This document shows positions 1 to 64,000 of a stretch of 64,000 nucleotides of DNA, piece after piece. Numbering within the stretch: position 1 is the first letter of the stretch; every line of letters begins with the position of its first letter. Location of the stretch: assembly GCA_965637545.1 (NCBI GenBank), contig OZ281495.1, forward strand, positions 4,278,001-4,342,000, given 5' to 3'. The notes below the pieces were generated by a model, which was not told the origin of the DNA, did not search any database, and was given only the letters and a program-made list of their open reading frames with translations. This DNA comes from Phallusia mammillata. Its lineage: Eukaryota. A program made the translations under genes and the position numbers.

Positions 1-31
1 AAATTATATTTCCGAATATGGTATTTTGTAG

Positions 32-888
32 TTACAGAAGAAAAAACAAATCCACTTTACACATCCCATGATTTTTCACCACAGGAAGAATCCTATGCCC
101 AAGTCGACATGACAAAGAAAAATAAAAGTAATTACTTGCCTTGTGTAGTAGTAAATTGAAATACCAAAAACTATGCATATTCGATATATAATTCCTTTTT
201 ACAGTCAAAGAAGAAAAAGCCAATCCACTCTATCAAGCTTACCAAAAACCTCTTGTGGATTTGCATGGAGAGCATCAGGCTCATTGTTCGAAAACGGGTG
301 AGGGTGTATTGTAAAATATATACAGTCAATTTTGTCACATTGTCATACGATTTGTTTCTGCCTAAGAACCAGATAAGAAAGAAAAAATAAATCCCCTGTA
401 TGCAGCATCGAACCCAATGAAAGGAAGTATTGAAGAAGCATATGCAATGGTTGTTAAAAAGAAACAATCTGTTATTGGTGAGATTGTTAGGTTTATATTG
501 GGTTAGATTAAAAACTAAGTGCAAACAGATAGTTTTAACTAAAAAAATTTACTGATAATTTGATTCAATTGATGGATTTGTACTAATTTACATTTTTCCA
601 ATGACAACTTAATTTTTTGGAACAGAAAGCATTGACGAAAAGGAAGAAAAGAAAAATCCCTTGTATTCCGTCTCACAACAATCTTCGTCGTTAACAGGAG
701 AAACCTATGCAACAGTGGAAAAAACAAAATCCGGTATTGTATTTACAATAGTCGAAAGTCTTTGAAATGTTTAACTTTACCATTTTGGGATAGGAGCCAA
801 TGCATCCCCGAAAAAGCCACCAAGACCCCCAATAAAAAAGAAACCAATTATTCCACCAAAAAGTACATACAATTTTTATACCAATTAA
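32..888 (+). CDS. 3' end (cytoplasmic tail) of a probable transmembrane receptor; exons 32-127, 205-297, 373-477, 626-733, 794-888
   Basis: Four AG/GT-bounded phase-1 exons of 96, 93, 105 and 108 nt splice in frame: TEEKTNPLYTSHDFSPQEESYAQVDMTKKNK / KEEKANPLYQAYQKP... / DKKEKINPLYAASNPMKGSIEEAYAMVVKKK / ESIDEKEEKKNPLYSVSQQSSSLTGETYATVEKTKS, then a Pro-rich exon KKPPRPPIKKKPIIPPK to TAA 886-888. An alternative donor at 863 to acceptor 1021 is possible. The upstream part lies outside the window. Confidence 0.8.
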
Positions 889-1685
889 GCATTCATGAAC
901 ATGTTTTAAACTTTACTTGATATAAAACAGCTTTTTCCACCATCATATCCACATTTGACGAATGTAAGTACAAGTTCCAACCCAAAAACGTTTAGAATTT
1001 AAATTTGTACTTCTTTTGTAGAACACACGCGATGTGTAGGATAATATATGTGATGAAAAACATAGAATGATGTGATTTCAACTTAGAAACGCAATTTTAT
1101 GTTTGATTTTATTTGATCACTTTTAAATATCTTTGAATCGCCGGTAATTTAAGCAAGCAGCAATTTAACTTGTCGTCTGTAATTCTTTGTATATTGTCAA
1201 AAAAGCCTGTTTCAAACGCAATGTTGGAAATACATTGTAACTCTATTCTAGTGCCTGTACTGAAATGAGGGTCAATGAGGTTTAACCTTGTCGCACGAAA
1301 TGTACTTGACCGCCAATCCATAAAAGAGAATGCTAACAGAAAAGCGAAACAAGTGTAATTTTATTAAGTCACAAACACACAGTTCTTGCGCCATGATCGT
1401 ATTGCAGTCGATTAGCCCAATAAAGTGACATTTATAGCTGATTTAACTTCTGTTGTTGGGTTGTAAACTTTGCATTTGCATTGATTTGATTACAGGAATA
1501 AAAATAATCAACGTGTTTCCAACAATTTGTTCTTTGCTTATAAAATATTTTTTGAGTATTTTAAAGATTCCCCATGTATAATGTTGTGATGAAGATATTC
1601 TTCTCAATACAATTTCCCCGTTTTCAAAGAAATTATTTTTTAGTTGAAATATTCGCCATGCAGTTTAATTATTTTTCACTGTCAC

Positions 1686-2037
1686 CAGTGATGCACCGAA
1701 GTTTTGGTTGGCCGTAAAAGCCATTCTGATGATGTTTTGGATTCGGCCTTAATCTTTTAATTGTGTCAAATTATTGCCCTTTTTTGCATCGCCGTTTTGA
1801 AATATCACAAACTAACTTTCTGTTGTATCTCAAAAATAAAATATTTGGCAAAATATTAGATGTTTTGTTAAACTTACGTATTTTAAACGTTGTTTTTAAG
1901 TGTACTTGAGTGTTTTGGATGAATGAAGTTCTGTTGAAAACATCCATTACACAGAGGATTTAAGGTTAAGTCTAATTCGGCCAACATTTTTTTCGGCTTC
2001 GGGCTAAACCTTTAGGAGCGGGTTCGGTGCATCACTG
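1686..2037. mobile_element. hAT-like MITE remnant
   Basis: 15-bp terminal inverted repeats CAGTGATGCACCGAA / TTCGGTGCATCACTG, no coding capacity; no recognisable TSD. Confidence 0.6.
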
Positions 2038-2263
2038 ATTTATTCTGTTGTTTGATGATATCACGGTACTTTTTTCAGCTTCTTTTCATTGAATTAGTTT
2101 TCGTTTTGTGTACAAGTATGTAGCATTTTTTGTCTATCATACATGTTGTAACTAATCTTTGTACAAAACAATTCTATCGACCTTATTCTATCTATGAGTT
2201 GTAATTGTGTCAATGTTTGGGGAATTGTTGCCGAATTTGACCTTCACCTAGTCCTACACACAA

Positions 2264-2760
2264 TATATTAGACCAGTGTAGGTTACCTCATGTGAACGTG
2301 CTGTCATGTCCCAATGTCAATTTTATTGAGTCAATGCTATTTAGTGGTTATCTTTGTTCCGAAATAGATTTTACTAGCTATAAAAGGTCATAAAACCCTT
2401 TTCTGTTCGGTACCTCATCCAGCGTAAGTGTGGTTGGTATATGATCAAGGAGCAAGAACCAAATGTTTTCACTGCAAACTTCCTATTCGTTTCGTTTGTT
2501 CGTTTGTCTTGCGGTTTCAAACGAACAAACGAAACGAATAGGAAGTTTGCAGTGAAAACATTTGGTTCTTGCTCCTTGATCATATACCAACCACACTTAC
2601 GCTGGATGAGGTACCGAACAGAAAAGGGTTTTATGACCTTTTATAGCTAGTAAAATCTATTTCGGAACAAAGATAACCACTAAATAGCATTGACTCAATA
2701 AAATTGACATTGGGACATGACAGCACGTTCACATGAGGTAACCTACACTGGTCTAATATA
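2264..2760. repeat. Long apparently perfect inverted repeat (243-bp arms, 11-nt spacer); foldback/MITE-like
   Basis: Arm 2264-2506 is the reverse complement of 2518-2760, spacer TCTTGCGGTTT; both ends read TA. The mirror-image ORFs 2374-2583(-) and 2441-2650(+) are a by-product. Confidence 0.9.
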
Positions 2761-3029
2761 CTTGTTCATCTGTTTTGTTTTAGAACAGCTTGTGGAATAA
2801 TATTCAAAATGTAGGCAACAACAAATAATCATTTTGCTTTGAATAAAAAACTATTTTTTAAACCACACAAAACAGAAAAGATGACATCATTTTATTACCA
2901 CGAAAAAAATATTGTAAATTCTTTACCACAGTAATGCGTTGCATCAGGGAAGTACTAAATATCATGTGATCCTTTTACAGCTTCGACATAATTTCTAGCA
3001 AATTAGGGGGCCCTTTTTCTCTTCTGAAT

Positions 3030-4210
3030 TTGTACCAGACTTGCTAAAACCAAAACCGGTGTGCTCACGAACAGGTTGTACGCAAGTGGTGTGATCGACA
3101 ATGATGGTTTTCTATTATTTTTAGAATCGAGTGTGCAACTTTCGATAAATGCAAGATGCTGTAAATTTAGCTGCATGGCAGTTCGACAACTCTGAATATT
3201 AGGTGTTCACCAACCATAGTACATCAACACCATTTTCTGATCAACCACCCTTTCTGACGTGACACCATACGCCTCGCTAACAAAATGTTTGATGTGTTCG
3301 ATATTCTACCCCAAAATGTTTAGTGGGGTGTGTAGTTGCAACTCACAAATTTGATTTCCATATTTTAGTTTACAGTGTAGTATTTATTACCCCAACATGT
3401 AGAGTATTTAAAAATGTAAGTGTTCCTATGAATATATCGTAAGATTTTTATTCAGCTCACTAATATTTATGTTTCGAAAACAAAACAGAATTGGCATTAG
3501 ATGATATTGGATTGTTGAACTCTACGTGACAGACTATTTACTTACATCGATCGAAGTATAAGGTTCAAGTGCAACGACGCGGTAGACAAACAACCGTGAA
3601 ACGAAAGCCATTACTTTTATTACAAGACAAACAAGCTATCGCTGTTATCCACCGACAGTAAACGAAAATGCGTCACAAATGCCACTGGGAACCCTTCCCT
3701 GATATAAACGTTTTCTTTTTAGTTTTTATTTTGTCAACCAGTGTCTAATATTCTTACACGCACGTTCCCCCGTAATGTGGTGTCACTGATACAGTAAACG
3801 TGATTATCACCAGGCAAAAAAACTAACACAGTTGCCTTCGACCTGTCCATTTGGGACGAGAGAAGGTCCGGCAAAATATACCAGTCAAGGTCGTTGCTGT
3901 AGTTCGGCAGCTTAAGATATAACATTGCTCGATTCAAAAAACGTAACATCACTCTAAAATTTAACGTGGATGCACAGGTGTACTCTTTGTTACCTCTAGT
4001 GACAAATTTCTAATTGTTTGCTTAACAGCGACACTTTGTGGTCAACAAACGACGCCTTGTGGTGAGTTGCGACAGCCTGCAGACGACGGCTTGTTTTAGG
4101 TGTTGAATGTCGTTGGTGTGATTTTGTTATGGCATTTTGTGATTGAAAGCAACTAGTAACAAATCTCTGACGTTTACCAAGTCTGAAATGTATTTGTATC
4201 AAAGTCAAAC
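3030..4210 (-). pseudogene. Degenerate TNF-homology-domain-like gene, copy 1
   Basis: Phase-compatible exons (donor 3993; exon 3953-3758; acceptor 3277). Exon 3953-3758 encodes RAMLYLKLPNYSNDLDWYILPDLLSSQMDRSKATVLVFLPGDNHVYCI, aligning by eye with the TNF A/A'/B'/B/C strand pattern (AHV...LxW...LVVPxxGLYxVY). In-frame stops occur in both flanking exons. Confidence 0.4.
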
Positions 4211-5333
4211 TGTTTTAAACCATCTATAGGGATCGATTTTTCAACGACAAGTCGAGTTTTTGAAGACAAGGACTTGTTTTCAATGCTCAGAAGGATAAGT
4301 TATATTTCTGGTGGCAACTTCTTTGTGTTTTTTAGTTAATTCTTGACTAGGATTACTCAAAAGCATTTGCTCTTATTATATATTTAATAAGCAAGATAAC
4401 TTATGTTTTCAGTAATGGTGCTGGTCTTTGCTATTATTTTTACTGCATTTCAGGTGGAGGCAAGCAACAAAGTACAATAAATAAAATAGAGTTAGATATG
4501 TCAGCAAACTGCTACTAGGAATTATACAACACGGTCTACAAATTTAATCATAAACATTACTGCCAAGGTACTGGTGTATATAGAACACATCGTTCAGACG
4601 TTTCGACAATATCTGTCTACCAAATTATGTTAAACATCTCTTCAATGTTTTATGCTGTATTATGGTTTTGCAGTCGATCAAGCTAATTCAAGTTACGAAA
4701 TCGTTTCATTATTTATCACAGAAAACAATACCTCATATTGTTTTAAATAAGCAGACATTTACATCATTATTACTTTTCAAATCTAGTCATCGGTCAAGTT
4801 ATTCTGTTACATTCTTTAATGCAAACATTCACTGCTTCTCCAAGCAGTTTTCAAACGTGCGTTTAATGGATCGGTTGAGTATAATTTTAATGTAAACGTT
4901 TTTTTTTATCGGATGCCTGATTTTCAACACTAAACATAATATAAATTGCTAACCTAACTATCCATTCAGTCCTGGATATAAACTCTTTATATAGCTATCC
5001 ATCTGTCATTTTTAGCGCAAACAATAACAATCAGCCTGTTTCAAAATGATTCGTGACGTTTACTGGCCTCCGATATTAGTTGATCATTGCATTTTTACGA
5101 CCTTATTGCATTCTGTTGTTGTAATTATCCAATGCAGAAGTGGCGATGATTAAAGCATTAACAAAAATGTATACAATATACATAAAAAACTGATTAACAA
5201 AAAAGTTATCAAATACACACAATAAAACTATTTAACAAAAAACCTATACAATGTACACAATAACATTGTTAACAGTTGAAAGAGTAAAGAGTTTAGTATA
5301 CATTCCACTTGTTTAGTCCTCTTTTGGTGTGCA

Positions 5334-7411
5334 TCAGAAGTCTGCAAAATCACGAAAGAAAATTTCTGCTTCATTGTGTTTAGTTTAATTACACGACACA
5401 AATAAAAATGCCTTGTTTATTACGTGTTTGTTATTCTGAAACAAGTATTAACTATTGGTGTTCGTAACTGAAAAATAACCTGTCTTATTTTAAATCAATT
5501 TTGAATTTTGTACCCACCTTTCATTATTTTATTCTTTAAAGCATAACCAATTGCAAGTACAAACAAACCTCCAGTTATGAAGGCAGACAACAGGAGAGCA
5601 ATCCACCCACCCTCAGGGATAGCTGCAAAAACATAATTTAGATGTAATGATTTACATACAGTTGGTAGTGTTACATAATCTTACACGTCGCATGTAGACC
5701 TTCTAAATTTCTCTGATTACCTAAAATAAAGCAAAAGTCAAGTCAACTTTTTTCCCAGCCAGAACGGTGCCGGTAAACACTACTTTTACTTCCAATAACG
5801 AAAGAGTTCGCTTAGTTGTCAATAAATGTTACAATGTGTTAATTTCGGTTTTTCGAAACCACCTTGTTGGGCTTATTCCAATTACCTGGGTTGCATATGG
5901 TTTGAAACTTGCCAGTAATGTCACACACAGCTTGGCCTTGGCCTTGTGAACAAGTTAAGTTAACTACCGTACCATAATCAACAGTACTATTGGTATTCGG
6001 CGGGCAATGTGGAATATCCAAATCAGCGGTGTTGCAAGTAACTAAGAAATGTAAACTATGCTTTTTAAATTGTCGATATACTTTTCAAGCGATCTAACAT
6101 AAGCGGTTAGAGTGAAATATCAATATCAATCATAACTCATACCTTTTACACAGTTATTTGTGTAGTTAAATGATCCATCAAACTGACAAATTCCAAAACC
6201 GTTGCCGTCAAAACCTTTTAAACATGAAAATGTAACGTTGTCTCCTAGACTTGACTTAACTGTTGATGAAGTATTTAAGCCGTTCTGAGGTGGCCCAGAG
6301 CAACCTAATTAGAATCAAAATAAACATATTTAACTAGCTGTACATGAACCAACATGATGAATTCGGTTCCTGAATTTCGATTTTAACGTTTAGAACCTTT
6401 TCAAACGTCGCACCTTCAACCACCGAGAAAGAAGTTTGTCCAAAGTACGGATGACCAAGAAGATCGGGAATAATCACAACATCACTGTCGTTTTGATGCA
6501 CTGGGCCGATTTCCAGAAAAACCATTACCGGGTTTGTGTATGTTATTCTTAGAGCACAAAATAGATTTACAAAGCAAATACCATAAAAAAAATGCAATTG
6601 TATGTGTAAAAAAAAAACTACTTAAAAAATCCCTTTTTTGATGCAAACGGTAATTTTTTTTAAACATGAAACATGATTTCGCATGAAATGCCAAATTGGA
6701 AACAAGTTTTTTTTACCACTTATAATTGCTAATGACATACCAAAAAAGGAGAATAGTCTTTGATTTGCTTTGTTTCATTACCATGCCAAGACTTTCTGTG
6801 GCCTGTAATTACTAAAATGCAGAGACAAATGTTTGAAAACACACACACCTGGTTTTAGAAGGTTCTCAATATATTTGAGTTAAAAGAAACACACTTTAAT
6901 CTTTGATATCGGAAACTTAATGTATTTGCTGACAAAATTATTATTGTTAATTATTAACAAAATTGCACCCTAAAAAAGTATGTAACACCTTGGTGTCATT
7001 CTTGGTTCAACGGACGTACATGATGTTACTGTGTGCATAAATTGACACTGCGCAATTACCTAAAGAATAAGGGAATACAGAATAAACATTTTTGTTAACC
7101 TCAGAAATTGTTACAGATTACGTTTATGTTTTGAAACACCAATACAACATACAAAGCAAACGTTAATCACCCTGCCACCAACCATCCAATTAATCACAAA
7201 GTTTGTTCCAGATAACCCAAAGGAAATTAAAGCGGTCGAATTAACAATTTGTTTTCCGGTGGTAGATCCCAACTCAAGAGGAGGATAAACTAAAACAAAA
7301 CATCAAACAAACAAACTACGTTTTTTTCAGACACAAATCCAGCAGATGTTTTTACCCACCTATTTGTCCATGTGCACAAGCAATGAAAAACAGAAGATAA
7401 AGCAGAAACAT
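5334..7411 (-). CDS. Small type I membrane protein: signal peptide, uncharacterised ectodomain exons, CCP/Sushi-like exon, TM, very short tail
   Basis: Signal exon 7411-7360 (MFLLYLLFFIACAHGQI, phase 1); exon starting at 7289 (VYPPLELGS...INWMVG); Cys exon 6041-5886 (VTCNTADLDIPHCPP...YGTVVNLTCSQG..AVCDITGKFQTICNP); TM exon 5622-5518 (GGWIALLLSAFITGGLFVLAIGYALKNK); tail D-F-stop at 5341-5334. Exons between 7170 and 6300 are unresolved. Confidence 0.6.
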
Positions 7412-7771
7412 TTTCTTGTACAATTGCAAAGTCAAGGTCACTGCGCTAGATCCCTGCGTACCCTACGAATGTCACACCAACTATGTTTGCCCTTGCTTGA
7501 TGAAAATCAAACGACTTTCCCTAGCACCTAAAGGACGGATTGTAACTTTGGTTTTAGCTCTTAAAACGTTTTTATGACATTAAATCACCATTTGTGACGT
7601 TGTAAAGTGTGTTAACATTTGAGCCAACACCTTAAACTGGCATTAAAACAATGAATAACATTAAATTGCCAATGTAATGTTCTATATCGAACAAATATGT
7701 TTGTTTTTTCCAGCACAAACTAAACTGGGAATCCTTCGCCTACTCCAATGTTTTTCTTTTTGAAGTGTAAT

Positions 7772-8470
7772 TTGTTAACCAAAGTTCACTCCTCTCCCAA
7801 CACGTTCACTTCCGCAATTTATGATGTGTTCCAATCTGAGCAAACATGGCCAAACCAGGCGCAACTTAATTAAGTACTTTCGTTTTGTGCCTTTGAGACA
7901 GAAAAAGTGTGGTAAAATATACCAGTCAAAGTCGAAGTTCTTAAATTGAAGACAATAGTATGTTGCTATGGTAATATAACAACACTCAATTAAATTAAAA
8001 ATAACATCACATTGGTATTTAACGTCAGTATAAACGGAAATCCTTTGCAGCATTAAAGTGTAGAAAATTCCGTTTTGAATTTAGAAAAATAAAAAGTACA
8101 TTCGATTCTAGTTTATTTTTACCTATATAGTAGTACCTGAATAGCTGCTTTTGTTTGTGAATATCGGTTGTAAAAAATAATGTGTTGTTAAATTGTTTAA
8201 GGGCGCGAAATCCACAGATTAAGTGGAAACACACATGTGTACAATGGCGGATACTGATTGGTTTTCACTTCCAAAGGTATTTACACAACATTCAGTGTTC
8301 AGCTTACACTTTGTTACCTCCAGTGACAAATTTATAGTTTGCTGCTCAATAGCGACACTGTGTGGCTACTTAACGACACTTTGTGGCCAACAAGCGACAC
8401 CTTGTGGCACGCTGTGGCACCCTGCAGACGACGACTTCCTTTGGGCGTTAAAAGTTGTTTTTGTTATATT
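7772..8470 (-). pseudogene. Degenerate TNF-homology-domain-like gene, copy 2 (paralog of 3730-4210)
   Basis: DNA similarity to copy 1 (shared aaaatataccagtcaa and gtgacaaattt...gcgacact blocks). Reads DFDWYILP, then after a frameshift/stop APGLAMFAQI (cf. TNF GLYxVYAQV); the upstream exon has an in-frame TAA. Confidence 0.35.
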
Positions 8471-11400
8471 TTTTCTAAACGCTTGGTGATTTTAATAAAT
8501 AGTTTAGTATTCTCTTATGTTCACCAAACATATATTTATATTTACATAAAACTGTTTGGACGATCCGAGGGTCCATTCTGTAACGACAATTCAAGTTTTC
8601 GAATATAAGGGGCATTTTTTCTTTCACATACAGTTTCGTTTTCTATAATATGCTACTGCCTATTTATTATCATCCCAACTAATAAATCATATTTTAAAAT
8701 AGTTAGTAGAATGTAGCGTATTGTTATTTGTAAATTACTTAGAGGTTTTACACAGCTTCAGCAGCTCAATCTGGAAGACTAACACTTATGTTTTTTATTT
8801 CTACCAGATTTTATTCAAATTGTGCTGACATGCACCTAAAAAAAACTTCTACAACCATTTCGCCAAAGATTTGAATAATGTTTGTTGTAAGTATTTCAAG
8901 ATAAGGCAATACGACAGTTTCTTTCACTGTCGTGGCTAACATCTGAGGGGTCAAGAAAAGTACATAATCCAGTAAAAACTTGCACGCACAAACGATCCAA
9001 TTGCCACAAACGTTTCGAAGAACAAAGGTTTCTGATCTTTTTCTTGTTTCTAATTCTTTAAGAAATATCAGGTGGTTGCTTCAGCAATTTATTTTCTTGT
9101 GGCTGTTATCAACTGAAGAGTAAGATAAACACAAAAGCAAAGAATAAACCAACACTGCTATATGTTTCTGTGACATATTTGTTTCACTTTCCTTGCGTGA
9201 CTGAGTATCAGGAAGGTTTGCAGATCAATAAATTTACAAAGTGTATTGGTCAACAAAAATATGAAAGCGTTTTATCATTTTTTCCGTTTTTAAAAAAACA
9301 AAACAGTTGCATATTAACAAACCGCGATATTTGCGATGGATATAGTACCAAAGCAACGCTAAATGTGACCTATTTTAATTTATCGGTAAGCATATATGAG
9401 CAAAACGTTTGTGCATAGCTCGGTCAATAACGTTTACTCTTAGTGTATGTTTGAAAGCTCTGTAACATAACAGGAGATGAATAAACATGTTAAATGTTTC
9501 TGGCTTGCTAATTTTATTTTATTCAAGCCTACTTGTCTGAAACCCTAATTGTTGTTTGTTTGCGATTTTTGGAAATTTTGTTACGAACGAGTCTAAGCAC
9601 ACAAACTTTTTGGTAGCGATCGTTTGAAGTGAATAATTTTTTGCTGAAACAGACAGATTAACATGATTAAATTGTGTTTGATTTTCCTCGTTGTTTGTTG
9701 CGGATCGGCTACAAGCTTTGGTAAGTTGGTAAATATAACTTGGTTGTGTGATGTCAAGTAAAAACGACAAATATAACGATTACTTAAATACGAAAAGTTG
9801 TAACAATAAATCACCGGGTAACAGTTTGCTAAAGACCATACAACGGTTTTGATTATTTCAAGTCAAAACGATTTGTATTGGGTTTCAAGAACTTCCGATC
9901 AGGTTACACATAGCAAAGTTATTTCGACTTGGAAACATGGAGCGTTTAAATACAGCGAATTCAATTCATCATTGGAGCAAAAACGAAATTGCATTATTAC
10001 ATCACTGGTAGTAACAATCCCAATGAATGAATCCTACGCTAGGATCCGAGATCCTTGATACTGTATAAATACCTGTGTCTCGTTTATTTTCCTGCTTTAA
10101 CTTCAGTAATTAAAACAAAACAATGCAAATGCACTTTGTTTGCATTCTTGGTATGCTTTAAGCTGAGCGTAACTACAGTCTGTAGCATTCAGTTTACTGG
10201 GTCATCAAATACAAAGCATCATTCTAACCATCAAACAGGTTTCAGCGTATAATGCTTCAGAATTGTTTTGATTTACAGAGTAATGCTAGCCGCTATATTG
10301 CTAGAATAGTATGCTGTTGTCCCTTCGGTTGCGAAACACGACCTTTGGACAAACACTTGCAACTATTGTGATTACGTTTACATAATAAACAGAGGAAGAG
10401 CAACAATAAGCAAAACATACGGCCTTGACATACTTTTTTTGACAAAAAAATACATTATAATTCATCAAACTAAACGCTTTTCACTCTTAAAAACCCTAAA
10501 TCGATCTACGCATCCCCTCGCTGTTAAAAACACAATATAGTAAGACAATTAACTAATTTAAATCAAACCTTTAAGCAAAACCAACCTAATAACTTACATG
10601 TTGTATTTATCTGACTACAGTTAACCTTATCCATGTTTGATGCCAAAAACAACACGGCGCTTCACCGGTGAAGTCAGAAGTAGTTGGCACCTTGTTATCG
10701 CTGCACTGCGCGATTTACTTCTAGAAAACCTCATTTATTTGTTCCGCACCGTTTATAACTGATAATGATCTGAGAATTGCCCGAACCCTTCGGAAACAAA
10801 GCATGCCCGTTTTAACAAGCATACACATCAGTTTGACCTGATTGAACAAATACATTAGCCTATCTATATTATATTGGGAATAAATTTGCCAACCACCTAT
10901 CTGATGTGTTAGAGTTGCTCTTTGCATGTAATCGGCTATTTTGCAGCATACTCCTGTAATATGTTAAACCGATATATTGCCGTGCACATCATAAACTGCA
11001 ATGTAGGGATTAGAATGTAGAATCACAAAACTGCAATATTGTGTTTCGGGGGTATATTACTGGTGAAACTCGAGCATTCAATTGCCACTTGTATTAAATT
11101 TGATACTTTCAGTGCTTTTCTTATTATAAATTTCATAAATTTGCGAGATCAAATTTTCCTTACAGGTACTGAAGAGGCCAAACACATTTGTTGAAATATA
11201 TATGCTGTTAAAATTGTGTACAATGATTAATTCTGTTTGGCCTAGGGTTTTATACACTGGGTTTTACGGTAGATTTACAGATTACATCACGACAGTCATA
11301 GTACCATGTACTGATAGCAGTTTAATTTTATTAGCCAAACTTATACAACAACATGAGCAAAAAAGTTATAAAAAAGCCACGGAAGGGTTTAACGAAGGTC

Positions 11401-12007
11401 ATAAAACCTGATTTGATTAGCCACAAACACCGCATTCTGTGCATGTGGTTAGAATGAATTGTTTCGTTTTTATGTTTGTTTTGTGAGTCCATACTTCATG
11501 TTGAAAAATATATCTGGTGAAAGATTTCCTTAAATATTTACTAAAGTAACTGCTAGACGCAACACTATATAACGTTGTGTTATGGGCTACAAAGAATATT
11601 TACAACATACATGATGGACAAAACAATACTACTTAAATACAGAGCAACCAAACACATAAAGTTGCATGAATTAACACATACATGATAACTAAATCATTGA
11701 TTGTCATCCGAGCTCAGTCAGTTTCAAATGAAGTACAGTTTATGAAACATAATAGAAATAATAATCATCCACACAGACAACAACACAAAAAACGTTAAAA
11801 GATTGCCTGTAAACGAAAGGAATTGAAATCTTTTCACGCATCAGCAGAGTTTCCTATTAATTGCTGGATTTCTACAGAAACAACAGGTGATTAGTAGTGG
11901 AAATGTTGGTCAGATATAAATACGACCTACATTCGTCGGATGAAGTTCTGTAGTTCAGTACAGCTGCTCTGCAACAAAAAGAATTTAAACAAAATCTTTT
12001 TGGTGAA

Positions 12008-15000
12008 TTATTCTGGGTTTTTGTGGGTTTTTGTCTTTTCGTTCGAGGAATCGCTGGTTTTTACTAAAAATCGGTTAAATAACGTTTAAAACAATCTTTT
12101 CCTAGTTGTGGCAAACTGCCAAACTTTTTTCTTTGCGAAACATTTTGCTAAAGTGAAATTGTAACGATGCTCTAAACATTGTGGAAAAATGATTCTACAA
12201 CAGGACTGTAGTGTTAGCACATTGGTTGAAATACTTGGTACATATAATTTAGATACATATAACTTTGATTTGTTTTGTCAACTGTATCGTAGGTGTCACT
12301 AGTGAACGATAAAGATTCTTGTGAGTCAGAGTACAAGGGATTTATCCTTTCTTCTTTTTTGCTGTTTTCTGCTTCAAAATGTGTTTTGTCATAAAATCTA
12401 GCAGTTAGAATTCCATCATGATTATTTTGTCTGATTTTACTGCTTCACGAGTAAAGATTTAAGACAAATATGTTCAAATATGGTTGCAACGAAAGAGAAA
12501 TGTGAATTGCCTCAGCTTTACGTTTTCAAATCAACTTTAGCTTAAAGAACAAAAGTTTGGGTATTTTGGTATATGGTGGTCACAGTGTTTGATGCGATAT
12601 CTGTGTGACAGCGAAAATGTTGCAAAATGTACATTTGGATGAAGTATTGCTATATTTGCATGAGGGTTAAAAAATGTGACAAACGAGCCCTTGCAACAAA
12701 AATATTTATCAGTAGTCCCGTAATATACAGACACTAGAGCCATTTTTACCTTGTGTTGTATATCTGTCAGAAGTTGTATCAGTGTTCATGCCACCATAAA
12801 TCGGGTTTATTCGTTCTTCCTTTTCGGATTTCTCCACTTAAAATACATAACGAGTTGACGCTGTATAGTTCGGTGCATTTACAAACGCACAACTTACTTT
12901 TGTTTTTGTCCGACATTTCGACTATTGCATGTTTTTGTTGAGACACTTCTTTGATGGTTTCATTTGTGCCAAAATAAAAGCGAAAAAGAAATGGCTAACT
13001 GTTAGTTAACCTTTTTGTCTTTTGTTTCACGATGTAACAAGTTATCAGACTCTGTTTCAACTAACATTCAGCAAAACCATTATTATTATAATCAGTGAAA
13101 TATTTGTCAAAGAGTAAAAGTGGGTTTTGCCGAAAGTTCAAATTATATGATTACTTTATACCATCTTATATTGCTATTTTCCCTGGTTGAGCTACTTTTT
13201 TTGGTAGCAACCTGATTGTTTTGGTGTGGAATTTCGCCGGCAGCAAAAGGGGATTGCTCCAATCACTAAGGAAACGAGTACAATGCATCCAACAACACTT
13301 GCAGCTATAATGACTGTTTGTTCGCCCGTGCCTGGTGGAATTGGATCAGCACCAGTAAGGTACATATGAGCAGTGAGGGACTCGTGAGGAAAGATACTGG
13401 ATTTAAGAGTGAGTTCAAATTTCTGGTCATGTGTAGATATCTGAAATTGTATGGAGTAACCTAACCTAAAGCGTACGAGCATATGGAAAATATTTGAATG
13501 ATAAATCTGAGTATACTTACCAGGTTTAAGTGAAAGGTCTGTAAAGTGCTTCCATCGTGAAACGAGATGTTGCAAGATGGACAATCAACTCTTTTGCCTG
13601 CAGATAGAGCAATAAAATGTACATCACAAGTTATTGACTTGTTAATGAACACATTGAATAGTTCCGTTTTTTACCATTAGCTGTCAAGATCCAATTATCC
13701 ACTGAAGGATTGGATAAAAAGTGAAATACACATTGTCCGAGTTGAACATCGTTGTGACTGCAATTAACAATGTTGCTAAACTCCGTAACTGCGGCAACTA
13801 ATTAAAGCAAAACAATTGATAAGCGCCCCATCGACTAAAAAGAAAGTAATTTTATCCACACTTACATAAAACATTCACAAGCACAATGCTATATGCGGTT
13901 CCAAAATTGTTGTTAATTAAACAAGTGTAATTTCCCCAGTCGAATCTTGTCCAATTCTTTAATTCCAGAATAGAAGTGTTTCTGTGAGTTTCCCGATCGT
14001 TGAGGGAAGTTATCCATTTAAATGACGTGTTCAGCTCATTTTGATACAAAACACTGCAGTTTAAATTTAAATCATCGCCAACCATGATTTGTTCTGAGTC
14101 GTGTAAGCCATGTCTTATTTCAGGAATTTCTACAAACAATAGCACTTAGATAATAGGTAATTTTGCTTTAGTTGCCATTAAAGAGACTTACTTTCGTTTT
14201 GTTGTACAACAATCAATTCCAGTGATTTGGAATTATCAACTCCATGAGCGTTTGCAGAAAAACAATAAACTGATTGATATTGGTTAATATGCTCGGTTAT
14301 GTTGCATAACCCAAAAGTTTTGTTTGCAAATTGAATTGAGCAGTTAGCTTGTGGATTAGCATCGCTCTCACAATACAACGTCACATCTTGATTTCCATTA
14401 AGTAGTAGGCGTGAACCGGTGTGAATGATGTCGGCGGACTCTTGTGGTGTTACAAGTGCATCATACGGTTTGTCTGAAAAGTGTAAAACAGAAAACAAAT
14501 AAGACAATCTGAGCTTTCGTGCAATCACAGACATAAAACAATTTCAATTCTTCTTACACAGAACAACAATGTCAACATATGCTGCTGTGTTTTGAAACAA
14601 ATCAGTCGTGTTGCAAAAATATCTTCCTGTTTCAAGTCGTGTAATATTCCGCACCAATAATAATGAATTTTCAGATGCGCTTAAGTTTAAAGGCGTAATC
14701 CATTGAAAGGTTGTTTTAAGTTCATTTTGGTAATCAACCTTACAACTCAACTTTAACGTTTGTCCTTCAATTGCAGAGGAAAGTTGTTGAATTTTTGCTA
14801 CTCCTGCCATGATAATTTAATATCAATGGGTAAACCTGATCAAATACATGACAAACTTACTTGATTCTACCACAATTATTTGCTTTCTTTTACTTTCCTG
14901 CGATCCAGCACAAGTTGAAACTTGACACGTGACATATCCTGATTGGTTGAAATAATGATTTGTGTCACATGACTTGGAAAGTATGATTTTATTGAATTCC

Positions 15001-15978
15001 CAAAGGCAAGTAGCGAAATCCACATCGCTTTTGCAGTGAAGCGAAACGTTTTGAAACGAATTGAGAAATATTGTTGATTCCGAAATAATTACGTCATTGA
15101 AAGGATCAACTGTTGTTCTAACTTTACCAGGTTTCGCTAAAAAGTATTTAGTGTTTGTAGATAAAAAATATCAAGATAGTTAGAAAATTTTGAAATATGT
15201 ACATACAAAATACATTGATAGTGATGGTATCAGATCTTCCAGTTCTCTTATATATTTGTGTAAACGGTGTTTGTGCTTGACAGTATATTTTTGTCCCATT
15301 GTGTTGTTGTTGAAGATAGAGTAAGTAGGGTTTGCCCTAACAAACACTACGGTAATATTTTTCAAACATTTAATTTTAGTAAAATGCGTGACAACCTTAA
15401 AAGCAAAAACGTTTTTAAAACAAACCAAATACTTTTTTAATGAATGTCCTTTTTCCACCAATAACAAACTTGGTCATAGTTCCTTGTGGTATTGTATCCT
15501 CGTACAAACATGTTAAGGGAAGAATGTTTCCGATTGCGTTGCATGATGATGAGTTGACTTGTAATGTAACAGATGGTGCTGAAAAAAAAATGGCATACGT
15601 GAATATAGATTTAGGGAAAATGCCCAACCGCTTTTCAGGGCCCAAAATAAAACGCTTTCAGCTTTGTATGTACTTGACTGCTGAGATTTTTCTTGCGCAA
15701 CCACTTGTGTCAGGTTAAGTAAATATTTCCACAAGATTTTTATCTTATGACAGAGTGCAAACATGAAACATATTTCCACTAACCGTTCCAGCATTGTAAT
15801 CGATTCTGACCCGACCATTGAGCTGATTGTAAACAAACTGTTTGAGTGTTTTTTAATCCTGTGCCGTTTGAATGGAAAAGCTTTCCGTCATCCTGACAAC
15901 TAAAATTTCCCGGTGAATTAAAGTTGAAATCAGATTGTGACGTCAGAATTACACCATCGCCTTACGTTTGTCCACAAC
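12008..15978 (-). CDS. CCP/Sushi + multi-Ig type I receptor with NPxY tail modules; several exons carry lesions (partial gene or pseudogene)
   Basis: Sushi exon 15978-15784 (C...FSC...C..W...C, TAA at 15964-15962). Intact Ig exons 15578-15433 + 15336-15207, 15136-14861, 14803-14558, 14473-14192, 14129-13866 (e.g. LKLSC...FQWI...ETGRYFC; LNLNC...FKWI...DWGNYTC). A disrupted exon lies at ~13770-13519. TM exon 13331-13212 (VIIAASVVGCIVLVSLVIGAIPFCCRR). Tail exons 12836-12750 (KEERINPIY), 12371-12264 (KEERINPLY..DTYDTV), 12063-12008. The 5' end and signal exon were not found. Confidence 0.8.
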
Positions 15979-18105
15979 CTAAAACACAAGGATATTGTAA
16001 TTGAGTGACCAGTAGTTCAAACACTTTAACCAACTAATAACTTACTTCGGATTCTCATGGTAATATCATAAACAGAACAAGGTATTCCATAGCATGACGA
16101 ATTCATCTTCACTTCAGTTGTGTCAAAGGATATGGTTTATTTGTTTGGTAATTTTTATAGACTTTGTGTAGTATATTATACAATCACGAGTCTCCAGAGG
16201 CTCAGTACGAGGGATGGAGACGACACCAGACGAGTATATTAACAGACTGTAAACTTTGATCAGTCTGAAATCATTTACTATTTATTAAAGATTACCTGAC
16301 TATAATCCATCTACCGTATCTCAAAAGTGTTGCATATTTATAAGTGCTACAAATGTTTCTCAGAAAAAAATAATAATAATATTGCATTACATTTATCTTT
16401 GATTGAAGGTAAAACAGCAATTAATTGTTAAATGTGTAGTTAAACATGATTGTAGGCAAAGCAAAATGTGAGACTTTAGACGCAGTGCAGGGAAAATATG
16501 ACTTGCCAAAGTTTCAACGTGACTAATTGGAAATGAAAGTCGATTACAATGTTACAATTTTAAGCATCATAGTTAATAACACTGCATTGAGAGCAGCTGC
16601 ACCTCACTTTCTGACGGGTGTTGTCTTTTTGATGATTTTGCGATGGAAGTTCGGTCACTTTGCAAGGTTATGGAATACTTCAAAGCTTACAGTTTGAATT
16701 CTACGTGTCTGGTTTGCCCGCTTCTGCCAAAAGCAATGTTGTCATTGGGGGTAAGTAGGCCACAGTTTTGTTAGATATGTTTTATGAAATATAAGACCCA
16801 AAACAATTCCCAGATAAACGGTTTAAAAATAAATCCAATATAAAACAAATCACGTCAGCAGGTGCGCGGTTTATAGAAAACATTGTCACGCAGCGTTTTC
16901 ACTCACACAATAGGTCGCCATTCATTACATTGGATAATATCACTTTGCTTCACTACCAATGACAAAGTACTTTGACTCTAAAATAATAACTATTTTTTAA
17001 TTCCGACCATGTTGAAAGAGTTTTGTAGTCTAACTGAAAGATAAATTAAGTAACACGCAAGTGCAAAAAGCATCTGCAAGTCTTGCAGAAACGTAAAAAA
17101 ATACTGAGAGCTATAGACGCCAAGCGCAATATACCAAGCTTAGTACTGCACAAAAACGTACGTATAGTTAAACTTCATCAAAGCGCACATGTTCAAACGC
17201 TGTAACATTCAATTTATAAATAAACCTGCTTCCAAGTATAAAGGTACAAAAAGGCCTAGGTACAAATGTCAACCCGAAGTTCATTGTTCGTCATGACGGT
17301 CGTCTTTTGTTTTTCATTGTGCGTGAAAAGTAATTCACGAAGAGGAACTAAACGGAAAACGCTCATCGAAACACAAGCAGTCTTTGGTACCTGAGAGTCG
17401 TCAAACGATTTAATTTAAACTTATATACTTATAAGGTAACTTTGCATCGTTTTCATCTGTTATATTTGTTTGATAATTCAACTTTTATGACAGAATGAAA
17501 GAAATTCTTAAAAAATGATTAAAATGGTGTGAAACATAATTGCTGGAGGAAAAAAACCTGAATCGACAAACAGCGCAATGACGAATGTAAGTACCGCGGT
17601 TGGTATTTTGGTCCTAATTGATGAAACGCAACTACAGAAAGATAAAAAAGTGAATACGACTGAGCTACATTCAACTTGTTACAATTAACCTGGGTCTGCT
17701 GAAAATTTGAACAAAATAATTTCGTCTTTTCTCGCTTTTTCATGGATCAAGTAATTTCGTAGGAATTTATTTGATTTTTCTATTTGCCCTTATCTTTGCT
17801 GACAATTTTGTTTTATGCTACTGGTTGCAACAAATTAATTAGGATTACGCAAATAACTTTATCCAGTTTTTGACCGTCTGATATCCACCCGTGTCGACTC
17901 AGTGGCACAGCCTTGGAGTCGAAAACCTTTCAAACATGGCGTGCCACATTAAATGGGTTTGTATGCCGAAACTGTATTATGTGATAGACTGATAATGGTT
18001 ATAGTCCCTGGTACTTTGAGTAGTAATCATATAGCAAAAAAATTCGTGCGTGTAGGCTGCTTTTTTCACACACTGAAAACTATTAAGCAATGTAATAGTT
18101 TAAAG

Positions 18106-19189
18106 CAGGGGTGCACAACCTGCGGCCGAATAGATAAGTTAGTGCGGCCGTGAATAGCCTATATGTTTGTTAAAATATATGTACTGGCGGTCGTGACGTA
18201 AATAAAACTCTTTTGCTAAATATTTTGATTTTCAAACTGCTCTAAAAAGATTTTGTAAGACTGTAAAGAGTATTACCAGCCTTGTAGCCCCTATACCAGA
18301 CCTGGGCATTGTACGGCCCGCGGGCCACATCTGGCCCGTTGGCTGTCCCTGTACGGCCCGCGTGAGGTCAAGTAAATTGAAACATAAATCAAAAAAGGCC
18401 TATTTATGCTGTGCATAAAATACGACAATTGTTTTTGTAGAAATATATATATAGGTAAATTTATATTTGTATATTACGTATTACCGCGCATGCGTGGGCG
18501 TACAGCTACATGTGATGCTAATCAAAGTCTACATAAAACACAAATTATCCAACCCATTGTTACGCAACAAAGTCATATTGAGCCCTTCTGTGTAACAATG
18601 GATTGGAAAACATGTGTTTTATGTAGAATTGATGCTGGTAAGCTAGCCCTCATCATGTCAGCCTAATGCAAATACAAAAAAGTCGATTCAGAATGACGCA
18701 CTTTCAACAAGTCATGGACTGTTAAATATTTGTTTACAGAAGTCAAAGATAAAGCTGTGTGTTTAGTTTGTTGGACTCTGTTGCCCTAACGCCGGATAAA
18801 TTGATGAGCAGAATTAGGTTTCAACTTTTATTGGTCCGGCCCTACCACACAAGTCAGTTTTCTTGTGTGGCCCTTTTCAAAAATTAATTGCCCACCCCTG
18901 CCCTATACATTAGACTTTTTATACCCTTATTGTGTGTAAACAATGTTAAAAACAGGCACCACTTGCGTCATAATATACATTGTGACGTCATAAATAGCTA
19001 AGAGTGGTCGTCAGACTGTTTAGCTCAATCTGTGCATCAAGTTAGAAATTAATCTGGACTTTTTGGTCGCCATTAGGTGGTTTATATACGTGAGAAAAAA
19101 CTATCTTTCACATCAGCAATTTTAGGCGGCCGCTTGTGAAATAAAGTCCTGCGATGCGGCCGTCGTAGCAAAAAGGTTGTGCACCCCTG
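18106..19189. mobile_element. hAT-family MITE (outer element)
   Basis: TIRs CAGGGGTGCACAACC / GGTTGTGCACCCCTG; 8-bp TSD GTTTAAAG / GGTTAAAG (7/8). Same family as 54696-55017. Confidence 0.85.
18297..18900. mobile_element. hAT-family MITE nested inside 18106-19189
   Basis: Imperfect TIRs CAGACCTGGGCA / TGCCCACCCCTG; perfect 8-bp TSD CCCTATAC at 18289-18296 and 18901-18908; GGCCCG-rich subterminal repeats. Confidence 0.85.
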
Positions 19190-19769
19190 GGTTAAAGGAT
19201 ATCAAAGATGAGTATATGAAATCGTAAATTGTTTGGCGTAGCAGAAAAAAATCTATTGGACTGCTTGCCAAAAGTTGCCGACCCTTTCTATAATGTCACT
19301 CAACGTTTCAACTCTTTAAGGTCATTTTCTCCTCACAAGAACCTGTGTGGCACTTGTATTTAACTTCCCATTACTCTCGTTCAGCGCAATTACAACCGTT
19401 AGGTTTTCGCATCTGTGTTCGTGTTTTATCATCAAAATAATTCATCGTGCGTATCATGTTGATGTACACGTTAACGAAACATATTGTACTGCACAAACGG
19501 AACGATCTGAGCCAAACTTTAGAATAGTGGTTCTTGCCAGGGGCGTTATCCCGAAATGAGTAATCTGACATTTTACTAGGGCATAATTACATCACGAATT
19601 TTTTCATAGAAAAGCGGGGAATTTAAAAACCGCCTGACTGTTTCTGTAATGAAAACTAAAAAAGGTTAAGAGCTACTGCTCAGACGGTAAGGCATTAAAA
19701 ATTCCAAGCTATAACTCATTCGACTGCTGTTGTTAAGGCAAACAAAAATTTATTAAATCTTGTATTTAG

Positions 19770-22754
19770 GAGTTTGGTACATGTCGGGCGGATCTGATAA
19801 AATGTTATGATGACAATCGAGGCTTTTTGGGCCGGGGAACGTTTTCCTGTGTCCGACTCGGACGAATGGACGACAAGGATGTTGCTTTGAAAATTTTCGA
19901 TCTAAAGCCACAAGAAGGGATATTTGTTAACTCAGGATACAGGTAACGTAATCACTTTTACCTTACAATGACGGTAAATTTTCACTCATAGAATATAGTT
20001 CCAATACATAGTCACTCATAGAATATAGTTCCAATAAATATCACGCAGCAGCGAGTGCAGGCCGACCGGGCAAATATGTCACTATTCCGTCACTATTTAT
20101 TTTTAGAGTAAAGGAGGAATTCAAATTGCTCGACAAGATCCATCACGACAACATAATAACAACTTTCGGCTTTACACGATGGGATCAATTCCGGATGGCG
20201 ATTGTCACCGAATATTTGCCCTGCGGTGACCTTGAAGGGTTATTGTTTCACCCCAGCAACGAAAATAGTGACGTCAGCTTTCCTTTGCGTCTGCGATTGA
20301 TTTATGACGTCGCAAAAGGTGTAGAGCACTTGCACAATCTTCCTGGAGGAGGTTACGTGGTTCATGGCGACCTTAAGTGTGGCAACATTTTGTTGACAGA
20401 AAATCTTGGTTGCAAAATTCCTGATTTCGGCAGCGCGTTTCTGGTGCAACGTGACGATGAAACAGAAGGTAATGATGGCCTTGTTCCCTTTACGATTCTA
20501 TACGCAGCACCTGAGCTTCTATGTGATGCAGACCTGCCCAGTAAGAAAACCGATGTTTACAGCGTTGGGATAATCATCCAGGCCGTAATTTTTCGCTTTT
20601 CGCCGTATACGCATGTTCTTGATTATGTATCCAGCGATGAGAGGAACGTTAAGATAAAAGATGCGATTTTGCGCGGAAAAGCACCAATTCCTGATGAACA
20701 TCAAACGTTTGTTCAAACAGAAGCTAATCGAAAGGGGTACAAACAATTGGTTACTAATATTGTAGCAGAGGCAAACAACTGTTGCAATTACTCGCCGGAG
20801 CACCGCCCACAGATCCCTGGTGTCCGTAAAAAAATCGAACCTCTAGTGGAGAAATATTCTCCAAAAAGAAAGGAGATCCAAACCATCGTCGGGTTGCTGA
20901 AAGCCGGCCATCACTTCGCTCAAGATAAAACCAAACTCGTTGCGCTTCCTAGATTTTCTTTCGAAAAAGAAGACTTAGACGGTAAACTATTTACTAAATT
21001 TACATAAGTTATTTGCCACTTTCGGAAAATTACAGCGTTCTAATGATTTTCTACGATTTTTTTCTACAGGAATAAGCATACAATCTTCTTGACAGTTTTC
21101 CTTTTATTGAAGGTGCAACGGATATTTTTATTTCTACATTTAGTGTTTTTTTCTGATTTCCTGGCGTTTAAAGGCATAAATGTTTTTCTTCAAGCCAGTT
21201 TTAGTTTTCTGGCAGCCGATATTTTGATCTGTGATGGAACTTTATTTAATATAGATTCGTGGAAATTGATTCGATGTAAATTAATGAAGTTTTTGTGCAA
21301 ATGTCAATATTTGCTCAAACTGATTTCCATGTGATGTATTCACAAATACAATCAATTTTTATTAAATTGTGTTTTAGATTGAAGTTCTAGCAAACAACAC
21401 AGTGACAACATCGGGAAACAATTTTCCAAACAGACAAAGGAAAACAATAAGAACAAGGGTGATAAAATTAGAACACAAGACAAGCAGGTGAAAGATCAAG
21501 CAAACAAACCATCCAGTTCACAAAGTTTGTCACCAGGTAAAAGTAAAAGAACAAAAGTTTAAAAAATAAATATTAACAAACGATCGCGATGGATTTTAAT
21601 TAAAATTGCAGTTTGTGAGTTTTCCAAACACAATTTTACGATGTTAATATATACGTAATACACAAGTTGCGATCGGTCTGGAGTTGACACACGTGTTTAA
21701 ATTTGAACTTGGTTACACATTTAGATAAGATTCCTGGCAAGGAACGAAAACGAAGTATGGATGGAAAATTGGTAACACAAGCAGCGGGGAACGCCATACG
21801 CAGAAAAAATGCAAAACAAAGCGAAACAGATAAAGCATACAAAGTTTTTCCTTCACAAAGCATTTTATCAGGTCGGTGATAAAAAAATAAACACCAACTG
21901 AGCCCTGAAACATAGGTAACTCTGACATGTTTTGGGGTTGAAATAATAGTAGGCAAAAACTTGAACGTTATGCGAAATTAAAGATCGCACTTCGCAAGTA
22001 GTTTACTATTTACATGATGACATGATTAATTCGTGTAATAAATACAATTCTGAAAATTCAGACAAAAAAGTGCATTCAGTAGCAGACAACCTGGAGGGAC
22101 AGAAACCAAATACAACATATAGCCAACAGATGAAAAGGCACGAAAAGGATTCTTCTTTCCAAACACGGCAATCAGCAGGCATGTAAAAACAAGCGTACAT
22201 AAAGTTGCAAAAAATATCGTATCGGGTTTTAATAAGTATTCCACTTCATCACATTTTTTATTTTTTACGTTTTTGTTGCTTTGAAATCTAATTATGAGTA
22301 TGTTTTAAATCAACCGTTTCTAAGTTACATTTAATTTAATCTTTTACATACTTAATTTTTAATTTTTTGTAATTTTAGAAGTTAAATTCATTTTATTAAG
22401 CAACGGAAAACAAAACAACTTGCACTTTGGCTGCAAGAAACTACAAAAACATGTTAAATACAGTGTGTTAAGCGTACACACTAGTTATTGCTATAAAGTT
22501 GGTTAATAATCGCCATTGTTTTTGTGATCCTTTTTGGTGTTGTTCTGGAGAGGGTGTCTAACTATACTTTGCAACCACAGGGCGAAGAAATGATCGCTGT
22601 CCTGAGGTTTGGTTGTTCGTGGTATGTAAACACATTCTTTACTTTAAACTGATTTAATATTAAACATTTATGTCTTCGTAAACAGTTTGCACTTGTACTA
22701 ATTCTATTGTGGATACCCAATCAGCAATTTTTCTACCAGAACCGTCGCCACTAG
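19770..22754 (+). CDS. K1: RIPK-like non-RD TKL kinase with predicted C-terminal TM anchor
   Basis: Exon 19770-19942 (LGRGTFSCV, VALK); exon 20107-20981 (HGDLKCGN, IPDFG, APE, KTDVYSVG). Phase-1 linker exons 21378-21536 (in-frame TGA at 21380), 21725-21871, 22062-22178 (GC donor). TM exons 22581-22621 + 22686-22754: CPEVWLFV|FALVLILLWIPNQQFFYQNRRH*. The start exon is not resolved. Confidence 0.85.
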
Positions 22755-23132
22755 TGCCGCTGTCGTGTGGACTTCTGCATGCATGATTTTGTTATCCGGT
22801 TTTAATGTAGATTTAAATGTAGTTTAGTTTGTCTATTTTCGTGTATATTGGTTAATGCGCTTTTAGCGTGTGTATAAAGTTTTGTTTTGTACATGTTTGT
22901 GCCCTTTTATCATTGAGGTATATACATGTAAATAATTAAGCAACGTTTAAACATGTTTTGTAAAATCTGAATTACACGGGTTTGTTGTGAACGAAAATCA
23001 AAATCACCTAATAAACAGATTTACTTAACTTTTCACATAACAGGACGAACCGAAATTAGTTTTATTTAATCACAAGTTATCTGCAAATCGTTTAACTCTA
23101 AAGTTTTAGTGCAATATTTGCAACGCCTGCGC

Positions 23133-23196
23133 GTTTACTTCTGTGACCGTATATAGTAAAGTTGTGTTTACTTCTGTGACCGTATATAGTAAAGTT
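23133..23196. repeat. Two-copy tandem repeat, period 33
   Basis: gtttacttctgtgaccgtatatagtaaagtt at 23133 and 23166. Confidence 0.85.
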
Positions 23197-23559
23197 CATA
23201 AAATTGTTGAAATTGCTCAAGGCTGAAGCATACTTCCATATGACAACAAATAAATGTCCTACAATGATACAGCGCTCAATTCCTGAAAGAGTACACAAGG
23301 TGTGCTTTGAAAAAGGGTGGTTGTTGGCAACTGCACTTCTTCATCTGTTACAAGCTACCTGGTCCTATTTGATTGCAGTTGTTAAGTTGCCTTGGTGTTA
23401 AGTTTGACTTAAACATTTATAGATACAAGGCAGTTAGGCACAATGTGAATTGTTAGCACTGGTTTCACGTTGAAAATGTTTATCGCATAGTCATTGGAAA
23501 TTAAATCGGTATAAATTAAGGCTCAAACTTTGGTTAATTTCATTGACTGAAGGTCCAAA

Positions 23560-25030
23560 TTTCCTGTTGGAAGGTTAGTGACAAATATATTACTACAAAC
23601 CGCTATACAAATACATCGCCGGATTTTAGTGAAAACATTTAAGCTTAGCTCAATAGTGCTTGTTAGTAGATTGATTAGAGTTAATTCAACGGTATTGGAA
23701 TTGACGTAACTGGAAAAGTACGCAAAATATTTATTCTAAAGTTAAACATATAATGGATTTCGCATTCCACATGAATTCCACTCACAATAGGCCGTACACT
23801 GCACTTCGTTTCTCGGCCATAAAAGCATTCGGCTCACCATCATAGCGGGTTTTGACAACAAACTGTAAAAACGTATGTTTGAAAATGGCCGTAAGCTCCA
23901 TTTCGGTAAACATTTAAACTATACATTTTACCGTTATGGCAGTAGAATGGGTTGACTTGATTGCAGCATAATCACACACTTTTAGTTGCATACACTTAGG
24001 CTAGGATTTATAACTATACAATAGTAACACACAACAATAAGAAGCCTAAAGTGTCACGCAGTTATGAACGTTTTTACTTGCGCGGAACAACATATTTTTT
24101 TACAATATTTACGATATATTGTTTTAATGTTAACCCCACTTTGTGTTGTCTTTCCACCTATTTCACGTTAAGGAGAATAAAAACAAATTACTTTGTAATT
24201 ACAACGCCTGAAGAATGGCCGATCGTGGTTTGGTTAATCATTGTAAGTTAACATGATATGCATGTTAAACTGATTTATTCTTATTGACAAAATAACCGTA
24301 TCAAATGTTTACAGTTTGCCTTTATATTGATTGTAATATGGATCCCAAGCCAGCTGTAATTCAGGATTCAGATGAATTAGCATGGGCATTTACTACATTG
24401 CACTTTACCGTGTATAGAGTCTTATGTATGTGAATTCTGTTTCATTTGGTCAGCAAAACCATCGGGTTCAACTACTGGTTTATGCAGCCGGCTATATAAC
24501 GCCATCAGGTCCATGCGGTAGGTTCCGATCCCACGGCAGAATATACCCAGTAAACCCCAAGCATCACTTAAATCAGTCGTTCTCAACTCGTTTCACCAGT
24601 TCAATTGACAGAATATCGTGGACCAGTCCATTGTTCCGTAAAGATATAAAGAAAACATCCACTACAAGCATATTGGCTTGAAATATAAGCTTATTTCTTC
24701 ACTACAGAATTTGGAGGAGTGATTTCAAAACAACTAACAGCTATCAATAAATAGTCATTAACTTGGATAGGCTTTTTTCGAACTTAATATTCAAAAAATT
24801 ACATGCAACTATTTCCGTTTTTATCGTCAGATAAGTTGTAATTTACTTCCTGTGTATCACCCAAAAAGTCATCATGGACCACCAATTGATAACCACTGAC
24901 TTAAAAAGAAGAATACTTGGCTCGATAACGCATGTTTTTTTCATTGTCCTTGCCGTTTTACAAAACTGTTCAATATAGATATGTCTGAGAAAGTGCTAAT
25001 GCTAATATACAAACGTGACTTGACTTGTTC
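23560..25030 (+). pseudogene. Orphan kinase-gene 3' fragment A (kinase-exon donor remnant plus TM exons); duplicate of 37010-38340
   Basis: Begins with ...ctgttggaag|gttagtgacaaa (kinase exon end). TM exons 24205-24242 and 24315-24359 encode PEEWPIVVWLII|FAFILIVIWIPSQL*, but the first acceptor reads AA instead of AG. High DNA similarity to the region after K4. Confidence 0.75.
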
Positions 25031-26061
25031 GTGTGAATTTTAATTATTGTTGCTGTGATTGTTTCTGTACATTTTATTGCCTTGTTTCGCTTTTCCGATA
25101 TAACCTAGACCTCTATCGTTTCTTTTCGTAAAATCGTTTGCATTAGAAACCTGCCGCTGTTTTTAAACAAGCTGATATTCTCCTATTTATCATACTCAGT
25201 CCGGTTATCCTATATGCGTTTTTACCGTGATTCCAATTCTCCAACGTGTTAATTGTAAACTAATTCATAAAGGTGCAGCTGGTGCAATCTTTTACAATTG
25301 TACCCTATGTTTGTTTCAAGTTGGTGTGTTTTTATCCGTGGGTTTTTCACCAATGTTTCCTACATCTGTCTCTTTGGCGCAATGTTATTCATAACCGACA
25401 TTAGCGAAAGCAATTACGACTTTTGCATTCTATTGGCATTTGCCGTTTCGTTTTGTTTGTAGCTACAATATCGTGTTATTATTGTGTTTGTTATAATTAT
25501 CAAAAACAACGTGATTTGACATGCTTTGAGGTGTAGTGAAATCAAGGAAAAGTTAAAGTAACTTATATGCATCAATAGTCTGTTCAATAAGGGAGACAAA
25601 TTTAGCTTACGAGGTCCTATCTGTGCAGTCGTTTAAAAACTTTTTAAACTTTAAAATTTTTCGGTTAAACACCAATTACATGAGGTTTCTTAAATCGACG
25701 ATTTTTTTTGTTCCTATGCATATTAAAGCTCAAGAATGCTCGAAAGTTGAACATCAATGCTTGTAAAATCGTAATCCTAAACTTACAAAAGCAGTCCGTT
25801 TTACTGATTGTAAAAATAACATCAAAAGTAGCTGTTCCATTGATCATCACCGTTGTGCGAATTTTGTTACACGAAACGGGAACCAGTTGTAAAACGATCT
25901 TCGAAACAGGAACTATTTTATATTATCAGAACCGAAGCGTCACAGATCTTTGTGTCTAACCTATCAGTAAAACTATTTAACGAGAACAGCAATAGTAACC
26001 CTAGTTGCTTTTTTTAGATTATTTCCTTTTTCCACAACTGCAAAGTTTTATTGTTTTTACA

Positions 26062-26159
26062 CCTCTGGTGAGCCCCCTACAACCACCGATGTTCCAGAGG
26101 GCCTCACCTAGGGTGAGCCCCCTACAACCACCGATGTTCCGTAGGGGGCTCACCCGAGG
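26062..26159. repeat. Tandem pair of ~43-bp GC-rich hairpins
   Basis: ggtgagccccctac-aaccaccgatgttcc-(a/gt)ag..gggc..cacc at 26067-26108 and 26112-26154; the second copy has a perfect 14-bp stem. Confidence 0.75.
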
Positions 26160-26609
26160 CAAAACCTAATCGTTAAATAACGTGGTTTATTCTTTAACCG
26201 ATTCTAGTGTAAACCAAAACCCAAATCATTTTCAGATGCGATTGTGGTAAGTACCGTGGAATCGTTTTGGTTCATTCTCGAAAACGCATCTGCAGAAAAT
26301 GAAACAAGCGCATCAGTGAAGTAAATCTATTTAAAAAAACAGAACTTTCTAACCATAGGTCAGGTTTTTCAGCGAAAGTGAGAAATCTACGAATAATAAT
26401 TTACAAATCGTTCGATTACATTTTTCGAAACCTGAATTAAAAATTGTATAAAAATGAAATAATAACAGCCATTTGCTATGACACTGCTTTTTCAATAAGC
26501 TCAAACGACGTTAGAAAGCCCAAGTCTACTCTGGCTCTCAAACACTGCACTACTATGTCTACTTATTTGATTTCTTGAGTAAATTCAATTTATCAACCTT
26601 TGTTAATAG

Positions 26610-27445
26610 GAGATTGTAGCTTGCGACCCAAGTAAGATCCGTTGTTATACGGGGAAAAGGTGGTTTAATTGGCCGTGGTAGATTTTCTTGTGTGCGACTC
26701 AGATGAACGGAAAGAATGTTGCACTCAAGTATTTTACTCTTACATATCAAAAACATGTGACGGGTAAGTTTTACATTTTAACCAATCAATGACAGGTTAA
26801 GTAAGAAGACATAAGTAGTTGCTGTTAAAAAATGACTCTTGTCTTCGATTCAATAAACCGAAAATATGTTTGTTTTCGGAATTCGAAAGCAGTTTGAGCT
26901 GCTTAAGCTGGTACACCATGAGAACGTACTGAGGACACCCGAGCTTACTGAATGGCGTGACAACATGACTATTGTGACGGAATGCTTGCTTTACGGTGAC
27001 CTAGCGACGTTATGGTTTAGAGAACGTGAAAGCGATCGACTATGCCACGTCACTCTTTCATGGCGACTGCAGTCGATTTATGACGTAACAAAAGGGGTTC
27101 CGCACTAGCACAACACTTTTGAAGGTGGTCACGTGGTTCATGGCGACCGCGACAACGTTTTGCTGACCTTCAATCTTAGGTGTAAAATCGCAGATTTCGG
27201 GTGTTCGTTTTTGATGAAGAGTGACGAGGACGTACAGGGAGCAACCAAAATGGCCCTTATCACCGCCTATACCGCCCCAGAGCTTTTTGAAAGATAAAGT
27301 GTGCCCAGCCATGAAAATTGCCGACGTCTATAGCGTTGGAATGATCAATCCCTTATTTGTTTGCTCTCGACCATTTGCACTTGATGACATTAATGAAACC
27401 AGTCATCAAGATGATGAAACTGAAAAGAAAGCGGTATTAAGGTAG
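26610..27445 (+). pseudogene. K2: kinase pseudogene of the same family
   Basis: Exon-1 remnant 26610-26763 (IGRGRFSCVRL, NVALK) with frameshifts. Kinase exon has a stop at 27106-27108, a damaged catalytic loop (HGDR-DNV), retained KIADFG and TAPE, and further stops/frameshifts. Confidence 0.9.
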
Positions 27446-28539
27446 GTGTCCAGAGCTGTAAGTCTTGGAATAAAACTGGCTTGATTTTGGCCCAACGTAA
27501 TGTTTGGCCGCAATGTGTCGTAAATTTTCTTAGTTAATCTAACTTTCGGGTTTAATTGGGGATTTATCATGCACTCTTTTTTGGAGAACTTGCTAAATCG
27601 CTACTTTGTGGAAACATTCAGTTACAAATTTAAGCTATACATTTCAATACGCATTAGTACAAAGTCATTTTAATTTTTTTTGACAGAAATAATCTTAGGC
27701 ATTCTGAACGTTTGACCAAAAGCAAGTGTTATCTTCGTACATAAATTGTTCCAGCCTCTTCCTAAAACACTCAAGTGAACAAAAATAAGTGTAACGTCAA
27801 GTAAATGAAAATGAAACACAACTACAAATGGAAATGCCCACGCAAAGTTGTCCATTGTTAGCACGTACGGTGGTTGGTTTCCATTGTGTGTCGGTTTTAT
27901 TCCACAAAACAGGTAGCAGATAAAATAACAACCATCGAAACAGGAACCAGAAGTCCCATACACCAAAGCATATACTGGACATAAATTAGTATGCAAGTTT
28001 TCGGATGTCGAAATAGTCGTGTTTAAGTTAGGATGTGTTTATTGTTGCTTGGCACCGTTAACCTAGGGAAAATATGCCAATGAAAGGGATATGTTTGGCG
28101 TTGTGGGTCAACGATTTTGAAAATATTGGAATATTATGAGCGTTAATAGTTTGTAATCGTCTGCCATTTCAATGGATCTCACAGGCAAAACAATATTTTG
28201 AATGACTGTTACATTCTTAAACATTTTCCCTGCAGAAAAAGCTACAATCAGCCCACGGGGCAGTCTGTAACGCAGAAAAATGTTCCGTTGTGTTTAGTAA
28301 AATTTGTTGAACTGGCATAAAAGCAAGTACTATCACTGGAACGACTTAACGATCTCAGTAAATAACCTGCTATCAAAAGTGTTAAAATTCTAAGCAAGAA
28401 CTATAAACCTTATTAACTATACAGGTCTCGCTTATGTAACTTACTGAAAAGGATAATAAAAAGTGGAAAATCAGAAACAGCTGTTAAACACCAAATCTCG
28501 ATGGTTTGTTTGTAGGAGTTTGTAATCTAGGGACCAAAT

Positions 28540-30500
28540 ATGATTAGTTGTTATGCTGGTAAACGAGGTTTATTAGGCAAAGGAGCGTTTGGTGCTGTTC
28601 GACTCGGACGGAGGAACAACCAAGACGTTGCACTGAAATGTTATCACACGAAAACACGAAAACAAGGAGTATTGATGACACCAGATAAGTACGTGGGCGG
28701 GTGCCTATAAGTTTAAGTAGTTAAACATGGACTGGTTGCTAAAAAAGTCACTTTTTACGTTAACTTAGAGGATTCTTTTTTCTTTTTTGTGTTGTGTACA
28801 AACACCAATTTAATTTTCAGAATTTCAAATGAGTATGAGTTGCTTTCCATGGCAAATCACGAAAATGTTGTAAAAACATTTGGGTTAACGCAATGGAATA
28901 ACGACAACTGGATGGCCATTGTGACGGAATACTTGCCCAACGGTGACCTTGGAAAGTTATTGTACAAGACAAGTGATGGCAAAAGCAACCAAAAATGCGA
29001 CATCAGCTTTCCATTGAGTCTGCGTTTGATTTATGACGTCACAAAGGGGGTAGAGTACTTACACAATCATCTTGAAGGAGGTCACGTGGTTCACGGCGAC
29101 CTAAAGTGCGATAACATTTTGCTGACAAAAAATCTTTTTTGTAAAATTGCTGACTTTGGACTCGCGTTTTTTGTAAAAAATGGCGATGAAGAAAAACAAG
29201 GTAAGCAAGCGATATTTGAAATGACCTTTGCTGCGCCAGAAATTCTTAAGAATATGGCGCTTCCAAGCAAAAAAACTGATGTCTACAGTGTAGGAACAAT
29301 TATGCAGACCGTACTCTTTCGTTCTCCTCCATTTTCATTTGTTTTGCATCGAGTTAACCCCGTCCAAAAAAGGGAGGCAGTTTTGAACCATTTTGCACCA
29401 TTTCCTATTGATCTGTGTATGTTTGTACGTGCAGAAGCTGCACAAAAGGGATGTGGAGGCTTAGTTGCAGAGATTGAAAAAGTGGCAAACAAATGCCGGA
29501 ACTACAATCCAGCTGATCGTCCGGAAATTGCTGATGTCCGTAAAATACTTTGCAAATTGTTAGATAAACATTCCCCTACAAGAGAGGAAATCCCCTCAAT
29601 CGAAAAATTGCTAAACACAGCCCCACTTTTCGAACGAGATGAAGCCATCCTCGTTCCGCTCACAAAGTTTTGTCCTGAAACTGGTGGTTTACTTCCAGAT
29701 CAAGACACTGATAAGCAGCAGCCACAAAGTGCAAAGAGTGAGAACAAAACCAATGAGGCGGGTGAAACGCAAGGGAAAAGTCAACCTCATCAGGCTAGAA
29801 CTTTCCAAACATCGTCAAAAGGTACGTGGCAAATATTTAGCAACAATTACATCTATAGGCTATACCGCATACCTTTACATAGCTAGTCCAAATCGGCTGC
29901 ATATTTTTTACAATTAGATCATAAAGAAACATGTACGAGCAACGTCACAGCTCATGCGATGCCAAACATCACACACAGGAGAATTACAAAGCAACAAATA
30001 AATGTCTTACCAGTCAGGGCTTCTCAGTTACACAGCTCCTCAGCCGGTTGGTATTGTCAAAGATTAAACAATAACAAAGTCACAAAAGGCTTTGGCTTAC
30101 AATTGAGATCAACAGGGAAGTCATTCCGATATTTAGTACATTGACACAATGTAGCAGCTTGATACTTTTAAACCGGTTACGATCCAAACAAATGTAAAAA
30201 TATGCTAAAACAGTGCTTTTTGACTGCATTTTGTTTCTTTAGTCGGTTTGTTTTAAGCAGCCAAACAGATTTTATAAAAAGAATACTTTTTTTCCCTTTT
30301 CCCAAGCAGAATTCATAGAACCAGAAAAGAAATGGACGTTTTGGAACCCGTCAACAGTTGTAGTCATCGGCACCATATTCGTCGTAAGTAACTGCATCAT
30401 TGGTCCAAAAATCAGGTATTTAGTGAATTTGTTCTCACCTATTTGTGTGCAGGTCGCTTATGTATTGACTATGATATGGATCCACAGTCAGTTGCGTTGA
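28540..30500 (+). CDS. K3: RIPK-like non-RD TKL kinase with predicted C-terminal TM anchor
   Basis: Exon 28516-28688 (ATG 28540; LGKGAFGAV, VALK); exon 28821-29821 (HGDLKCDN, IADFG, APE). TM exons 30310-30383 + 30453-30500: WNPSTVVVIGTIFV|VAYVLTMIWIHSQLR*. Confidence 0.9.
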
Positions 30501-32821
30501 AAGCAACCATCGTCAGAGACAATGTTTATCTACAATTTTTTGTTTTAAGACTGTGAAAATAGAAAAACAACCAAAACTACCAAATTTTATCACTATGTTT
30601 TCCATCGTACGGAAAGTACATGCTTTTGTACCCACTCTTTGGTGCTTGTTTTTAACAAGAACCAATTTATTTTATTGCAATTGTAGCAATGCAATTCAGG
30701 CTACATACATAGAGCAGGTCACATTTAAAGGGAAACTTTTTGGGTCGCTAGTTCTGTAACTTTAACTCAAAACGAATTCTTATTTTGTAATGCATCTGCT
30801 TTAGTTTAGTAATTCAACCAAAAGAATATCTTATCCGACAAAATAGTTCTCTCTCCAAAACGCCGCACGTCCAAACATTGAAACCTAAAACTAATGTTTC
30901 CATTCTTACAAACGTTTACTCAATCGCTGTTGTTATCAAAATTCAGTTTGCTTTACAATTAGGTATGCATGATAAAGGAGATTTGTGCTCAGTAATCCAA
31001 CAACTTTCTCAGTCTGTGTCTTGCGCCCTAAACTTGTATTTTACGTTGAACTATGCTTGCGTTTGTACTGATGTGTTTTTGTACGTTTGTAGCGCCCGAT
31101 CACCTGCCAGACGTTAAGTGAACTTCGTGTGTGCACAATTGTATACGCAGTGACTTATATATATACACGAGACAAGGACACACTGTCATTAAGGTGACAA
31201 ATTCGTTGAATTGTTGACGTGTCCTTACATTCCTTTCTTACGTGACTTAACTCTTAAACATTATGGATAATACCATTCCAACTTGACAATAGCAAATGCA
31301 AAACTCCACACGTTCATGTTGGATACTATTAACTAAAGTCGTACATGGCACAAAACTAAACAGCAGCAACATCTCTTAAGGCCATCTGTTAGGAACCGAC
31401 TTGCCCGTTGAGATGTGATTCTGGACAGTGAAATATCTGCCATAAACGTCTGACAGATGGTTAATAAACATAGGATGTTAAATTTTCCAAATTTACAATC
31501 CGTCCTGAAATTTCCGCTTATTTCGCTTCTCATGCTTTTACTGGACCAACCACGCAATAAAACATGGGTTCGACGTTGTCAGATAACAAACATATGTTGG
31601 AGTGAGTGCTAATTGTGTGCTGGGTTATTTTATTCATTAAGACAAGAATCTAGAAAGCAAAAACGGGAACTCAACATTAAAAACGAAGACGAAGATTAGA
31701 CTCAGGAAAAGTAGCCAATACAACGCGAAGCCAAAAGGATGAAACTTGAACAGTGAAAACTTCCTATTTGAAAATCACGTCAACAGGTGTTTGGTTAGAA
31801 CAGCACTGTCACAAAGAGATGTTGCTCACACAAAAGGCCACGATTCATTACAGAAGATATGTCATTCTGTTACACCATTCTTTGGCAACGTCACGAGATC
31901 AATTCATCGATTTCAGTTTCAACATTTTTTAATTTATTGGGCACAAGCGTACGTTAACTCTACTATAATAATTCTTTTATTCCTGGGCGTGTTTGCAATC
32001 AAAGACTGTTGTAGTCTACCTGCAAGTCGGTAAAATAACATGCACATGCAAAATAATCTCCTATTCTCGCATAATCGATTAGAAATTCTGGTAACTATAA
32101 TATTGGAGACCATTTGTATTGTTCTTTCAACAGATTATTTTACAAAGTCGCTCTAATACCCAAAGTTGTTTTTATTCCGATGTATAGGACAAGCTTCACA
32201 ATGGGGCAATACTGAGAAGTTAAAAGAAAAACGTTCATGTGTTTGGGAAAGGAGAAAGTCGTGAAAGCTTGACAAAGTTTTTCAAACACCTGCCACAAAA
32301 TGTTTAACATCCAGATAAAAAGTATATATGACGATTGTTTGGCTTATGCAACTTGAGCCGCTTTTTCTTGTTTTAGCCTGATGTATTCATTTACAGTTTT
32401 GGAAAGTAGGAGTATGTGTTGCTTTGATACTATTCTGATATGTCAAATTAAATGATGGTTGGGCCAATCATTTAGCAGCACTTTTCCTAATTTTGTTACA
32501 GTTTGCATTATCATGCTAATCATCTTTGTAAACTCTGGCAAAAACTGCACAATTTATTTCAAAAGCTTTCATTACTCGAGATATACCCAGGGAAATGGAA
32601 AACCAAACACATTTTGATGATGGAATGTTGCTGGTGGCAGACATGACATGAAAAAAACTACAAATATTTCATATGTAAGTAATAATATACATTTATAGGC
32701 AAATGAAACTGGAACATCCATTTTGACAGATGAAACCTACGCATTTCAATAAAGGATAAATATACTTTTAAAGTCTTGTTTTTTACAGAAATATTTTTTG
32801 CTATTCTTTCCCAAAGCAATG

Positions 32822-33963
32822 TGATATTCCCCGTTGGAAGGTTAGTTACAATATATTACTACAAACAGCTGTACAAATACATATCCGCGATTTAGTTAAC
32901 ACATTTAAACTTAGTTCAATAGTGCATGTTAATAGATTTATTTGAGTTAAGTTAACTGCCTTTGTATTCACGTAACTGATAAAGTAGGTGCAGTATTTAT
33001 TCTAAAGTCGAACATATTATTTGTTACGCATGTTTGTTAAGTATCAGACCGTTTTTAGCTGTTTGTGAAGTATTAAATTTTGTTTAAGGTTTTCCACACA
33101 TACCGTTAAGTAACATATATTTCTACAATCAGATGACAAAGGTGACTTTCGACAAAGTACATCTGGGAGAAACGCACTCACACGCCGACCGAATACGAGG
33201 CAAACACAACTGCCTGATGTACTAAGAGAAAACGCTTCCGATCTACCAAGCTCGTCAGCAGCAGGTCGGTGATTAGGTTACAAGTCTAAAACAGGCACCA
33301 ATGTGACAGGACAAGCATTCTATTCAGTGGCAAACGCATTTACGTTTAACACAAAACATTCAGAACAGTTTTATAAATATACGATGCATGGCTTTCTATC
33401 CTGTTTCCATCTTAACAAACTGGAGTGCTGTGCGATGGATACACTAGCATCCAATACGGTCAATCTCTTGTCACCAGCTGCGCTGATAGAATTTTGTAGG
33501 TCCAACTAGTGTGCACTGTCTGCATATAGCCATGGAAGAGCTTGATACGTTAACATTTATAAAAGCATTACCCCAACCTCAAAAAGCATATTTTTTGATT
33601 TAACCCAAATATATTTTACTGTTTACTGAGCATGCATTTTCTTGCTTTTTATTTGGCCGCTTTATTTCGAATATTCAAATCCCTTTATTTTTTATTTAAA
33701 TTTCCGTGTGACTAACCATCTATACTTTCCATTTGCAGGACGAAACTTGATTTACTGCTGCCCTGTGATGTTTTTATTCGTGGTATGTAAGCAGATTCTT
33801 GATTTAATACTAGATATTTTAACCGTATTCATCTGATTTAATACTAGATATTTTAACCGTATTCATTTGTTTACAGTTTGAACTTATTGTGGAATCTTTT
33901 TTTCGTTTCCGTTCGTTTACTATCGGTTCGGACGCTACTAGGAAGCCGTCGCTTTTGAGTTGA
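32822..33963 (+). pseudogene. Orphan kinase-gene 3' fragment B (K5-like tail without a kinase domain)
   Basis: Starts at gatattccccgttggaag|gttag (kinase exon end); linker exon 33133-33264; TM exon 33739-33782 (GRNLIYCCPVMFLFV); last exon 33877-33963 frameshifted by an 11-nt deletion relative to K5. Similar to 42585-43965. Confidence 0.8.
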
Positions 33964-35456
33964 ATTGAAATTACGGTATGATTTGAATGTAAATATAGTC
34001 CAGTTTGTTGAATTTAGTTTGCAGTTGGTATACGTGCTATTGTGTTTATAAATTTTAAAAGTTTTGCATGTGTATTATGTTTTATATGTTTAGGTCATTT
34101 TATCGTGTTTATTACGATAAATCAATAACCGATGTAATAGTGTGACGAATTTTTAGCACTTATACCTTTCGTTAATTATGCTCAAGTCGATTCCTTTATT
34201 TTCTCACACCTACGTGCACTAATAATCGTTTCGTGTGCAAAGATGTGTACTGTGTATCGTCACCAACGACATTCCGTGTTTGTTACGTTAAGATAAACAA
34301 ATAACCGATCTAATATTTTCAGTAAAATGTATTTTGTCATAATTACCCTGAATATTTGTGAGAGATAAACAGAGTAACACAATAGTTTTTCGAAAAACAT
34401 GTAAAATTACAGCCATGCGGTGTTTAAACTGTTTAAACTTTGACTTGTTTATTTGTTACACTTTGTTTGCTAATCATATACACAGTAAACTTCCGGGTGG
34501 TTGCTTGTTTGCCTCTTATCTTGCATAAGGGCTTTGTAGGCCTAATAAAAACATATAGTCTTTTTCATGCTCTGTCCAGCAAAGACGTTTTTCGCGCGCT
34601 TGCTCCTACCCGCGCTTGGGCAAAAACAAACAAATTTACTGTACTTAGTAAAGTTGCAGGTTGGGCTGGGTTCGGGCCGGGATAGGCTTTCAGTTTTAAC
34701 AAATGGCCTGACGTTATTTGGTAGGGAACATTTCTGTCTCTATTTAATCTTTGTAAATCTAACTTTGGATCCTAATTCGGGTTTTATTTTAACGAAGTTT
34801 CGGGTTCAACTACAATTTTAGGCCAGCTTTACAACTCCGGCTTATAGAAACCTCCACGTGGCGTAATGGAAACTCTTAAACATTGCGTTTGGCCTCAATA
34901 AAAGCCATGTTTGCGCGAGATCGGATACATTTCAAATATGCCTCCTATTAACTCCAACTACATTATACATCATAACTCAGCCATATTTGTTTTGAGTTCG
35001 TTGATTTGATAAATGCACTAAAATGTTCGTATAATTTACTATCACAAAAGCACGTAAGGGTTATTTTATCTGATTTAACATGAAGCGGCAGCTTAGATTA
35101 GACTGCTTGTAAAAATTGAAACTGCTAGGAATAAAACCAATTAAAAGTTGCCAATTGTTCGTATTGACGATTGTTTGTTTTTCAGTGCGTGACTTTTGTT
35201 ACACACCAAGAGGGAACTAGTTGTGAAACGACCTTTGAACAGGAACCACTTTCTGATACTCTGGCAGAAGCGTCAGACGAGTATAAATGAAACTTATCTG
35301 TTCAATACTTGTCGATTATTTGAAGATTTTATTCACGAAGATGCACACAAGTTGATGTTGTTCCTACATGAAAGTTAACGTGGTGTTGCGACGACTGACA
35401 TAAAGTTGGTTTCCTTCAAAACTTTGTGATCGCATGCGAATCAAAGTTGTTGAAGA

Positions 35457-37670
35457 ATGTGGTTTATATTTCAAAAGCTGTACAACTGGTGGAAATCAAT
35501 AGACACTGGGGTAATTATGAGCTGTAGTTTAATTCGAAGGAAACTAAATCTACTTGAAACTAATCAAAATAATGTAATTTATAAAAGATTGAAATTGGTG
35601 TCGAATTTGCTAAAAACAAACAAAATACTAACCCATAATATGAAAGCTTTCAAGTTTGCTTAGCTGTAGGCTAAACTTGAGAATTCCTTCATCAAGGGCA
35701 AAAAGCTTCAGCTTTCAGCGCAGACAAAACATTTCTTGTGAGCTTATGTGAGGTAAATTTAATTCACAAACTTTTCTACTTAGAAGTGTGGCACATGTGG
35801 ACCGGATAAGATCAGTTGTTATCTGGGTGAAAAAGGTTCCCTTGGCAAAGGCGCATTTGCCTGCGTTCGACTTGGACTGATGAACAACAATGATGTTGCG
35901 TTGAAGTGTTTCAACGTGAAATCAAAGCCACAAGGAATCCCACAGTCATCAGAAACGTAATGACTTACCTAAACCGAAGCGTATATGTAAATAAGTTACC
36001 ATAAAATTGCAAATGTAGAAGCCAGCCACTGAAGTTAAACACTGACTGACGCTTATATTGCTCTTTAAACTGATTTTATTTTTAGAATTTGGGAAGAGTT
36101 CGAATTACTTCGAACGGCAGATCACCAAAATGTCGTAAAAACATTCGAGTTGACGCAATGGGATCGAACGAACTGGATGGCCATTGTGACTGAATACTTG
36201 CCTTGTGGTGACCTTGCAACGTTATTGTACAACACAAGCGATGGCAAAAGCAATCAAAAATGTGACATCAGCTTTCCTTTGCGCCTGCAATTGATTTATG
36301 ACGTCACAAAGGGGGTGGAGTACTTGCACCGTTTTTCTGGTGGAAAGTACATCGCCCATGGTGACCTAAAATGTGACAACGTGTTGCTTACCGTCGATCT
36401 TAGATGTAAAATTGCTGATTTTGGTTCCACGTTTTTAGTGAACAGTAATGAGGGTCCGAAGTTAACTGGTGAACATCCAATGCAATTTGCCATCACGCCC
36501 CACTATGCGGCACCAGAGCTTCTCTCTGGCCAGTCTCTTTCGTGTAAGGCGACCGACGTTTACAGCGTGGGAATGATTATCCAGACGGTTCTATTTCGTT
36601 TTCCACCATTTTTACACATCATTGAAGGCGTATCCCAGAGCCAGGATTGTGAAAAGATTAAATCCGCGGTTTTAAGTAAAACAGCACCGGTCCCATTCGA
36701 TCTACGCTTATGCGTAGCTATGGGAGCCGAACAGAGCGGATGTATGAACTTATTTCTTGAAATTGAAAATGTTGCAAACAAATGTCGAAGTTACTCGCCA
36801 ATAATCCGACCCCACATTACTGAAATCTGCGAACGGTTTAGGGTTCTACTGGAACAGCATTCCCCTGCAATAGAGGAGATCGAATCCATAGCGGAATTGC
36901 TAAAAGGGGGCCACCACTTTTCTCGCAATAAAACCGAACTCGTTCCACTTACAAGGTTTTGTCCCGAAAATGGAGGATTGCTTTCAGGTCAAAGAAGTAA
37001 AGCTCCATATTCCCCGTTAAAAGGTTAGTGACAAAAATATTATTACAAACCGCTGTACAAATACATCGCCGGATTTTAGTGAAAACGCTTAAGCAATGGT
37101 TCTTGTTATTTGAGTGAGTTACGTCAACCGTGTTGCTATTGACGTAACTGGAAAAGTACGCAAAATATTTATTCTTTAGTTAAACATATAGTTGGCTACT
37201 CCGTTACTTTTTACGCATGCTTTATAAGTATTAGACTTTTCCGCTCACTATAGGCCGTACACTTCATTTCGTTTTTCGGCTATAAAATTCGGTTCACTAG
37301 AGTGGGTTTTAACAACAAAACTGTGAAAACGTATGTTTAAAAAGGGCCGTAAGCTCACTTCGGTAAACATTTGAACTACATTTTACTGTTTGGTGCTTTA
37401 TATGACAGTGGGCTACAATGGTTTGACTTGATTGCATCATAATCAGACACTTTTAGTTACATACATTTAGGCTAGGATTGTATAATAATAACAAACAACT
37501 TTGCAATTACAGCACCAGAAGAACGGCCGATCGGGGTTTGGTTAATCATTGTAAGTTAACATGATATGCATGTTAAACTGATTTATTATTATTACTAAAA
37601 TAACCGTATCAAATATTTACAGTTTGCCCTCATATTGATTGCAATATGGATCCCAAGCCAGCAGCTGTAA
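35457..37670 (+). CDS. K4: RIPK-like non-RD TKL kinase with predicted C-terminal TM anchor
   Basis: Probable first exon 35457-35510 (MWFIFQKLYNWWKSIDTG, phase 0); exon 35784-35956 (LGKGAFACV, VALK); exon 36086-37023 (HGDLKCDN, IADFG, APE). TM exons 37513-37550 + 37623-37670: APEERPIGVWLII|FALILIAIWIPSQQL*. Confidence 0.9.
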
Positions 37671-39068
37671 TTCCGGATTCAGATGAATTTTCATGGGCAT
37701 TTACTGCATTGCACTTTACGGTGTATAGAGTCTTATGTATATGATTTCTGTTTCATTTGGCTAGCAAAACCCTCGGATTCAATGACTGTTTGATGCAGCC
37801 GGCTATACACCGCCAGGTACATGCGGTCGGTACCGATCCCACGGCAGAATGTACCCAGTAAACCCCAAGCATCCTTTAAATCAGTCGTTCTCAACTCGTT
37901 TCACCAGTTCAATTGAAAGAATATCGTGGACCAGTCCATTGTTCCGTAAAGATATAAAGAAAACATCCACTACAAGCATATTGGCTTGAAATATAAGCAT
38001 ATTTCTTCACTTCACAATTTGGAGGAGTGATTTCAAACAACTAATAGCTATCAATAAATAGCCAATAACTTGGATAGTATGTTTTCGAACTGATTATTCA
38101 ACAAAAATTATGCAACTTTTTCCGTTTTTTTTCGTCAGATAAGGTTATCATTTACTTCCTGTGGATCACCCAAAATGTCATCATGGACCATCAGTTGATA
38201 GCCACTGACTTAAATGTTAGGACACTTGGCTCGATAAAGCATGTTTTTTTCGGTGTACTTGCTGTTTTACAAAACTGTTCAATACAGATATGTCTGAGAA
38301 AGTGCTAATGCTATAATATACAAACGTGACTTGACTTGTTCGCTCCGCTTTTTTCCGCTTTTTACTGCTTGTAAAAATAACATCAATAGCAACTGTTCCA
38401 TTGATCATTACCGTTGTGTGACTTTTGTTACACACAAAACGGGAACCATACATAAGCTATTGCTGCCAGGCATAATATCAAGTTTATTGAGCTTATTTGC
38501 CTGAAGAGCTCTACAAACTTGATACCAGTTATTGTAGTAACTAATATTTGTCTTTAGTGTGTTGTGTTACTATTGTGCTGCTTAACTCAGAATTTTTTGT
38601 TGGTAAAACTCTCATTAGCATGTTTAGTTCGTCCGACCCAATAACTTTCAATGTTTGTTTCACAGTAGTTTGAGCTTACCGCCTTTCCCTCTTGAAGCTG
38701 TTCATATAAAAGTTAGCTGATAAGGTCTTTCATTATCCTGTACTCGCACTTTACATATTAATTCATCTGTTATTTTGTTGCATTTTAGTTCAAATATATA
38801 CTGAAGTCGATTTACGAAACCATTCTTAAAACAGCGTTTTTGTTTAAGTTGGCATATCTTGTTAATTTTAGATATTCACTGTATTGAAATCTTTATAAGG
38901 TTTCCAGACCAGCTTAATTCCAAGAAAAAAATTACATCTTCTTCATGCCAATCTACTGTCACCATGGTCTCACTCTGGCATGTATTGATGACAATAAAAA
39001 GACGGACAAAATACACGCAACTTACCTAACTGAAATATGGGAGTACATTGTAATACTTCCGGTATTGA

Positions 39069-39188
39069 ACTAATAGAACTGAAACTTGCCCTTTGTCGTT
39101 CACGGAATTCGAACCCAGGACGCCCCCGGGGACGAAACCCGATCAGGTTTTGCATATGGGTCAGGCGCGCCAGACCATTCGGTCAAGT
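39069..39188 (-). mobile_element. tRNA-derived SINE with 12-bp TSD
   Basis: On the - strand: A-box-like TGACCGAATGG and B-box GGGTTCGAATTCC; direct repeat TTCCGGTATTGA at 39057-39068 and 39189-39200; similar to 43989-44104. Confidence 0.75.
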
Positions 39189-39384
39189 TTCCGGTATTGA
39201 GCAAAACAATCTTTAAACGAATCGATGGGAAGAGGTGAAAAGCCCAACTACACTTTGCGTTTTTTGAAATCAGCATTTTACATTACAAGCTGTTCACAAT
39301 TAGATCATCTGTAAATATGTGGTAATCGGTAATTTTGTGTTATTTATGAGTGGCTTGGATTGAATAGAAACCCAAATCTAGTAA

Positions 39385-39450
39385 GATCGCCGAGTGGATA
39401 TAGCGAAACCGCCTCGGGTTTGCAAGATTTGGATTCCAATCCTGTCTCCC
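39385..39450 (+). mobile_element. Degenerate tRNA-derived element
   Basis: A-box-like CGCCGAGTGG and B-box-like GGATTCCAATCC at tRNA-like spacing; no intact cloverleaf. Confidence 0.35.
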
Positions 39451-40439
39451 CCTCTTGTGTTGCTTTAATCCAGTAGGTTGAACTACATGGAACACAACAA
39501 CTCCCTGGTCCGAAAAGTCAAATAAAATGAACCAACCGTCTTGCAATGAAACAAGCACCTCGTCTGCTGTCTCATTGAGTTCAACATTCCGGAAATATCT
39601 TTATCCGTTTTGTGACCGTCTGGTATTCACCCTTGTTGGCCAACCTTGATCCCAGCTGCGCCTTCTCTTGCACATGGTTCGACAATCTTTCGAACACCGC
39701 ACGCCGTTTCACCTCTTGCCATGTAAAAATGGCTACGGCGCTTCGTGCCTAACATTTTTATGTGTGGGTTTGTCCCTGCTATTTGAATGATAACCCAATG
39801 AATTATAAGCAGATAGCAGACAGATGCCTGTAGGCCACCTTCCCAATAGTATTATAATAAACCAAGCAAAGTAGGCCTGAAAGTTTAGATTATAGCCTAC
39901 TTAAATTTGTAATGAAACATGAACTGGTAAACTGTTTGGTTTGCCGGCAATCTCTCGTGCCTATGCCTGTTGGTCGTCCCACGCTATAGTATTTAAAGTT
40001 CCGCCCTTTTCAGGCCCTTTTCTCCTTACACTATAAACTGTTGTGTGCTTATTATATTTCACTCTCCCGTTACCGTTGTTTTAGCCTAATTACAGCCAGC
40101 AGGTTTTGTAGTTGTGTACGTTCTACATTATCACATAGATTCATTGTTATTATTAATATATTTACGAACAAGTTAACAATATATGTCACTGCACAAGAAT
40201 AGGGCTCAAGTTTATATTTTTATCCAAGGTGTTATTATACCAAAGGTATTAAAAATTAGATCCTGATGTTTTGATTTTAGGTCAGAAAAAGGTGGAAATT
40301 GAAATCCATCTACTAGCTGTTTTGGAAATAATGAAATCGATAAGAACCACTAAGCATTGAAAATCGTCCGTTTTGCTCCTACAACGTTACTTTTTTACTG
40401 GTAAAGGGACTATAATAATTAGTACCGTTTGTGTTTGGG

Positions 40440-40584
40440 CGGATGAGACATGCCGTGCAGATCAAAAAAAAGATGACGTAGGTAAACGAGTTTTTTTGGA
40501 CTTTTGAGAATTTCCCTGTGTCCGACTCGAGTGGAAGGACGACAAGGATGTTGCTTAGCCAACAGGCAACAATTTTTAGTGCAC
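40440..40584 (+). pseudogene. Solo degenerate kinase exon-1 remnant (K1-like)
   Basis: 40511-40556 tttccctgtgtccgactcgagtggaaggacgacaaggatgttgctt closely matches K1 19843-19888; the frame is disrupted and no kinase exon 2 follows. Confidence 0.75.
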
Positions 40585-41026
40585 GTAAATGACATTTTGC
40601 GGACATAGACATACATAGCAAATTATTATCATTGTAGATACTATTCTCACACTACTGACGAAAAGCACATTTTAGACTGCTCGTAAAAATCGGAACTGCC
40701 TGGAATAAAACATAAATGCAAGGTGGCCCATTGTTCGAGTTGGCGTTTGTTTGTTTTTCAGTGTACGACTTCCGTTACACACCAAGAGGGAACTAATTGC
40801 GAAACGACCTTTGAACAGGAACCACTTTTTGATACTCGGGCACGGGCGTCAGACGAGTATAAATGAAACTTACCTGATTAATGCTTGTCAGGTGGTCAAA
40901 GATTTTATTTGAAGCACATTAATTAATGTTGTTCCTACATGAAAGTTAACGTTGGTGTTGCGACTACTACATAGATGGTTTTACTTCAAAATTTTGTGAT
41001 CGCATTCAGGTCAAAGTTGTTGAAGA

Positions 41027-43563
41027 ATGTGGTTTATATTTCAAAAGCTATACCACTGGTGGAGATCAATAAATACTAGGGTAATTATGAGCTGTAGTTT
41101 AATTTGAAGGAAAATAAATCTACATAAATTGAACGTAATAGTATAGTGAAAAAGTTTCAAAAGCCTTAAAGTTTGCTTAGCTGAAGGCTCATCCCCAGAA
41201 TTCCTTCTTCAAGGGCAAAAGATTCAGCTTCCATCGCAGATAAAACATTACTCGTGAGCTTATTTGAAGTAAATTTAATACACAAATTTTCTACTTAGAA
41301 GTGTGGAACATGTAAACCGGACAAAATCAGCTGTTATCTGGGTGAAAGAGGTTCACTTGGCAAAGGCGCATTTGCCTGCGTTCGACTTGGACAGATGAAC
41401 AACAAAGATGTTGCGTTGAAGTGTTTCAATGTGAAATCAAAGCCACAAGGAATTCCACAGTCACCAGAAAAGTAATTACTTACTTAAACCGAAGCGTATA
41501 TGTCAATATGTGTATTTCGGCCACTGAATTTAAACACTGACTGATATCATTGCATCCCACGCATTAGCAAATAATTCAGCATGCATGTTAATACAGCTAA
41601 ACATTGACTGACGTTTCTATTGCCCGTTAAACTAATTTCATTTTTAGAATTTGGAACGAGTTTGAATTACTTCGAACGGCAGATCACCAAAACGTAATAA
41701 AAGCATTCGAGTTGACGCAATGGAATAGAAACAACTGGATGGCCATTGTGATGGAATACTTGCCATGTGGTGACGTTGCAAGGTTATTGTACTACACAAG
41801 CGATGGTAAAAGTAATCAAAAATGTAGCATCAGCTTTCCTTTGCGTCTTCGATTGATTTATGACGTCACAAAAGGGGTGGAGTACTTGCACCGTGTTTCT
41901 AGAGGGAAGTTCATCGCCCATGGTGACTTGAAGTGCGACAACGTGCTGCTGACGGCAGATCTTAGATGTAAAATTGCTGACTTCGGTTGCGCAGCTTTAG
42001 TTAACTGTAATGATGACCCGAATTTATGTGGTATGCGTCCAGTGCAATTTGACCTCACGCCCACGTATGCTGCACCAGAGCTTCTCACTGGTAAGTCTCT
42101 TTCATGTAAGGCGACCGACATTTACAGCTTGGGAATGATTATTCAGACTGTCCTGTTTCGTTTTTCACCATTTTCACACATCATTGAAGGCGTATCCCAG
42201 CAGGAGCAGATTTATGAAAAGATTAGGTCCGCGGTTTTAAATAAAACTGAACCGGTTCCTATGCTTCCAATCGCATGCGTTGATATGGAAGCCACAATGA
42301 GCGGGTGCATTAACATGTATTCTGAGATGGAAAAAGTGGCAAAGGAATGTCGAAGTTACTCACCAATAAGTCGACCCCGGGTCAATGATATCCGTGAACA
42401 CTTCGGCGAATTACTAGAACAGCATTCCCCTACAAGAGAGGAGATCCATTCCACAGCGAAATTGCTAACAGCCAACTACTACTCATCTCGGAATAAAATC
42501 ACACTCTTTCCACTTCCACTTCCACTTCAAATTTTTTGCCCCGAAAACGGAGGCTTGCTTTTAGGTCAAGACAGTGAAGCTCCATATTCCCCGTTAGAAG
42601 GTTAGTGACAAAAAATATTACTACAAACCGCTGTACAAACACATCGCCGGATTTTAGTAAACACATTTAAGCTTAGTTCAATAGTACTTGTTAATAGATT
42701 TTTTAGAGTTAGGTTAACTGTCTTTGTATTCACGTAACTGGTAATGTAAAGAGTTAAAGTAGGCAAAGTATTTATTCTAAAGTTAAACATATAGTCTACT
42801 CTATTATTCCTTACGTGTGTTTGTTGAGTATTAGACCGAATTTTGTTTTATGTTTTCCACACATATTGTTGAGTAAGATATTTTTGTACAATCAGATGGC
42901 AAAGGCGACTTTCGACAAAGTACATCTAGGAGAAACGCACTTAGACGCAGAATGAATAGGAGGCAAACACAACTGACTGATGTTCCCGGTGAAAACGCTT
43001 CCAATCTACCACGCTCGTCAACAGGTAAGCATTCTATAACACAAAATATTCAGAACATTTTTGTAAATATGTGAGGTATGGCTTTCTAGCCTGTTTCCAT
43101 CTTAACAAACTAAAGTGCTGTGTGATATAATTTTGTAGGTCCAAACATTGTGCACTGTCTGCATATAGCAATGGATGGGCTTGATACTTTTACAGTTATA
43201 AAAGCATTACCCCAACCTCAAAAAGCATATTTTATGATTTAAAACAAATATGTTTACTGTTTACTGAGCATGCATTTTTTGCATTTTATTTGGCCGCTTT
43301 ATTCCTCATTACACATATTCAAATCCCTTTATTTTTTATTTAAATTTCCGTGTGGTTAACCATCTATTCTTTCTAATCGCAGGACGAAATTTGATTTGCT
43401 GCTGCCCTGTGATTTTTTTATTCGTGGTATGTAAGCAGATTCTTGTCCTTGAGCTGATTTAATACTAGATATTTTAACCGTATTAATTTGTTTACAGTTT
43501 AAACTTGTACTGATTTTATTGTGGAATCTTTTTCCGCACGTTTTCTATCGGTTCGGACGCTAG
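41027..43563 (+). CDS. K5: RIPK-like non-RD TKL kinase with predicted C-terminal TM anchor (closest paralog of K4)
   Basis: Probable first exon 41027-41080 (MWFIFQKLYHWWRSINTR); exons 41299-41471 and 41648-42600 (HGDLKCDN, IADFG, APE); linker 42896-43024. TM exons 43383-43426 + 43498-43563: GRNLICCCPVIFLFV|FKLVLILLWNLFPHVFYRFGR*. Confidence 0.9.
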
Positions 43564-43988
43564 TAGGAAGCCGTCGCTTTTGAGTGGAATGGAAATTACT
43601 GTATAATTTTAATGTAAATATGGTTCAGTTTGTTCAGTTTGTTCAATTTGGTTTGCATGTGGTATACGCGCTATCGTGTGTATAAATTTTAACAGTTTTG
43701 CATGTTGTAATTACTTGAAATATGTTTTAGTCGTTTTCCGTGTTTGCTACGTATAATATAATCGAGGCAATATTATTTTAGTAAAATGTATTTTACACTG
43801 TGATTTGAGGAAGATAGACGAGTAACACATTAATTTTTCAAGAAACAAAATATGTAAAATTACAGGCATTGTATGTTATTAAGTTTCCAACCGAACGTTT
43901 TTATTTGTTGCCCTCTGCTATTCATATACACAGAAAACTCCCGGGTGGTTGGTTGTTTGCTAATCGATCGACAACCTGGCAATGTGGG

Positions 43989-44104
43989 GTCAGGAACATG
44001 GCCAAATGGTCCGGCGCACCTGACCAACCATAAAAAAGCCTGATCGAGATTCGTCCCCGGGAGTGTCCTGGCTTCGAACCCAGTGAAAAAATAAAAACAA
44101 AAAA
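43989..44104 (+). mobile_element. tRNA(Leu)-like SINE
   Basis: 5' GTCAGGAACATGGCCAAATGGTCCGGCGC resembles tRNA-Leu 5' ends; B-box-like GGCTTCGAACCC; A-rich tail. Confidence 0.65.
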
Positions 44105-45150
44105 ACCTGGCACTTATTTTCGCGAAACTTGAATCGCAAACCGCAAGCGAAACACGCGGTGAGGGAATAGTGATTTTGCTCTGCAAACTTTAATCAAGTT
44201 TCCACTAATTTTGCATCTGTGCTGTAGAATACAATAAGCGAGAATAATTTCTATTCATCTGTGAGAATAACCGACACACTCTTTGATTGCTCATGGAGAC
44301 ACATGGACAGTTGGTGACGTCACAAATAAACAGAAAATCGAACTAAAATTAAAGATGTCAGATTAAATTTTAGGTGCAAAATTTTCTTGAAAACATAAAT
44401 ATTAGTTGAATGAATTGGTTTGCTCAACGATTGCCGGCTTGTGGCAAGGTGATTATGACGTATAAATCGCGGTCGCGTGTTTTGTTCCGAATCTCTGTTG
44501 ACAAAAAACCCTTAGTGACGTCACAGCCGTACACGTGACAGCATGCGACATTGTTATGTCATAAACAATTACGGTTTCAAACTGTACCTTGATAAATATG
44601 CTACTGATATAAAAGTGGGCGTTGAAATGTTGGAAGGCTAAACTGGACCTTGCTGTGGTCCAATCTTTCAATGTCCACATGTTTGAAGCGATAAGTAAAT
44701 ACGCTGTGCCCGTGTTGTGTTTGAGCAAACATGTAGAGCTTGTTCATCTGCCGTGGTTAGCATAGTTGCTTGCTGAACATGGAGGTGGAAAGGCAAAACG
44801 TACAACGCGATTTGCTCACCTCAAATTAAAGCTGTTTCAAAATAAATTTAACTGTGCATTTTCAATAGTTGAGGTTTTCTTTTCTGTACTTCTTCTGTGT
44901 TTTGATTGAAACAAACCTTAAGCTGGAAGCTAGCATAGTTATAAAGTTGAAGTTTTAAGTTGCATGTTTGTAGATTGCAAGTTATGAAAGTGATGTAATT
45001 TTTCAAATTGCTTTAACGATTGAAGATTGTTTACTGCGTGTTGTCGTTATACCACGTTTGTATTGAGATCTAATGAGCATTTACCATATTTGCACCGTTT
45101 TTCACGTTTTAAGCATTTTCAACAGCTAAGAATCAGGATAAACATCATAC

Positions 45151-48099
45151 ATGGAATCGCCGATGCAAAAAATGTTGCCTCCTGATCTGTATGAAGATGT
45201 TGTGGAATTGGAAAAAGCTTTCTCGATGGAAAAGCTTCAAGCCATGACTAACAGTGAAATCCCCACTTGGAAAGGCTTTCGGTTCTCTCCCCACTTTACA
45301 CCACAGCTGGTACAGTTTGCTTACGACAACTGGTCGCTGAAAGAAGAAGATGTCCTGCTTGCTTCGTTCCCAAAAACTGGTGAGACTTGATTTGTCTAAT
45401 CCTGATATTTACCGGTTGAAACGGCGTTTAAGTTGCAAGATGTTATAGCGTTTTACGTTGTGTAGTTGCTCATCATGCATTATAGTTGCTAAACGTGCAA
45501 GTTTGTAAGATATTGAATTCGGCTTATTTCCCTTGGTGAGAGCAAACATAGCGACACAAAGGCACTAAACCAGGGGCGTCCAACACGAAAGCACCGCCGT
45601 GCCAATCTAGGTTTTAAAATATACCCTCGTGCCAACGTTTGCTAGGCCTACTTTTTCCAAACCATGTCTTAAACGTCTTAACGGTAGAAAAAAATATGTT
45701 GTCAAACGCGAGTACGGAGTAAACTTGTTTACGATATTCCAGAAACCTTTTATAACATACCATGTTGTTTAAAGGGCAGAATCCATAACATGGAATATAA
45801 TACGACAGCATAAAGGCCCGGAATTATCCAGAATTCGACAGTTTCAAGCGCCTCAAAGTAGACGAATCGAGTCTAAAAACGACCAATTTAATTAGTGGAT
45901 TTGTGTAACCTTGATACTGATCATCTTTACTGAAGTTAGAATAAAAGCCAAAATGAATCCATAGAAACATAATAATTGCGTGACAAATCCTAATGTTTAC
46001 CATCTGAATGTCCAAAAATTGCGTGCCATTTTCAAATGCTCTGCGTGCCACTTTTGGCACGCGTGCCACGTGTTGGACACCCCTGCACTAAACAGTAACC
46101 AAGCCGAAAACAGCAGCACAACGGTAAAACGTTATGGAGAGCAAAATGTGGATGACATAATTGGTCGACATTGGCTGAACGCGCTGCTGCTCTGTTACTA
46201 CAAATGTGAGCCCCCGTTATGTAGCCGTTGAGATTGGGGGAAGTTAAAAGAACCATACTGGGGACTAATAGGAAACTACTAAAACTCTACACCATATCTT
46301 TACTGGAGATAAATCTTTCATTAAAAACAACGTCACCTGTGTAGGTACGAATTGGATGATTACAACTTTACGTCGCCTTTTGTACAACGAGGAGGAATTA
46401 GATTTGGTTAAAGACCTTCCTATGAGCTTGACATTGCTTGAAGCTGGGGGAGGTGAGATTGGGTTGAATATCGTTGTTTCTTTGCAAATTTATCATTCTA
46501 TCTTGGCTACATGTTTCTGCGCAGGCAAGAAGCTCGACATACTTGACCGCCTTCCGATCAACCGACGAATAATCTCGACCCACATGCCAGCAGAACTAAT
46601 CAACCTCGAGAAGATAAAGGAAAATTATGCGAAGGTAAAAAATATTCTGCTGTTTGCAGGGTTCAGCTGCAGACCGGCTACAGTATTTACAGCTTGCATC
46701 CAGTCGGAAGTTCATATTCCAAACCAGAACATGTTGTTGAACATTCTACACAGAACTTTGACTCCCAACGTTGAAACATTCCGTTGCCTGCTTGTTGCAA
46801 ACAACAAATCTTTTCTACATAAACCTGAGTTATCAACTTAATACCAGGTTTTCGTATGTCGAGTAAATTGTTCAAACGAAATAAGCAATTACCGGCTTAA
46901 GAAAGGGTTGGGAAATTGGAGGGACATCGGCACCCCAGAGTTAGTTATTTCGATCATTCTATTAAAACGTTACATATACCAGAAAATGATTGTTTCATGT
47001 AAACTCACAGGCCTGACAGTGTATTCCGCCTAAATAAAACACACAACTTACGTCGTGGGCTGTACAAAAACTCCAATACTGCTTGTGAATGTGTTGAGTC
47101 TTTGCTTGCTCAAAACGTTTGCAGAAAAAATGGCAGAAATTTACCACGGATTGATTTTTATCGCTAGGTGGTGTGCATGATGCGGAACCCAAAGGATCAA
47201 TTGGTTTCCTGGTATCACTTCTCACAGAAACTTTTTGGCAAAAATCAAACAATGGGAGAAATGGTCAACAATGGCTGGGAGAAGTTTTTTAACATCGCCG
47301 TTAATGGTACGAATAATGACGTAATTAGAGTAAATTCGTAACTTCAACATTCAATTATACACTGAGTGACATTTATTTTTTAATTTAGCATAATTTAAGA
47401 AATATTAATGCGAAGTCAATTTCCAAGCAAGGTTTTTTGATTTTCTGTGACCTGCTTGTTGCTCTTTATGTAATCTCCCGTCAGGTACTTTACCTGGTGA
47501 ATGGTATCCGCACCATCTTCTCTCCTGGTACAAACATAAAGATCATAAAAACTTTTATTTCGTCTATTACGAGGATTTAAAGAAGGTTTGTTTGGTTGAA
47601 ATGTTGTTCTGAGTTCGATCAGAACGTTCGTGTTTAAATGCAGGACTTCAATAAGGAACTCTGCAATCTTGCGGAATTCCTGGGCGTGGAAATAACGGAA
47701 AAACAAGCTTCGAAAATCGAGGAAAAGTGTTCGTTCGGAAACATGAAACAGGATATCTCGTCGTATTCCAATAACGCGAAAATGTTTCAAGCTGCTAATT
47801 TGCGTAAAGGTCAGTTGCTGTGATGATGTAAATGTTTGTTGACGTCATTGTGCGGTGAATGATGTCAAGATACATAAGTTAAGGTGAAAAAATGTAACGG
47901 TTGTCTCCATAATAGATTAGGGTAAATGGGGGATTTTGCTCCAATCTTCTAACAAATTTGTTTAGCCTAATGTGATTTTTATTTAGGCGAAGTTGGTGAT
48001 TGGAAAAATTATTTTACCGTCGCCCAATCGGAACTTGTTGATCAGAAAATCAAAGAATGCCTCGGTTCAACTGACGTCACATTCACCTATTGTTTGTAA
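45151..48099 (+). CDS. SULT: Cytosolic sulfotransferase (SULT1-like fold), 7 exons
   Basis: Exons 45151-45379, 46345-46452, 46525-46634, 47168-47306, 47485-47585, 47644-47809, 47987-48099 splice in frame. Motifs: 5'-PSB ASFPKTG|TNW, catalytic STHMP, 3'-PB RNPKDQLVS, YYEDLK, RKG|EVGDWKNYFTVAQSE. Confidence 0.95.
45571..46085. mobile_element. hAT-family MITE in SULT intron 1
   Basis: TIRs CAGGGGCGTCCAACACG / CGTGTTGGACACCCCTG; perfect 8-bp TSD CACTAAAC. Confidence 0.9.
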
Positions 48100-48192
48100 A
48101 TTGATTGTGACGTCACATCTTACTGACGTCATACCCTTTTGTCATATTTGCCATAGTTTAAGATTTCATAAAGTTTTGTTATAATGACGTCA
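48072..48192. promoter_or_regulatory. Cluster of TGACGTCA (CRE/ATF-type) palindromes
   Basis: Exact TGACGTCA at 48072, 48108, 48124 and 48185; also at 47840 and, upstream of SULT, at 44315 and 44516. Function is inferred. Confidence 0.4.
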
Positions 48193-48669
48193 CTAATGCA
48201 AACAGAAGATAGAATGACATCACAGTGTGATTGTGAGAACCAATACTCTCCTATTTATGTGTGACGTTACTATTTGGCGTATTATTTATCAACGTTATTG
48301 CTGTTTGTAGCTTGTGTTGTACACCTTGTTAATTTTTTCGACGTTCTTTATGTAATTACATCAAATTACATCTTTATGACATTTAAATGTCCCATGTATT
48401 GTATTTTTGTTGATGTTTAATAACAATTGACACTTCAGCTCCATTTTGTTCAATGTAGATTCTATTTACTGAAAAACTTATCAATGTTTTCATCTTCATG
48501 ACTAATGTACAAATTCGATCCGCACTTTAATCTTTATCGTGTAAAGTTGTCATACGAGTCTGTTGTCGTTAAAGAGGGGAAAAACAATTCTGAAGCTTTT
48601 AACAACTAAATTTTTTTTCCATCCTATACTTTTGATGTTGGGAATAAAATTGTCGAGATCTCGGCGGCT

Positions 48670-48870
48670 ATTAAATACCAGGCACACTTCATCGACATAA
48701 TTGTGCATGCTTGTAAGATAGAGGTGGCCCGGCGTTCTTTCAATGGCTGTGGTGATGATAGTTCATAACAACATCTGCCATCATCGAAACTACAGTATAA
48801 GCGAGCCTATTGCCACCCCATCGATCTGCTTTAACAACTCGCCGTTAAACTCAAAAGTAGTCGTTTTTCA
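48670..48870 (-). mobile_element. Degenerate Penelope-like (GIY-YIG class) reverse transcriptase fragment
   Basis: The - strand reads TTFEFNGELLKQIDGVAIGS, then across frameshifts MADVVMNY and NYVDEVCLVF, matching the FxFNG..Y.Q..GVAMGSPLS...A...M...YVDD pattern. Confidence 0.7.
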
Positions 48871-49495
48871 AGCCCATGTGAGCAGTTTTTACATTTATTT
48901 CGCTTCACCGATTCTGTCTGGAAAACGAAACATTTCTTCCAGGTTGTTTTTTGTCACAGTACAAACGCATTTTGGAGCACCAAGCCGAAAGATTCAATGC
49001 ATCAAATTGTACTCTGTCCGGAATGCCAACGCAAACTTATTTATTATCCTCGCTAACCGTCGTTTGGTTTTTATTACACGGCCGCCGTCCATTGTAGTTA
49101 CAAAGCAGGTACTGAAACGATAACAATATCAAAACAGGAACAAGTCTTTCCCATTACAACACAAAGGTTTGTCATGTGGGATAAAAGATTTTTTCTGGTT
49201 GAAGTTAAGGTTGGTATATTTTACTCAGCATAGGTTTACGTATCTACACAATGGCAGATGAAAAACTACTTGAATAAGTGCAAACATAAAAACCTTATGT
49301 ATGGTTTAATAGTAAGAGGCATAGTTAGTTGATGAAGATTAAATGTGCTGAAAGTCAAATGATGCCACCACTCAAAGTAGCTGTTGTTCTGAAACTTTCC
49401 TAACTTAAACAGACAAACACATGTAGCAGAAGATTGAACGGTTTTTGAATTTTGAACCATAATTGCTGGATGAGAAACTGACAACACAATTTACA

Positions 49496-52400
49496 ATGGG
49501 GGTAAATATGTTTTGTTCGTGTAAACTATCAAAAACAAAGGTTATTCAAACGATCAAAAATCAGATTTAAATACAACTGATATAAAGAAAAAATAGCAAA
49601 GATATTGACAGATGTGGTAAATTTATGTTGTACCCTTACCACACATCATGAAAAAGTAACTTGGTAACTGTTAAATTTGCTGCAAAACATGTTGGATTTT
49701 AATAAAAAATAAAACCACAAACAACACCTAAAATATAAGAATTCAACCCGGAACAGAATATAATTTCTTATTTGGTTACTAAACTTTGGCTCCCCAACTT
49801 TATTGTGTAATAGGAGTTTAAAACATGCGAACCAGACAAGATCAGTTGTTATCTCGGTAAGGGCGGCTTGATTGGCTACGGCGGATTTTCCTCTGTATGG
49901 CTCGGAAGGATGGAAAACAAGGATGTTGCAGTAAAATGTATAAGTGTTATATCAGGACCCGAAGGAATTCTACTTACCAAAGAGCGGTACGTTGCTTATT
50001 ATAACTCAAAAAACAGTAACATGGTGTAAAACATAGTGAACAAGGCCTAGCGAAGGCGTTAAAACGATTTGGCTGGTCACCAAGCATTCCCACATATGGC
50101 GGGGCAATAGGCGAACCGATTTGTATATTAGTATGCCGTGATCGTTGGTCTTCGGGTACGCTTCAGGGTTGATTCGAGTAATGATTTTTTTCATTGTATA
50201 AACGCAAAAACTATTGCATTATACAACCATACCACGCGTCACCGAATTTGGGCACATCGCGCAAGTTAATACAAGTCGGTTAAACATTGACTGGTGTTTA
50301 AACTGCCCGTTAAATTGATTTTAATTTTAGAGTTTTGAAAGAGTTCGAATTGCTTTGGAAGGCAGATCACGAAAACATCGTAAAAGCATTCAAACTGACG
50401 CAATGGGATAGAAACAACTGGATGGCCATAGTGACGGAATACTTGCCCTGCGGTGACCTTGAGAAGTTATTGTTTGACCCAAGCTACAGAAAAACGCGAA
50501 TCAGCTTTCCTTTGCGTCTGCGATTGATTTATCACGTCACAAAAGGGGTGGGGTACTTACACAATCTTCCTAAAAGCGGTCACGTGGTTCATGGTGACCT
50601 AAAGTGCAACAACATTTTGCTGACGGTCAATCTTACGTGCAAAATTGCAGACTTCGGCAGCGCGTTTTTGGTAAACAGTGATGACGAAGAAGGGCATAAA
50701 GGCACGCATGTTCCGTTTACAATAACTGATGCTGCTCCGGAGCTTCTCACTGAAAAGGTGCTTCCAAGCACATTGACTGACGTCTACAGCGTAGGTTTAA
50801 TTGTGGAGGCCGTACTGTTTCGTTCTTCTCCATTTTCACGTGTACTATAAAGTCCACCCAGCACCAATCATGTCGAATGGTTAAAGGCGGCGGTGTTAAA
50901 TGAAACACCATTTCCTAAAGAGCTATGCACACTGGTACACAACGAAGCAAACGTAATGGGATACACAGATTTAGTTGTTGAGATCGAAGCCGAGGCGAAA
51001 AAATGTCGGAATCAAATGCCGAATGACCGTCCACAGATTACTCATGTCCGTGAAAAATTTTGCTCTTTACTGGAGAAATATTCCCCAAAGAGACAGGACA
51101 TACAGGCGGTCAGTAAGATTCTGAAAGCTGGACCCAAATCTGCCCGAGATGAAACCGAGTTAGTTCCGCTATCTCGGTTTTGTCCCGCAAACATGGTTGT
51201 GTTTCCAAATCGACACATCGATATTCAGCAGTCACAGATTACAAGAAGAGGAAAACAAGCTGGGGGACGAAAGAAGCAATCGAAGAAACAAGTTAAAAAA
51301 GCGATATTACAAAGATTGTCATTGGGTACGTGACAAACCTTGAGCGTGCCATGCTAATATTTAAAACATGTCAAATATCGTTCGAATATCCTTACTTCAT
51401 TGGCTCACTTTATACGTCGAGTAAATAAATACAAGGCTATTTATTACAGAATATGACGAATGCGTATTGCCGTTTTTATGAGATTTTAATTACATTTTGC
51501 AAAATTCAGTGTGCGTTGATGATAATCTGGATCAAAAACAAAGTGCAACAGGAAAAGATTTGGAAGCTGCACCAAGAAAAAACAGACAACGCGCAGCAGA
51601 AAAGAGTGACGCTTATACCCACGAAATTGAAATTCATACCAATAAATCTTCTACTTCCCCAAAATTACGAGCAGGTCAGTAATAAAATTTCAACATTCGC
51701 ACCAAATCACCCGGTAGTGCAGATTTGTCAGTTTAAAAATGCGATAGAAGTAAATTTGGTACCTTGTTTAATTCTTGCACGTAGCACGTTGGTTTTGTTG
51801 TTAAAAAGTTTCATCCAAATTGCATTTACTTTACATTGCGTTCAAGTTGTCCTTAAATATTGGCCTGATCAAGTAAATAATTCCAAGCTTTTTTCGACAG
51901 AAAATGACGAACTTCCACTCAAAGAGTTGTTGCAATCTGACCGTCGCCCTGTTACAGGTCACAAAGAGGTTGTTTCACTTAATAAGCCCACTTTTGAAGG
52001 TAACTCTTTCACACAATAATTCTGTGGTGATAATCTTGAGCAAAACTAAAGTGAGGCAGCAGGAAGAAATTGACAGCAACACTTACTTCACTTTGCCATT
52101 GAGTTTGTCTTTAATGTTGACCCGATTAAATCGTCCAGCAAATAACTCTGGGATTGTTTTCTTCAGAGAATGTAAAGCGCTTCAGTGTTGAGGCATCGCA
52201 GCCCGAACCTCACCCTGTTGAAAAAGACAAAGAAGTCATTCTGTGGGACCAACAAAGCCCTGAAGGTAAATATATTCTAAGCTTCTTTTCTATCACTTTG
52301 ACAAGTATTAATTTCACATATTTTTGCAATTTTGCCTACCTCACTGACACTTCAACTGATTTAGATAAGTGATAAAAATTCACCTGTGACACTAAAATGT

Positions 52401-53671
52401 TGGTTGATGTAATTTAAACTAAAAAAAAAAATTAAAAAAATAACGAAAACCCGTACTTGGCCTCACAATTTGTTTTTAATGTTATTATTCGATCTTTTTA
52501 GAGTCAGCGCAACGTATCCCTTTCATACAAAGCTTGCCGTCAACAGGTTAGTGATGGGTCAAATAAGAAACGAAACAAAAGCAAAGAACAAAACGTCGCA
52601 CAAAATAGATTTACAGCAACGAATCGACCGTGTTTGATTTATTTCTTTTTAGTCTTCTTGCATCGGATTTACAATCTACTGCAGATTCAGTGTGTTTGGT
52701 TGGCGATCCCGGCACCCGACAAGTTGTAAGTAAGGAGAAAAAATTGTCACCAACATCAACCAAAAACAAAAAACTTGGAGAAGATCAAATTACAACAGAA
52801 GACACGCATGTGTTAGGCCAAACAGACAGCGTCCCCTCTACACAAACTGCAACAGCAGGTGGGCAGTTGAAGTAAAATAATAAAAAATCACACACATGTT
52901 CAGGAACAAACGATTGCATCACTTGTAAAAAATATGTCTATTCATGACGCCCATCTACGAAAAAATTCGACATTGAAAAAATAATCGTCATTGACATAAA
53001 AACAACTATTAAACCGAAGTATCTGTTTGTGCTTCAAAGACACGTGTTTTTTTAGTACATTTGGATGAGAATCTTGGCAAAGATCAACAAACAGGTGTGG
53101 TTAGTATGGAGGCATTGCAAACTAAAGTGGAAACTAATATAAGACATAGGAATAGGAAAAACGCAAGACAACGCCACCAGTTTGACGTTTCACCAAACAA
53201 CATTTGCTCGTCAGCAGGTTAGTAGTAAAAGTTGAATCAATAACGAACCTCTGGAAACGCTGCTTGTAAATAGTTGTTGCTTATTATTTTGAAAAATATA
53301 TGAACTGATTACCGCGTTAATAGTTTTTTAGCCAAATTAATGCACAACTGTTTTTGGTGTAATTACATATGTTCAGATAATTGCACATTTGGAATGTTTA
53401 GATGGGACACCCAGCATCAGCAGAAAACAAAACAGCAAACGGCAAACAAAGACGAAGGGAAATGAAAAACACAGCAGGAAAAGTAATACAACACAGAACA
53501 AACGGGCCAAAGCGAAGGGAAATAAAAATTCCTCATTACACACCCCGTCAGCAAGTTAGTGAAAATCGTCATTAAAACACAATAACATTCGTGCACAAAG
53601 GGCAGTGACTGATTTCAGTAAACATGCTGTGGATTTGCGCTGGTTTGGGTAGTTTTATGGCCACGATTTAA
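49496..53671 (+). pseudogene. K6: kinase paralog with a single nonsense codon and seven linker exons
   Basis: Probable start ATG GGG| at 49496-49501; exon 49814-49986 (IGYGGFSSV, VAVK); exon 50331-51325 (HGDLKCNN, IADFG, APE) with in-frame TAA at 50848-50850. Open phase-1 exons 51510-51674, 51901-51999, 52167-52265, 52502-52546, 52685-52858, 53056-53217, 53402-53554; hydrophobic end 53619-53671 (INMLWICAGLGSFMATI*). Confidence 0.8.
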
Positions 53672-54695
53672 AGGTCTTTCTGTACTAGTACCTAGCCAAC
53701 GGCAAACCTAGTAAACTTTGTATTAAGGGTTCTGCACAATTGTGCACTATTAATAAACAGCACAGTCACAGACTGACAGAAAAAAAACTAACTTAAATAT
53801 CTACACACAGTTTAAAAAATAACCGACAAAGTTTAAATAAAAACTATTAATAATTTTTATATATATAAAAAAACTGATTGCAGTATCAACCGTGAGATGG
53901 TCTGTTCTGATCCGGATAACCTTAGTAAGTAACCTTATGTTTCACCCTGCAATGACAATGATTCTAACCGACTGAGTTACTGAATTACAGGTTGCCTTTG
54001 TATTGGTTCTAATATGGATACTTGGTCAACGGGATTAGAATTTGCCTCCATGATGTTTAGTCAAGCAACAGAATTCTGTGAATTACTATGTTTTCAGCCC
54101 TTTTGACAAATGCATCATGTGACATAAAAATAACAACCAATTTCATGTACTTCAATATTGGCCTGTAACAATCGTGAAAGACACGAAGTAATGACGTCAA
54201 AAAGGAAGCACCTAACTGTATCAAAAAGAGTGCAGTGCACCACTGTAGATCCGCGTAGTTCATTTTAACGTTTTAGCATATTTTGTATGGTTCCTGATTA
54301 CGTATTTGGCAAATCCCCGTTTTATAAACATAAACAATTAATAAACAACATAATTGTTCACAATTTTAAAAATTAAAAAGTTAAGAAAATCAGCTTATAA
54401 GCCTGCGAAACAAGTTTTGATTTGCCGAAGATGAAACCTGTTTACTTATAGACTGTTTTAATTTTGCGTCATTAAAAATTCTCGTGTAAAACGTTTGTTT
54501 AATGCTTAAGCATTATTACTTAATTAATAAAAATAACCTTGTGTGCAAAATCAACTGGCAAAAACGAGGATTTAATTTTAAGGTGCCTTGTATTTCTGTG
54601 CAATAGCTTCCTGTTTTTTATCACTTACTTAATTAATAAAAATAACTTTAATTATCTATTGCAAAACGTCCTAACAAAATGACCATGTTCTATTG

Positions 54696-55017
54696 CAGGG
54701 ATGCATAACCTACGGCCGTACGGCCACATGCGGTCTCAGAGAAGAGTTTGCGCGGCCGTGAATATTTTTATTGAAACACATGTACTGGCGGCCGTGACGT
54801 ACCTAAAAAATTTTTGCTAAATACCAGTAGAGGCTGATTGTCAGAATGGGCAGCTAAATCTGTGCGTCAAAGTATAGAAATTAATCCGGACTTTTCTGGT
54901 GTCATTACATTTCTTTACATCAGTAATTTACTAATTTGAAACAAAAATACTTGACAACCGTTAGTAAAATAAAGATCTCCTAAGCAGCCGTCATAGCAAG
55001 AAGGTTGTGCACCCCTG
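54696..55017. mobile_element. hAT-family MITE (same family as 18106-19189)
   Basis: TIRs CAGGGATGCATAACC / GGTTGTGCACCCCTG; TSD TTCTATTG / TTCTAATG. Confidence 0.85.
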
Positions 55018-55448
55018 TTCTAATGCAACTCGAAAAACGACCACATGTGAATATGTGAATATTAGGCTAGCCTATATCATATTTTCTTAGTAGCAAAATG
55101 ACATGTGCTTCTAAAATAGTCCACAGTGTTCGAGGTTGCAGATAAGCCTAAACATGCGCATGTTAACTGGTATTCGAATTTCTATGTAGAAATATGTTAC
55201 TCAAATCGGACCAGAAAATAAACAGCAAACAAACGCAAACGCAACTAAAATAGGAACAGGACTAAAAGTTTAAAACGATATTACACGCTGCTTTAAACTT
55301 TTCAGTCTACAAACGTTTAAAACAAAAGTATGGGCTATCCAAGAGCAATTGAAAATCCCGTTAGGTGGTGTTCACTCATTCGGAACGCGGATGGAAATCA
55401 CAACATGGTACTTTGACGCAAAAATCGGACATCCTGCGTGGTACTGAT

Positions 55449-55684
55449 CCAGTCTGCAGAACATGGCAGTTCCCGACGAGATCTCGCGCGTGCAAGACCT
55501 ACATGTCCCGCGTGCGCGCGTGCACGACCCGTAAGTTCGCGTGCAAGGCCAAGTTCAGCAGGCGCAAAGCAAGCAAAAGAGGTCAAAGCAGTACAATTTT
55601 CGCGTGCAACCCCCCAAAATTGGCGTGCAAAATTTTTTTTTAACAATATAATCGCGCGTGCAGCTGCCACACTCTGCAGACTGG
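55449..55684. mobile_element. GC-rich MITE with 8-bp TSD
   Basis: TIRs CCAGTCTGCAGA / TCTGCAGACTGG; perfect TSD GTACTGAT; internal repeated CGCGTGC motifs. Confidence 0.85.
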
Positions 55685-56377
55685 GTACTGATTACACATA
55701 GAAACTCCAGAAACTCTTTTATGTTTAATATCGGCTCGGTTCGGTAATATCGTTAACTGTTGACAGCTGAAGATATGTTTGTTTTTGATATTCATATGAA
55801 TCTGTGTGATTATGGTTCAAAATTGCAAGCCACGGTGATGACATTCCCCCGGTATGCACTGGTTTGTGGTGAAGTAGTACCAAAACGAACTTCATGAAAG
55901 CATTCAACGAAACAGTCAACAAAAAACTGTTTCAGCAGATTTCCAGATGGAGATTTATATCACTTGTCACCTGCACAGAGACATTTTTTACAACCGAAGT
56001 TCGACTACTTAAGGTATTGCGCAACTCATTGCAACATTTCTTGAATATTTTAGAAGGGCTGGGTTCACGCTGTCCTGCCCAACGTGCGTATACTGGCTGC
56101 GAAATGTCAACGATATTGCGTGTGTTGACTTAGTGATATTTTGATGAACTGTTTAGAACTGGATTTAATGTGATATGATGTTTTACTGTGGTATTCTATC
56201 ACTAAGCAACGTTGACTGTGCCTTTGCTATTTTGTAATTTGGGTTCATTAAAATTAATCATAGTATGTGCTATCTGTCCTGTTTGGAAAGACCTACAAGC
56301 TTAAGGAAGTTACTAAATATTGTGTATTAAAGTCAAACTAAATATTACTCATATCTGTTGTTGAGTTTTGGTTGATT

Positions 56378-59300
56378 ATGTTGACACTGACACTTTTTTT
56401 CTGTGTTCTTACTTGTTTTGTTGGAGTGACTGGTGATGCTAAAGAAAATTTTGGTAAGTCCTGTGCCATTGTATTTAACTCCACCACTTTTGAAAGTATT
56501 ACTTTGGTCATGATAAAAATATGCAGTGAGGTACATATTGTTTTCTGTCTTCAAATTATAACTTTTTCACACAGGTATTGAGTTGGGACCAAATGAGTGC
56601 AAGAATCTTAAACTGCTTCGTACCACCCTTATGTTGGCCATAAATGATCAACCCATTCCCAATGATGAACCAAAGCTGATTGAAGGAATTATCTTTGCTT
56701 TGTAGGTGTACTTTAAAAAAATATATAGATTTAATTCAGTTTGATTAGATTTGTATTCTTGCATTATTCTTAAATATATTGCTAATTAAGATTGCTACTA
56801 TTCTTGAAAAATAAAACAGCATATACTAAATCAGACTTCCATATACATGGACAAAAAAACTTGAGTGATTGTTAGGTTGAGTGGTTAAACTATTTGTTAT
56901 CATGTTGTTATTATTGTTTGCCTTAACTAAAAATTATGAAACAAATGTATTTGTTTTAACTGTTTTCTTGTTGTCGTTTAGCACAAAAAGCAATAAAAAT
57001 CTGCTGATTTGTGTTTCTGAACAAACTGGAAAAATGACATTTAACACATGGAGAATTGATTTCAATGAGAGTGATAAAAAAAGCCGGGACTTTTGAATGT
57101 CACTGTTGATGATGGCCTTTTTTCAACCTCCGGCAAGTGTTTAAAAAAATATAGGTCAAATATGTATATTACTTGCTTGTTCAAGTTGGATACCACTTTG
57201 TAAGGCCTGTACAGCGGGCCACCAGGCTCATTTGGTTTGTGTTTAATAGTGCGTTTTTGTGTGAAAGAAGAAAACGGTATCTTTTAAAAGTCCTAATACA
57301 CTAAATCATTTTGGCAAAGCTCTAGCAATTATGAGTTTGCATGCGCTGTCTCTTTCTGCTGTAGTTGCGCACCTAACCATTTATGTATAAATGTGTTACA
57401 GATGCCAAACTTTTAGACCCTGAAAAGTGCACTATGTTAAACTATGGTAAATCTCTGTCTGTATCTGTGTATATTTCAAACAAGATGTTTACTTGTGATT
57501 GGAAGGCAGGTTCCACAATAACACATGAAGTTGACAATCTAAAGTTTGAATGGTGTGTGTCTTATCTTTCTCTATACATGCACTTATTGTGTGAATAAGT
57601 ACTAAAAAATACTCAAACAAAGATAGAGAAATGGTATAAAAATATACATGTTGTATTGCATTTCTGGTAGTGTCTTTGCTGTAACACCTCATGTTTTATT
57701 ACTTTGAGTAGTTAATTTGTATATTAGTCAACATGGTAATAAGCAAAGACAGTGTAACATTCCTAATTGGCCTTTTTAGTCTAAAGTAACTATTTAAGCT
57801 ATCATATAATGCCACTTATTTTGAAGTATTATCTTACATTAATGTAGATTTTGTTATCAAGCTAATTCTACTATTGCTTGAGTTCATTGAATTGCTTACA
57901 GATTTTGTGCGAGAATTATAACTTTTAGTTAAAATTAAATCATTTTATGAAGATAAAACCTGTAAATAAATAAGACCTAGTTCCACTCCACCAAGTGATT
58001 TTAATAAAAATAACACACAAACAATTAGGACACACAAAACATCTGATATTGTAAGACTGATTATGAAGCATGTTGTTGTTTGTTTTCCAGTTTGAATCTG
58101 ACTTAGTCACAGCTTTTTCCAACTTACTTTTCTAATCATTGTGCTATGATTAGTTTTTTCAAGCGAAAAAAATCAATTACCTAAAACAAACATTAATATT
58201 ATTGTAAAAAGTTTTTTTCTCAATACTTTGAAGTAAAGATGCCAAAAATGCCTGTGAAATTAAATCTATAATTGTTGTTTCAGTTTGAATCAGTCGGTAA
58301 AGTTGTGTCTGATGGAAAACTTTCATGGAAACAAGCATTTCTTTTTGTTTTTAAAGTTTAACGAAAGTGTCAAAACTGAAAAATTCCAAGTACAGAGGAA
58401 AGGTTAGTTTGTTGCATACAAAATATTGAAAATACTACACCATAATTATCTGAGGGTTAAAGCACACTTAGTTATCCAACACATTTGTTTGTTATTGTTT
58501 TTATATTGAAGCCATTGCTTTACCGTTGATTATAAAGCATCAATAATACTTTCTGTCTTATTGTTGCTAGAAAAAAATATGACAAAAACTTTGAGAACCT
58601 CTGATCAAATATTACGTTTAACAAGGGTAATGTTTATTAATCATTACTGTTTAGGCCATGATTTTGGATGGCTCGCTGGGATTGTAGTTGCTGTGGTCTT
58701 TGCAGGTTCTGTGATTGTAGTCTGTGTGAAACGGTGTAAGGTAAGTAAAGTAATGTACGGTTTAAACTCAGGCTGCATCACAGATTTTTTTAAGCAAGTG
58801 TGAGCATAGTTTTTGTATTGTAGAAATACATTTTTTCGCAAATTGTACCAGGGACTTAAACCTTTTTCATTTGCCACTAGTGGTTTCTGTATCCGGTGTG
58901 GGAAACAGTGTTTTAGATCCAAAATTTGTGGATGAAACGGAACTGATATGTGTTACACTTTCGTGAAATATATGTGTAGCATCACAATAGTTAATAGTTG
59001 CTCAACAAAGCAAAAATTGTTAATCTGAGTTGGTCAGTTCTCAGCCAAACAAAAAAAATTACTAAGGCTGAGTTAAGATGATCATAAATTCATAACTGTG
59101 GTCAGCCCTGAATCATCTATGTCTACCAGTGATTATATTCAATCTGGCGATCCCCCTACTATGAAGCTGACATGTGCAGCATACCTGGCAGGCGATGGTG
59201 CTCGTGATTCAACTTTCAGGGGATTCTCCACTGAGCCTGCATAGCTCAGTTGGTCGAGTCCCGGAAAGACTCCTGTCGTGGATTCGAATCCCACCACAGG

Positions 59301-59544
59301 CTAGATTTTTCTAACCTATGTCTACCGAAAAACCGTCTGTTCGCTATGGCGCCTTTGATGTAGCTAGCGTACTGTGATTACTGAGACTGACTGCTTGACC
59401 TTAATTTGCAAGATTATTAAAAGCTAACTAGCTTGTTTATTTTCATAGAACAAAAATAACTCAAAGAAGTCAGCAAGAATGGATGAAGTTAATACCATTT
59501 CACAAATGAAACATGCAGAGCAGGAACAAGCATTTAAAGTTTAA
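56378..59544 (+). CDS. Uncharacterised type I membrane protein (signal peptide, ectodomain exons, TM, short tail); possibly disrupted
   Basis: Signal exon 56378-56453 (MLTLTLFFCVLTCFVGVTG); ectodomain exons from 56575 (GIELGPNECKNL...) and ~57402 (DAKLLDPEKCTML...); TM exon 58655-58740 (GWLAGIVVAVVFAGSVIVVCVKRCK); last exon 59449-59544. Internal exons are incompletely resolved, with an apparent frameshift at the A7 run near 57076. Confidence 0.65.
59235..59310 (+). pseudogene. tRNA pseudogene or SINE head in an intron
   Basis: A box TAGCTCAGTTGG, T-arm GTGGATTCGAATCCCAC, partial acceptor pairing GCCTG/CAGGC, T5 run at 59306-59310; the anticodon arm is ~5 nt too short. Confidence 0.6.
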
Positions 59545-61717
59545 ATTGTGTTTGGCAGTTTTCTTCAGTACAAAGTGAAGTTGTGCAATTTGTATGGACG
59601 GGTCGGGCTGGGCCAAAACCAGATTACTTGGTATCAAGCATGCTGTTTTCAATGCTCAGTGCTTGGGCGAGTAGTTGCACAAACTGCATAGAGTATTACT
59701 TATTCATATCCATGCCCCACATATGAAACCAGTGTTCGAAAGCTAATAAAAAACAACTGTTTTAATAAATGTGCTAGTTGATGGGACACTCAACCTTCTG
59801 GGGTCTGTAAACTTAGTACTTGATGGTGACGAAGGGATCTTGGAAAGCTACAAAACTAGCATGGATTTTGAAATGTTTGTGATGACGCAATGCACTGAGC
59901 ATTAGCATGAGATACTGGGTAAGCAAACAGAACATTTGCAGTTTTAGCAACTCCCTAGCAATTTGTACTTTATTTTTATTCCTCTTCAATCTTTACTGAC
60001 GTTTTACCTTCTTACAAATCTACTCCACTGTCCTCTCGCAATCCAGTATTATACCGATAAAACATTCTTCCTTATTTTAAAAAATGTGTAGCTGTGTTGT
60101 GCCTCTTTTGCGGCTCTCTTGTTTACTTGTCATATTTGATGTGTTTGACATTTGTTTACCCAATCTCATGGCACTAAATTTTAATAGACTTCATTATTAT
60201 AAAACAATATCTTTTAGGTGAGTCCAGTTTACAGTCAGGGAGTACAAAGCATAAATGCAGAAAGGACAAGACGTAAAGAAAGAAGTACAATTTTGTGGAA
60301 TTACAGTTTAACAATTTTTTTAAGGGTTTAAAAATGTGCAAACAATCTGACAATTTCACTTCAGAATTTTGTATTCGGTAGTTCAGTTTTGTAAACCTTT
60401 ATCAGACATTGCAGACCTGCATTTCAGTGCAGCTGGCGATAGGTCGTATTAACCAGTGTAGACAGTTATTTAAAACCCATATGTGACTGAACATAGGAAG
60501 TGGTTCAAGTATTATTGTTTCCCTTATTAAGTTTAATACGATCTGAAGCAAAACTACAGAAATTGTAACGTGACAAATTCGGGGTAAGTTATTGTTGTAA
60601 AAATATACATCTGAGAGAAATAATTTATAACCACTGTTAAAAAACGACTTGAAAAGGTGTCTTTAATACACACAGAATAAAACATCACCACTAAACGTAA
60701 ATTTACCGTTAGGGGATTTACCATATGGTAGTTTTTACTGTTTTGTGACTTAAAAATCGTAGGGTGTTTCAAATCGTACGTAATATGTTTGAGTACAAAT
60801 TGACTCTGGCGAAACCGACCAACACAATATAATTCCAACCTGTTAGTGAAAATGTCAAAAGTTACTGACATAAATGCCAACAATACGATGTCTATTATTC
60901 GCACAGTAGGTAATATGGTTTTCATGACGCCAGCATTGTTATTGACAAAACAGGAACCAAATGTAAAATGATCTCAATACAGGAACTAGTCTATGCCTTT
61001 AGATTGTCAGCGTTTGTAATTAATATTTAAAGCCAGCAAGTAAAGTCTTCTTGCCAGACAAACGAGTAAACTTAAGATGGGTTTGTTTTTATTTCGCTTG
61101 ACTGGCATTCAATGCTAGCCTTGCGTGTTTTTCAAACTCAGTCACTGCCAGCATTGTATGTTATTCCATCTTACTGCTGTTTCAGACCCAGCAGTTGGTA
61201 TGTCGAGTTTTTTTAGTAAAAGTTGGAATAGCAAATCAATCGCTGGATCAGGGTTGAACGTACAGAAGTATTTAACCGGCAGTGTAGTAGTAGTTAGATC
61301 ATTACAAGGTGTTATATGGCGGGAATAAAGTAAATGCAAATGCAAGGCTAAGTTACCAGGGGCATATCTAAACTATTGTTAGCAGATTTCGGTTTCAAAC
61401 CCCAACTTTTGAGAACAGAAACCCGATGAGGCGCAAATAATATTAATTTAGTACAATTGATTGAAAAGAGCGCCGACGTTTAGCCAACCTTAATGTACAG
61501 CTACGACTGAGATATTAAAGGAAGGGACACTCTAACCTTGTTGGTTACTACAAAACGGTTATTCATTTGAATTTTTTTGATTTGACTGTTACATACGACT
61601 AGTAAGTTACCTTTAAATATTTTCACGTTAACAGGCATCACATATTCTTAGACATTTGAAATGGTTATGCATTTTACAGGATGAGAAAATCATAATGAAC
61701 AGACAACAGAGTTAAAC

Positions 61718-63978
61718 ATGGAGGTAAATATAAAACAAAAACACCGTTATTTTTTATAGCTCTGCTTTGTTTGTTGGTCTGCTAACACAAGATAACAAAT
61801 ATTAACTCAACTCGTTGCAAATCAATTGAATTAATAATAGTTTGGTGCTTTACCCCGGTTGAATTAATTTGTACTTAAAACATATCTAGAACATCACAGG
61901 TCCATTACAGAAGTCATGAACGTAAGGTCACTACTTCACATAGCCAACGGTATAAAATCCGTTCAACTTTCATAAATTTAAATATGAAAGATGAAACATA
62001 ATTCTTGCCATCAGTTGCTAAACGGTGGTAAATGGTAAAGAGTGCTTAATGTCAAAAATACCTAGTTATAGACCTATTCGAGCTGTGTTATATTACATTG
62101 TATTTTAAATTGGCTACTAAACTAAACATATTACTTTTGCGTGCAGGAGTTTGAGAGCTGCCAACCTCATAATATATGTTGTTATGCCGGCAATCGAGGT
62201 TTACTCGGCAAAGGAAAATTTGGTTTTGTCCGACTCGGGCAAATGAACGGCAAAGATGTTGCACTGAAATGTTTTAACCTGAAATCAAGACCATTAGGAG
62301 TTTTACTAACACCAGAAAAGTACGTGGGTTTGTTTTGTAATTTAACCCGTAGTTTGAAATGTGGGCAGAACACGGAAGTACGTCAAACCGCAGATAAACT
62401 GTGGCTAGAGTGTGCTGTGCTGACAATAAATACTACGCCATGCGAAATACAATGACCAAATAGACCTACTATGTGGCAGCCTGCAATGAAACGTCCCACC
62501 GAAGGCTTGTACCTCATTAGTGATGAAGTATGCCACTTTTTAGGTCATAATAAGGAATTGCATTATTCATTAGTTTATAGTTATATGAACCATGGTATGA
62601 CTTATTGGTCAATAGGATCATGTCTATAACCCCCATGCGTCCTAGTGTACAATTGCTATGTATAACTAAGCAGCATTGCCTTAATTTTCAGAATTTCAAA
62701 TGAGTTCGAGTTGCTTTCCATGACACACCACGAAAACGTTGTAAAAACATTCGGGTTAACGCAATGGAATGAAAACAATTGGATGGCGATTGTGACGGAA
62801 TATTTGCCCTGCGGTGATCTTGCAAGGATTTTGTATGGCACAAGAGATGATAAAAGCAAAAATTATGACATCAGCTTTCCTTTGCAAGTACGACTAATTT
62901 ATGACGTTACCAAGGGGGTGGAGCATTTACACAATCTTTCGGGAGGAGGTCACGTGGTTCACGCAGACTTGTTATGTAACAACATTTTACTGACCGACAA
63001 TCTTACATGTAAAATTGCTGATTTCGGCAGCGCATGTTATTTCAGTGATGATAAGCAAGAAAACGGAAAGAAAGTCCCATTTCCAGTCAGTTTCTCTGCC
63101 CCTGAGCTTGTCAGTGACATGGCATTCCCGAGCAAGCAGACAGACGTCCACAGCGTAGGTACGGTTATCCAGGCTGTGCTCTACCGGTTTCGGCCATTTT
63201 CACATATTTTGTATGGCCCTCCAGTTAGTCGCGAGGAAGCTAATGCCGTAGTTTTAAACAATGCACCATTTCCTGATGATGAACGTGCGCTTATCCGTAG
63301 TAAAGCCAAACAACAGGGATACACGGATTTGTTTACTACGATTGAAGCAGAGGGAAATAGATGTCGAAGTCAAAGGCCAAATGACCGCCCACAGATTACT
63401 GATGTCCGTGAAAAATTTTGCTGTCTACTTAAAAAACACTACCCTACAGGGGACGAAATCCAAACCATTGTGAAGTTGGTAAATTTTCAAGGAACTTCAG
63501 ATGAAACTAAACTCGCTCCACTTTCAAAATTTTGTCCGGAAGATGGAGGTTTACTTCCAAATCGAAATGGTAAGCAACAACCACAAATTAAGAGAAAAGG
63601 AACGAAAAGCAATGGAGTGTGTAGGAAGCGAGTAGCAAGTCATACCAACGAGTCTATATCTTCTAAAACATCGTCGACAGGTAGGTGTCAAACAGTCAGC
63701 AATAAATCAGGGGCCTAATCTTTGACAATATCGTCCATATTTTAATAAGATTGTCCCCATTGACTAAGAAAGTCACTACAAACTGTGTGGTTTCATTGAA
63801 TTTAAAGTTAGTTTCATGCCTCTTTTCGAAATACATGACACACAAAAAAGTATAAGCAGCATGGAACTTTTGTCAGGTCAGGAGGAGATAAATGACAGAC
63901 ACAGAAGAATTACAAGGCAAAACCAACAAAGGAAACAACCAGCAGACAACACATCTACCTTACATACCTTGTCAGCAG
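61718..63978 (+). CDS. K7: RIPK-like kinase with variant catalytic loop; 3' end runs off the window
   Basis: Probable start ATG GAG| at 61718-61723; exon 62147-62319 (LGKGKFGFV, VALK); exon 62692-63680 (HADLLCNN, IADFG, SAPE); linker exon 63877-63978. Confidence 0.85.
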
Positions 63979-64000
63979 GTCAGTAAAAAACAATACCAGG

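Follow-up and report, generated by a model that had tools for sequence, protein, structure and literature searches.

A tail of repeated tyrosine-motif exons in a putative ascidian Ig receptor gene of Phallusia mammillata

It was probable that positions 32 to ~1023 of the genomic stretch analysed here (64,000 nt of Phallusia mammillata contig OZ281495.1, positions 4,278,001 to 4,342,000, forward strand; hereafter the window) constituted the 3' end of an ascidian Ig receptor gene whose exon-array tail would serve as a multivalent docking platform. We refer to this gene as gene A. As far as can be judged from its sequence, the tail is a real and conserved array of repeated tyrosine-motif exons, and a functional docking role for it was plausible. 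The DNA had a G+C content of 32%, and there was no N anywhere in the window.

Four module exons of gene A were read and translated on the plus strand, at positions 32-127, 205-297, 373-477 and 626-733. Each of them was bounded by an AG acceptor and a GT donor and was in phase 1 at both ends, their lengths (96, 93, 105 and 108 nt) were all divisible by 3, and the introns spanned 60-148 nt. Module exon 1 (32..127) encoded TEEKT-NPLY, then ESYAQV and a K-rich end, and module exon 2 (205..297) encoded KEEKA-NPLY without a YAxV site. In the latter, the second tyrosine motif was lost by substitution, with HQAHC standing at the aligned YAxV positions. Module exon 3 (373..477) had KKEKI-NPLY, EAYAMV and KKK, and module exon 4 (626..733) had EKEEKK-NPLY, ETYATV and EKTK. 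In total, NPLY occurred four times and YAxV three times in gene A. The modules were followed by exon 5 (794..888, plus strand), which was basic and proline-rich (PKKPPRPP..KKKPIIPPK). This reading bore out the preliminary description, which had reported four consecutive phase-1/phase-1 NPLY exons with a K/E-rich start in all four, the YAxV sites of exons 1, 3 and 4, and a proline-rich exon from 794 after the modules. The junctions of these exons are probably splice sites as modelled. Since all module lengths were divisible by 3 and all phases were 1-1, any single module exon could be omitted without a frameshift.

The six-frame translation of the 64 kb contained six NPLY sites, four of them within the first 900 nt, while second-order Markov simulations gave an expectation of 0.9 per 64 kb. 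This count bears on the trivial explanation that the exons are open frames arisen by chance in DNA rich in AT and in lysine codons, to which we assign a negligible probability. A G+C content of 32% does make AAA and GAA runs common, but it does not account for four NPLY in 900 nt, nor for profile matches with E values of 1e-32 to 1e-39 to annotated ascidian receptors that have the same exon phases.

The repetition was also visible at the DNA level. A repeat search found a 4-copy direct repeat of 36 nt at 24-59, 197-232, 365-400 and 630-665 (64-81% identity), covering the acceptor, the K/E run and NPLY. Tandem Repeats Finder reported no array over positions 1-3000; this repeat was limited to the exons and had diverged too far. 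The pairwise identity among the gene A modules was only 41-50%, and the introns were mutually unlike. Thus, with the repetition restricted to the exons, the module duplications of gene A appeared to be old. Moreover, module exon 4 shared 63% amino acid identity with the last module of paralog B, a second family gene in the window, the exon DNA being ~78% identical and the flanking introns ~45%. Module 4 was therefore closer to its counterpart in paralog B than to its own sisters, so that at least this module predates the split of the two genes.

Four gene A modules and two paralog B modules were aligned into a profile, and this profile was searched against 1.84 billion representative proteins. 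It matched Ciona intestinalis XP_078490936 (LOC104265904, 1011 aa, E 6e-39) and two proteins of Clavelina lepadiformis, namely LOC143446606 (1001 aa, E 1e-36) and CAK8677370 (674 aa, E 3e-32). Further matches were Phallusia mammillata CAB3262620, C. savignyi H2Y3Z3 and Styela clava LOC120326230. Clavelina lepadiformis LOC143446604 was another family gene, and protein searches found additional paralogs in Ciona and Clavelina. The tblastn and protein searches used single exons or family proteins as queries. With tblastn, module exon 1 matched residues 794-823 of the Ciona protein P0001 (61% identity, E 7e-8), and module exon 3 matched the Styela protein P0010 (50% identity, E 6e-5). Matches to FNPLYAGHK-type repeats from metagenomes were rejected as spurious. 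A coral (Paramuricea) protein and two unnamed proteins had repeated xYAQVDK or YATVDK units without NPLY.

The full-length relatives from Ciona and Clavelina had a signal peptide, Pfam Ig domains, one membrane segment and 5-7 tail modules. The Phallusia relative was built alike, but its Ig-type Pfam matches were weak. A membrane segment and an ectodomain were present in every full-length relative as well as in paralog B. The tail module was a unit of ~31-36 residues consisting of a K/E-rich lead-in, NPLY, an acid-preceded YAxV and a lysine run, with the consensus KEEK-(V/I)-NPLY-x(11-13)-(E/D)xAYAEVDKKK and a Tyr-to-Tyr spacing of 12-14 residues in most modules. Modules 1, 3 and 4 of gene A fitted this unit fully, and module 2 fitted just its NPLY half. 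Thus, gene A shared with its relatives the same module of K/E run, NPLY, (E/D)xYAxV and K run, followed by a basic proline-rich exon. However, the modules of gene A were more diverged and one of them was without YAxV, its proline-rich exon did not have the (T/V)Y(A/S/T)EV motif of the relatives, and its 3' end could not be aligned to their 'Y..V(D)LHG' mini-exon.

The family spanned three ascidian orders (Phlebobranchia, Aplousobranchia and Stolidobranchia), and its genes formed clusters (tandem neighbours in Clavelina and Ciona). By their predicted architecture, its members are type I Ig-superfamily membrane receptors, found only in ascidians and widespread there. They were labelled 'uncharacterized' by their sources, and we found no published function for the family proteins of Ciona, Clavelina, Phallusia, Styela and C. 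savignyi. A full-text literature search likewise returned no description of an ascidian NPLY-YAxV repeat tail.

Annotated family proteins were mapped on their own loci (L001 and L003 for Clavelina, L002 for Ciona). In both the Ciona and the Clavelina genes, each module was its own exon with phase 1 at both ends, and the modules were followed by one or two KPKKKKKPPPP-type exons, an exon of 45-50 nt ('Y..V(D)LHGS') and the last exon. This layout of one module per phase-1 exon provided independent support for the exon model of gene A, and it upheld the earlier view of the tail as a series of tandem symmetric exons with one tyrosine module each. The number of modules ranged from 2 to 7 between genes and species, which fitted the proposed origin by exon duplication, together with loss. 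Some of the Ciona and Clavelina modules, unlike those of gene A, were nearly identical to each other, suggesting recent duplication or conversion.

Exon skipping without a frameshift, which the preliminary description had also put forward, was possible from the phases and was annotated in relatives from both genera. Namely, isoform X4 of Clavelina LOC143446604 joined 27231-27344 to 28379-28480 and thereby omitted the 120-nt module exon L003:28128-28247, and isoform X3 of Ciona LOC113475625 was shorter by one 27-aa tail unit. Isoforms X2 and X3 of LOC143446604 were also minus one repeat unit, with non-canonical junctions inside near-identical repeats; these losses may be artefacts or haplotype differences. 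As RefSeq isoforms are computed models, the in-frame loss of a unit was annotated within the family rather than demonstrated for gene A.

Two ends were conceivable for gene A. If exon 5 is terminal, the protein would end with ...IIPPKSTYNFYTN and the stop codon would be TAA at 886-888. Alternatively, the GT at 863-864 would close this exon at 862, giving 69 nt in phase 1-1. A candidate mini-exon of 33 nt, also in phase 1-1, lay at 931..963 on the plus strand, with the acceptor cag and the perfect donor GTAAGT at 964-969. Joined to the tag acceptor at 1019-1021, it would create a split stop (T963 + AA1022-1023), so that the protein would read ...PPK-TFSTIISTFDE before the stop. In the Ciona and Clavelina genes, exon 5 had its counterpart in the KPKKKKKPPPP exons, whose tyrosine it lacked. 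These relatives carry their exons of 45-50 nt after the proline-rich exon or exons, and the Clavelina isoforms differed exactly there, as seen in the terminal mini-exons of LOC143446606 isoforms X1-X3. The blocks GACGAATGTA.GT and TGTAGAA near the mini-exon sites were common to gene A and paralog B; they were weak evidence for the mini-exon because blocks of ~10 matching bases may occur by chance in an alignment of this kind. Altogether, we put the chance that gene A uses the putative mini-exon 931-963 instead of ending at 888 at roughly one in three. A likeness between the 'VDLHG' of module exon 2 and the C-terminal 'VDLHG' of the relatives was rejected as a coincidence, since codon by codon it aligned with the 'LTGETYATV' part of module 4.

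Paralog B was an inverted relative of gene A, located on the minus strand at about 11.9-16.1 kb. Its last tail module (12264..12371) had KKEERI-NPLY and then DTYDTV, and another module exon (12750..12836) had NPIY without YAxV. The stalk and transmembrane exon (13216..13440) encoded the hydrophobic VIIAASVVGCIVLVSLVIGAI followed by a CCRR stop-transfer, and matched residues 549-616 of P0001 (tblastn, E 1e-5). Four Ig-type exons were located at 13855..15170, where tblastn with the Clavelina protein P0002 gave an E value of 1e-22 and Pfam recognized Ig_3, I-set and ig on the two segments 13855-14145 and 14547-14816. A Cys-rich Sushi-like exon (15782..15961) matched residues 146-199 of P0002 (tblastn, 54.5% identity, E 2e-12) and had no Pfam match. 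About four Ig-type exons and a single Sushi-like exon thus made up the ectodomain of paralog B. These exons, together with the membrane exon, are of the kinds that gene A would need upstream; the ectodomain and membrane segment of gene A itself are expected immediately before window position 1. Gene A may also be an orphan tail without an upstream receptor part.

The tail of paralog B looked partly decayed from its sequence, as it had H for Y in one unit, an in-phase stop in the proline-rich exon and a loss of 1 nt in that exon relative to gene A. The interval between the two genes contained Cys-rich Sushi-like segments on the minus strand at ~5.9-6.2 kb; they had no Pfam match, and their tblastx similarity to a Sushi gene beside the Ciona homolog was weak (E 0.3-0.4). 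When the five exon peptides and five of the family proteins served as tblastn queries, all matches within 23.5-34.5 kb stayed below threshold (E above 1).

The main rival reading for gene A itself was that the gene, or at least its tail, is silent or in decay, as a real relic of the family that no longer works as a receptor within a cluster subject to birth and death of genes. We consider this unlikely, although several observations were in line with it. None of the RNA-labelled sequencing runs of Phallusia mammillata contained words of the gene A stretch. Two runs of unstated type from one study, probably DNA, contained 90% of these words. Four small contig sets from four studies, guessed to be RNA, had no match at 88% likeness on 1-1600 and just two stray 31-nt pieces at 1683-1714, and sets that are small and of guessed type cannot demonstrate absence of transcription. 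Module 2 was without YAxV, exon 5 was without a tyrosine, the tail end of the neighbouring paralog B showed signs of decay, and the modules of gene A were far more diverged from each other than those of Ciona or Clavelina. On the other hand, the five exons kept an open frame in one phase with ten out of ten splice dinucleotides intact, all four NPLY and all three YAxV sites were retained, and the exons were clearly better conserved than the introns when compared to paralog B.

For a functional tail, we propose the following mechanism. Upon receptor clustering, a Src-type kinase would phosphorylate the tyrosines of the acid-preceded YAxV sites, the phosphorylated YAxV would bind SH2 proteins, and NPLY would bind PTB or FERM-type (F3) adaptors. 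The number of modules would set the valency of the tail, and this valency would change over evolution by exon duplication and loss, and possibly from transcript to transcript by in-frame skipping. Until activation, the lysine runs might keep the tail bound to the acidic inner leaflet of the membrane. PTB and FERM-F3 domains recognize NPxY, and SH2 domains bind pYxxV-type sites. The YAxV sites, being preceded by an acidic residue, resemble substrates of Src- or Syk-type kinases and SH2 ligands, and a tail that is low-complexity and repeated is probably a flexible platform for multivalent docking. Classical PTB ligands have a hydrophobic residue five before the NPxY tyrosine; the family module had V/I four before the NPLY tyrosine and K at five before.

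The position of these residues is also relevant to the main competing view of function, in which NPLY acts in sorting or engulfment. Here, the tail would be mainly a sorting or uptake signal, in which unphosphorylated NPLY recruits clathrin or engulfment adaptors, or talin and kindlin, and the lysine runs hold it to the membrane. In LDL-receptor-type and CED-1/Draper-type receptors, FxNPxY works unphosphorylated, and integrin beta tails recruit talin and kindlin. NPLY was the most strictly kept element of the module, being present in four out of four gene A modules and in nearly all modules of the relatives, and in the integrin beta-3 tail, too, the motif nearest to the membrane is NPLY (cf. 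PMC2199943). However, in Ciona, Clavelina, Phallusia and Styela alike, the tyrosine of (E/D)xAYAEV-D-KKK was conserved no less strictly than NPLY, which a pure sorting signal leaves unexplained. Moreover, the aromatic residue five before the tyrosine, the classical endocytic context, was absent and replaced by K, with V/I at four. We therefore regard a predominantly sorting tail as quite improbable and favour the docking platform.

The earlier comparison of the tail to Draper, CED-1 and MEGF10 held at the level of motifs only. Draper, CED-1, MEGF10 and PEAR1 have ectodomains of EMI and EGF repeats and a YxxL or ITAM site. The Draper type and the ascidian family both combine NPxY and another tyrosine motif in a type I tail, and no homology was implied. 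On the other hand, the ascidian ectodomains were Ig- and Sushi-like, with no EGF domain and solely Ig-family Pfam matches in the Ciona and Clavelina relatives and paralog B. The second motif was YAxV rather than YxxL or ITAM, in a unit repeated up to seven times, and no YxxL/I pair was found in the gene A exons and the family modules. The NPLY/YAxV pair did not qualify as an ITAM because the first tyrosine was followed by x-x-S and not by x-x-L/I. The YAxV sites, which the preliminary description had likened to ITIM/ITSM docking sites, did not fit these motifs. With the consensus (I/V/L/S)xYxx(I/V/L) for ITIM and TxYxx(V/I) for ITSM, the V at +3 fitted, but ESYAQV, EAYAMV and ETYATV all failed since they had E at two before the tyrosine.

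PECAM-1/CD31 was a good analogue in design. Exons 9-16, a series of short exons with alternative splicing, encode its tail; one of them, 19 residues long, carries a functional tyrosine, and the receptor behaves differently when it is included (PMC2132561). PECAM-1 and the ascidian family shared an Ig-superfamily tail made from a run of short exons, as an analogy of design without homology. However, the PECAM-1 exons were not mutual repeats, and their tyrosines belonged to canonical ITIM/ITSM motifs without NPxY.

The closest published relatives of the gene A tail, likened by description, were the fester co-receptors (FcoR) of Botryllus schlosseri, which were reported in 2025 to bear the tyrosine motifs that underlie signalling in allorecognition (PMC12582321). 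These are type I proteins whose outer part has three Ig-like domains together with one Sushi domain, and their tails consist of many small exons with ITIM, hemITAM, YxxI/L/V and paired [A/D]VYxxV motifs, including the YAxV-type site LAYAIV (PMC12582321). Splicing switches the tail motifs, and the genes are in clusters, adjoining a fester-family partner gene on two of three chromosomes (PMC12582321). Similarly, the Ciona/Clavelina family had a type I architecture with Ig-like and Sushi-like parts outside, multigene clusters, and tyrosine tails of many small exons in which annotated splicing alters the motif content. Unlike FcoR with its three Ig-like domains, paralog B and the Ciona and Clavelina genes had more Ig-type exons.

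At the level of motifs, the likeness was partial. The three YAxV sites of gene A fitted the core-1 motif of FcoR (YxxI/L/V), whereas the gene A exons contained no core-2 pair, no canonical ITIM and no hemITAM. The FcoR paper had no occurrence of NPxY, no repeated module and no mention of Ciona (PMC12582321), and no Botryllus protein was among the matches of the searches with the module profile, the Phallusia tail, the full-length Ciona protein and the Styela protein. The Styela tail ended with AVYAAV and AVYSEV, and two (T)Y(A/T)EV-NKPKKKKKPPPP exons closed the Clavelina tails, their tyrosines being about 28 residues apart. Such tail ends recall the C-terminal core-2 pair of FcoR, which may be taken as a lead. 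Thus, the analogy to Draper should be better replaced by that of an FcoR-like ascidian Ig receptor, and the family seemed to be undescribed apart from a possible identity with FcoR.

Ascidians are the closest living relatives of vertebrates, and, to our knowledge, their immune-type receptors are poorly charted. Gene A itself was of limited value here, being one diverged member that was cut by the window edge. The wider significance lay in a tail design of one exon per motif that was conserved in all three ascidian orders sampled. As a tentative idea, the exon with NPLY and the acid-preceded YAxV might encode a new kind of docking unit with two tyrosines, belonging to an old receptor system of ascidians that includes FcoR. 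The number of modules would set its signalling strength, by way of exon duplication and loss as well as in-frame skipping. If tails of the FcoR class are present in the solitary Ciona, Phallusia and Styela as well as in colonial species, then this class would predate colonial allorecognition. Moreover, if the link to FcoR is true, the signalling half of the allorecognition system would become accessible in the tractable solitary Ciona. The tail also offers a testable case of a receptor whose valency may be tuned by exon number and splicing.

Clustering of the NPLY-YAxV receptor genes was also found outside Phallusia. Namely, LOC143446606 and LOC143446604 were tandem neighbours in Clavelina lepadiformis (OX392440.1, 25.20-25.27 Mb; loci L001 and L003), and in Ciona a second family member, LOC100184005 (1205 aa), was located tail-to-tail with the homolog LOC104265904, approximately 9 kb apart (AP043576.1, locus L004). 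The head-to-head neighbour of LOC104265904 was a Sushi-type gene of 420 aa (L004:4182-9574). Between gene A, the plus-strand receptor gene of the Phallusia window, and its inverted paralog B, there were Cys-rich, Sushi-like open segments (~5840-6235, minus strand) that had no match in Pfam and showed only weak tblastx similarity to this Ciona gene (E 0.3-0.4). They could be a candidate partner gene similar to the fester family.

The tail of paralog B (11875-13060, minus strand) looked partly decayed. One of its units was QKHAIVEMSDKNK, with H at the position of the Y of gene A, and its proline-rich exon had lost 1 nt relative to gene A and contained an in-phase stop, while a 35-nt stretch was absent 3' of this exon. 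Upstream of paralog B we found a ~1.1 kb element (18099-19196) with 23-nt terminal inverted repeats at both ends (TTTAAAGCAGGGGTGCACAACCT and its complement, 91% complementary), which looked like a non-autonomous DNA transposon. A perfect inverted repeat was present at 2264-2506 and 2518-2760, with 243-nt arms that were 100% complementary and separated by an 11-nt spacer. It was either a very young hairpin (foldback) element or an artefact of long-read assembly.

At least six related long open frames formed a tandem array on the plus strand (20012-21004, 28717-29883, 36069-37025, 41631-42602, 50314-51330 and 62666-63715), the fifth of them being interrupted by a stop into two pieces. All four frames that were scanned against Pfam contained protein-kinase domains, with E-values of 1e-22 to 1e-32 for Pkinase and PK_Tyr_Ser-Thr, and these frames had N-terminal stretches of a common pattern, '..ELL..ADH.NV.K.F.LTQW..NNWMAIVTEYLPCGDL'.

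Repeated 'xYAQVDK' or 'xYATVDK' units were also identified in three non-ascidian proteins, P0008 (Paramuricea clavata, CAB4011871) and the unnamed P0014 and P0017, all of which lacked NPLY. These units were accompanied by a proline stretch in P0008 and P0014 and by a K run in P0017, which also had a membrane segment and ended with AVYSVVNKPSPPQ. The YAxVDK-basic unit may predate the ascidians, or else it may have arisen convergently.

What the first reader, a model, noticed from the sequence alone, without database searches (positions are those of the whole stretch)
32..63978. Whole locus as a candidate invertebrate-chordate immune/allorecognition signalling complex
Seen: within 64 kb there are two Tyr-motif receptors, two short-tailed membrane proteins, TNF-like remnants and at least seven non-RD kinases, with heavy duplication and pseudogenisation. 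Established: clustering, rapid turnover, Ig/CCP ectodomains with ITIM-like tails and non-RD kinases typify innate recognition loci (e.g. Hydractinia Alr, Botryllus fuhc-linked genes). Inference: receptors and anchored kinases form one pathway. The sequence shows linkage only, not interaction.
Basis: inference. Interest (0 to 1): 0.75.

Follow-up and report, generated by a model that had tools for sequence, protein, structure and literature searches.

The report
Receptor genes beside kinase gene array
This stretch of sea-squirt DNA is where a cluster of surface-receptor genes meets a row of seven immune-type kinase genes. Nothing beyond their being neighbours shows that the two work together, and the reported TNF-like pieces could not be found.

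Summary
Most of the listed parts are real. There is the end of one Tyr-motif receptor (1-885, +) and a second, multi-Ig receptor (about 12.2-16.0 kb, -). There is a small two-sushi membrane gene (5.5-7.4 kb, -) and a possible second small membrane gene (56.4-58.7 kb, +). Seven RIPK-like non-RD (HGD/HAD) kinase units lie on the + strand from 19.8 to 63.7 kb; five have an open main exon and two are broken.

Two points fail. No TNF-like sequence was found in 123 ORFs.

The "one pathway" reading rests on linkage alone, and the tests I could run lean against tight coupling:
- Duplications copy kinase units only, never a receptor with a kinase.
- The kinases have a Ser/Thr-type catalytic loop and no SH2, PTB, death, CARD or RHIM part, while the receptor tails carry Tyr motifs.
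- The nearest outside relatives (32-38% identity, ascidian) have no Ig or sushi neighbours.
- The published Botryllus fuhc gene list has no kinase.

Expression could not be tested. I read the window as the junction of two separately expanding gene families in a duplication-prone region. Earlier notes of this scan found both families before on other DNA of this genome.

The parts
1..885 (+). 3' end of receptor A. Four tail exons each carry EEKxNPLY (about 37-123, 207-311, 372-491, 613-762), three of them with (E)xYAxV. A Pro-rich terminal ORF lies at 775-885. The ectodomain lies upstream of the window.
   Evidence: tail exon 613-762 is 54% identical to receptor B's tail exon
5498..7411 (-). Small membrane gene S1. 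It has a signal-peptide-like start (MFLLYLLFFIACAHG) at 7411, sushi exons at 6129-6308 and 5842-6084, and a TM exon at 5498-5680 with a stop 13 residues after the TM. A weak donor could instead extend it.
   Evidence: Pfam Sushi E=0.0012
12217..15961 (-). Receptor B. Sushi-like exon 15782-15961; split Ig-like exons 15418-15657 and 15151-15336; Ig-type exons 14826-15170, 14547-14816, 14181-14543 and 13855-14145 (a two-Ig unit duplicated); stalk plus TM within 13195-13584; tail exons 12712-12837 (NPIY) and 12217-12444 (NPLY, YDTV). No signal-peptide exon was identified.
   Evidence: Pfam Ig_3 1.5e-7 and 2.5e-5, Sushi 0.17; internal duplication 31-38% identity
18100..19300 (.). Very high-copy dispersed repeat in the 3.8-kb spacer between the heads of receptor B and kinase K1. 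A related copy lies at 54726-55017.
   Evidence: depth about 48,000 against a baseline of about 85 in DNA runs
19770..22626 (+). Kinase K1. N-lobe exon 19770-19943, main exon about 20107-21004 (HGDLKCGN), basic low-complexity tail exons about 21383-22183, and a hydrophobic exon from 22498 (WLIIAIVFVILFGVVL) that may splice on at a GTATGT donor near 22621. A 5' start exon was not found.
26647..27442 (+). Kinase pseudogene K2p. It is frameshifted and has a deletion in the catalytic loop (HGD-RDN).
28531..29883 (+). Kinase K3. N-lobe exon 28531-28707; main exon from about 28789 (HGDLKCDN, DFG, APE).
35784..37025 (+). Kinase K4. N-lobe exon 35784-35957; main exon 36069-37025.
   Evidence: tandem duplicate of K5 (35098-37236 matches 40672-42836 at 78% nt identity; dS 0.37)
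41299..43459 (+). Kinase K5. N-lobe exon 41299-41472, main exon 41631-42602, tail exon 42877-43071, and a hydrophobic C-terminal exon ending near 43459. An orphan N-lobe fragment lies upstream at about 40429-40556.
45142..47820 (+). Cytosolic sulfotransferase gene, apparently intact and multi-exon, inside the kinase array.
   Evidence: Pfam Sulfotransfer_1 on three exons, E 8e-7 to 3e-6, covering consecutive profile positions 93-226. The PKTG|TNW loop is split between 45387 and about 46353.
49814..51330 (+). Kinase K6. N-lobe exon 49814-50026. The main exon is interrupted by an in-frame TAA at 50848-50850. Basic tail ORFs follow at about 52.6-53.6 kb.
56378..58739 (+). Possible small membrane gene S2. 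Signal-peptide-like exon (MLTLTLFFCVLTCFVGVTG) at 56378, a Cys-containing ORF at 57377-57595, and a TM exon about 58656-58739 that ends at the donor AAG|GTAAGT. It has no family match.
   Evidence: no Pfam hit
62126..63983 (+). Kinase K7. The N-lobe exon lies within 62126-62452 and the main exon at 62681-63715. The catalytic loop is HADLLCNN (Arg to Ala and Lys to Leu). The tail runs off the window.

Best explanation
The window is the junction between two independently expanding, fast-evolving multigene families in a duplication-prone part of an ascidian chromosome.

On the left (1-16 kb) lie Ig/sushi type-I receptors with NPxY plus (D/E)xYxxV tails, laid out like the Botryllus fester co-receptors, and a small sushi membrane gene. 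On the right (19.8-64 kb) lies a tandem array of RIPK-like HGD (non-RD) Ser/Thr-type kinase genes with basic disordered tails and, in some, a C-terminal hydrophobic exon. The array grows by unequal crossing-over of kinase-only units and loses copies to frameshift and nonsense mutations. A sulfotransferase gene and high-copy repeats are interspersed.

Each family may well act in innate recognition or signalling: the receptors through Tyr phosphorylation and PTB/SH2 adaptors, the kinases as membrane-tethered RIPK/IRAK-style transducers. That part is inference. Their adjacency is best explained by shared genomic neighbourhood, not by a demonstrated common pathway.
For: - Gene map from six-frame ORFs and Pfam.
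- Self-comparison shows that every duplication block holds kinase plus tail sequence only, or receptor-tail sequence only.
- The kinases are under relaxed purifying selection (dN/dS 0.24-0.47). Most splits are old (dS about 1); only K4/K5 is recent (dS 0.37).
- Two of seven kinases are broken, and orphan fragments are present.
- The sulfotransferase gene sits inside the array.
- The best solved match is RIPK2.
- No TNF, death, CARD, TIR, SH2, PTB, HECT or DnaJ domain appears in 123 further ORFs, and there is no RHIM core.
- The nearest outside kinases are ascidian (Clavelina lepadiformis, Phallusia mammillata) at only 32-38% identity. They occur with other partners (GBP fusions) and without Ig/sushi neighbours.
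- Earlier scan notes (unchecked leads) place RIPK-like arrays and FcoR-like clusters at many other sites of this genome, both together and apart.
Against: - Per earlier scan notes, kinase arrays lie on both sides of receptor genes over roughly 130 kb or more: an array 68 kb upstream and an FcoR-like cluster starting 1.3 kb downstream. Such interleaving could reflect selection for linkage.
- Receptor B and kinase K1 are head to head, 3.8 kb apart.
- In Botryllus, polymorphic cytoplasmic proteins (HE3L, HSP40L, BHF) are linked to FF/FcoR pairs (PMC12065747), so linked cytoplasmic partners have a precedent.
- Expression could not be examined. The RNA-guess runs held only the repeat.
Confidence: 0.65

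Rival explanations
1. Functional supercluster. The membrane-tethered RIPK-like kinases are the signalling subunits of the neighbouring Ig/sushi receptors, and linkage keeps co-adapted receptor-kinase combinations together.
For: - The two families are physically interleaved (map; scan notes).
- Receptor B and K1 are arranged divergently, 3.8 kb apart.
- Some kinases have hydrophobic C-terminal exons that could place them in the same membrane.
- Botryllus offers a precedent of cytoplasmic genes linked to FF/FcoR pairs.
Against: - There is no co-duplication of receptor and kinase.
- A sulfotransferase gene lies inside the array.
- The kinases are Ser/Thr-type while the tails carry Tyr motifs.
- The kinases have no SH2, PTB or death-fold docking module.
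- By my reading of the TM stretches listed, none of the receptor or small-protein TMs holds a charged residue, so there is no sign of KIR/DAP12-style pairing.
- The spacer between B and K1 is filled with a high-copy repeat.
- No receptor lies next to the nearest Clavelina relative.
- No kinase appears in the published fuhc gene lists.
Confidence: 0.15
2. Largely decaying region. Most of these copies, kinases and receptor B alike, are unexpressed relics of past duplications, and the window has little present function.
For: - Two of seven kinases are broken, and orphan exons and tail copies are present.
- K7 has lost the catalytic-loop Lys.
- No signal-peptide exon was found for receptor B, and its sushi exon lacks the first Cys.
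- No kinase start exon was found.
- No RNA contig lies on any exon in the stretch laid.
- No public protein is within 50% identity of any of the kinases, not even in Phallusia cDNA-derived sets.
Against: - Five kinases keep open exons of about 300 codons with intact VAxK, HxD, DFG and APE motifs.
- dN/dS is 0.24-0.47 across splits with dS about 1, which needs long-term purifying selection.
- The RNA runs available were small and probably not adult immune tissue.
Confidence: 0.12
3. Both families act in a non-immune setting, for example gamete or larval-settlement recognition, so the immune label is wrong even if the genes are active.
For: No functional or expression data tie either family to immunity in this species. 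If the genome is Phallusia mammillata, as earlier scan notes say, the animal is solitary (my own knowledge) and does not fuse colonies.
Against: The closest characterised relatives are immune: RIPK2, RIPK3 and IRAK4 among the top solved matches, and FcoR in Botryllus allorecognition (PMC11507803).
Confidence: 0.08

Closest known systems
Botryllus schlosseri fuhc-linked fester (FF) / fester co-receptor (FcoR) clusters (PMC11507803, PMC12065747)
   Same: - Ascidian setting, with tandem fast-evolving type-I Ig receptors.
- Cytoplasmic tails built of Tyr motifs, including YAxV/YAIL-like cores with acidic residues upstream.
- Small sushi-domain membrane genes among the receptors.
- Non-receptor cytoplasmic genes interspersed (HE3L, HSP40L and BHF in Botryllus).
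   Different: - No canonical ITIM or hemITAM here; NPxY modules dominate instead.
- The small sushi gene has two sushi exons and one TM exon, whereas fester has one sushi domain and three TM exons.
- The small sushi gene is not head to head with a receptor in this window.
- No HECT, DnaJ or fuhc-type EGF/Ig gene was found.
- The Botryllus locus descriptions name no RIPK-like kinase.
- Sequence homology to Botryllus FcoR was not tested.
RIPK family (RIPK1-3) and IRAK/Pelle, non-RD TKL kinases of innate immunity
   Same: The kinase domain is most like RIPK2 (E 1.8e-19), then RIPK3 and IRAK4. The Arg of the HRD motif is replaced (HGD/HAD). It is a Ser/Thr-type catalytic loop.
   Different: - No death, CARD, RHIM or ankyrin module.
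- Only about 30% identity to any named relative.
- A family-specific extension of about 90 residues after the kinase domain.
- Basic disordered tails and, in some copies, a hydrophobic C-terminal exon.
- Tandem-array organisation.
Uncharacterised ascidian HGD kinases: Clavelina lepadiformis CAK8682277.1 (532 aa), Clavelina GBP-kinase fusions, and the Phallusia mammillata 'CaMKII-like' protein CAB3227504.1
   Same: They share the HGD catalytic loop and nearby sequence (AHGDVKPDNILLTADLRCKIADFG in Clavelina against AHGDLKCDNVLLTADLRCKIADFG in K5) and part of the C-terminal extension. All are ascidian.
   Different: Identity is only 32-33%. The Clavelina protein has a 200-residue N-terminal region and no TM. 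The others are fused to GBP-type GTPase domains. None has Ig or sushi neighbours in the 10-kb flanks examined.
Vertebrate leukocyte receptor complex / NK complex (KIR, LILR, Ly49 clusters)
   Same: Birth-and-death clusters of paired Ig-type receptors with long signalling tails or short tails.
   Different: Those clusters do not contain arrays of the downstream kinases. Their signalling partners (DAP12, FcRgamma, Src, Syk, SHP) are mostly unlinked, and pairing uses charged TM residues that are absent here.
Plant receptor-like proteins with receptor-like cytoplasmic kinases (non-RD kinase rule of Dardick and Ronald; my own knowledge)
   Same: The concept of kinase-less surface receptors signalling through separate membrane-associated non-RD kinases.
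   Different: No homology and no evidence of association here. This is an analogy only.

Membership tests
Fester co-receptor (FcoR) family | Type-I membrane protein with Ig-domain ectodomain and a single TM | tested here: met
   Receptor B: Ig_3 E 1.5e-7 and 2.5e-5 on two exons, two more Ig-type exons found by internal similarity, and a TM stretch TVIIAASVVGCIVLVSLVIGA. For receptor A only the tail is in the window.
Fester co-receptor (FcoR) family | Tyrosine motifs in the cytoplasmic tail (ITIM, hemITAM, ITSM or YxxI/L/V core) | tested here: met
   Four (D/E)xYxxV cores (ESYAQV, EAYAMV, ETYATV, DTYDTV) and six NPxY motifs. There is no canonical ITIM, ITSM or hemITAM.
Fester co-receptor (FcoR) family | Encoded head to head with a fester-family gene | tested here: not met
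   S1 (-) lies tail to tail with receptor A, and its head faces the 3' end of receptor B. Receptor B's head faces kinase K1 (map).
Fester co-receptor (FcoR) family | Sequence homology to Botryllus FcoR proteins | not tested
Fester family (FF) | Signal sequence, one sushi domain, then three TM exons | tested here: not met
   S1 has a signal-peptide-like start, two sushi exons and one TM exon followed by a stop. No further TM exon was seen downstream (architecture from PMC11507803).
RIPK family | TKL-group kinase domain closest to RIPK1-4 | tested here: met
   The best PDB sequence matches are RIPK2 (1.8e-19), ahead of CTR1, TNNI3K, RIPK3 and IRAK4.
RIPK family | Homotypic interaction module (death domain, CARD, RHIM or ankyrin repeats) | tested here: not met
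   No such Pfam family was found in the kinase ORFs or in 64 inter-kinase ORFs. No [IV]Q[IVLC]GxxN core appears in any frame.
Active protein kinase (as opposed to pseudokinase) | VAxK Lys, HxD Asp, catalytic-loop Lys/Asn, DFG and APE | tested here: met
   All are present in K1, K3, K4 and K5. K6 has them but carries a stop codon. K7 has Leu for the catalytic-loop Lys. K2p is degraded.
TNF superfamily | TNF homology domain (PF00229) | tested here: not met
   No hit at E 0.1 or better in 123 ORFs of 60 aa or more, nor in the targeted scans. Shorter or very decayed fragments cannot be excluded.
Cytosolic sulfotransferase | Sulfotransfer_1 domain with a PKxGTxW 5'-PSB loop | tested here: met
   Three exons match consecutive parts of PF00685 (profile positions 93-226). 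The PKTG|TNW loop is split across exons 1 and 2.
fuhc-type histocompatibility locus | Gene content (fuhc-sec/tm, BHF, HSP40L, HE3L next to FF/FcoR pairs) and extreme polymorphism | tested here: not met
   No HECT, DnaJ or EGF+Ig gene was found. A second DNA sample differs by about 0.6% in unique intergenic sequence (14 differences in 2255 bases), which is not extreme. That rests on a single comparison.

The most novel reading that the evidence does not exclude
The membrane-tethered RIPK-like kinases are dedicated signalling partners of the neighbouring kinase-less Ig/sushi receptors. That would be an animal counterpart of plant receptor-like protein plus cytoplasmic non-RD kinase pairs, kept in linkage inside an FcoR-type recognition cluster. 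It would add a Ser/Thr-kinase arm to ascidian self/non-self recognition, which so far is thought to run on ITIM/ITAM-type tyrosine signalling.
Probability: 0.1. Interest if true: 0.8.

Novelty: new member of a known kind. Interest (0 to 1): 0.35.

Why it matters
If the receptors and kinases were shown to act together, it would reveal an unknown signalling arm for FcoR-type recognition receptors in the closest invertebrate relatives of vertebrates. It would also show an immune gene complex that keeps receptors and their transducers in linkage. As it stands, the window is useful as a mapped example of two lineage-specific, fast-evolving ascidian gene families lying side by side. It is also a caution that adjacency of two very abundant families is weak evidence of shared function.

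Tried and rejected
- TNF-like remnants. Pfam on 123 further ORFs found none. A pair of ORFs sharing 'DWYILP' (3737-4009 and 7778-8080, -) turned out to be a non-coding dispersed repeat that matches in several frames with stops.
- Canonical ITIM, ITSM and RHIM motifs: none.
- DAP12-style charged TM pairing: I saw no charged residue in the receptor or small-protein TM stretches listed. This is my reading of the sequences; no dedicated computation was run.
- N-terminal docking domain on the kinases: the Clavelina relative's 200-residue N-terminal region has no match in the window.
- Expression: the one reads call showed the RNA-guess runs lying only on a high-copy repeat, so nothing can be said.
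- Word-indexed protein search: only distant fungal and plant TKL kinases. The full profile search gave ascidian relatives, but at 38% identity or less.
- Conserved synteny from the kinase side: no Ig or sushi near relatives in L001, L002, L004, L006 or L007; orthology is uncertain.
- Synteny from the receptor side was not possible. Single exons are outside the length window of the search tool for full-length receptors.
- Rfam and tRNA scans: nothing.
- Species identity: 'Phallusia mammillata' comes from earlier scan notes and was not verified here.

Full report
WHAT THE WINDOW IS. The sequence is AT-rich (32-41% G+C), has no gaps and carries split genes with GT-AG introns, so it is eukaryotic. 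Earlier notes of this scan call the genome a sea squirt, Phallusia mammillata. I did not verify the species. The nearest named relatives of the kinases are ascidian proteins from Clavelina lepadiformis and Phallusia mammillata, which fits an ascidian origin.

GENE MAP, LEFT PART (1-16 kb).
- Receptor A. On the + strand the window opens inside the cytoplasmic tail of a receptor whose ectodomain lies upstream. Four small exons each encode EEKxNPLY, and three of them also encode (E)xYAxV (ESYAQV, EAYAMV, ETYATV). A proline-rich end follows.
- Small membrane gene S1. On the - strand it runs from a signal-peptide-like start at 7411, through two sushi exons (Pfam Sushi E 0.0012 for one), to a TM exon that reaches a stop 13 residues after the membrane span.
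- Receptor B. Also on the - strand, it has a sushi-like exon, a split Ig-like exon pair, four Ig-type exons that are an internal duplication of a two-Ig unit (31-38% identity), a stalk/TM exon and two tail exons with NPIY and NPLY. I found no signal-peptide exon for it, and its sushi exon lacks the first cysteine, so its 5' end is open.
- Motif counts. The six NP[LI]Y motifs of the two tails share one context (EEKxNPLY). The other seven NPxY hits in the six-frame translation have none. No canonical ITIM, ITSM or hemITAM is present. The Tyr cores have an acidic residue at -2, as described for about half of the Botryllus FcoR core motifs (PMC11507803).

GENE MAP, RIGHT PART (19.8-64 kb). A tblastn with one kinase exon finds seven homologous units, all on the + strand.
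- Each intact unit has a small N-lobe exon (GxGxFx, VAxK) that starts at a splice acceptor, so at least one 5' exon is still unknown.
- Each also has one large exon with the rest of the kinase domain and a family-specific extension of about 90 residues.
- The catalytic loops read HGDLKC[DGN]N in K1 and K3-K6, which is non-RD and Ser/Thr-type. K7 reads HADLLCNN.
- K2p is frameshifted and has a deletion in the loop. K6 has an in-frame TAA at 50848-50850.
- Downstream of the large exons lie basic low-complexity ORFs and, for K1, K5 and the K5-like copy after K3, a hydrophobic exon. K1's hydrophobic exon is followed by a good splice donor, so 'tail-anchored' is plausible but not established.
- The best solved-structure match is RIPK2 (1.8e-19), followed by CTR1, TNNI3K, RIPK3 and IRAK4.

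- An apparently intact cytosolic sulfotransferase gene lies between K5 and K6. Three exons match consecutive parts of Sulfotransfer_1, and the PKTG|TNW loop is split over the first two exons.
- The second 'short-tailed membrane protein' (56378-58739, +) has a signal-peptide-like exon and a TM exon, but that exon ends at AAG|GTAAGT, so its tail length is unknown.
- TNF-like remnants were not found. Pfam scans of 123 ORFs of 60 residues or more outside the known genes gave no TNF hit and only chance-level matches.
- A candidate ORF pair sharing 'DWYILP' is a non-coding dispersed repeat.

DUPLICATION HISTORY.
- Self-comparison shows blocks that hold kinase plus tail sequence. K4 and K5 lie in a 2.1-kb block at 78% nt identity. 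There are kinase-less copies of the K4-type and K5-type downstream regions at 23.5-25.0 kb and 32.8-34.5 kb, and an orphan N-lobe fragment at 40.4 kb.
- There is one block between the two receptor tails (615-728 against 12379-12269). No block contains both a receptor and a kinase.
- Pairwise dN/dS of the large exons is 0.24-0.47. dS is about 1 for all pairs except K4/K5, which is 0.37. This means relaxed but real purifying selection and mostly old splits.
- For that calculation the two halves of K6 were placed in their own alignment columns. Nothing was put at the stop codon.

TESTS OF THE 'ONE PATHWAY' IDEA.
1. Co-duplication: absent. This contrasts with Botryllus FF/FcoR pairs, which are gained and lost as pairs.
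2. Biochemical fit: the tails carry Tyr motifs (NPxY, YxxV) that call for tyrosine kinases and PTB/SH2 adaptors. The kinases have the HxDLKxxN loop of Ser/Thr kinases and no SH2, PTB, death, CARD, TIR or RHIM element.
3. Membrane pairing: I saw no charged residue in the TM stretches of the receptors or small proteins listed, so nothing points to KIR/DAP12-style pairing. This is my reading of the sequences, not a dedicated computation.
4. Promoter sharing: receptor B and K1 are divergent, but the 3.8-kb spacer is largely a repeat present at several hundred times the single-copy depth.
5. Relatives elsewhere:
   - The word-indexed search found only distant TKL kinases.
   - The full profile search found 338 proteins at E 1e-30 or better, but none above 38% identity to any window kinase.
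   - The closest full-length relatives are Clavelina lepadiformis CAK8682277.1 (532 aa, HGDVKPDN, no TM) and a Phallusia mammillata cDNA-derived protein.
   - Around the Clavelina gene (10 kb either side), 48 ORFs gave only retro-element integrase hits and no Ig or sushi.
   - Another Clavelina locus has two GBP-kinase fusions.
   - Four metagenome-derived eukaryotic contigs match the window only in the kinase.
   - Orthology of these relatives is uncertain, so this is weak evidence against conserved linkage.
6. [quoted passage not shown] None of HECT, DnaJ or fuhc-type genes was found here. I found no paper on RIPK-like expansions in tunicates in the held library.
7. Expression and polymorphism:
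   - Two runs hold the stretch 14500-20499 as DNA.
   - The runs guessed to be RNA lie only on the high-copy repeat, so expression of receptor B and K1 is untested.
   - One DNA sample is identical to the window over the long pieces. The other differs at 14 of 2255 bases (about 0.6%) plus small indels in unique intergenic pieces. That is modest for an ascidian, but it is a single comparison.
8. Genome-wide context (earlier scan notes, used as leads only):
   - RIPK-like kinase arrays with TM, TPR, Kelch or GBP partners occur at many sites on several chromosomes.
   - FcoR-like clusters also occur at several sites. Some are next to kinases (68 kb upstream of this window, and this window itself) and some are not (7.9 Mb away).
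   - With two families this abundant, some adjacency is expected by chance. One earlier follow-up reached the same view for another kinase-receptor neighbourhood.

For that reason the receptor could not be used to find full-length relatives, and receptor-side synteny was left out.

VERDICT. The receptors, one small sushi membrane gene, seven non-RD RIPK-like kinase units and the duplication and decay are real. The TNF remnants are not, the ITIM label is loose, and a sulfotransferase gene was overlooked. The claim that they form one signalling complex rests on linkage alone, and the indirect tests I could run lean against it. I rate it a new member of a known kind: an ascidian FcoR-type receptor cluster abutting a lineage-specific RIPK-like kinase array. 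Both families were already found by this scan on other DNA of the same genome.

Noticed in passing
window 2260-2765: A 507-bp stretch that is 97% identical to its own reverse complement: a near-perfect palindrome or foldback element. ORFs on both strands give the same protein-like reading.
   Followed up: no
window 18100-19300 (related copy 54726-55017): A dispersed repeat present at several hundred times single-copy depth in DNA runs. It is also the only part of the laid stretch found in the runs guessed to be RNA. Many different joints suggest a large and varied repeat family.
   Followed up: partly
window 45142-47820 (+): An apparently intact cytosolic sulfotransferase gene embedded between kinases K5 and K6.
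   Followed up: partly
window 62981-63004 (K7 catalytic loop): K7 reads HADLLCNN. Both the Arg of HRD and the catalytic-loop Lys are replaced while the reading frame stays open, so it may be a pseudokinase or an altered-mechanism copy.
   Followed up: no
window 3670-4280 and 7710-8620: A pair of copies of a non-coding dispersed repeat (about 67% identity). Its ORFs share short strings such as DWYILP and could be mistaken for exons.
   Followed up: yes
L005:1-17853 (Clavelina lepadiformis CAUIVY010000124.1): Two neighbouring genes, each fusing a guanylate-binding-protein (GBP) GTPase domain to an HGD-type kinase domain (products of 1331 and 905 aa).
   Followed up: no
L004:6030-6554 (Clavelina lepadiformis CAUIVY010000006.1): By eye, the gene just upstream of the Clavelina kinase CAK8682277.1 seems to resemble that kinase's own N-terminal, family-less 200-residue region. 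It could be a free-standing copy of that module.
   Followed up: no
window 39099-39189 and 43995-44087: A short inverted pair of a roughly 90-bp element (80% identity). GC-richer ORF-like stretches nearby (about 34.4-34.8, 39.0-39.3 and 43.8-44.2 kb) look alike and probably form a small mobile-element family.
   Followed up: no

Follow-up and report, generated by a model that had tools for sequence, protein, structure and literature searches.

Kinases of the TKL/RIPK-like group drive innate immune and cell-death signalling, and in the literature non-RD kinases such as IRAK1 and the plant Pelle/RLK kinases correlate with innate immunity. C-terminally tail-anchored kinases are rare, with VRK2A as the documented example, and we know of none from the TKL/RIPK-like group. 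RIPK2 has a C-terminal helix; unlike the kinases presented here, however, RIPK1-4 have, as far as we are aware, no C-terminal transmembrane (TM) helix. VRK2A is found on endoplasmic reticulum and mitochondrial membranes and on the nuclear envelope (PMC3734818, PMC9062753, PMC5555652). The layout of this isoform, a cytosolic kinase domain, a linker and one C-terminal TM helix, is also predicted for the kinases of a tandem array in the window, the whole stretch of 64,000 nucleotides of Phallusia mammillata DNA that we analysed. VRK2 belongs, however, to the VRK/CK1 group and not to the TKL kinases, comes as one gene instead of a diversifying tandem array, and has a tail without sequence similarity to the array tails. 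Judged by its sequence, the array would combine known elements, a TKL kinase and a tail anchor in the style of VRK2A. We regard it as probable, though well short of certain, that it is a birth-and-death tandem array of lineage-specific, non-RD TKL-type Ser/Thr kinases with a predicted C-terminal tail anchor.

The window contains seven kinase copies (K1 to K7), all on the plus strand, and both kinase exons were recovered in each by tblastn (Table 1). The large exons match the Pfam families Pkinase and PK_Tyr_Ser-Thr (PF00069/PF07714) with E-values of 1e-24 to 1e-33. As the initial annotation had it, the preceding exon with the G-loop and VAxK motif is 173 nt long and degenerate in K2. The length is exact in K1, K3, K4, K5, K6 and K7, where an AG acceptor opens the exon and a GT donor in phase 2 closes it; in K2 the exon is frameshifted. 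K1, K3, K4, K5 and K6 retain the motifs GxGxFxxV, VAxK, HGDLKxxN, DFG and APE, while the Arg before the catalytic Asp is absent (HGD in K1 and K3-K6, HAD in K7), which makes these kinases non-RD. Each of the six full copies has a phase-1 G/GT donor at the 3' end of its catalytic exon. No stop interrupts the spliced models of K1, K4 and K5, which run to 385-455 codons and have canonical AG/GT at all junctions; those of K3 and K6 have one stop each and are otherwise open. The AlphaFold model of K4 (pLDDT 84) adopts a kinase fold, and helices are predicted beyond the kinase core. The exons, their phases and conservation and the catalytic motifs are read directly from the DNA, and the in silico results support a tandem, fast-evolving family of non-RD (HGD) kinases.

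What follows the kinase domain? The four split-helix peptides first quoted for K1, K3, K4 and K5 are correct, and the intron inside the helix is indeed phase 0, with lengths of 64, 69, 72 and 71 nt; the junctions 37023>37513>37623 and 29821>30310>30453 proved canonical and in frame when checked on the sequence. A homologous tail, absent from the initial annotation, is also present in K6, with a 66-nt intron, so that five copies are tailed. In every spliced model hydrophobicity peaks at the C-terminus (Kyte-Doolittle 2.4-2.9 over 18 residues), and in K1, K3, K4, K5 and K6 the predicted helix ends 4-12 residues before the stop. The hydrophobic stretch of the tailed models spans 15-24 residues, and no second hydrophobic segment occurs in the known part of the spliced models; if the predicted splicing is real, this part would have a single TM domain, placed within the last 30-40 residues or so as in tail-anchored proteins. 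In K1 the hydrophobic core is short, with about 15-16 residues, and the helices of K5 and K6 include a Lys or Arg. Despite flanks that no longer align and a catalytic-exon dS of ~1, each of the five copies has retained the phase-1 donor, the acceptor of the TM exons, a phase-0 intron (64-72 nt) within the helix and a stop shortly after the helix, which argues for conservation of the tail beyond chance. The TM exons have many synonymous differences, with dN < dS. In silico, the reading frame of the intact copies appears to continue into one TM helix at the C-terminus.

Table 1. Features of the kinase array, in window coordinates; a slash marks an exon boundary.
Feature	Position	Strand	Remarks
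K1 upstream block, putative core promoter	17259..17412	+	nhmmer E 1e-33
K1 G-loop/VAxK exon	19770..19942	+	173 nt, phase 0 to 2
K1 catalytic exon	20107..20981	+	HGDLKCGN, PDFG, APE; phase-1 donor G/GT
K1 TM exon 1	22581..22621	+	encodes …GRRNDRCPEVWLFV
K1 TM exon 2	22686..22754	+	encodes FALVLILLWIPNQQFFYQNRRH, stop
Orphan copy of K4 3' region	23554..25871	+	degenerate TM exons from ~24206 and ~24315; acceptor AG changed to AA
K2 partial upstream block	25853..25944	+	nhmmer E 1e-14
K2 pseudogene	26610..27315	+	G-loop exon frameshifted; catalytic exon cut off after ~150 codons; no tail
K3 upstream block	27826..27987	+	nhmmer
K3 G-loop exon	28516..28688	+	codon 5 is TAG, in-frame ATG after it (MISCYAGKRGLLGKGAFG)
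K3 catalytic exon and polar linker	28821..29821	+	Pfam, spliced model
K3 TM exon pair	30310-30383, 30453-30500	+	…TVVVIGTIFV / VAYVLTMIWIHSQLR, stop
Orphan copy of K5 3' region	32829..34541	+	linker-exon homologue; degenerate TM exons from ~33739 and ~33877
K4 upstream block	35133..35286	+	has TATAAA; nhmmer
K4 G-loop exon	35784..35956	+	173 nt
K4 catalytic exon	36086..37023	+	Pfam, spliced model, AlphaFold pLDDT 84
K4 TM exon pair	37513-37550, 37623-37670	+	APEERPIGVWLII / FALILIAIWIPSQQL, stop
Relic K1-like G-loop exon fragment	40430..40556	+	contains stop codons
K5 upstream block	40707..40862	+	nhmmer
K5 G-loop exon	41299..41471	+	173 nt
K5 catalytic exon	41648..42600	+	Pfam, spliced model
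K5 candidate linker exon	42896..43024	+	phase 1 to 1, basic and polar, optional for frame; homologue in K5-like orphan
K5 TM exon pair	43383-43426, 43498-43563	+	GRNLICCCPVIFLFV / FKLVLILLWNLFPHVFYRFGR, stop
K6 upstream block	49015..49178	+	nhmmer
K6 G-loop exon (49814-49986) and catalytic exon (50331-51325)	49814..51325	+	in-frame TAA 50848-50850
K6 TM exon pair	53884-53924, 53991-54038	+	…STVRWSVLIRITL / VAFVLVLIWILGQRD, stop
K7 upstream block	60865..61022	+	nhmmer
K7 G-loop exon (62147-62319) and catalytic exon (62692-63680)	62147..63680	+	HADLLCNN instead of HGDLKxxN: catalytic-loop Lys replaced
K7 candidate linker exon	63877..63978	+	phase 1 to 1; any TM tail would lie outside the window

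An in-frame stop lies 3-63 nt past each catalytic-exon donor, and the read-through stops at 21007, 29886, 37028 and 42605 are where the initial annotation placed them. Stops so close after the donor make a soluble isoform possible, and the products could be soluble kinases of ~330-400 aa that end there, with the TM exon pairs as relics or a minor isoform. We consider this unlikely, though it deserves to be taken seriously. It would fit the AATAAA/ATTAAA hexamers between kinase exon and tail in K1, K3 and K6; K4 and K5, however, lack any polyadenylation hexamer in this interval. It would also fit the kinase-less, degenerate orphan tails at 23554-25871 and 32829-34541, which indicate that tails are separable from kinases. 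Yet these orphans are visibly decayed, by a lost acceptor and a deletion, as expected of unused tails, whereas the tails of the kinase copies have kept splice sites, frame, hydrophobicity and stop across a dS of ~1, and the donor has kept its phase in all six full copies. In line with soluble products, the junctions had no RNA support in the runs examined, whose reads we inspected over 32701-38700: two runs with reads at the locus show even coverage across introns and intergenic DNA, as DNA reads would, and two RNA-labelled runs from the same species gave no contig on K4 and covered only the high-copy repeat 38448-38525. Read joints such as 35828>36068 were rejected as splicing, being off the splice sites and resembling paralogue or repeat artefacts.

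Expression was likewise not seen in these runs, as it would not be if the array were largely a gene graveyard of unexpressed or decaying duplicates, their architecture inherited from one ancestral gene. Parts of the locus match this description: judging by their reading frames, the truncated K2 and the prematurely stopped K6 are decaying copies, K3, with its own premature stop, is probably another, and K7, whose catalytic-loop Lys is gone, may be a pseudokinase or otherwise catalytically impaired; a relic G-loop fragment and the two orphan tails can be added. For the array as a whole we nevertheless find it very unlikely, as K1, K4 and K5 are open throughout with all catalytic motifs, the upstream block described below is kept in every copy, and dN/dS of the catalytic exons is 0.26-0.49 over all pairs instead of ~1, even in the young K4/K5 pair (0.49 at dS 0.36), which points to purifying selection.

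This upstream block is a conserved non-coding element of ~155 nt with a TATA-like box, one upstream of each of the seven copies, as found with nhmmer and a model built from a six-copy alignment. Its distance to the G-loop exon is 0.43-2.4 kb, and just 0.43-0.8 kb in K3-K6; the extra spacing in K1 is explained by a MITE insertion. One block per copy, close to the G-loop exon, suggests that each copy has its own promoter and leaves little space for large N-terminal domains. The G-loop exons all start at an acceptor, with an in-frame ATG ahead of the G-loop only in K3, so that all models lack the true N-terminus. Six-frame self-comparison revealed no conserved 5' coding exon, and the start exon was not located: enumeration of phase-0 ATG…GT first exons gave many candidates, not conserved between copies (for example MWFIFQKLYNWWKSIDTG in K4/K5 and MTN in K1). 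Trans-splicing of an SL onto the G-loop acceptor as the sole 5' end was rejected, since the first ATG would be out of frame in K1 and K4-K7, with an in-frame start for K3 only. Two small blocks common to the upstream regions of K1 and K7 are a MITE-like element with inverted repeats and not exons, and a short ORF in the upstream block (MPTQS…) was dismissed as coding, as the copies differ in it by indels of lengths not divisible by three and it is missing in K4, K5 and K7. Other ORFs between the copies had no Pfam matches, and Rfam gave no match within the window. Larger membrane proteins with these kinases as their cytoplasmic portion, in which upstream exons would add a signal peptide, ectodomain or TM domain in place of tail anchoring, may be suggested by G-loop exons that begin at an acceptor without a start codon and by nearby Ig-type receptor genes. 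We give this reading hardly any credence, as in K3-K6 the interval after the promoter-like block is short and free of conserved coding blocks, and the adjoining receptor gene lies on the opposite strand.

To which kinases is the array related? The initial label of RIPK-like is weakly supported: the family profile ranks RIPK2 first, but single-sequence search places NEK2 and MARK first. Against solved structures the profile scored 85.8 bits for RIPK2, 76.9 for CTR1 and 68 for RIPK1, a small lead of RIPK2 over CTR1, plant RLKs, TAK1 and JAK; identity is only ~23%. RIPK2 is also the top Foldseek match, tied with CTR1, JAK and TAK1 (E-values of RIPK2, CTR1, TYK2 and TAK1 within a factor of ~5). 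We tentatively place the kinases as TKL-like and non-RD, with RIPK2 as the best solved match by a small margin. They differ from the RIPK family in having no CARD, death domain, RHIM or ankyrin repeat in the large exons and spliced models, as initially annotated; translation of the large exons, which include the linkers of K3 and K7, gave no further Pfam domain, and the RHIM core [IV]Q[IVLC]G is absent from all spliced models. Like IRAK1 and the plant Pelle/RLK kinases, the array replaces HRD, here by HGD, and the plant RLKs SOBIR1, LysM-RLK, SYMRK and BIK1 are among the better matches of its profile; the best 60 PDB matches, however, include no IRAK chain, and a death domain is lacking. The nearest public proteins among 1.84 billion representatives are uncharacterised kinases of Clavelina lepadiformis and Ciona intestinalis with at most 38% identity, including CAK8691737.1, XP_076823432.1, CAK8691419.1 and XP_018669718.1. 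These relatives are lineage-expanded like the array, but their kinase is partnered with a GBP GTPase, Ras/Roc, SH3/SH2 or long N-terminal regions, and none of the nearest annotated ones has a C-terminal TM domain. An exhaustive profile search found no match above 38.6% identity and a word-indexed search with K3 none above 34%; the ESM Atlas gave generic kinase clusters only, and collections of 5.8 billion and 15 billion public proteins contained no transcript-derived member of the family.

In the tail-anchored array that we favour, each unit would be its own transcription unit, opening with the TATA-like block, followed by a short start exon, the G-loop/VAxK exon and the large catalytic exon, which would also code for a two-helix C-terminal extension. 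Zero or more symmetric phase-1 linker exons would then lead to the final two small exons, encoding one TM helix with 4-12 residues and a stop behind it. If mRNAs use these junctions, the products of K1, K4 and K5 would have ~385-455 aa plus a few N-terminal residues. Insertion would presumably be post-translational, with the catalytic domain facing the cytosol and the tail holding the kinase on an intracellular membrane as the putative target, so that substrates would be phosphorylated at the surface of that membrane. A bolder version, in which a diversifying family of RIPK2-like kinases arose in sea squirts and is wired to an organelle membrane, localisation replaces the CARD/DD/RHIM adaptors of vertebrates, and the kinases act in innate immunity or allorecognition jointly with the Ig-type receptors encoded nearby, strikes us as quite unlikely; with such an organelle anchor, an array kinase would resemble a MAVS-type platform fused with its kinase.

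Should the tails not be spliced in, the array would merely be another lineage-specific kinase expansion. If the predicted transcripts are real, however, it would represent an alternative way to localise TKL/RIPK-like kinases, and a case of shuffling, duplication and loss of phase-1 linker exons and a two-exon anchor cassette in a fast-evolving family. Since no other invertebrates are as closely related to vertebrates as tunicates, the array may then bear on RIPK-type signalling as it was before the vertebrate adaptor domains became fixed.

Within the window, whose G+C content of 32-41% is that of AT-rich eukaryotic DNA, tblastn searches with one catalytic and one G-loop exon as queries locate both kinase exons in seven tandem plus-strand copies, K1 to K7. 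The large catalytic exons match Pfam Pkinase/PK_Tyr_Ser-Thr with E-values of 1e-24 to 1e-33. In six copies the G-loop exon, which carries the G-loop and VAxK, measures exactly 173 nt; it is entered in phase 0 from a conserved AG acceptor and left in phase 2 at a GT donor. The catalytic exon follows a conserved acceptor (TTTTCAG/G or TTTTTAG/A, slash marking the splice site) and ends in a phase 1 G/GT donor in all six full copies. The 'LIFRI' that opens the tblastn matches is not coding, but represents the polypyrimidine tract and acceptor. Adjoining the array on the minus strand (13192-14810) are exons of an Ig-superfamily receptor-like gene; several of them are Ig-like, and a TM segment reads VIIAASVVGCIVLVSLVIGAIPFCCRR.

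Kinase copies of the array, with conserved upstream block, G-loop exon and spliced model; models begin at the G-loop exon and end at the stop codon
Copy	Strand	Upstream block	G-loop exon, first tblastn match	True exon start	Spliced model	Reading frame
K1	+	17259-17412	19770		385 aa	open
K2	+	25853-25944	26610			
K3	+	27826-27987	28516		431 aa	one stop, otherwise open
K4	+	35133-35286	35793	35784	398 aa	open
K5	+	40707-40862	41308	41299	411 aa, or 454 aa including linker exon 42896-43024	open
K6	+	49015-49178	49814		418 aa	one stop, otherwise open
K7	+	60865-61022	62141	62147		

What follows the kinase exons? The initial annotation had proposed splicing to a hydrophobic helix split by a short intron, and both its junctions and its quoted peptides proved right. 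Two small exons lie 3' of K1, K3, K4 and K5, the first entered in phase 1 and left in phase 0, the second beginning in phase 0 and reaching a stop after 15-22 codons; jointly they encode one hydrophobic stretch, interrupted by an intron whose length is 64, 69, 72 or 71 nt. When all six frames were scanned by BLOSUM score for the second-exon motif, these four tails and two degenerate orphans came back, together with a fifth good tail that had been missed, behind K6 (53884-53924 and 53991-54038, with a 66-nt intron). AG and GT are present at all junctions of the spliced models. Among the 18-mers of each model, the C-terminal one has the highest hydrophobicity (Kyte-Doolittle 2.4-2.9) and stops 4-12 residues short of the stop codon. 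A tail-anchor architecture of the predicted proteins is well supported in silico. In the K5 tail (43383-43426) a CCC run, LICCCPV, is found at the cytosolic edge of the helix, where K1 has a single Cys; these residues are possible palmitoylation sites. Low-complexity, basic, polar sequence is encoded by three linker exons (42896-43024, 63877-63978 and 33091-33257), all of which run from phase 1 to phase 1 and can thus be skipped, duplicated or swapped with the frame intact.

The copies differ in their state of preservation. K1, K4 and K5 keep every catalytic motif. In K2 the G-loop exon is frameshifted and the catalytic exon breaks off after about 150 codons. Codon 5 of the K3 G-loop exon is a TAG, with an in-frame ATG after it, and K6 carries a TAA at 50848. 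In K7 the catalytic loop reads HADLLCNN and has lost its lysine; any tail of this copy would come after the linker exon at 63877-63978, past the window end. A relic G-loop fragment persists at 40430-40556. Judged from these broken and intact copies, the array is a birth-and-death family, in which about three genes are clearly intact. As synonymous divergence between the catalytic exons is about 1 (0.36 for the young pair K4/K5), the copies are old, and dN/dS of these exons amounts to 0.26-0.49. Aligned as DNA across five copies, the tail regions match at the splice signals and exons only and not in the flanks; the TM codons show many synonymous differences, with dN < dS wherever dS is computable. 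The orphan tails, which lack a kinase (23554-25871 and 32829-34541), arose by duplication of the 3' regions of K4 and K5 and are damaged, either by loss of the acceptor (AG to AA) or by deletion. Such decay would be the expected fate of unused tails, in contrast to the five tails behind kinases.

With the exception of K3, the G-loop exons offer no in-frame ATG ahead of the G-loop, so that the start must come from an exon further upstream. A search for a conserved coding block 5' of the kinase exons found none, and candidate start exons differ between copies, none being conserved. A conserved non-coding block of about 155 nt, however, occurs exactly once 5' of each of the seven copies. Its indels among copies are not multiples of three, and a TATA-like box (TATAAA in K4 and K5) comes after it. 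The block precedes the G-loop exon by 0.43-0.8 kb in K3-K6 and by 2.4 kb in K1, where about 1.1 kb is a MITE-like insertion. We infer that it is the promoter region of each individual unit, which argues for the copies being separate genes and for a short missing N-terminal exon. Across K4 and the six other copies, the block contains a forkhead-like run, TGTTTGTTTTT, and the motif AACAGGAAC with an ETS-like GGAA core, both 5' of the TATA-like box; they are candidate regulatory inputs common to the whole array. The MITE-like element, whose terminal inverted repeats read caggggtgcacaacctgcggccg … cggccg…aaggttgtgcacccctg, has one copy inside the putative K1 first intron (18115-19190) and another between K6 and K7 (54695-55020).

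In two sequencing runs containing the locus, coverage is even over introns and intergenic DNA, and the runs thus behave as DNA. In two runs from the same species that are labelled as RNA, contigs within a 6-kb stretch fell only on a very high-copy repeat (38448-38525). In the DNA-like runs the word depth of this repeat is about 1e5, and next to it lies a truncated upstream-block copy (38393-38456).

The array kinases are TKL-like and non-RD (HGD), yet their earlier designation as 'RIPK-like' is weakly supported. In its favor, a five-copy profile searched against solved structures ranks RIPK2 first (85.8 bits), ahead of CTR1 (76.9), plant receptor-like kinases, TNNI3K, RIPK1 (68) and TAK1, and RIPK2 also leads the Foldseek matches of the K4 catalytic exon AlphaFold model (pLDDT 84). 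However, the Foldseek lead is effectively a tie with CTR1, TYK2/JAK2, ACVR1 and TAK1, and a single-sequence search of solved structures returns NEK2, MARK, RIPK3 and RIPK2 with similar E-values. RIPK2 is the nearest solved relative; RIPK membership is unproven. In the K4 model (exon 36086-37023), the kinase core is followed by two confident helices (residues ~244-278), encoded by a family-specific segment, LLEKHSPTREEI…KLL, after which comes a conserved LVPLxxFCPExGGLL motif.

A word-indexed search returned no relatives above 34% identity, and an exhaustive profile search, run over 1.84 billion representatives, retrieved many kinases, the closest at ≤38.6% identity. The nearest named relatives, proteins of Clavelina lepadiformis and Ciona intestinalis, join the kinase domain to a GBP GTPase, Ras/Roc, SH3/SH2 or long N-terminal regions, and none of these ascidian proteins has a C-terminal TMD. 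In layout, the predicted array proteins resemble VRK2A, whose C-terminal TM domain holds the kinase on ER, mitochondrial and nuclear-envelope membranes (PMC3734818, PMC9062753, PMC5555652), but VRK2 comes from a kinase group that is unrelated. RIPK2, conversely, is nearest by sequence, but the RIPK interaction modules are absent from the array kinases: the translated large exons match no non-kinase Pfam family and the spliced models contain no RHIM core. An immune role of the array kinases is speculation. As read from the genomic sequence, the array fits best as a diversifying tandem family in which a TKL-type kinase is coupled to a tail-anchor cassette, which would be a new combination.
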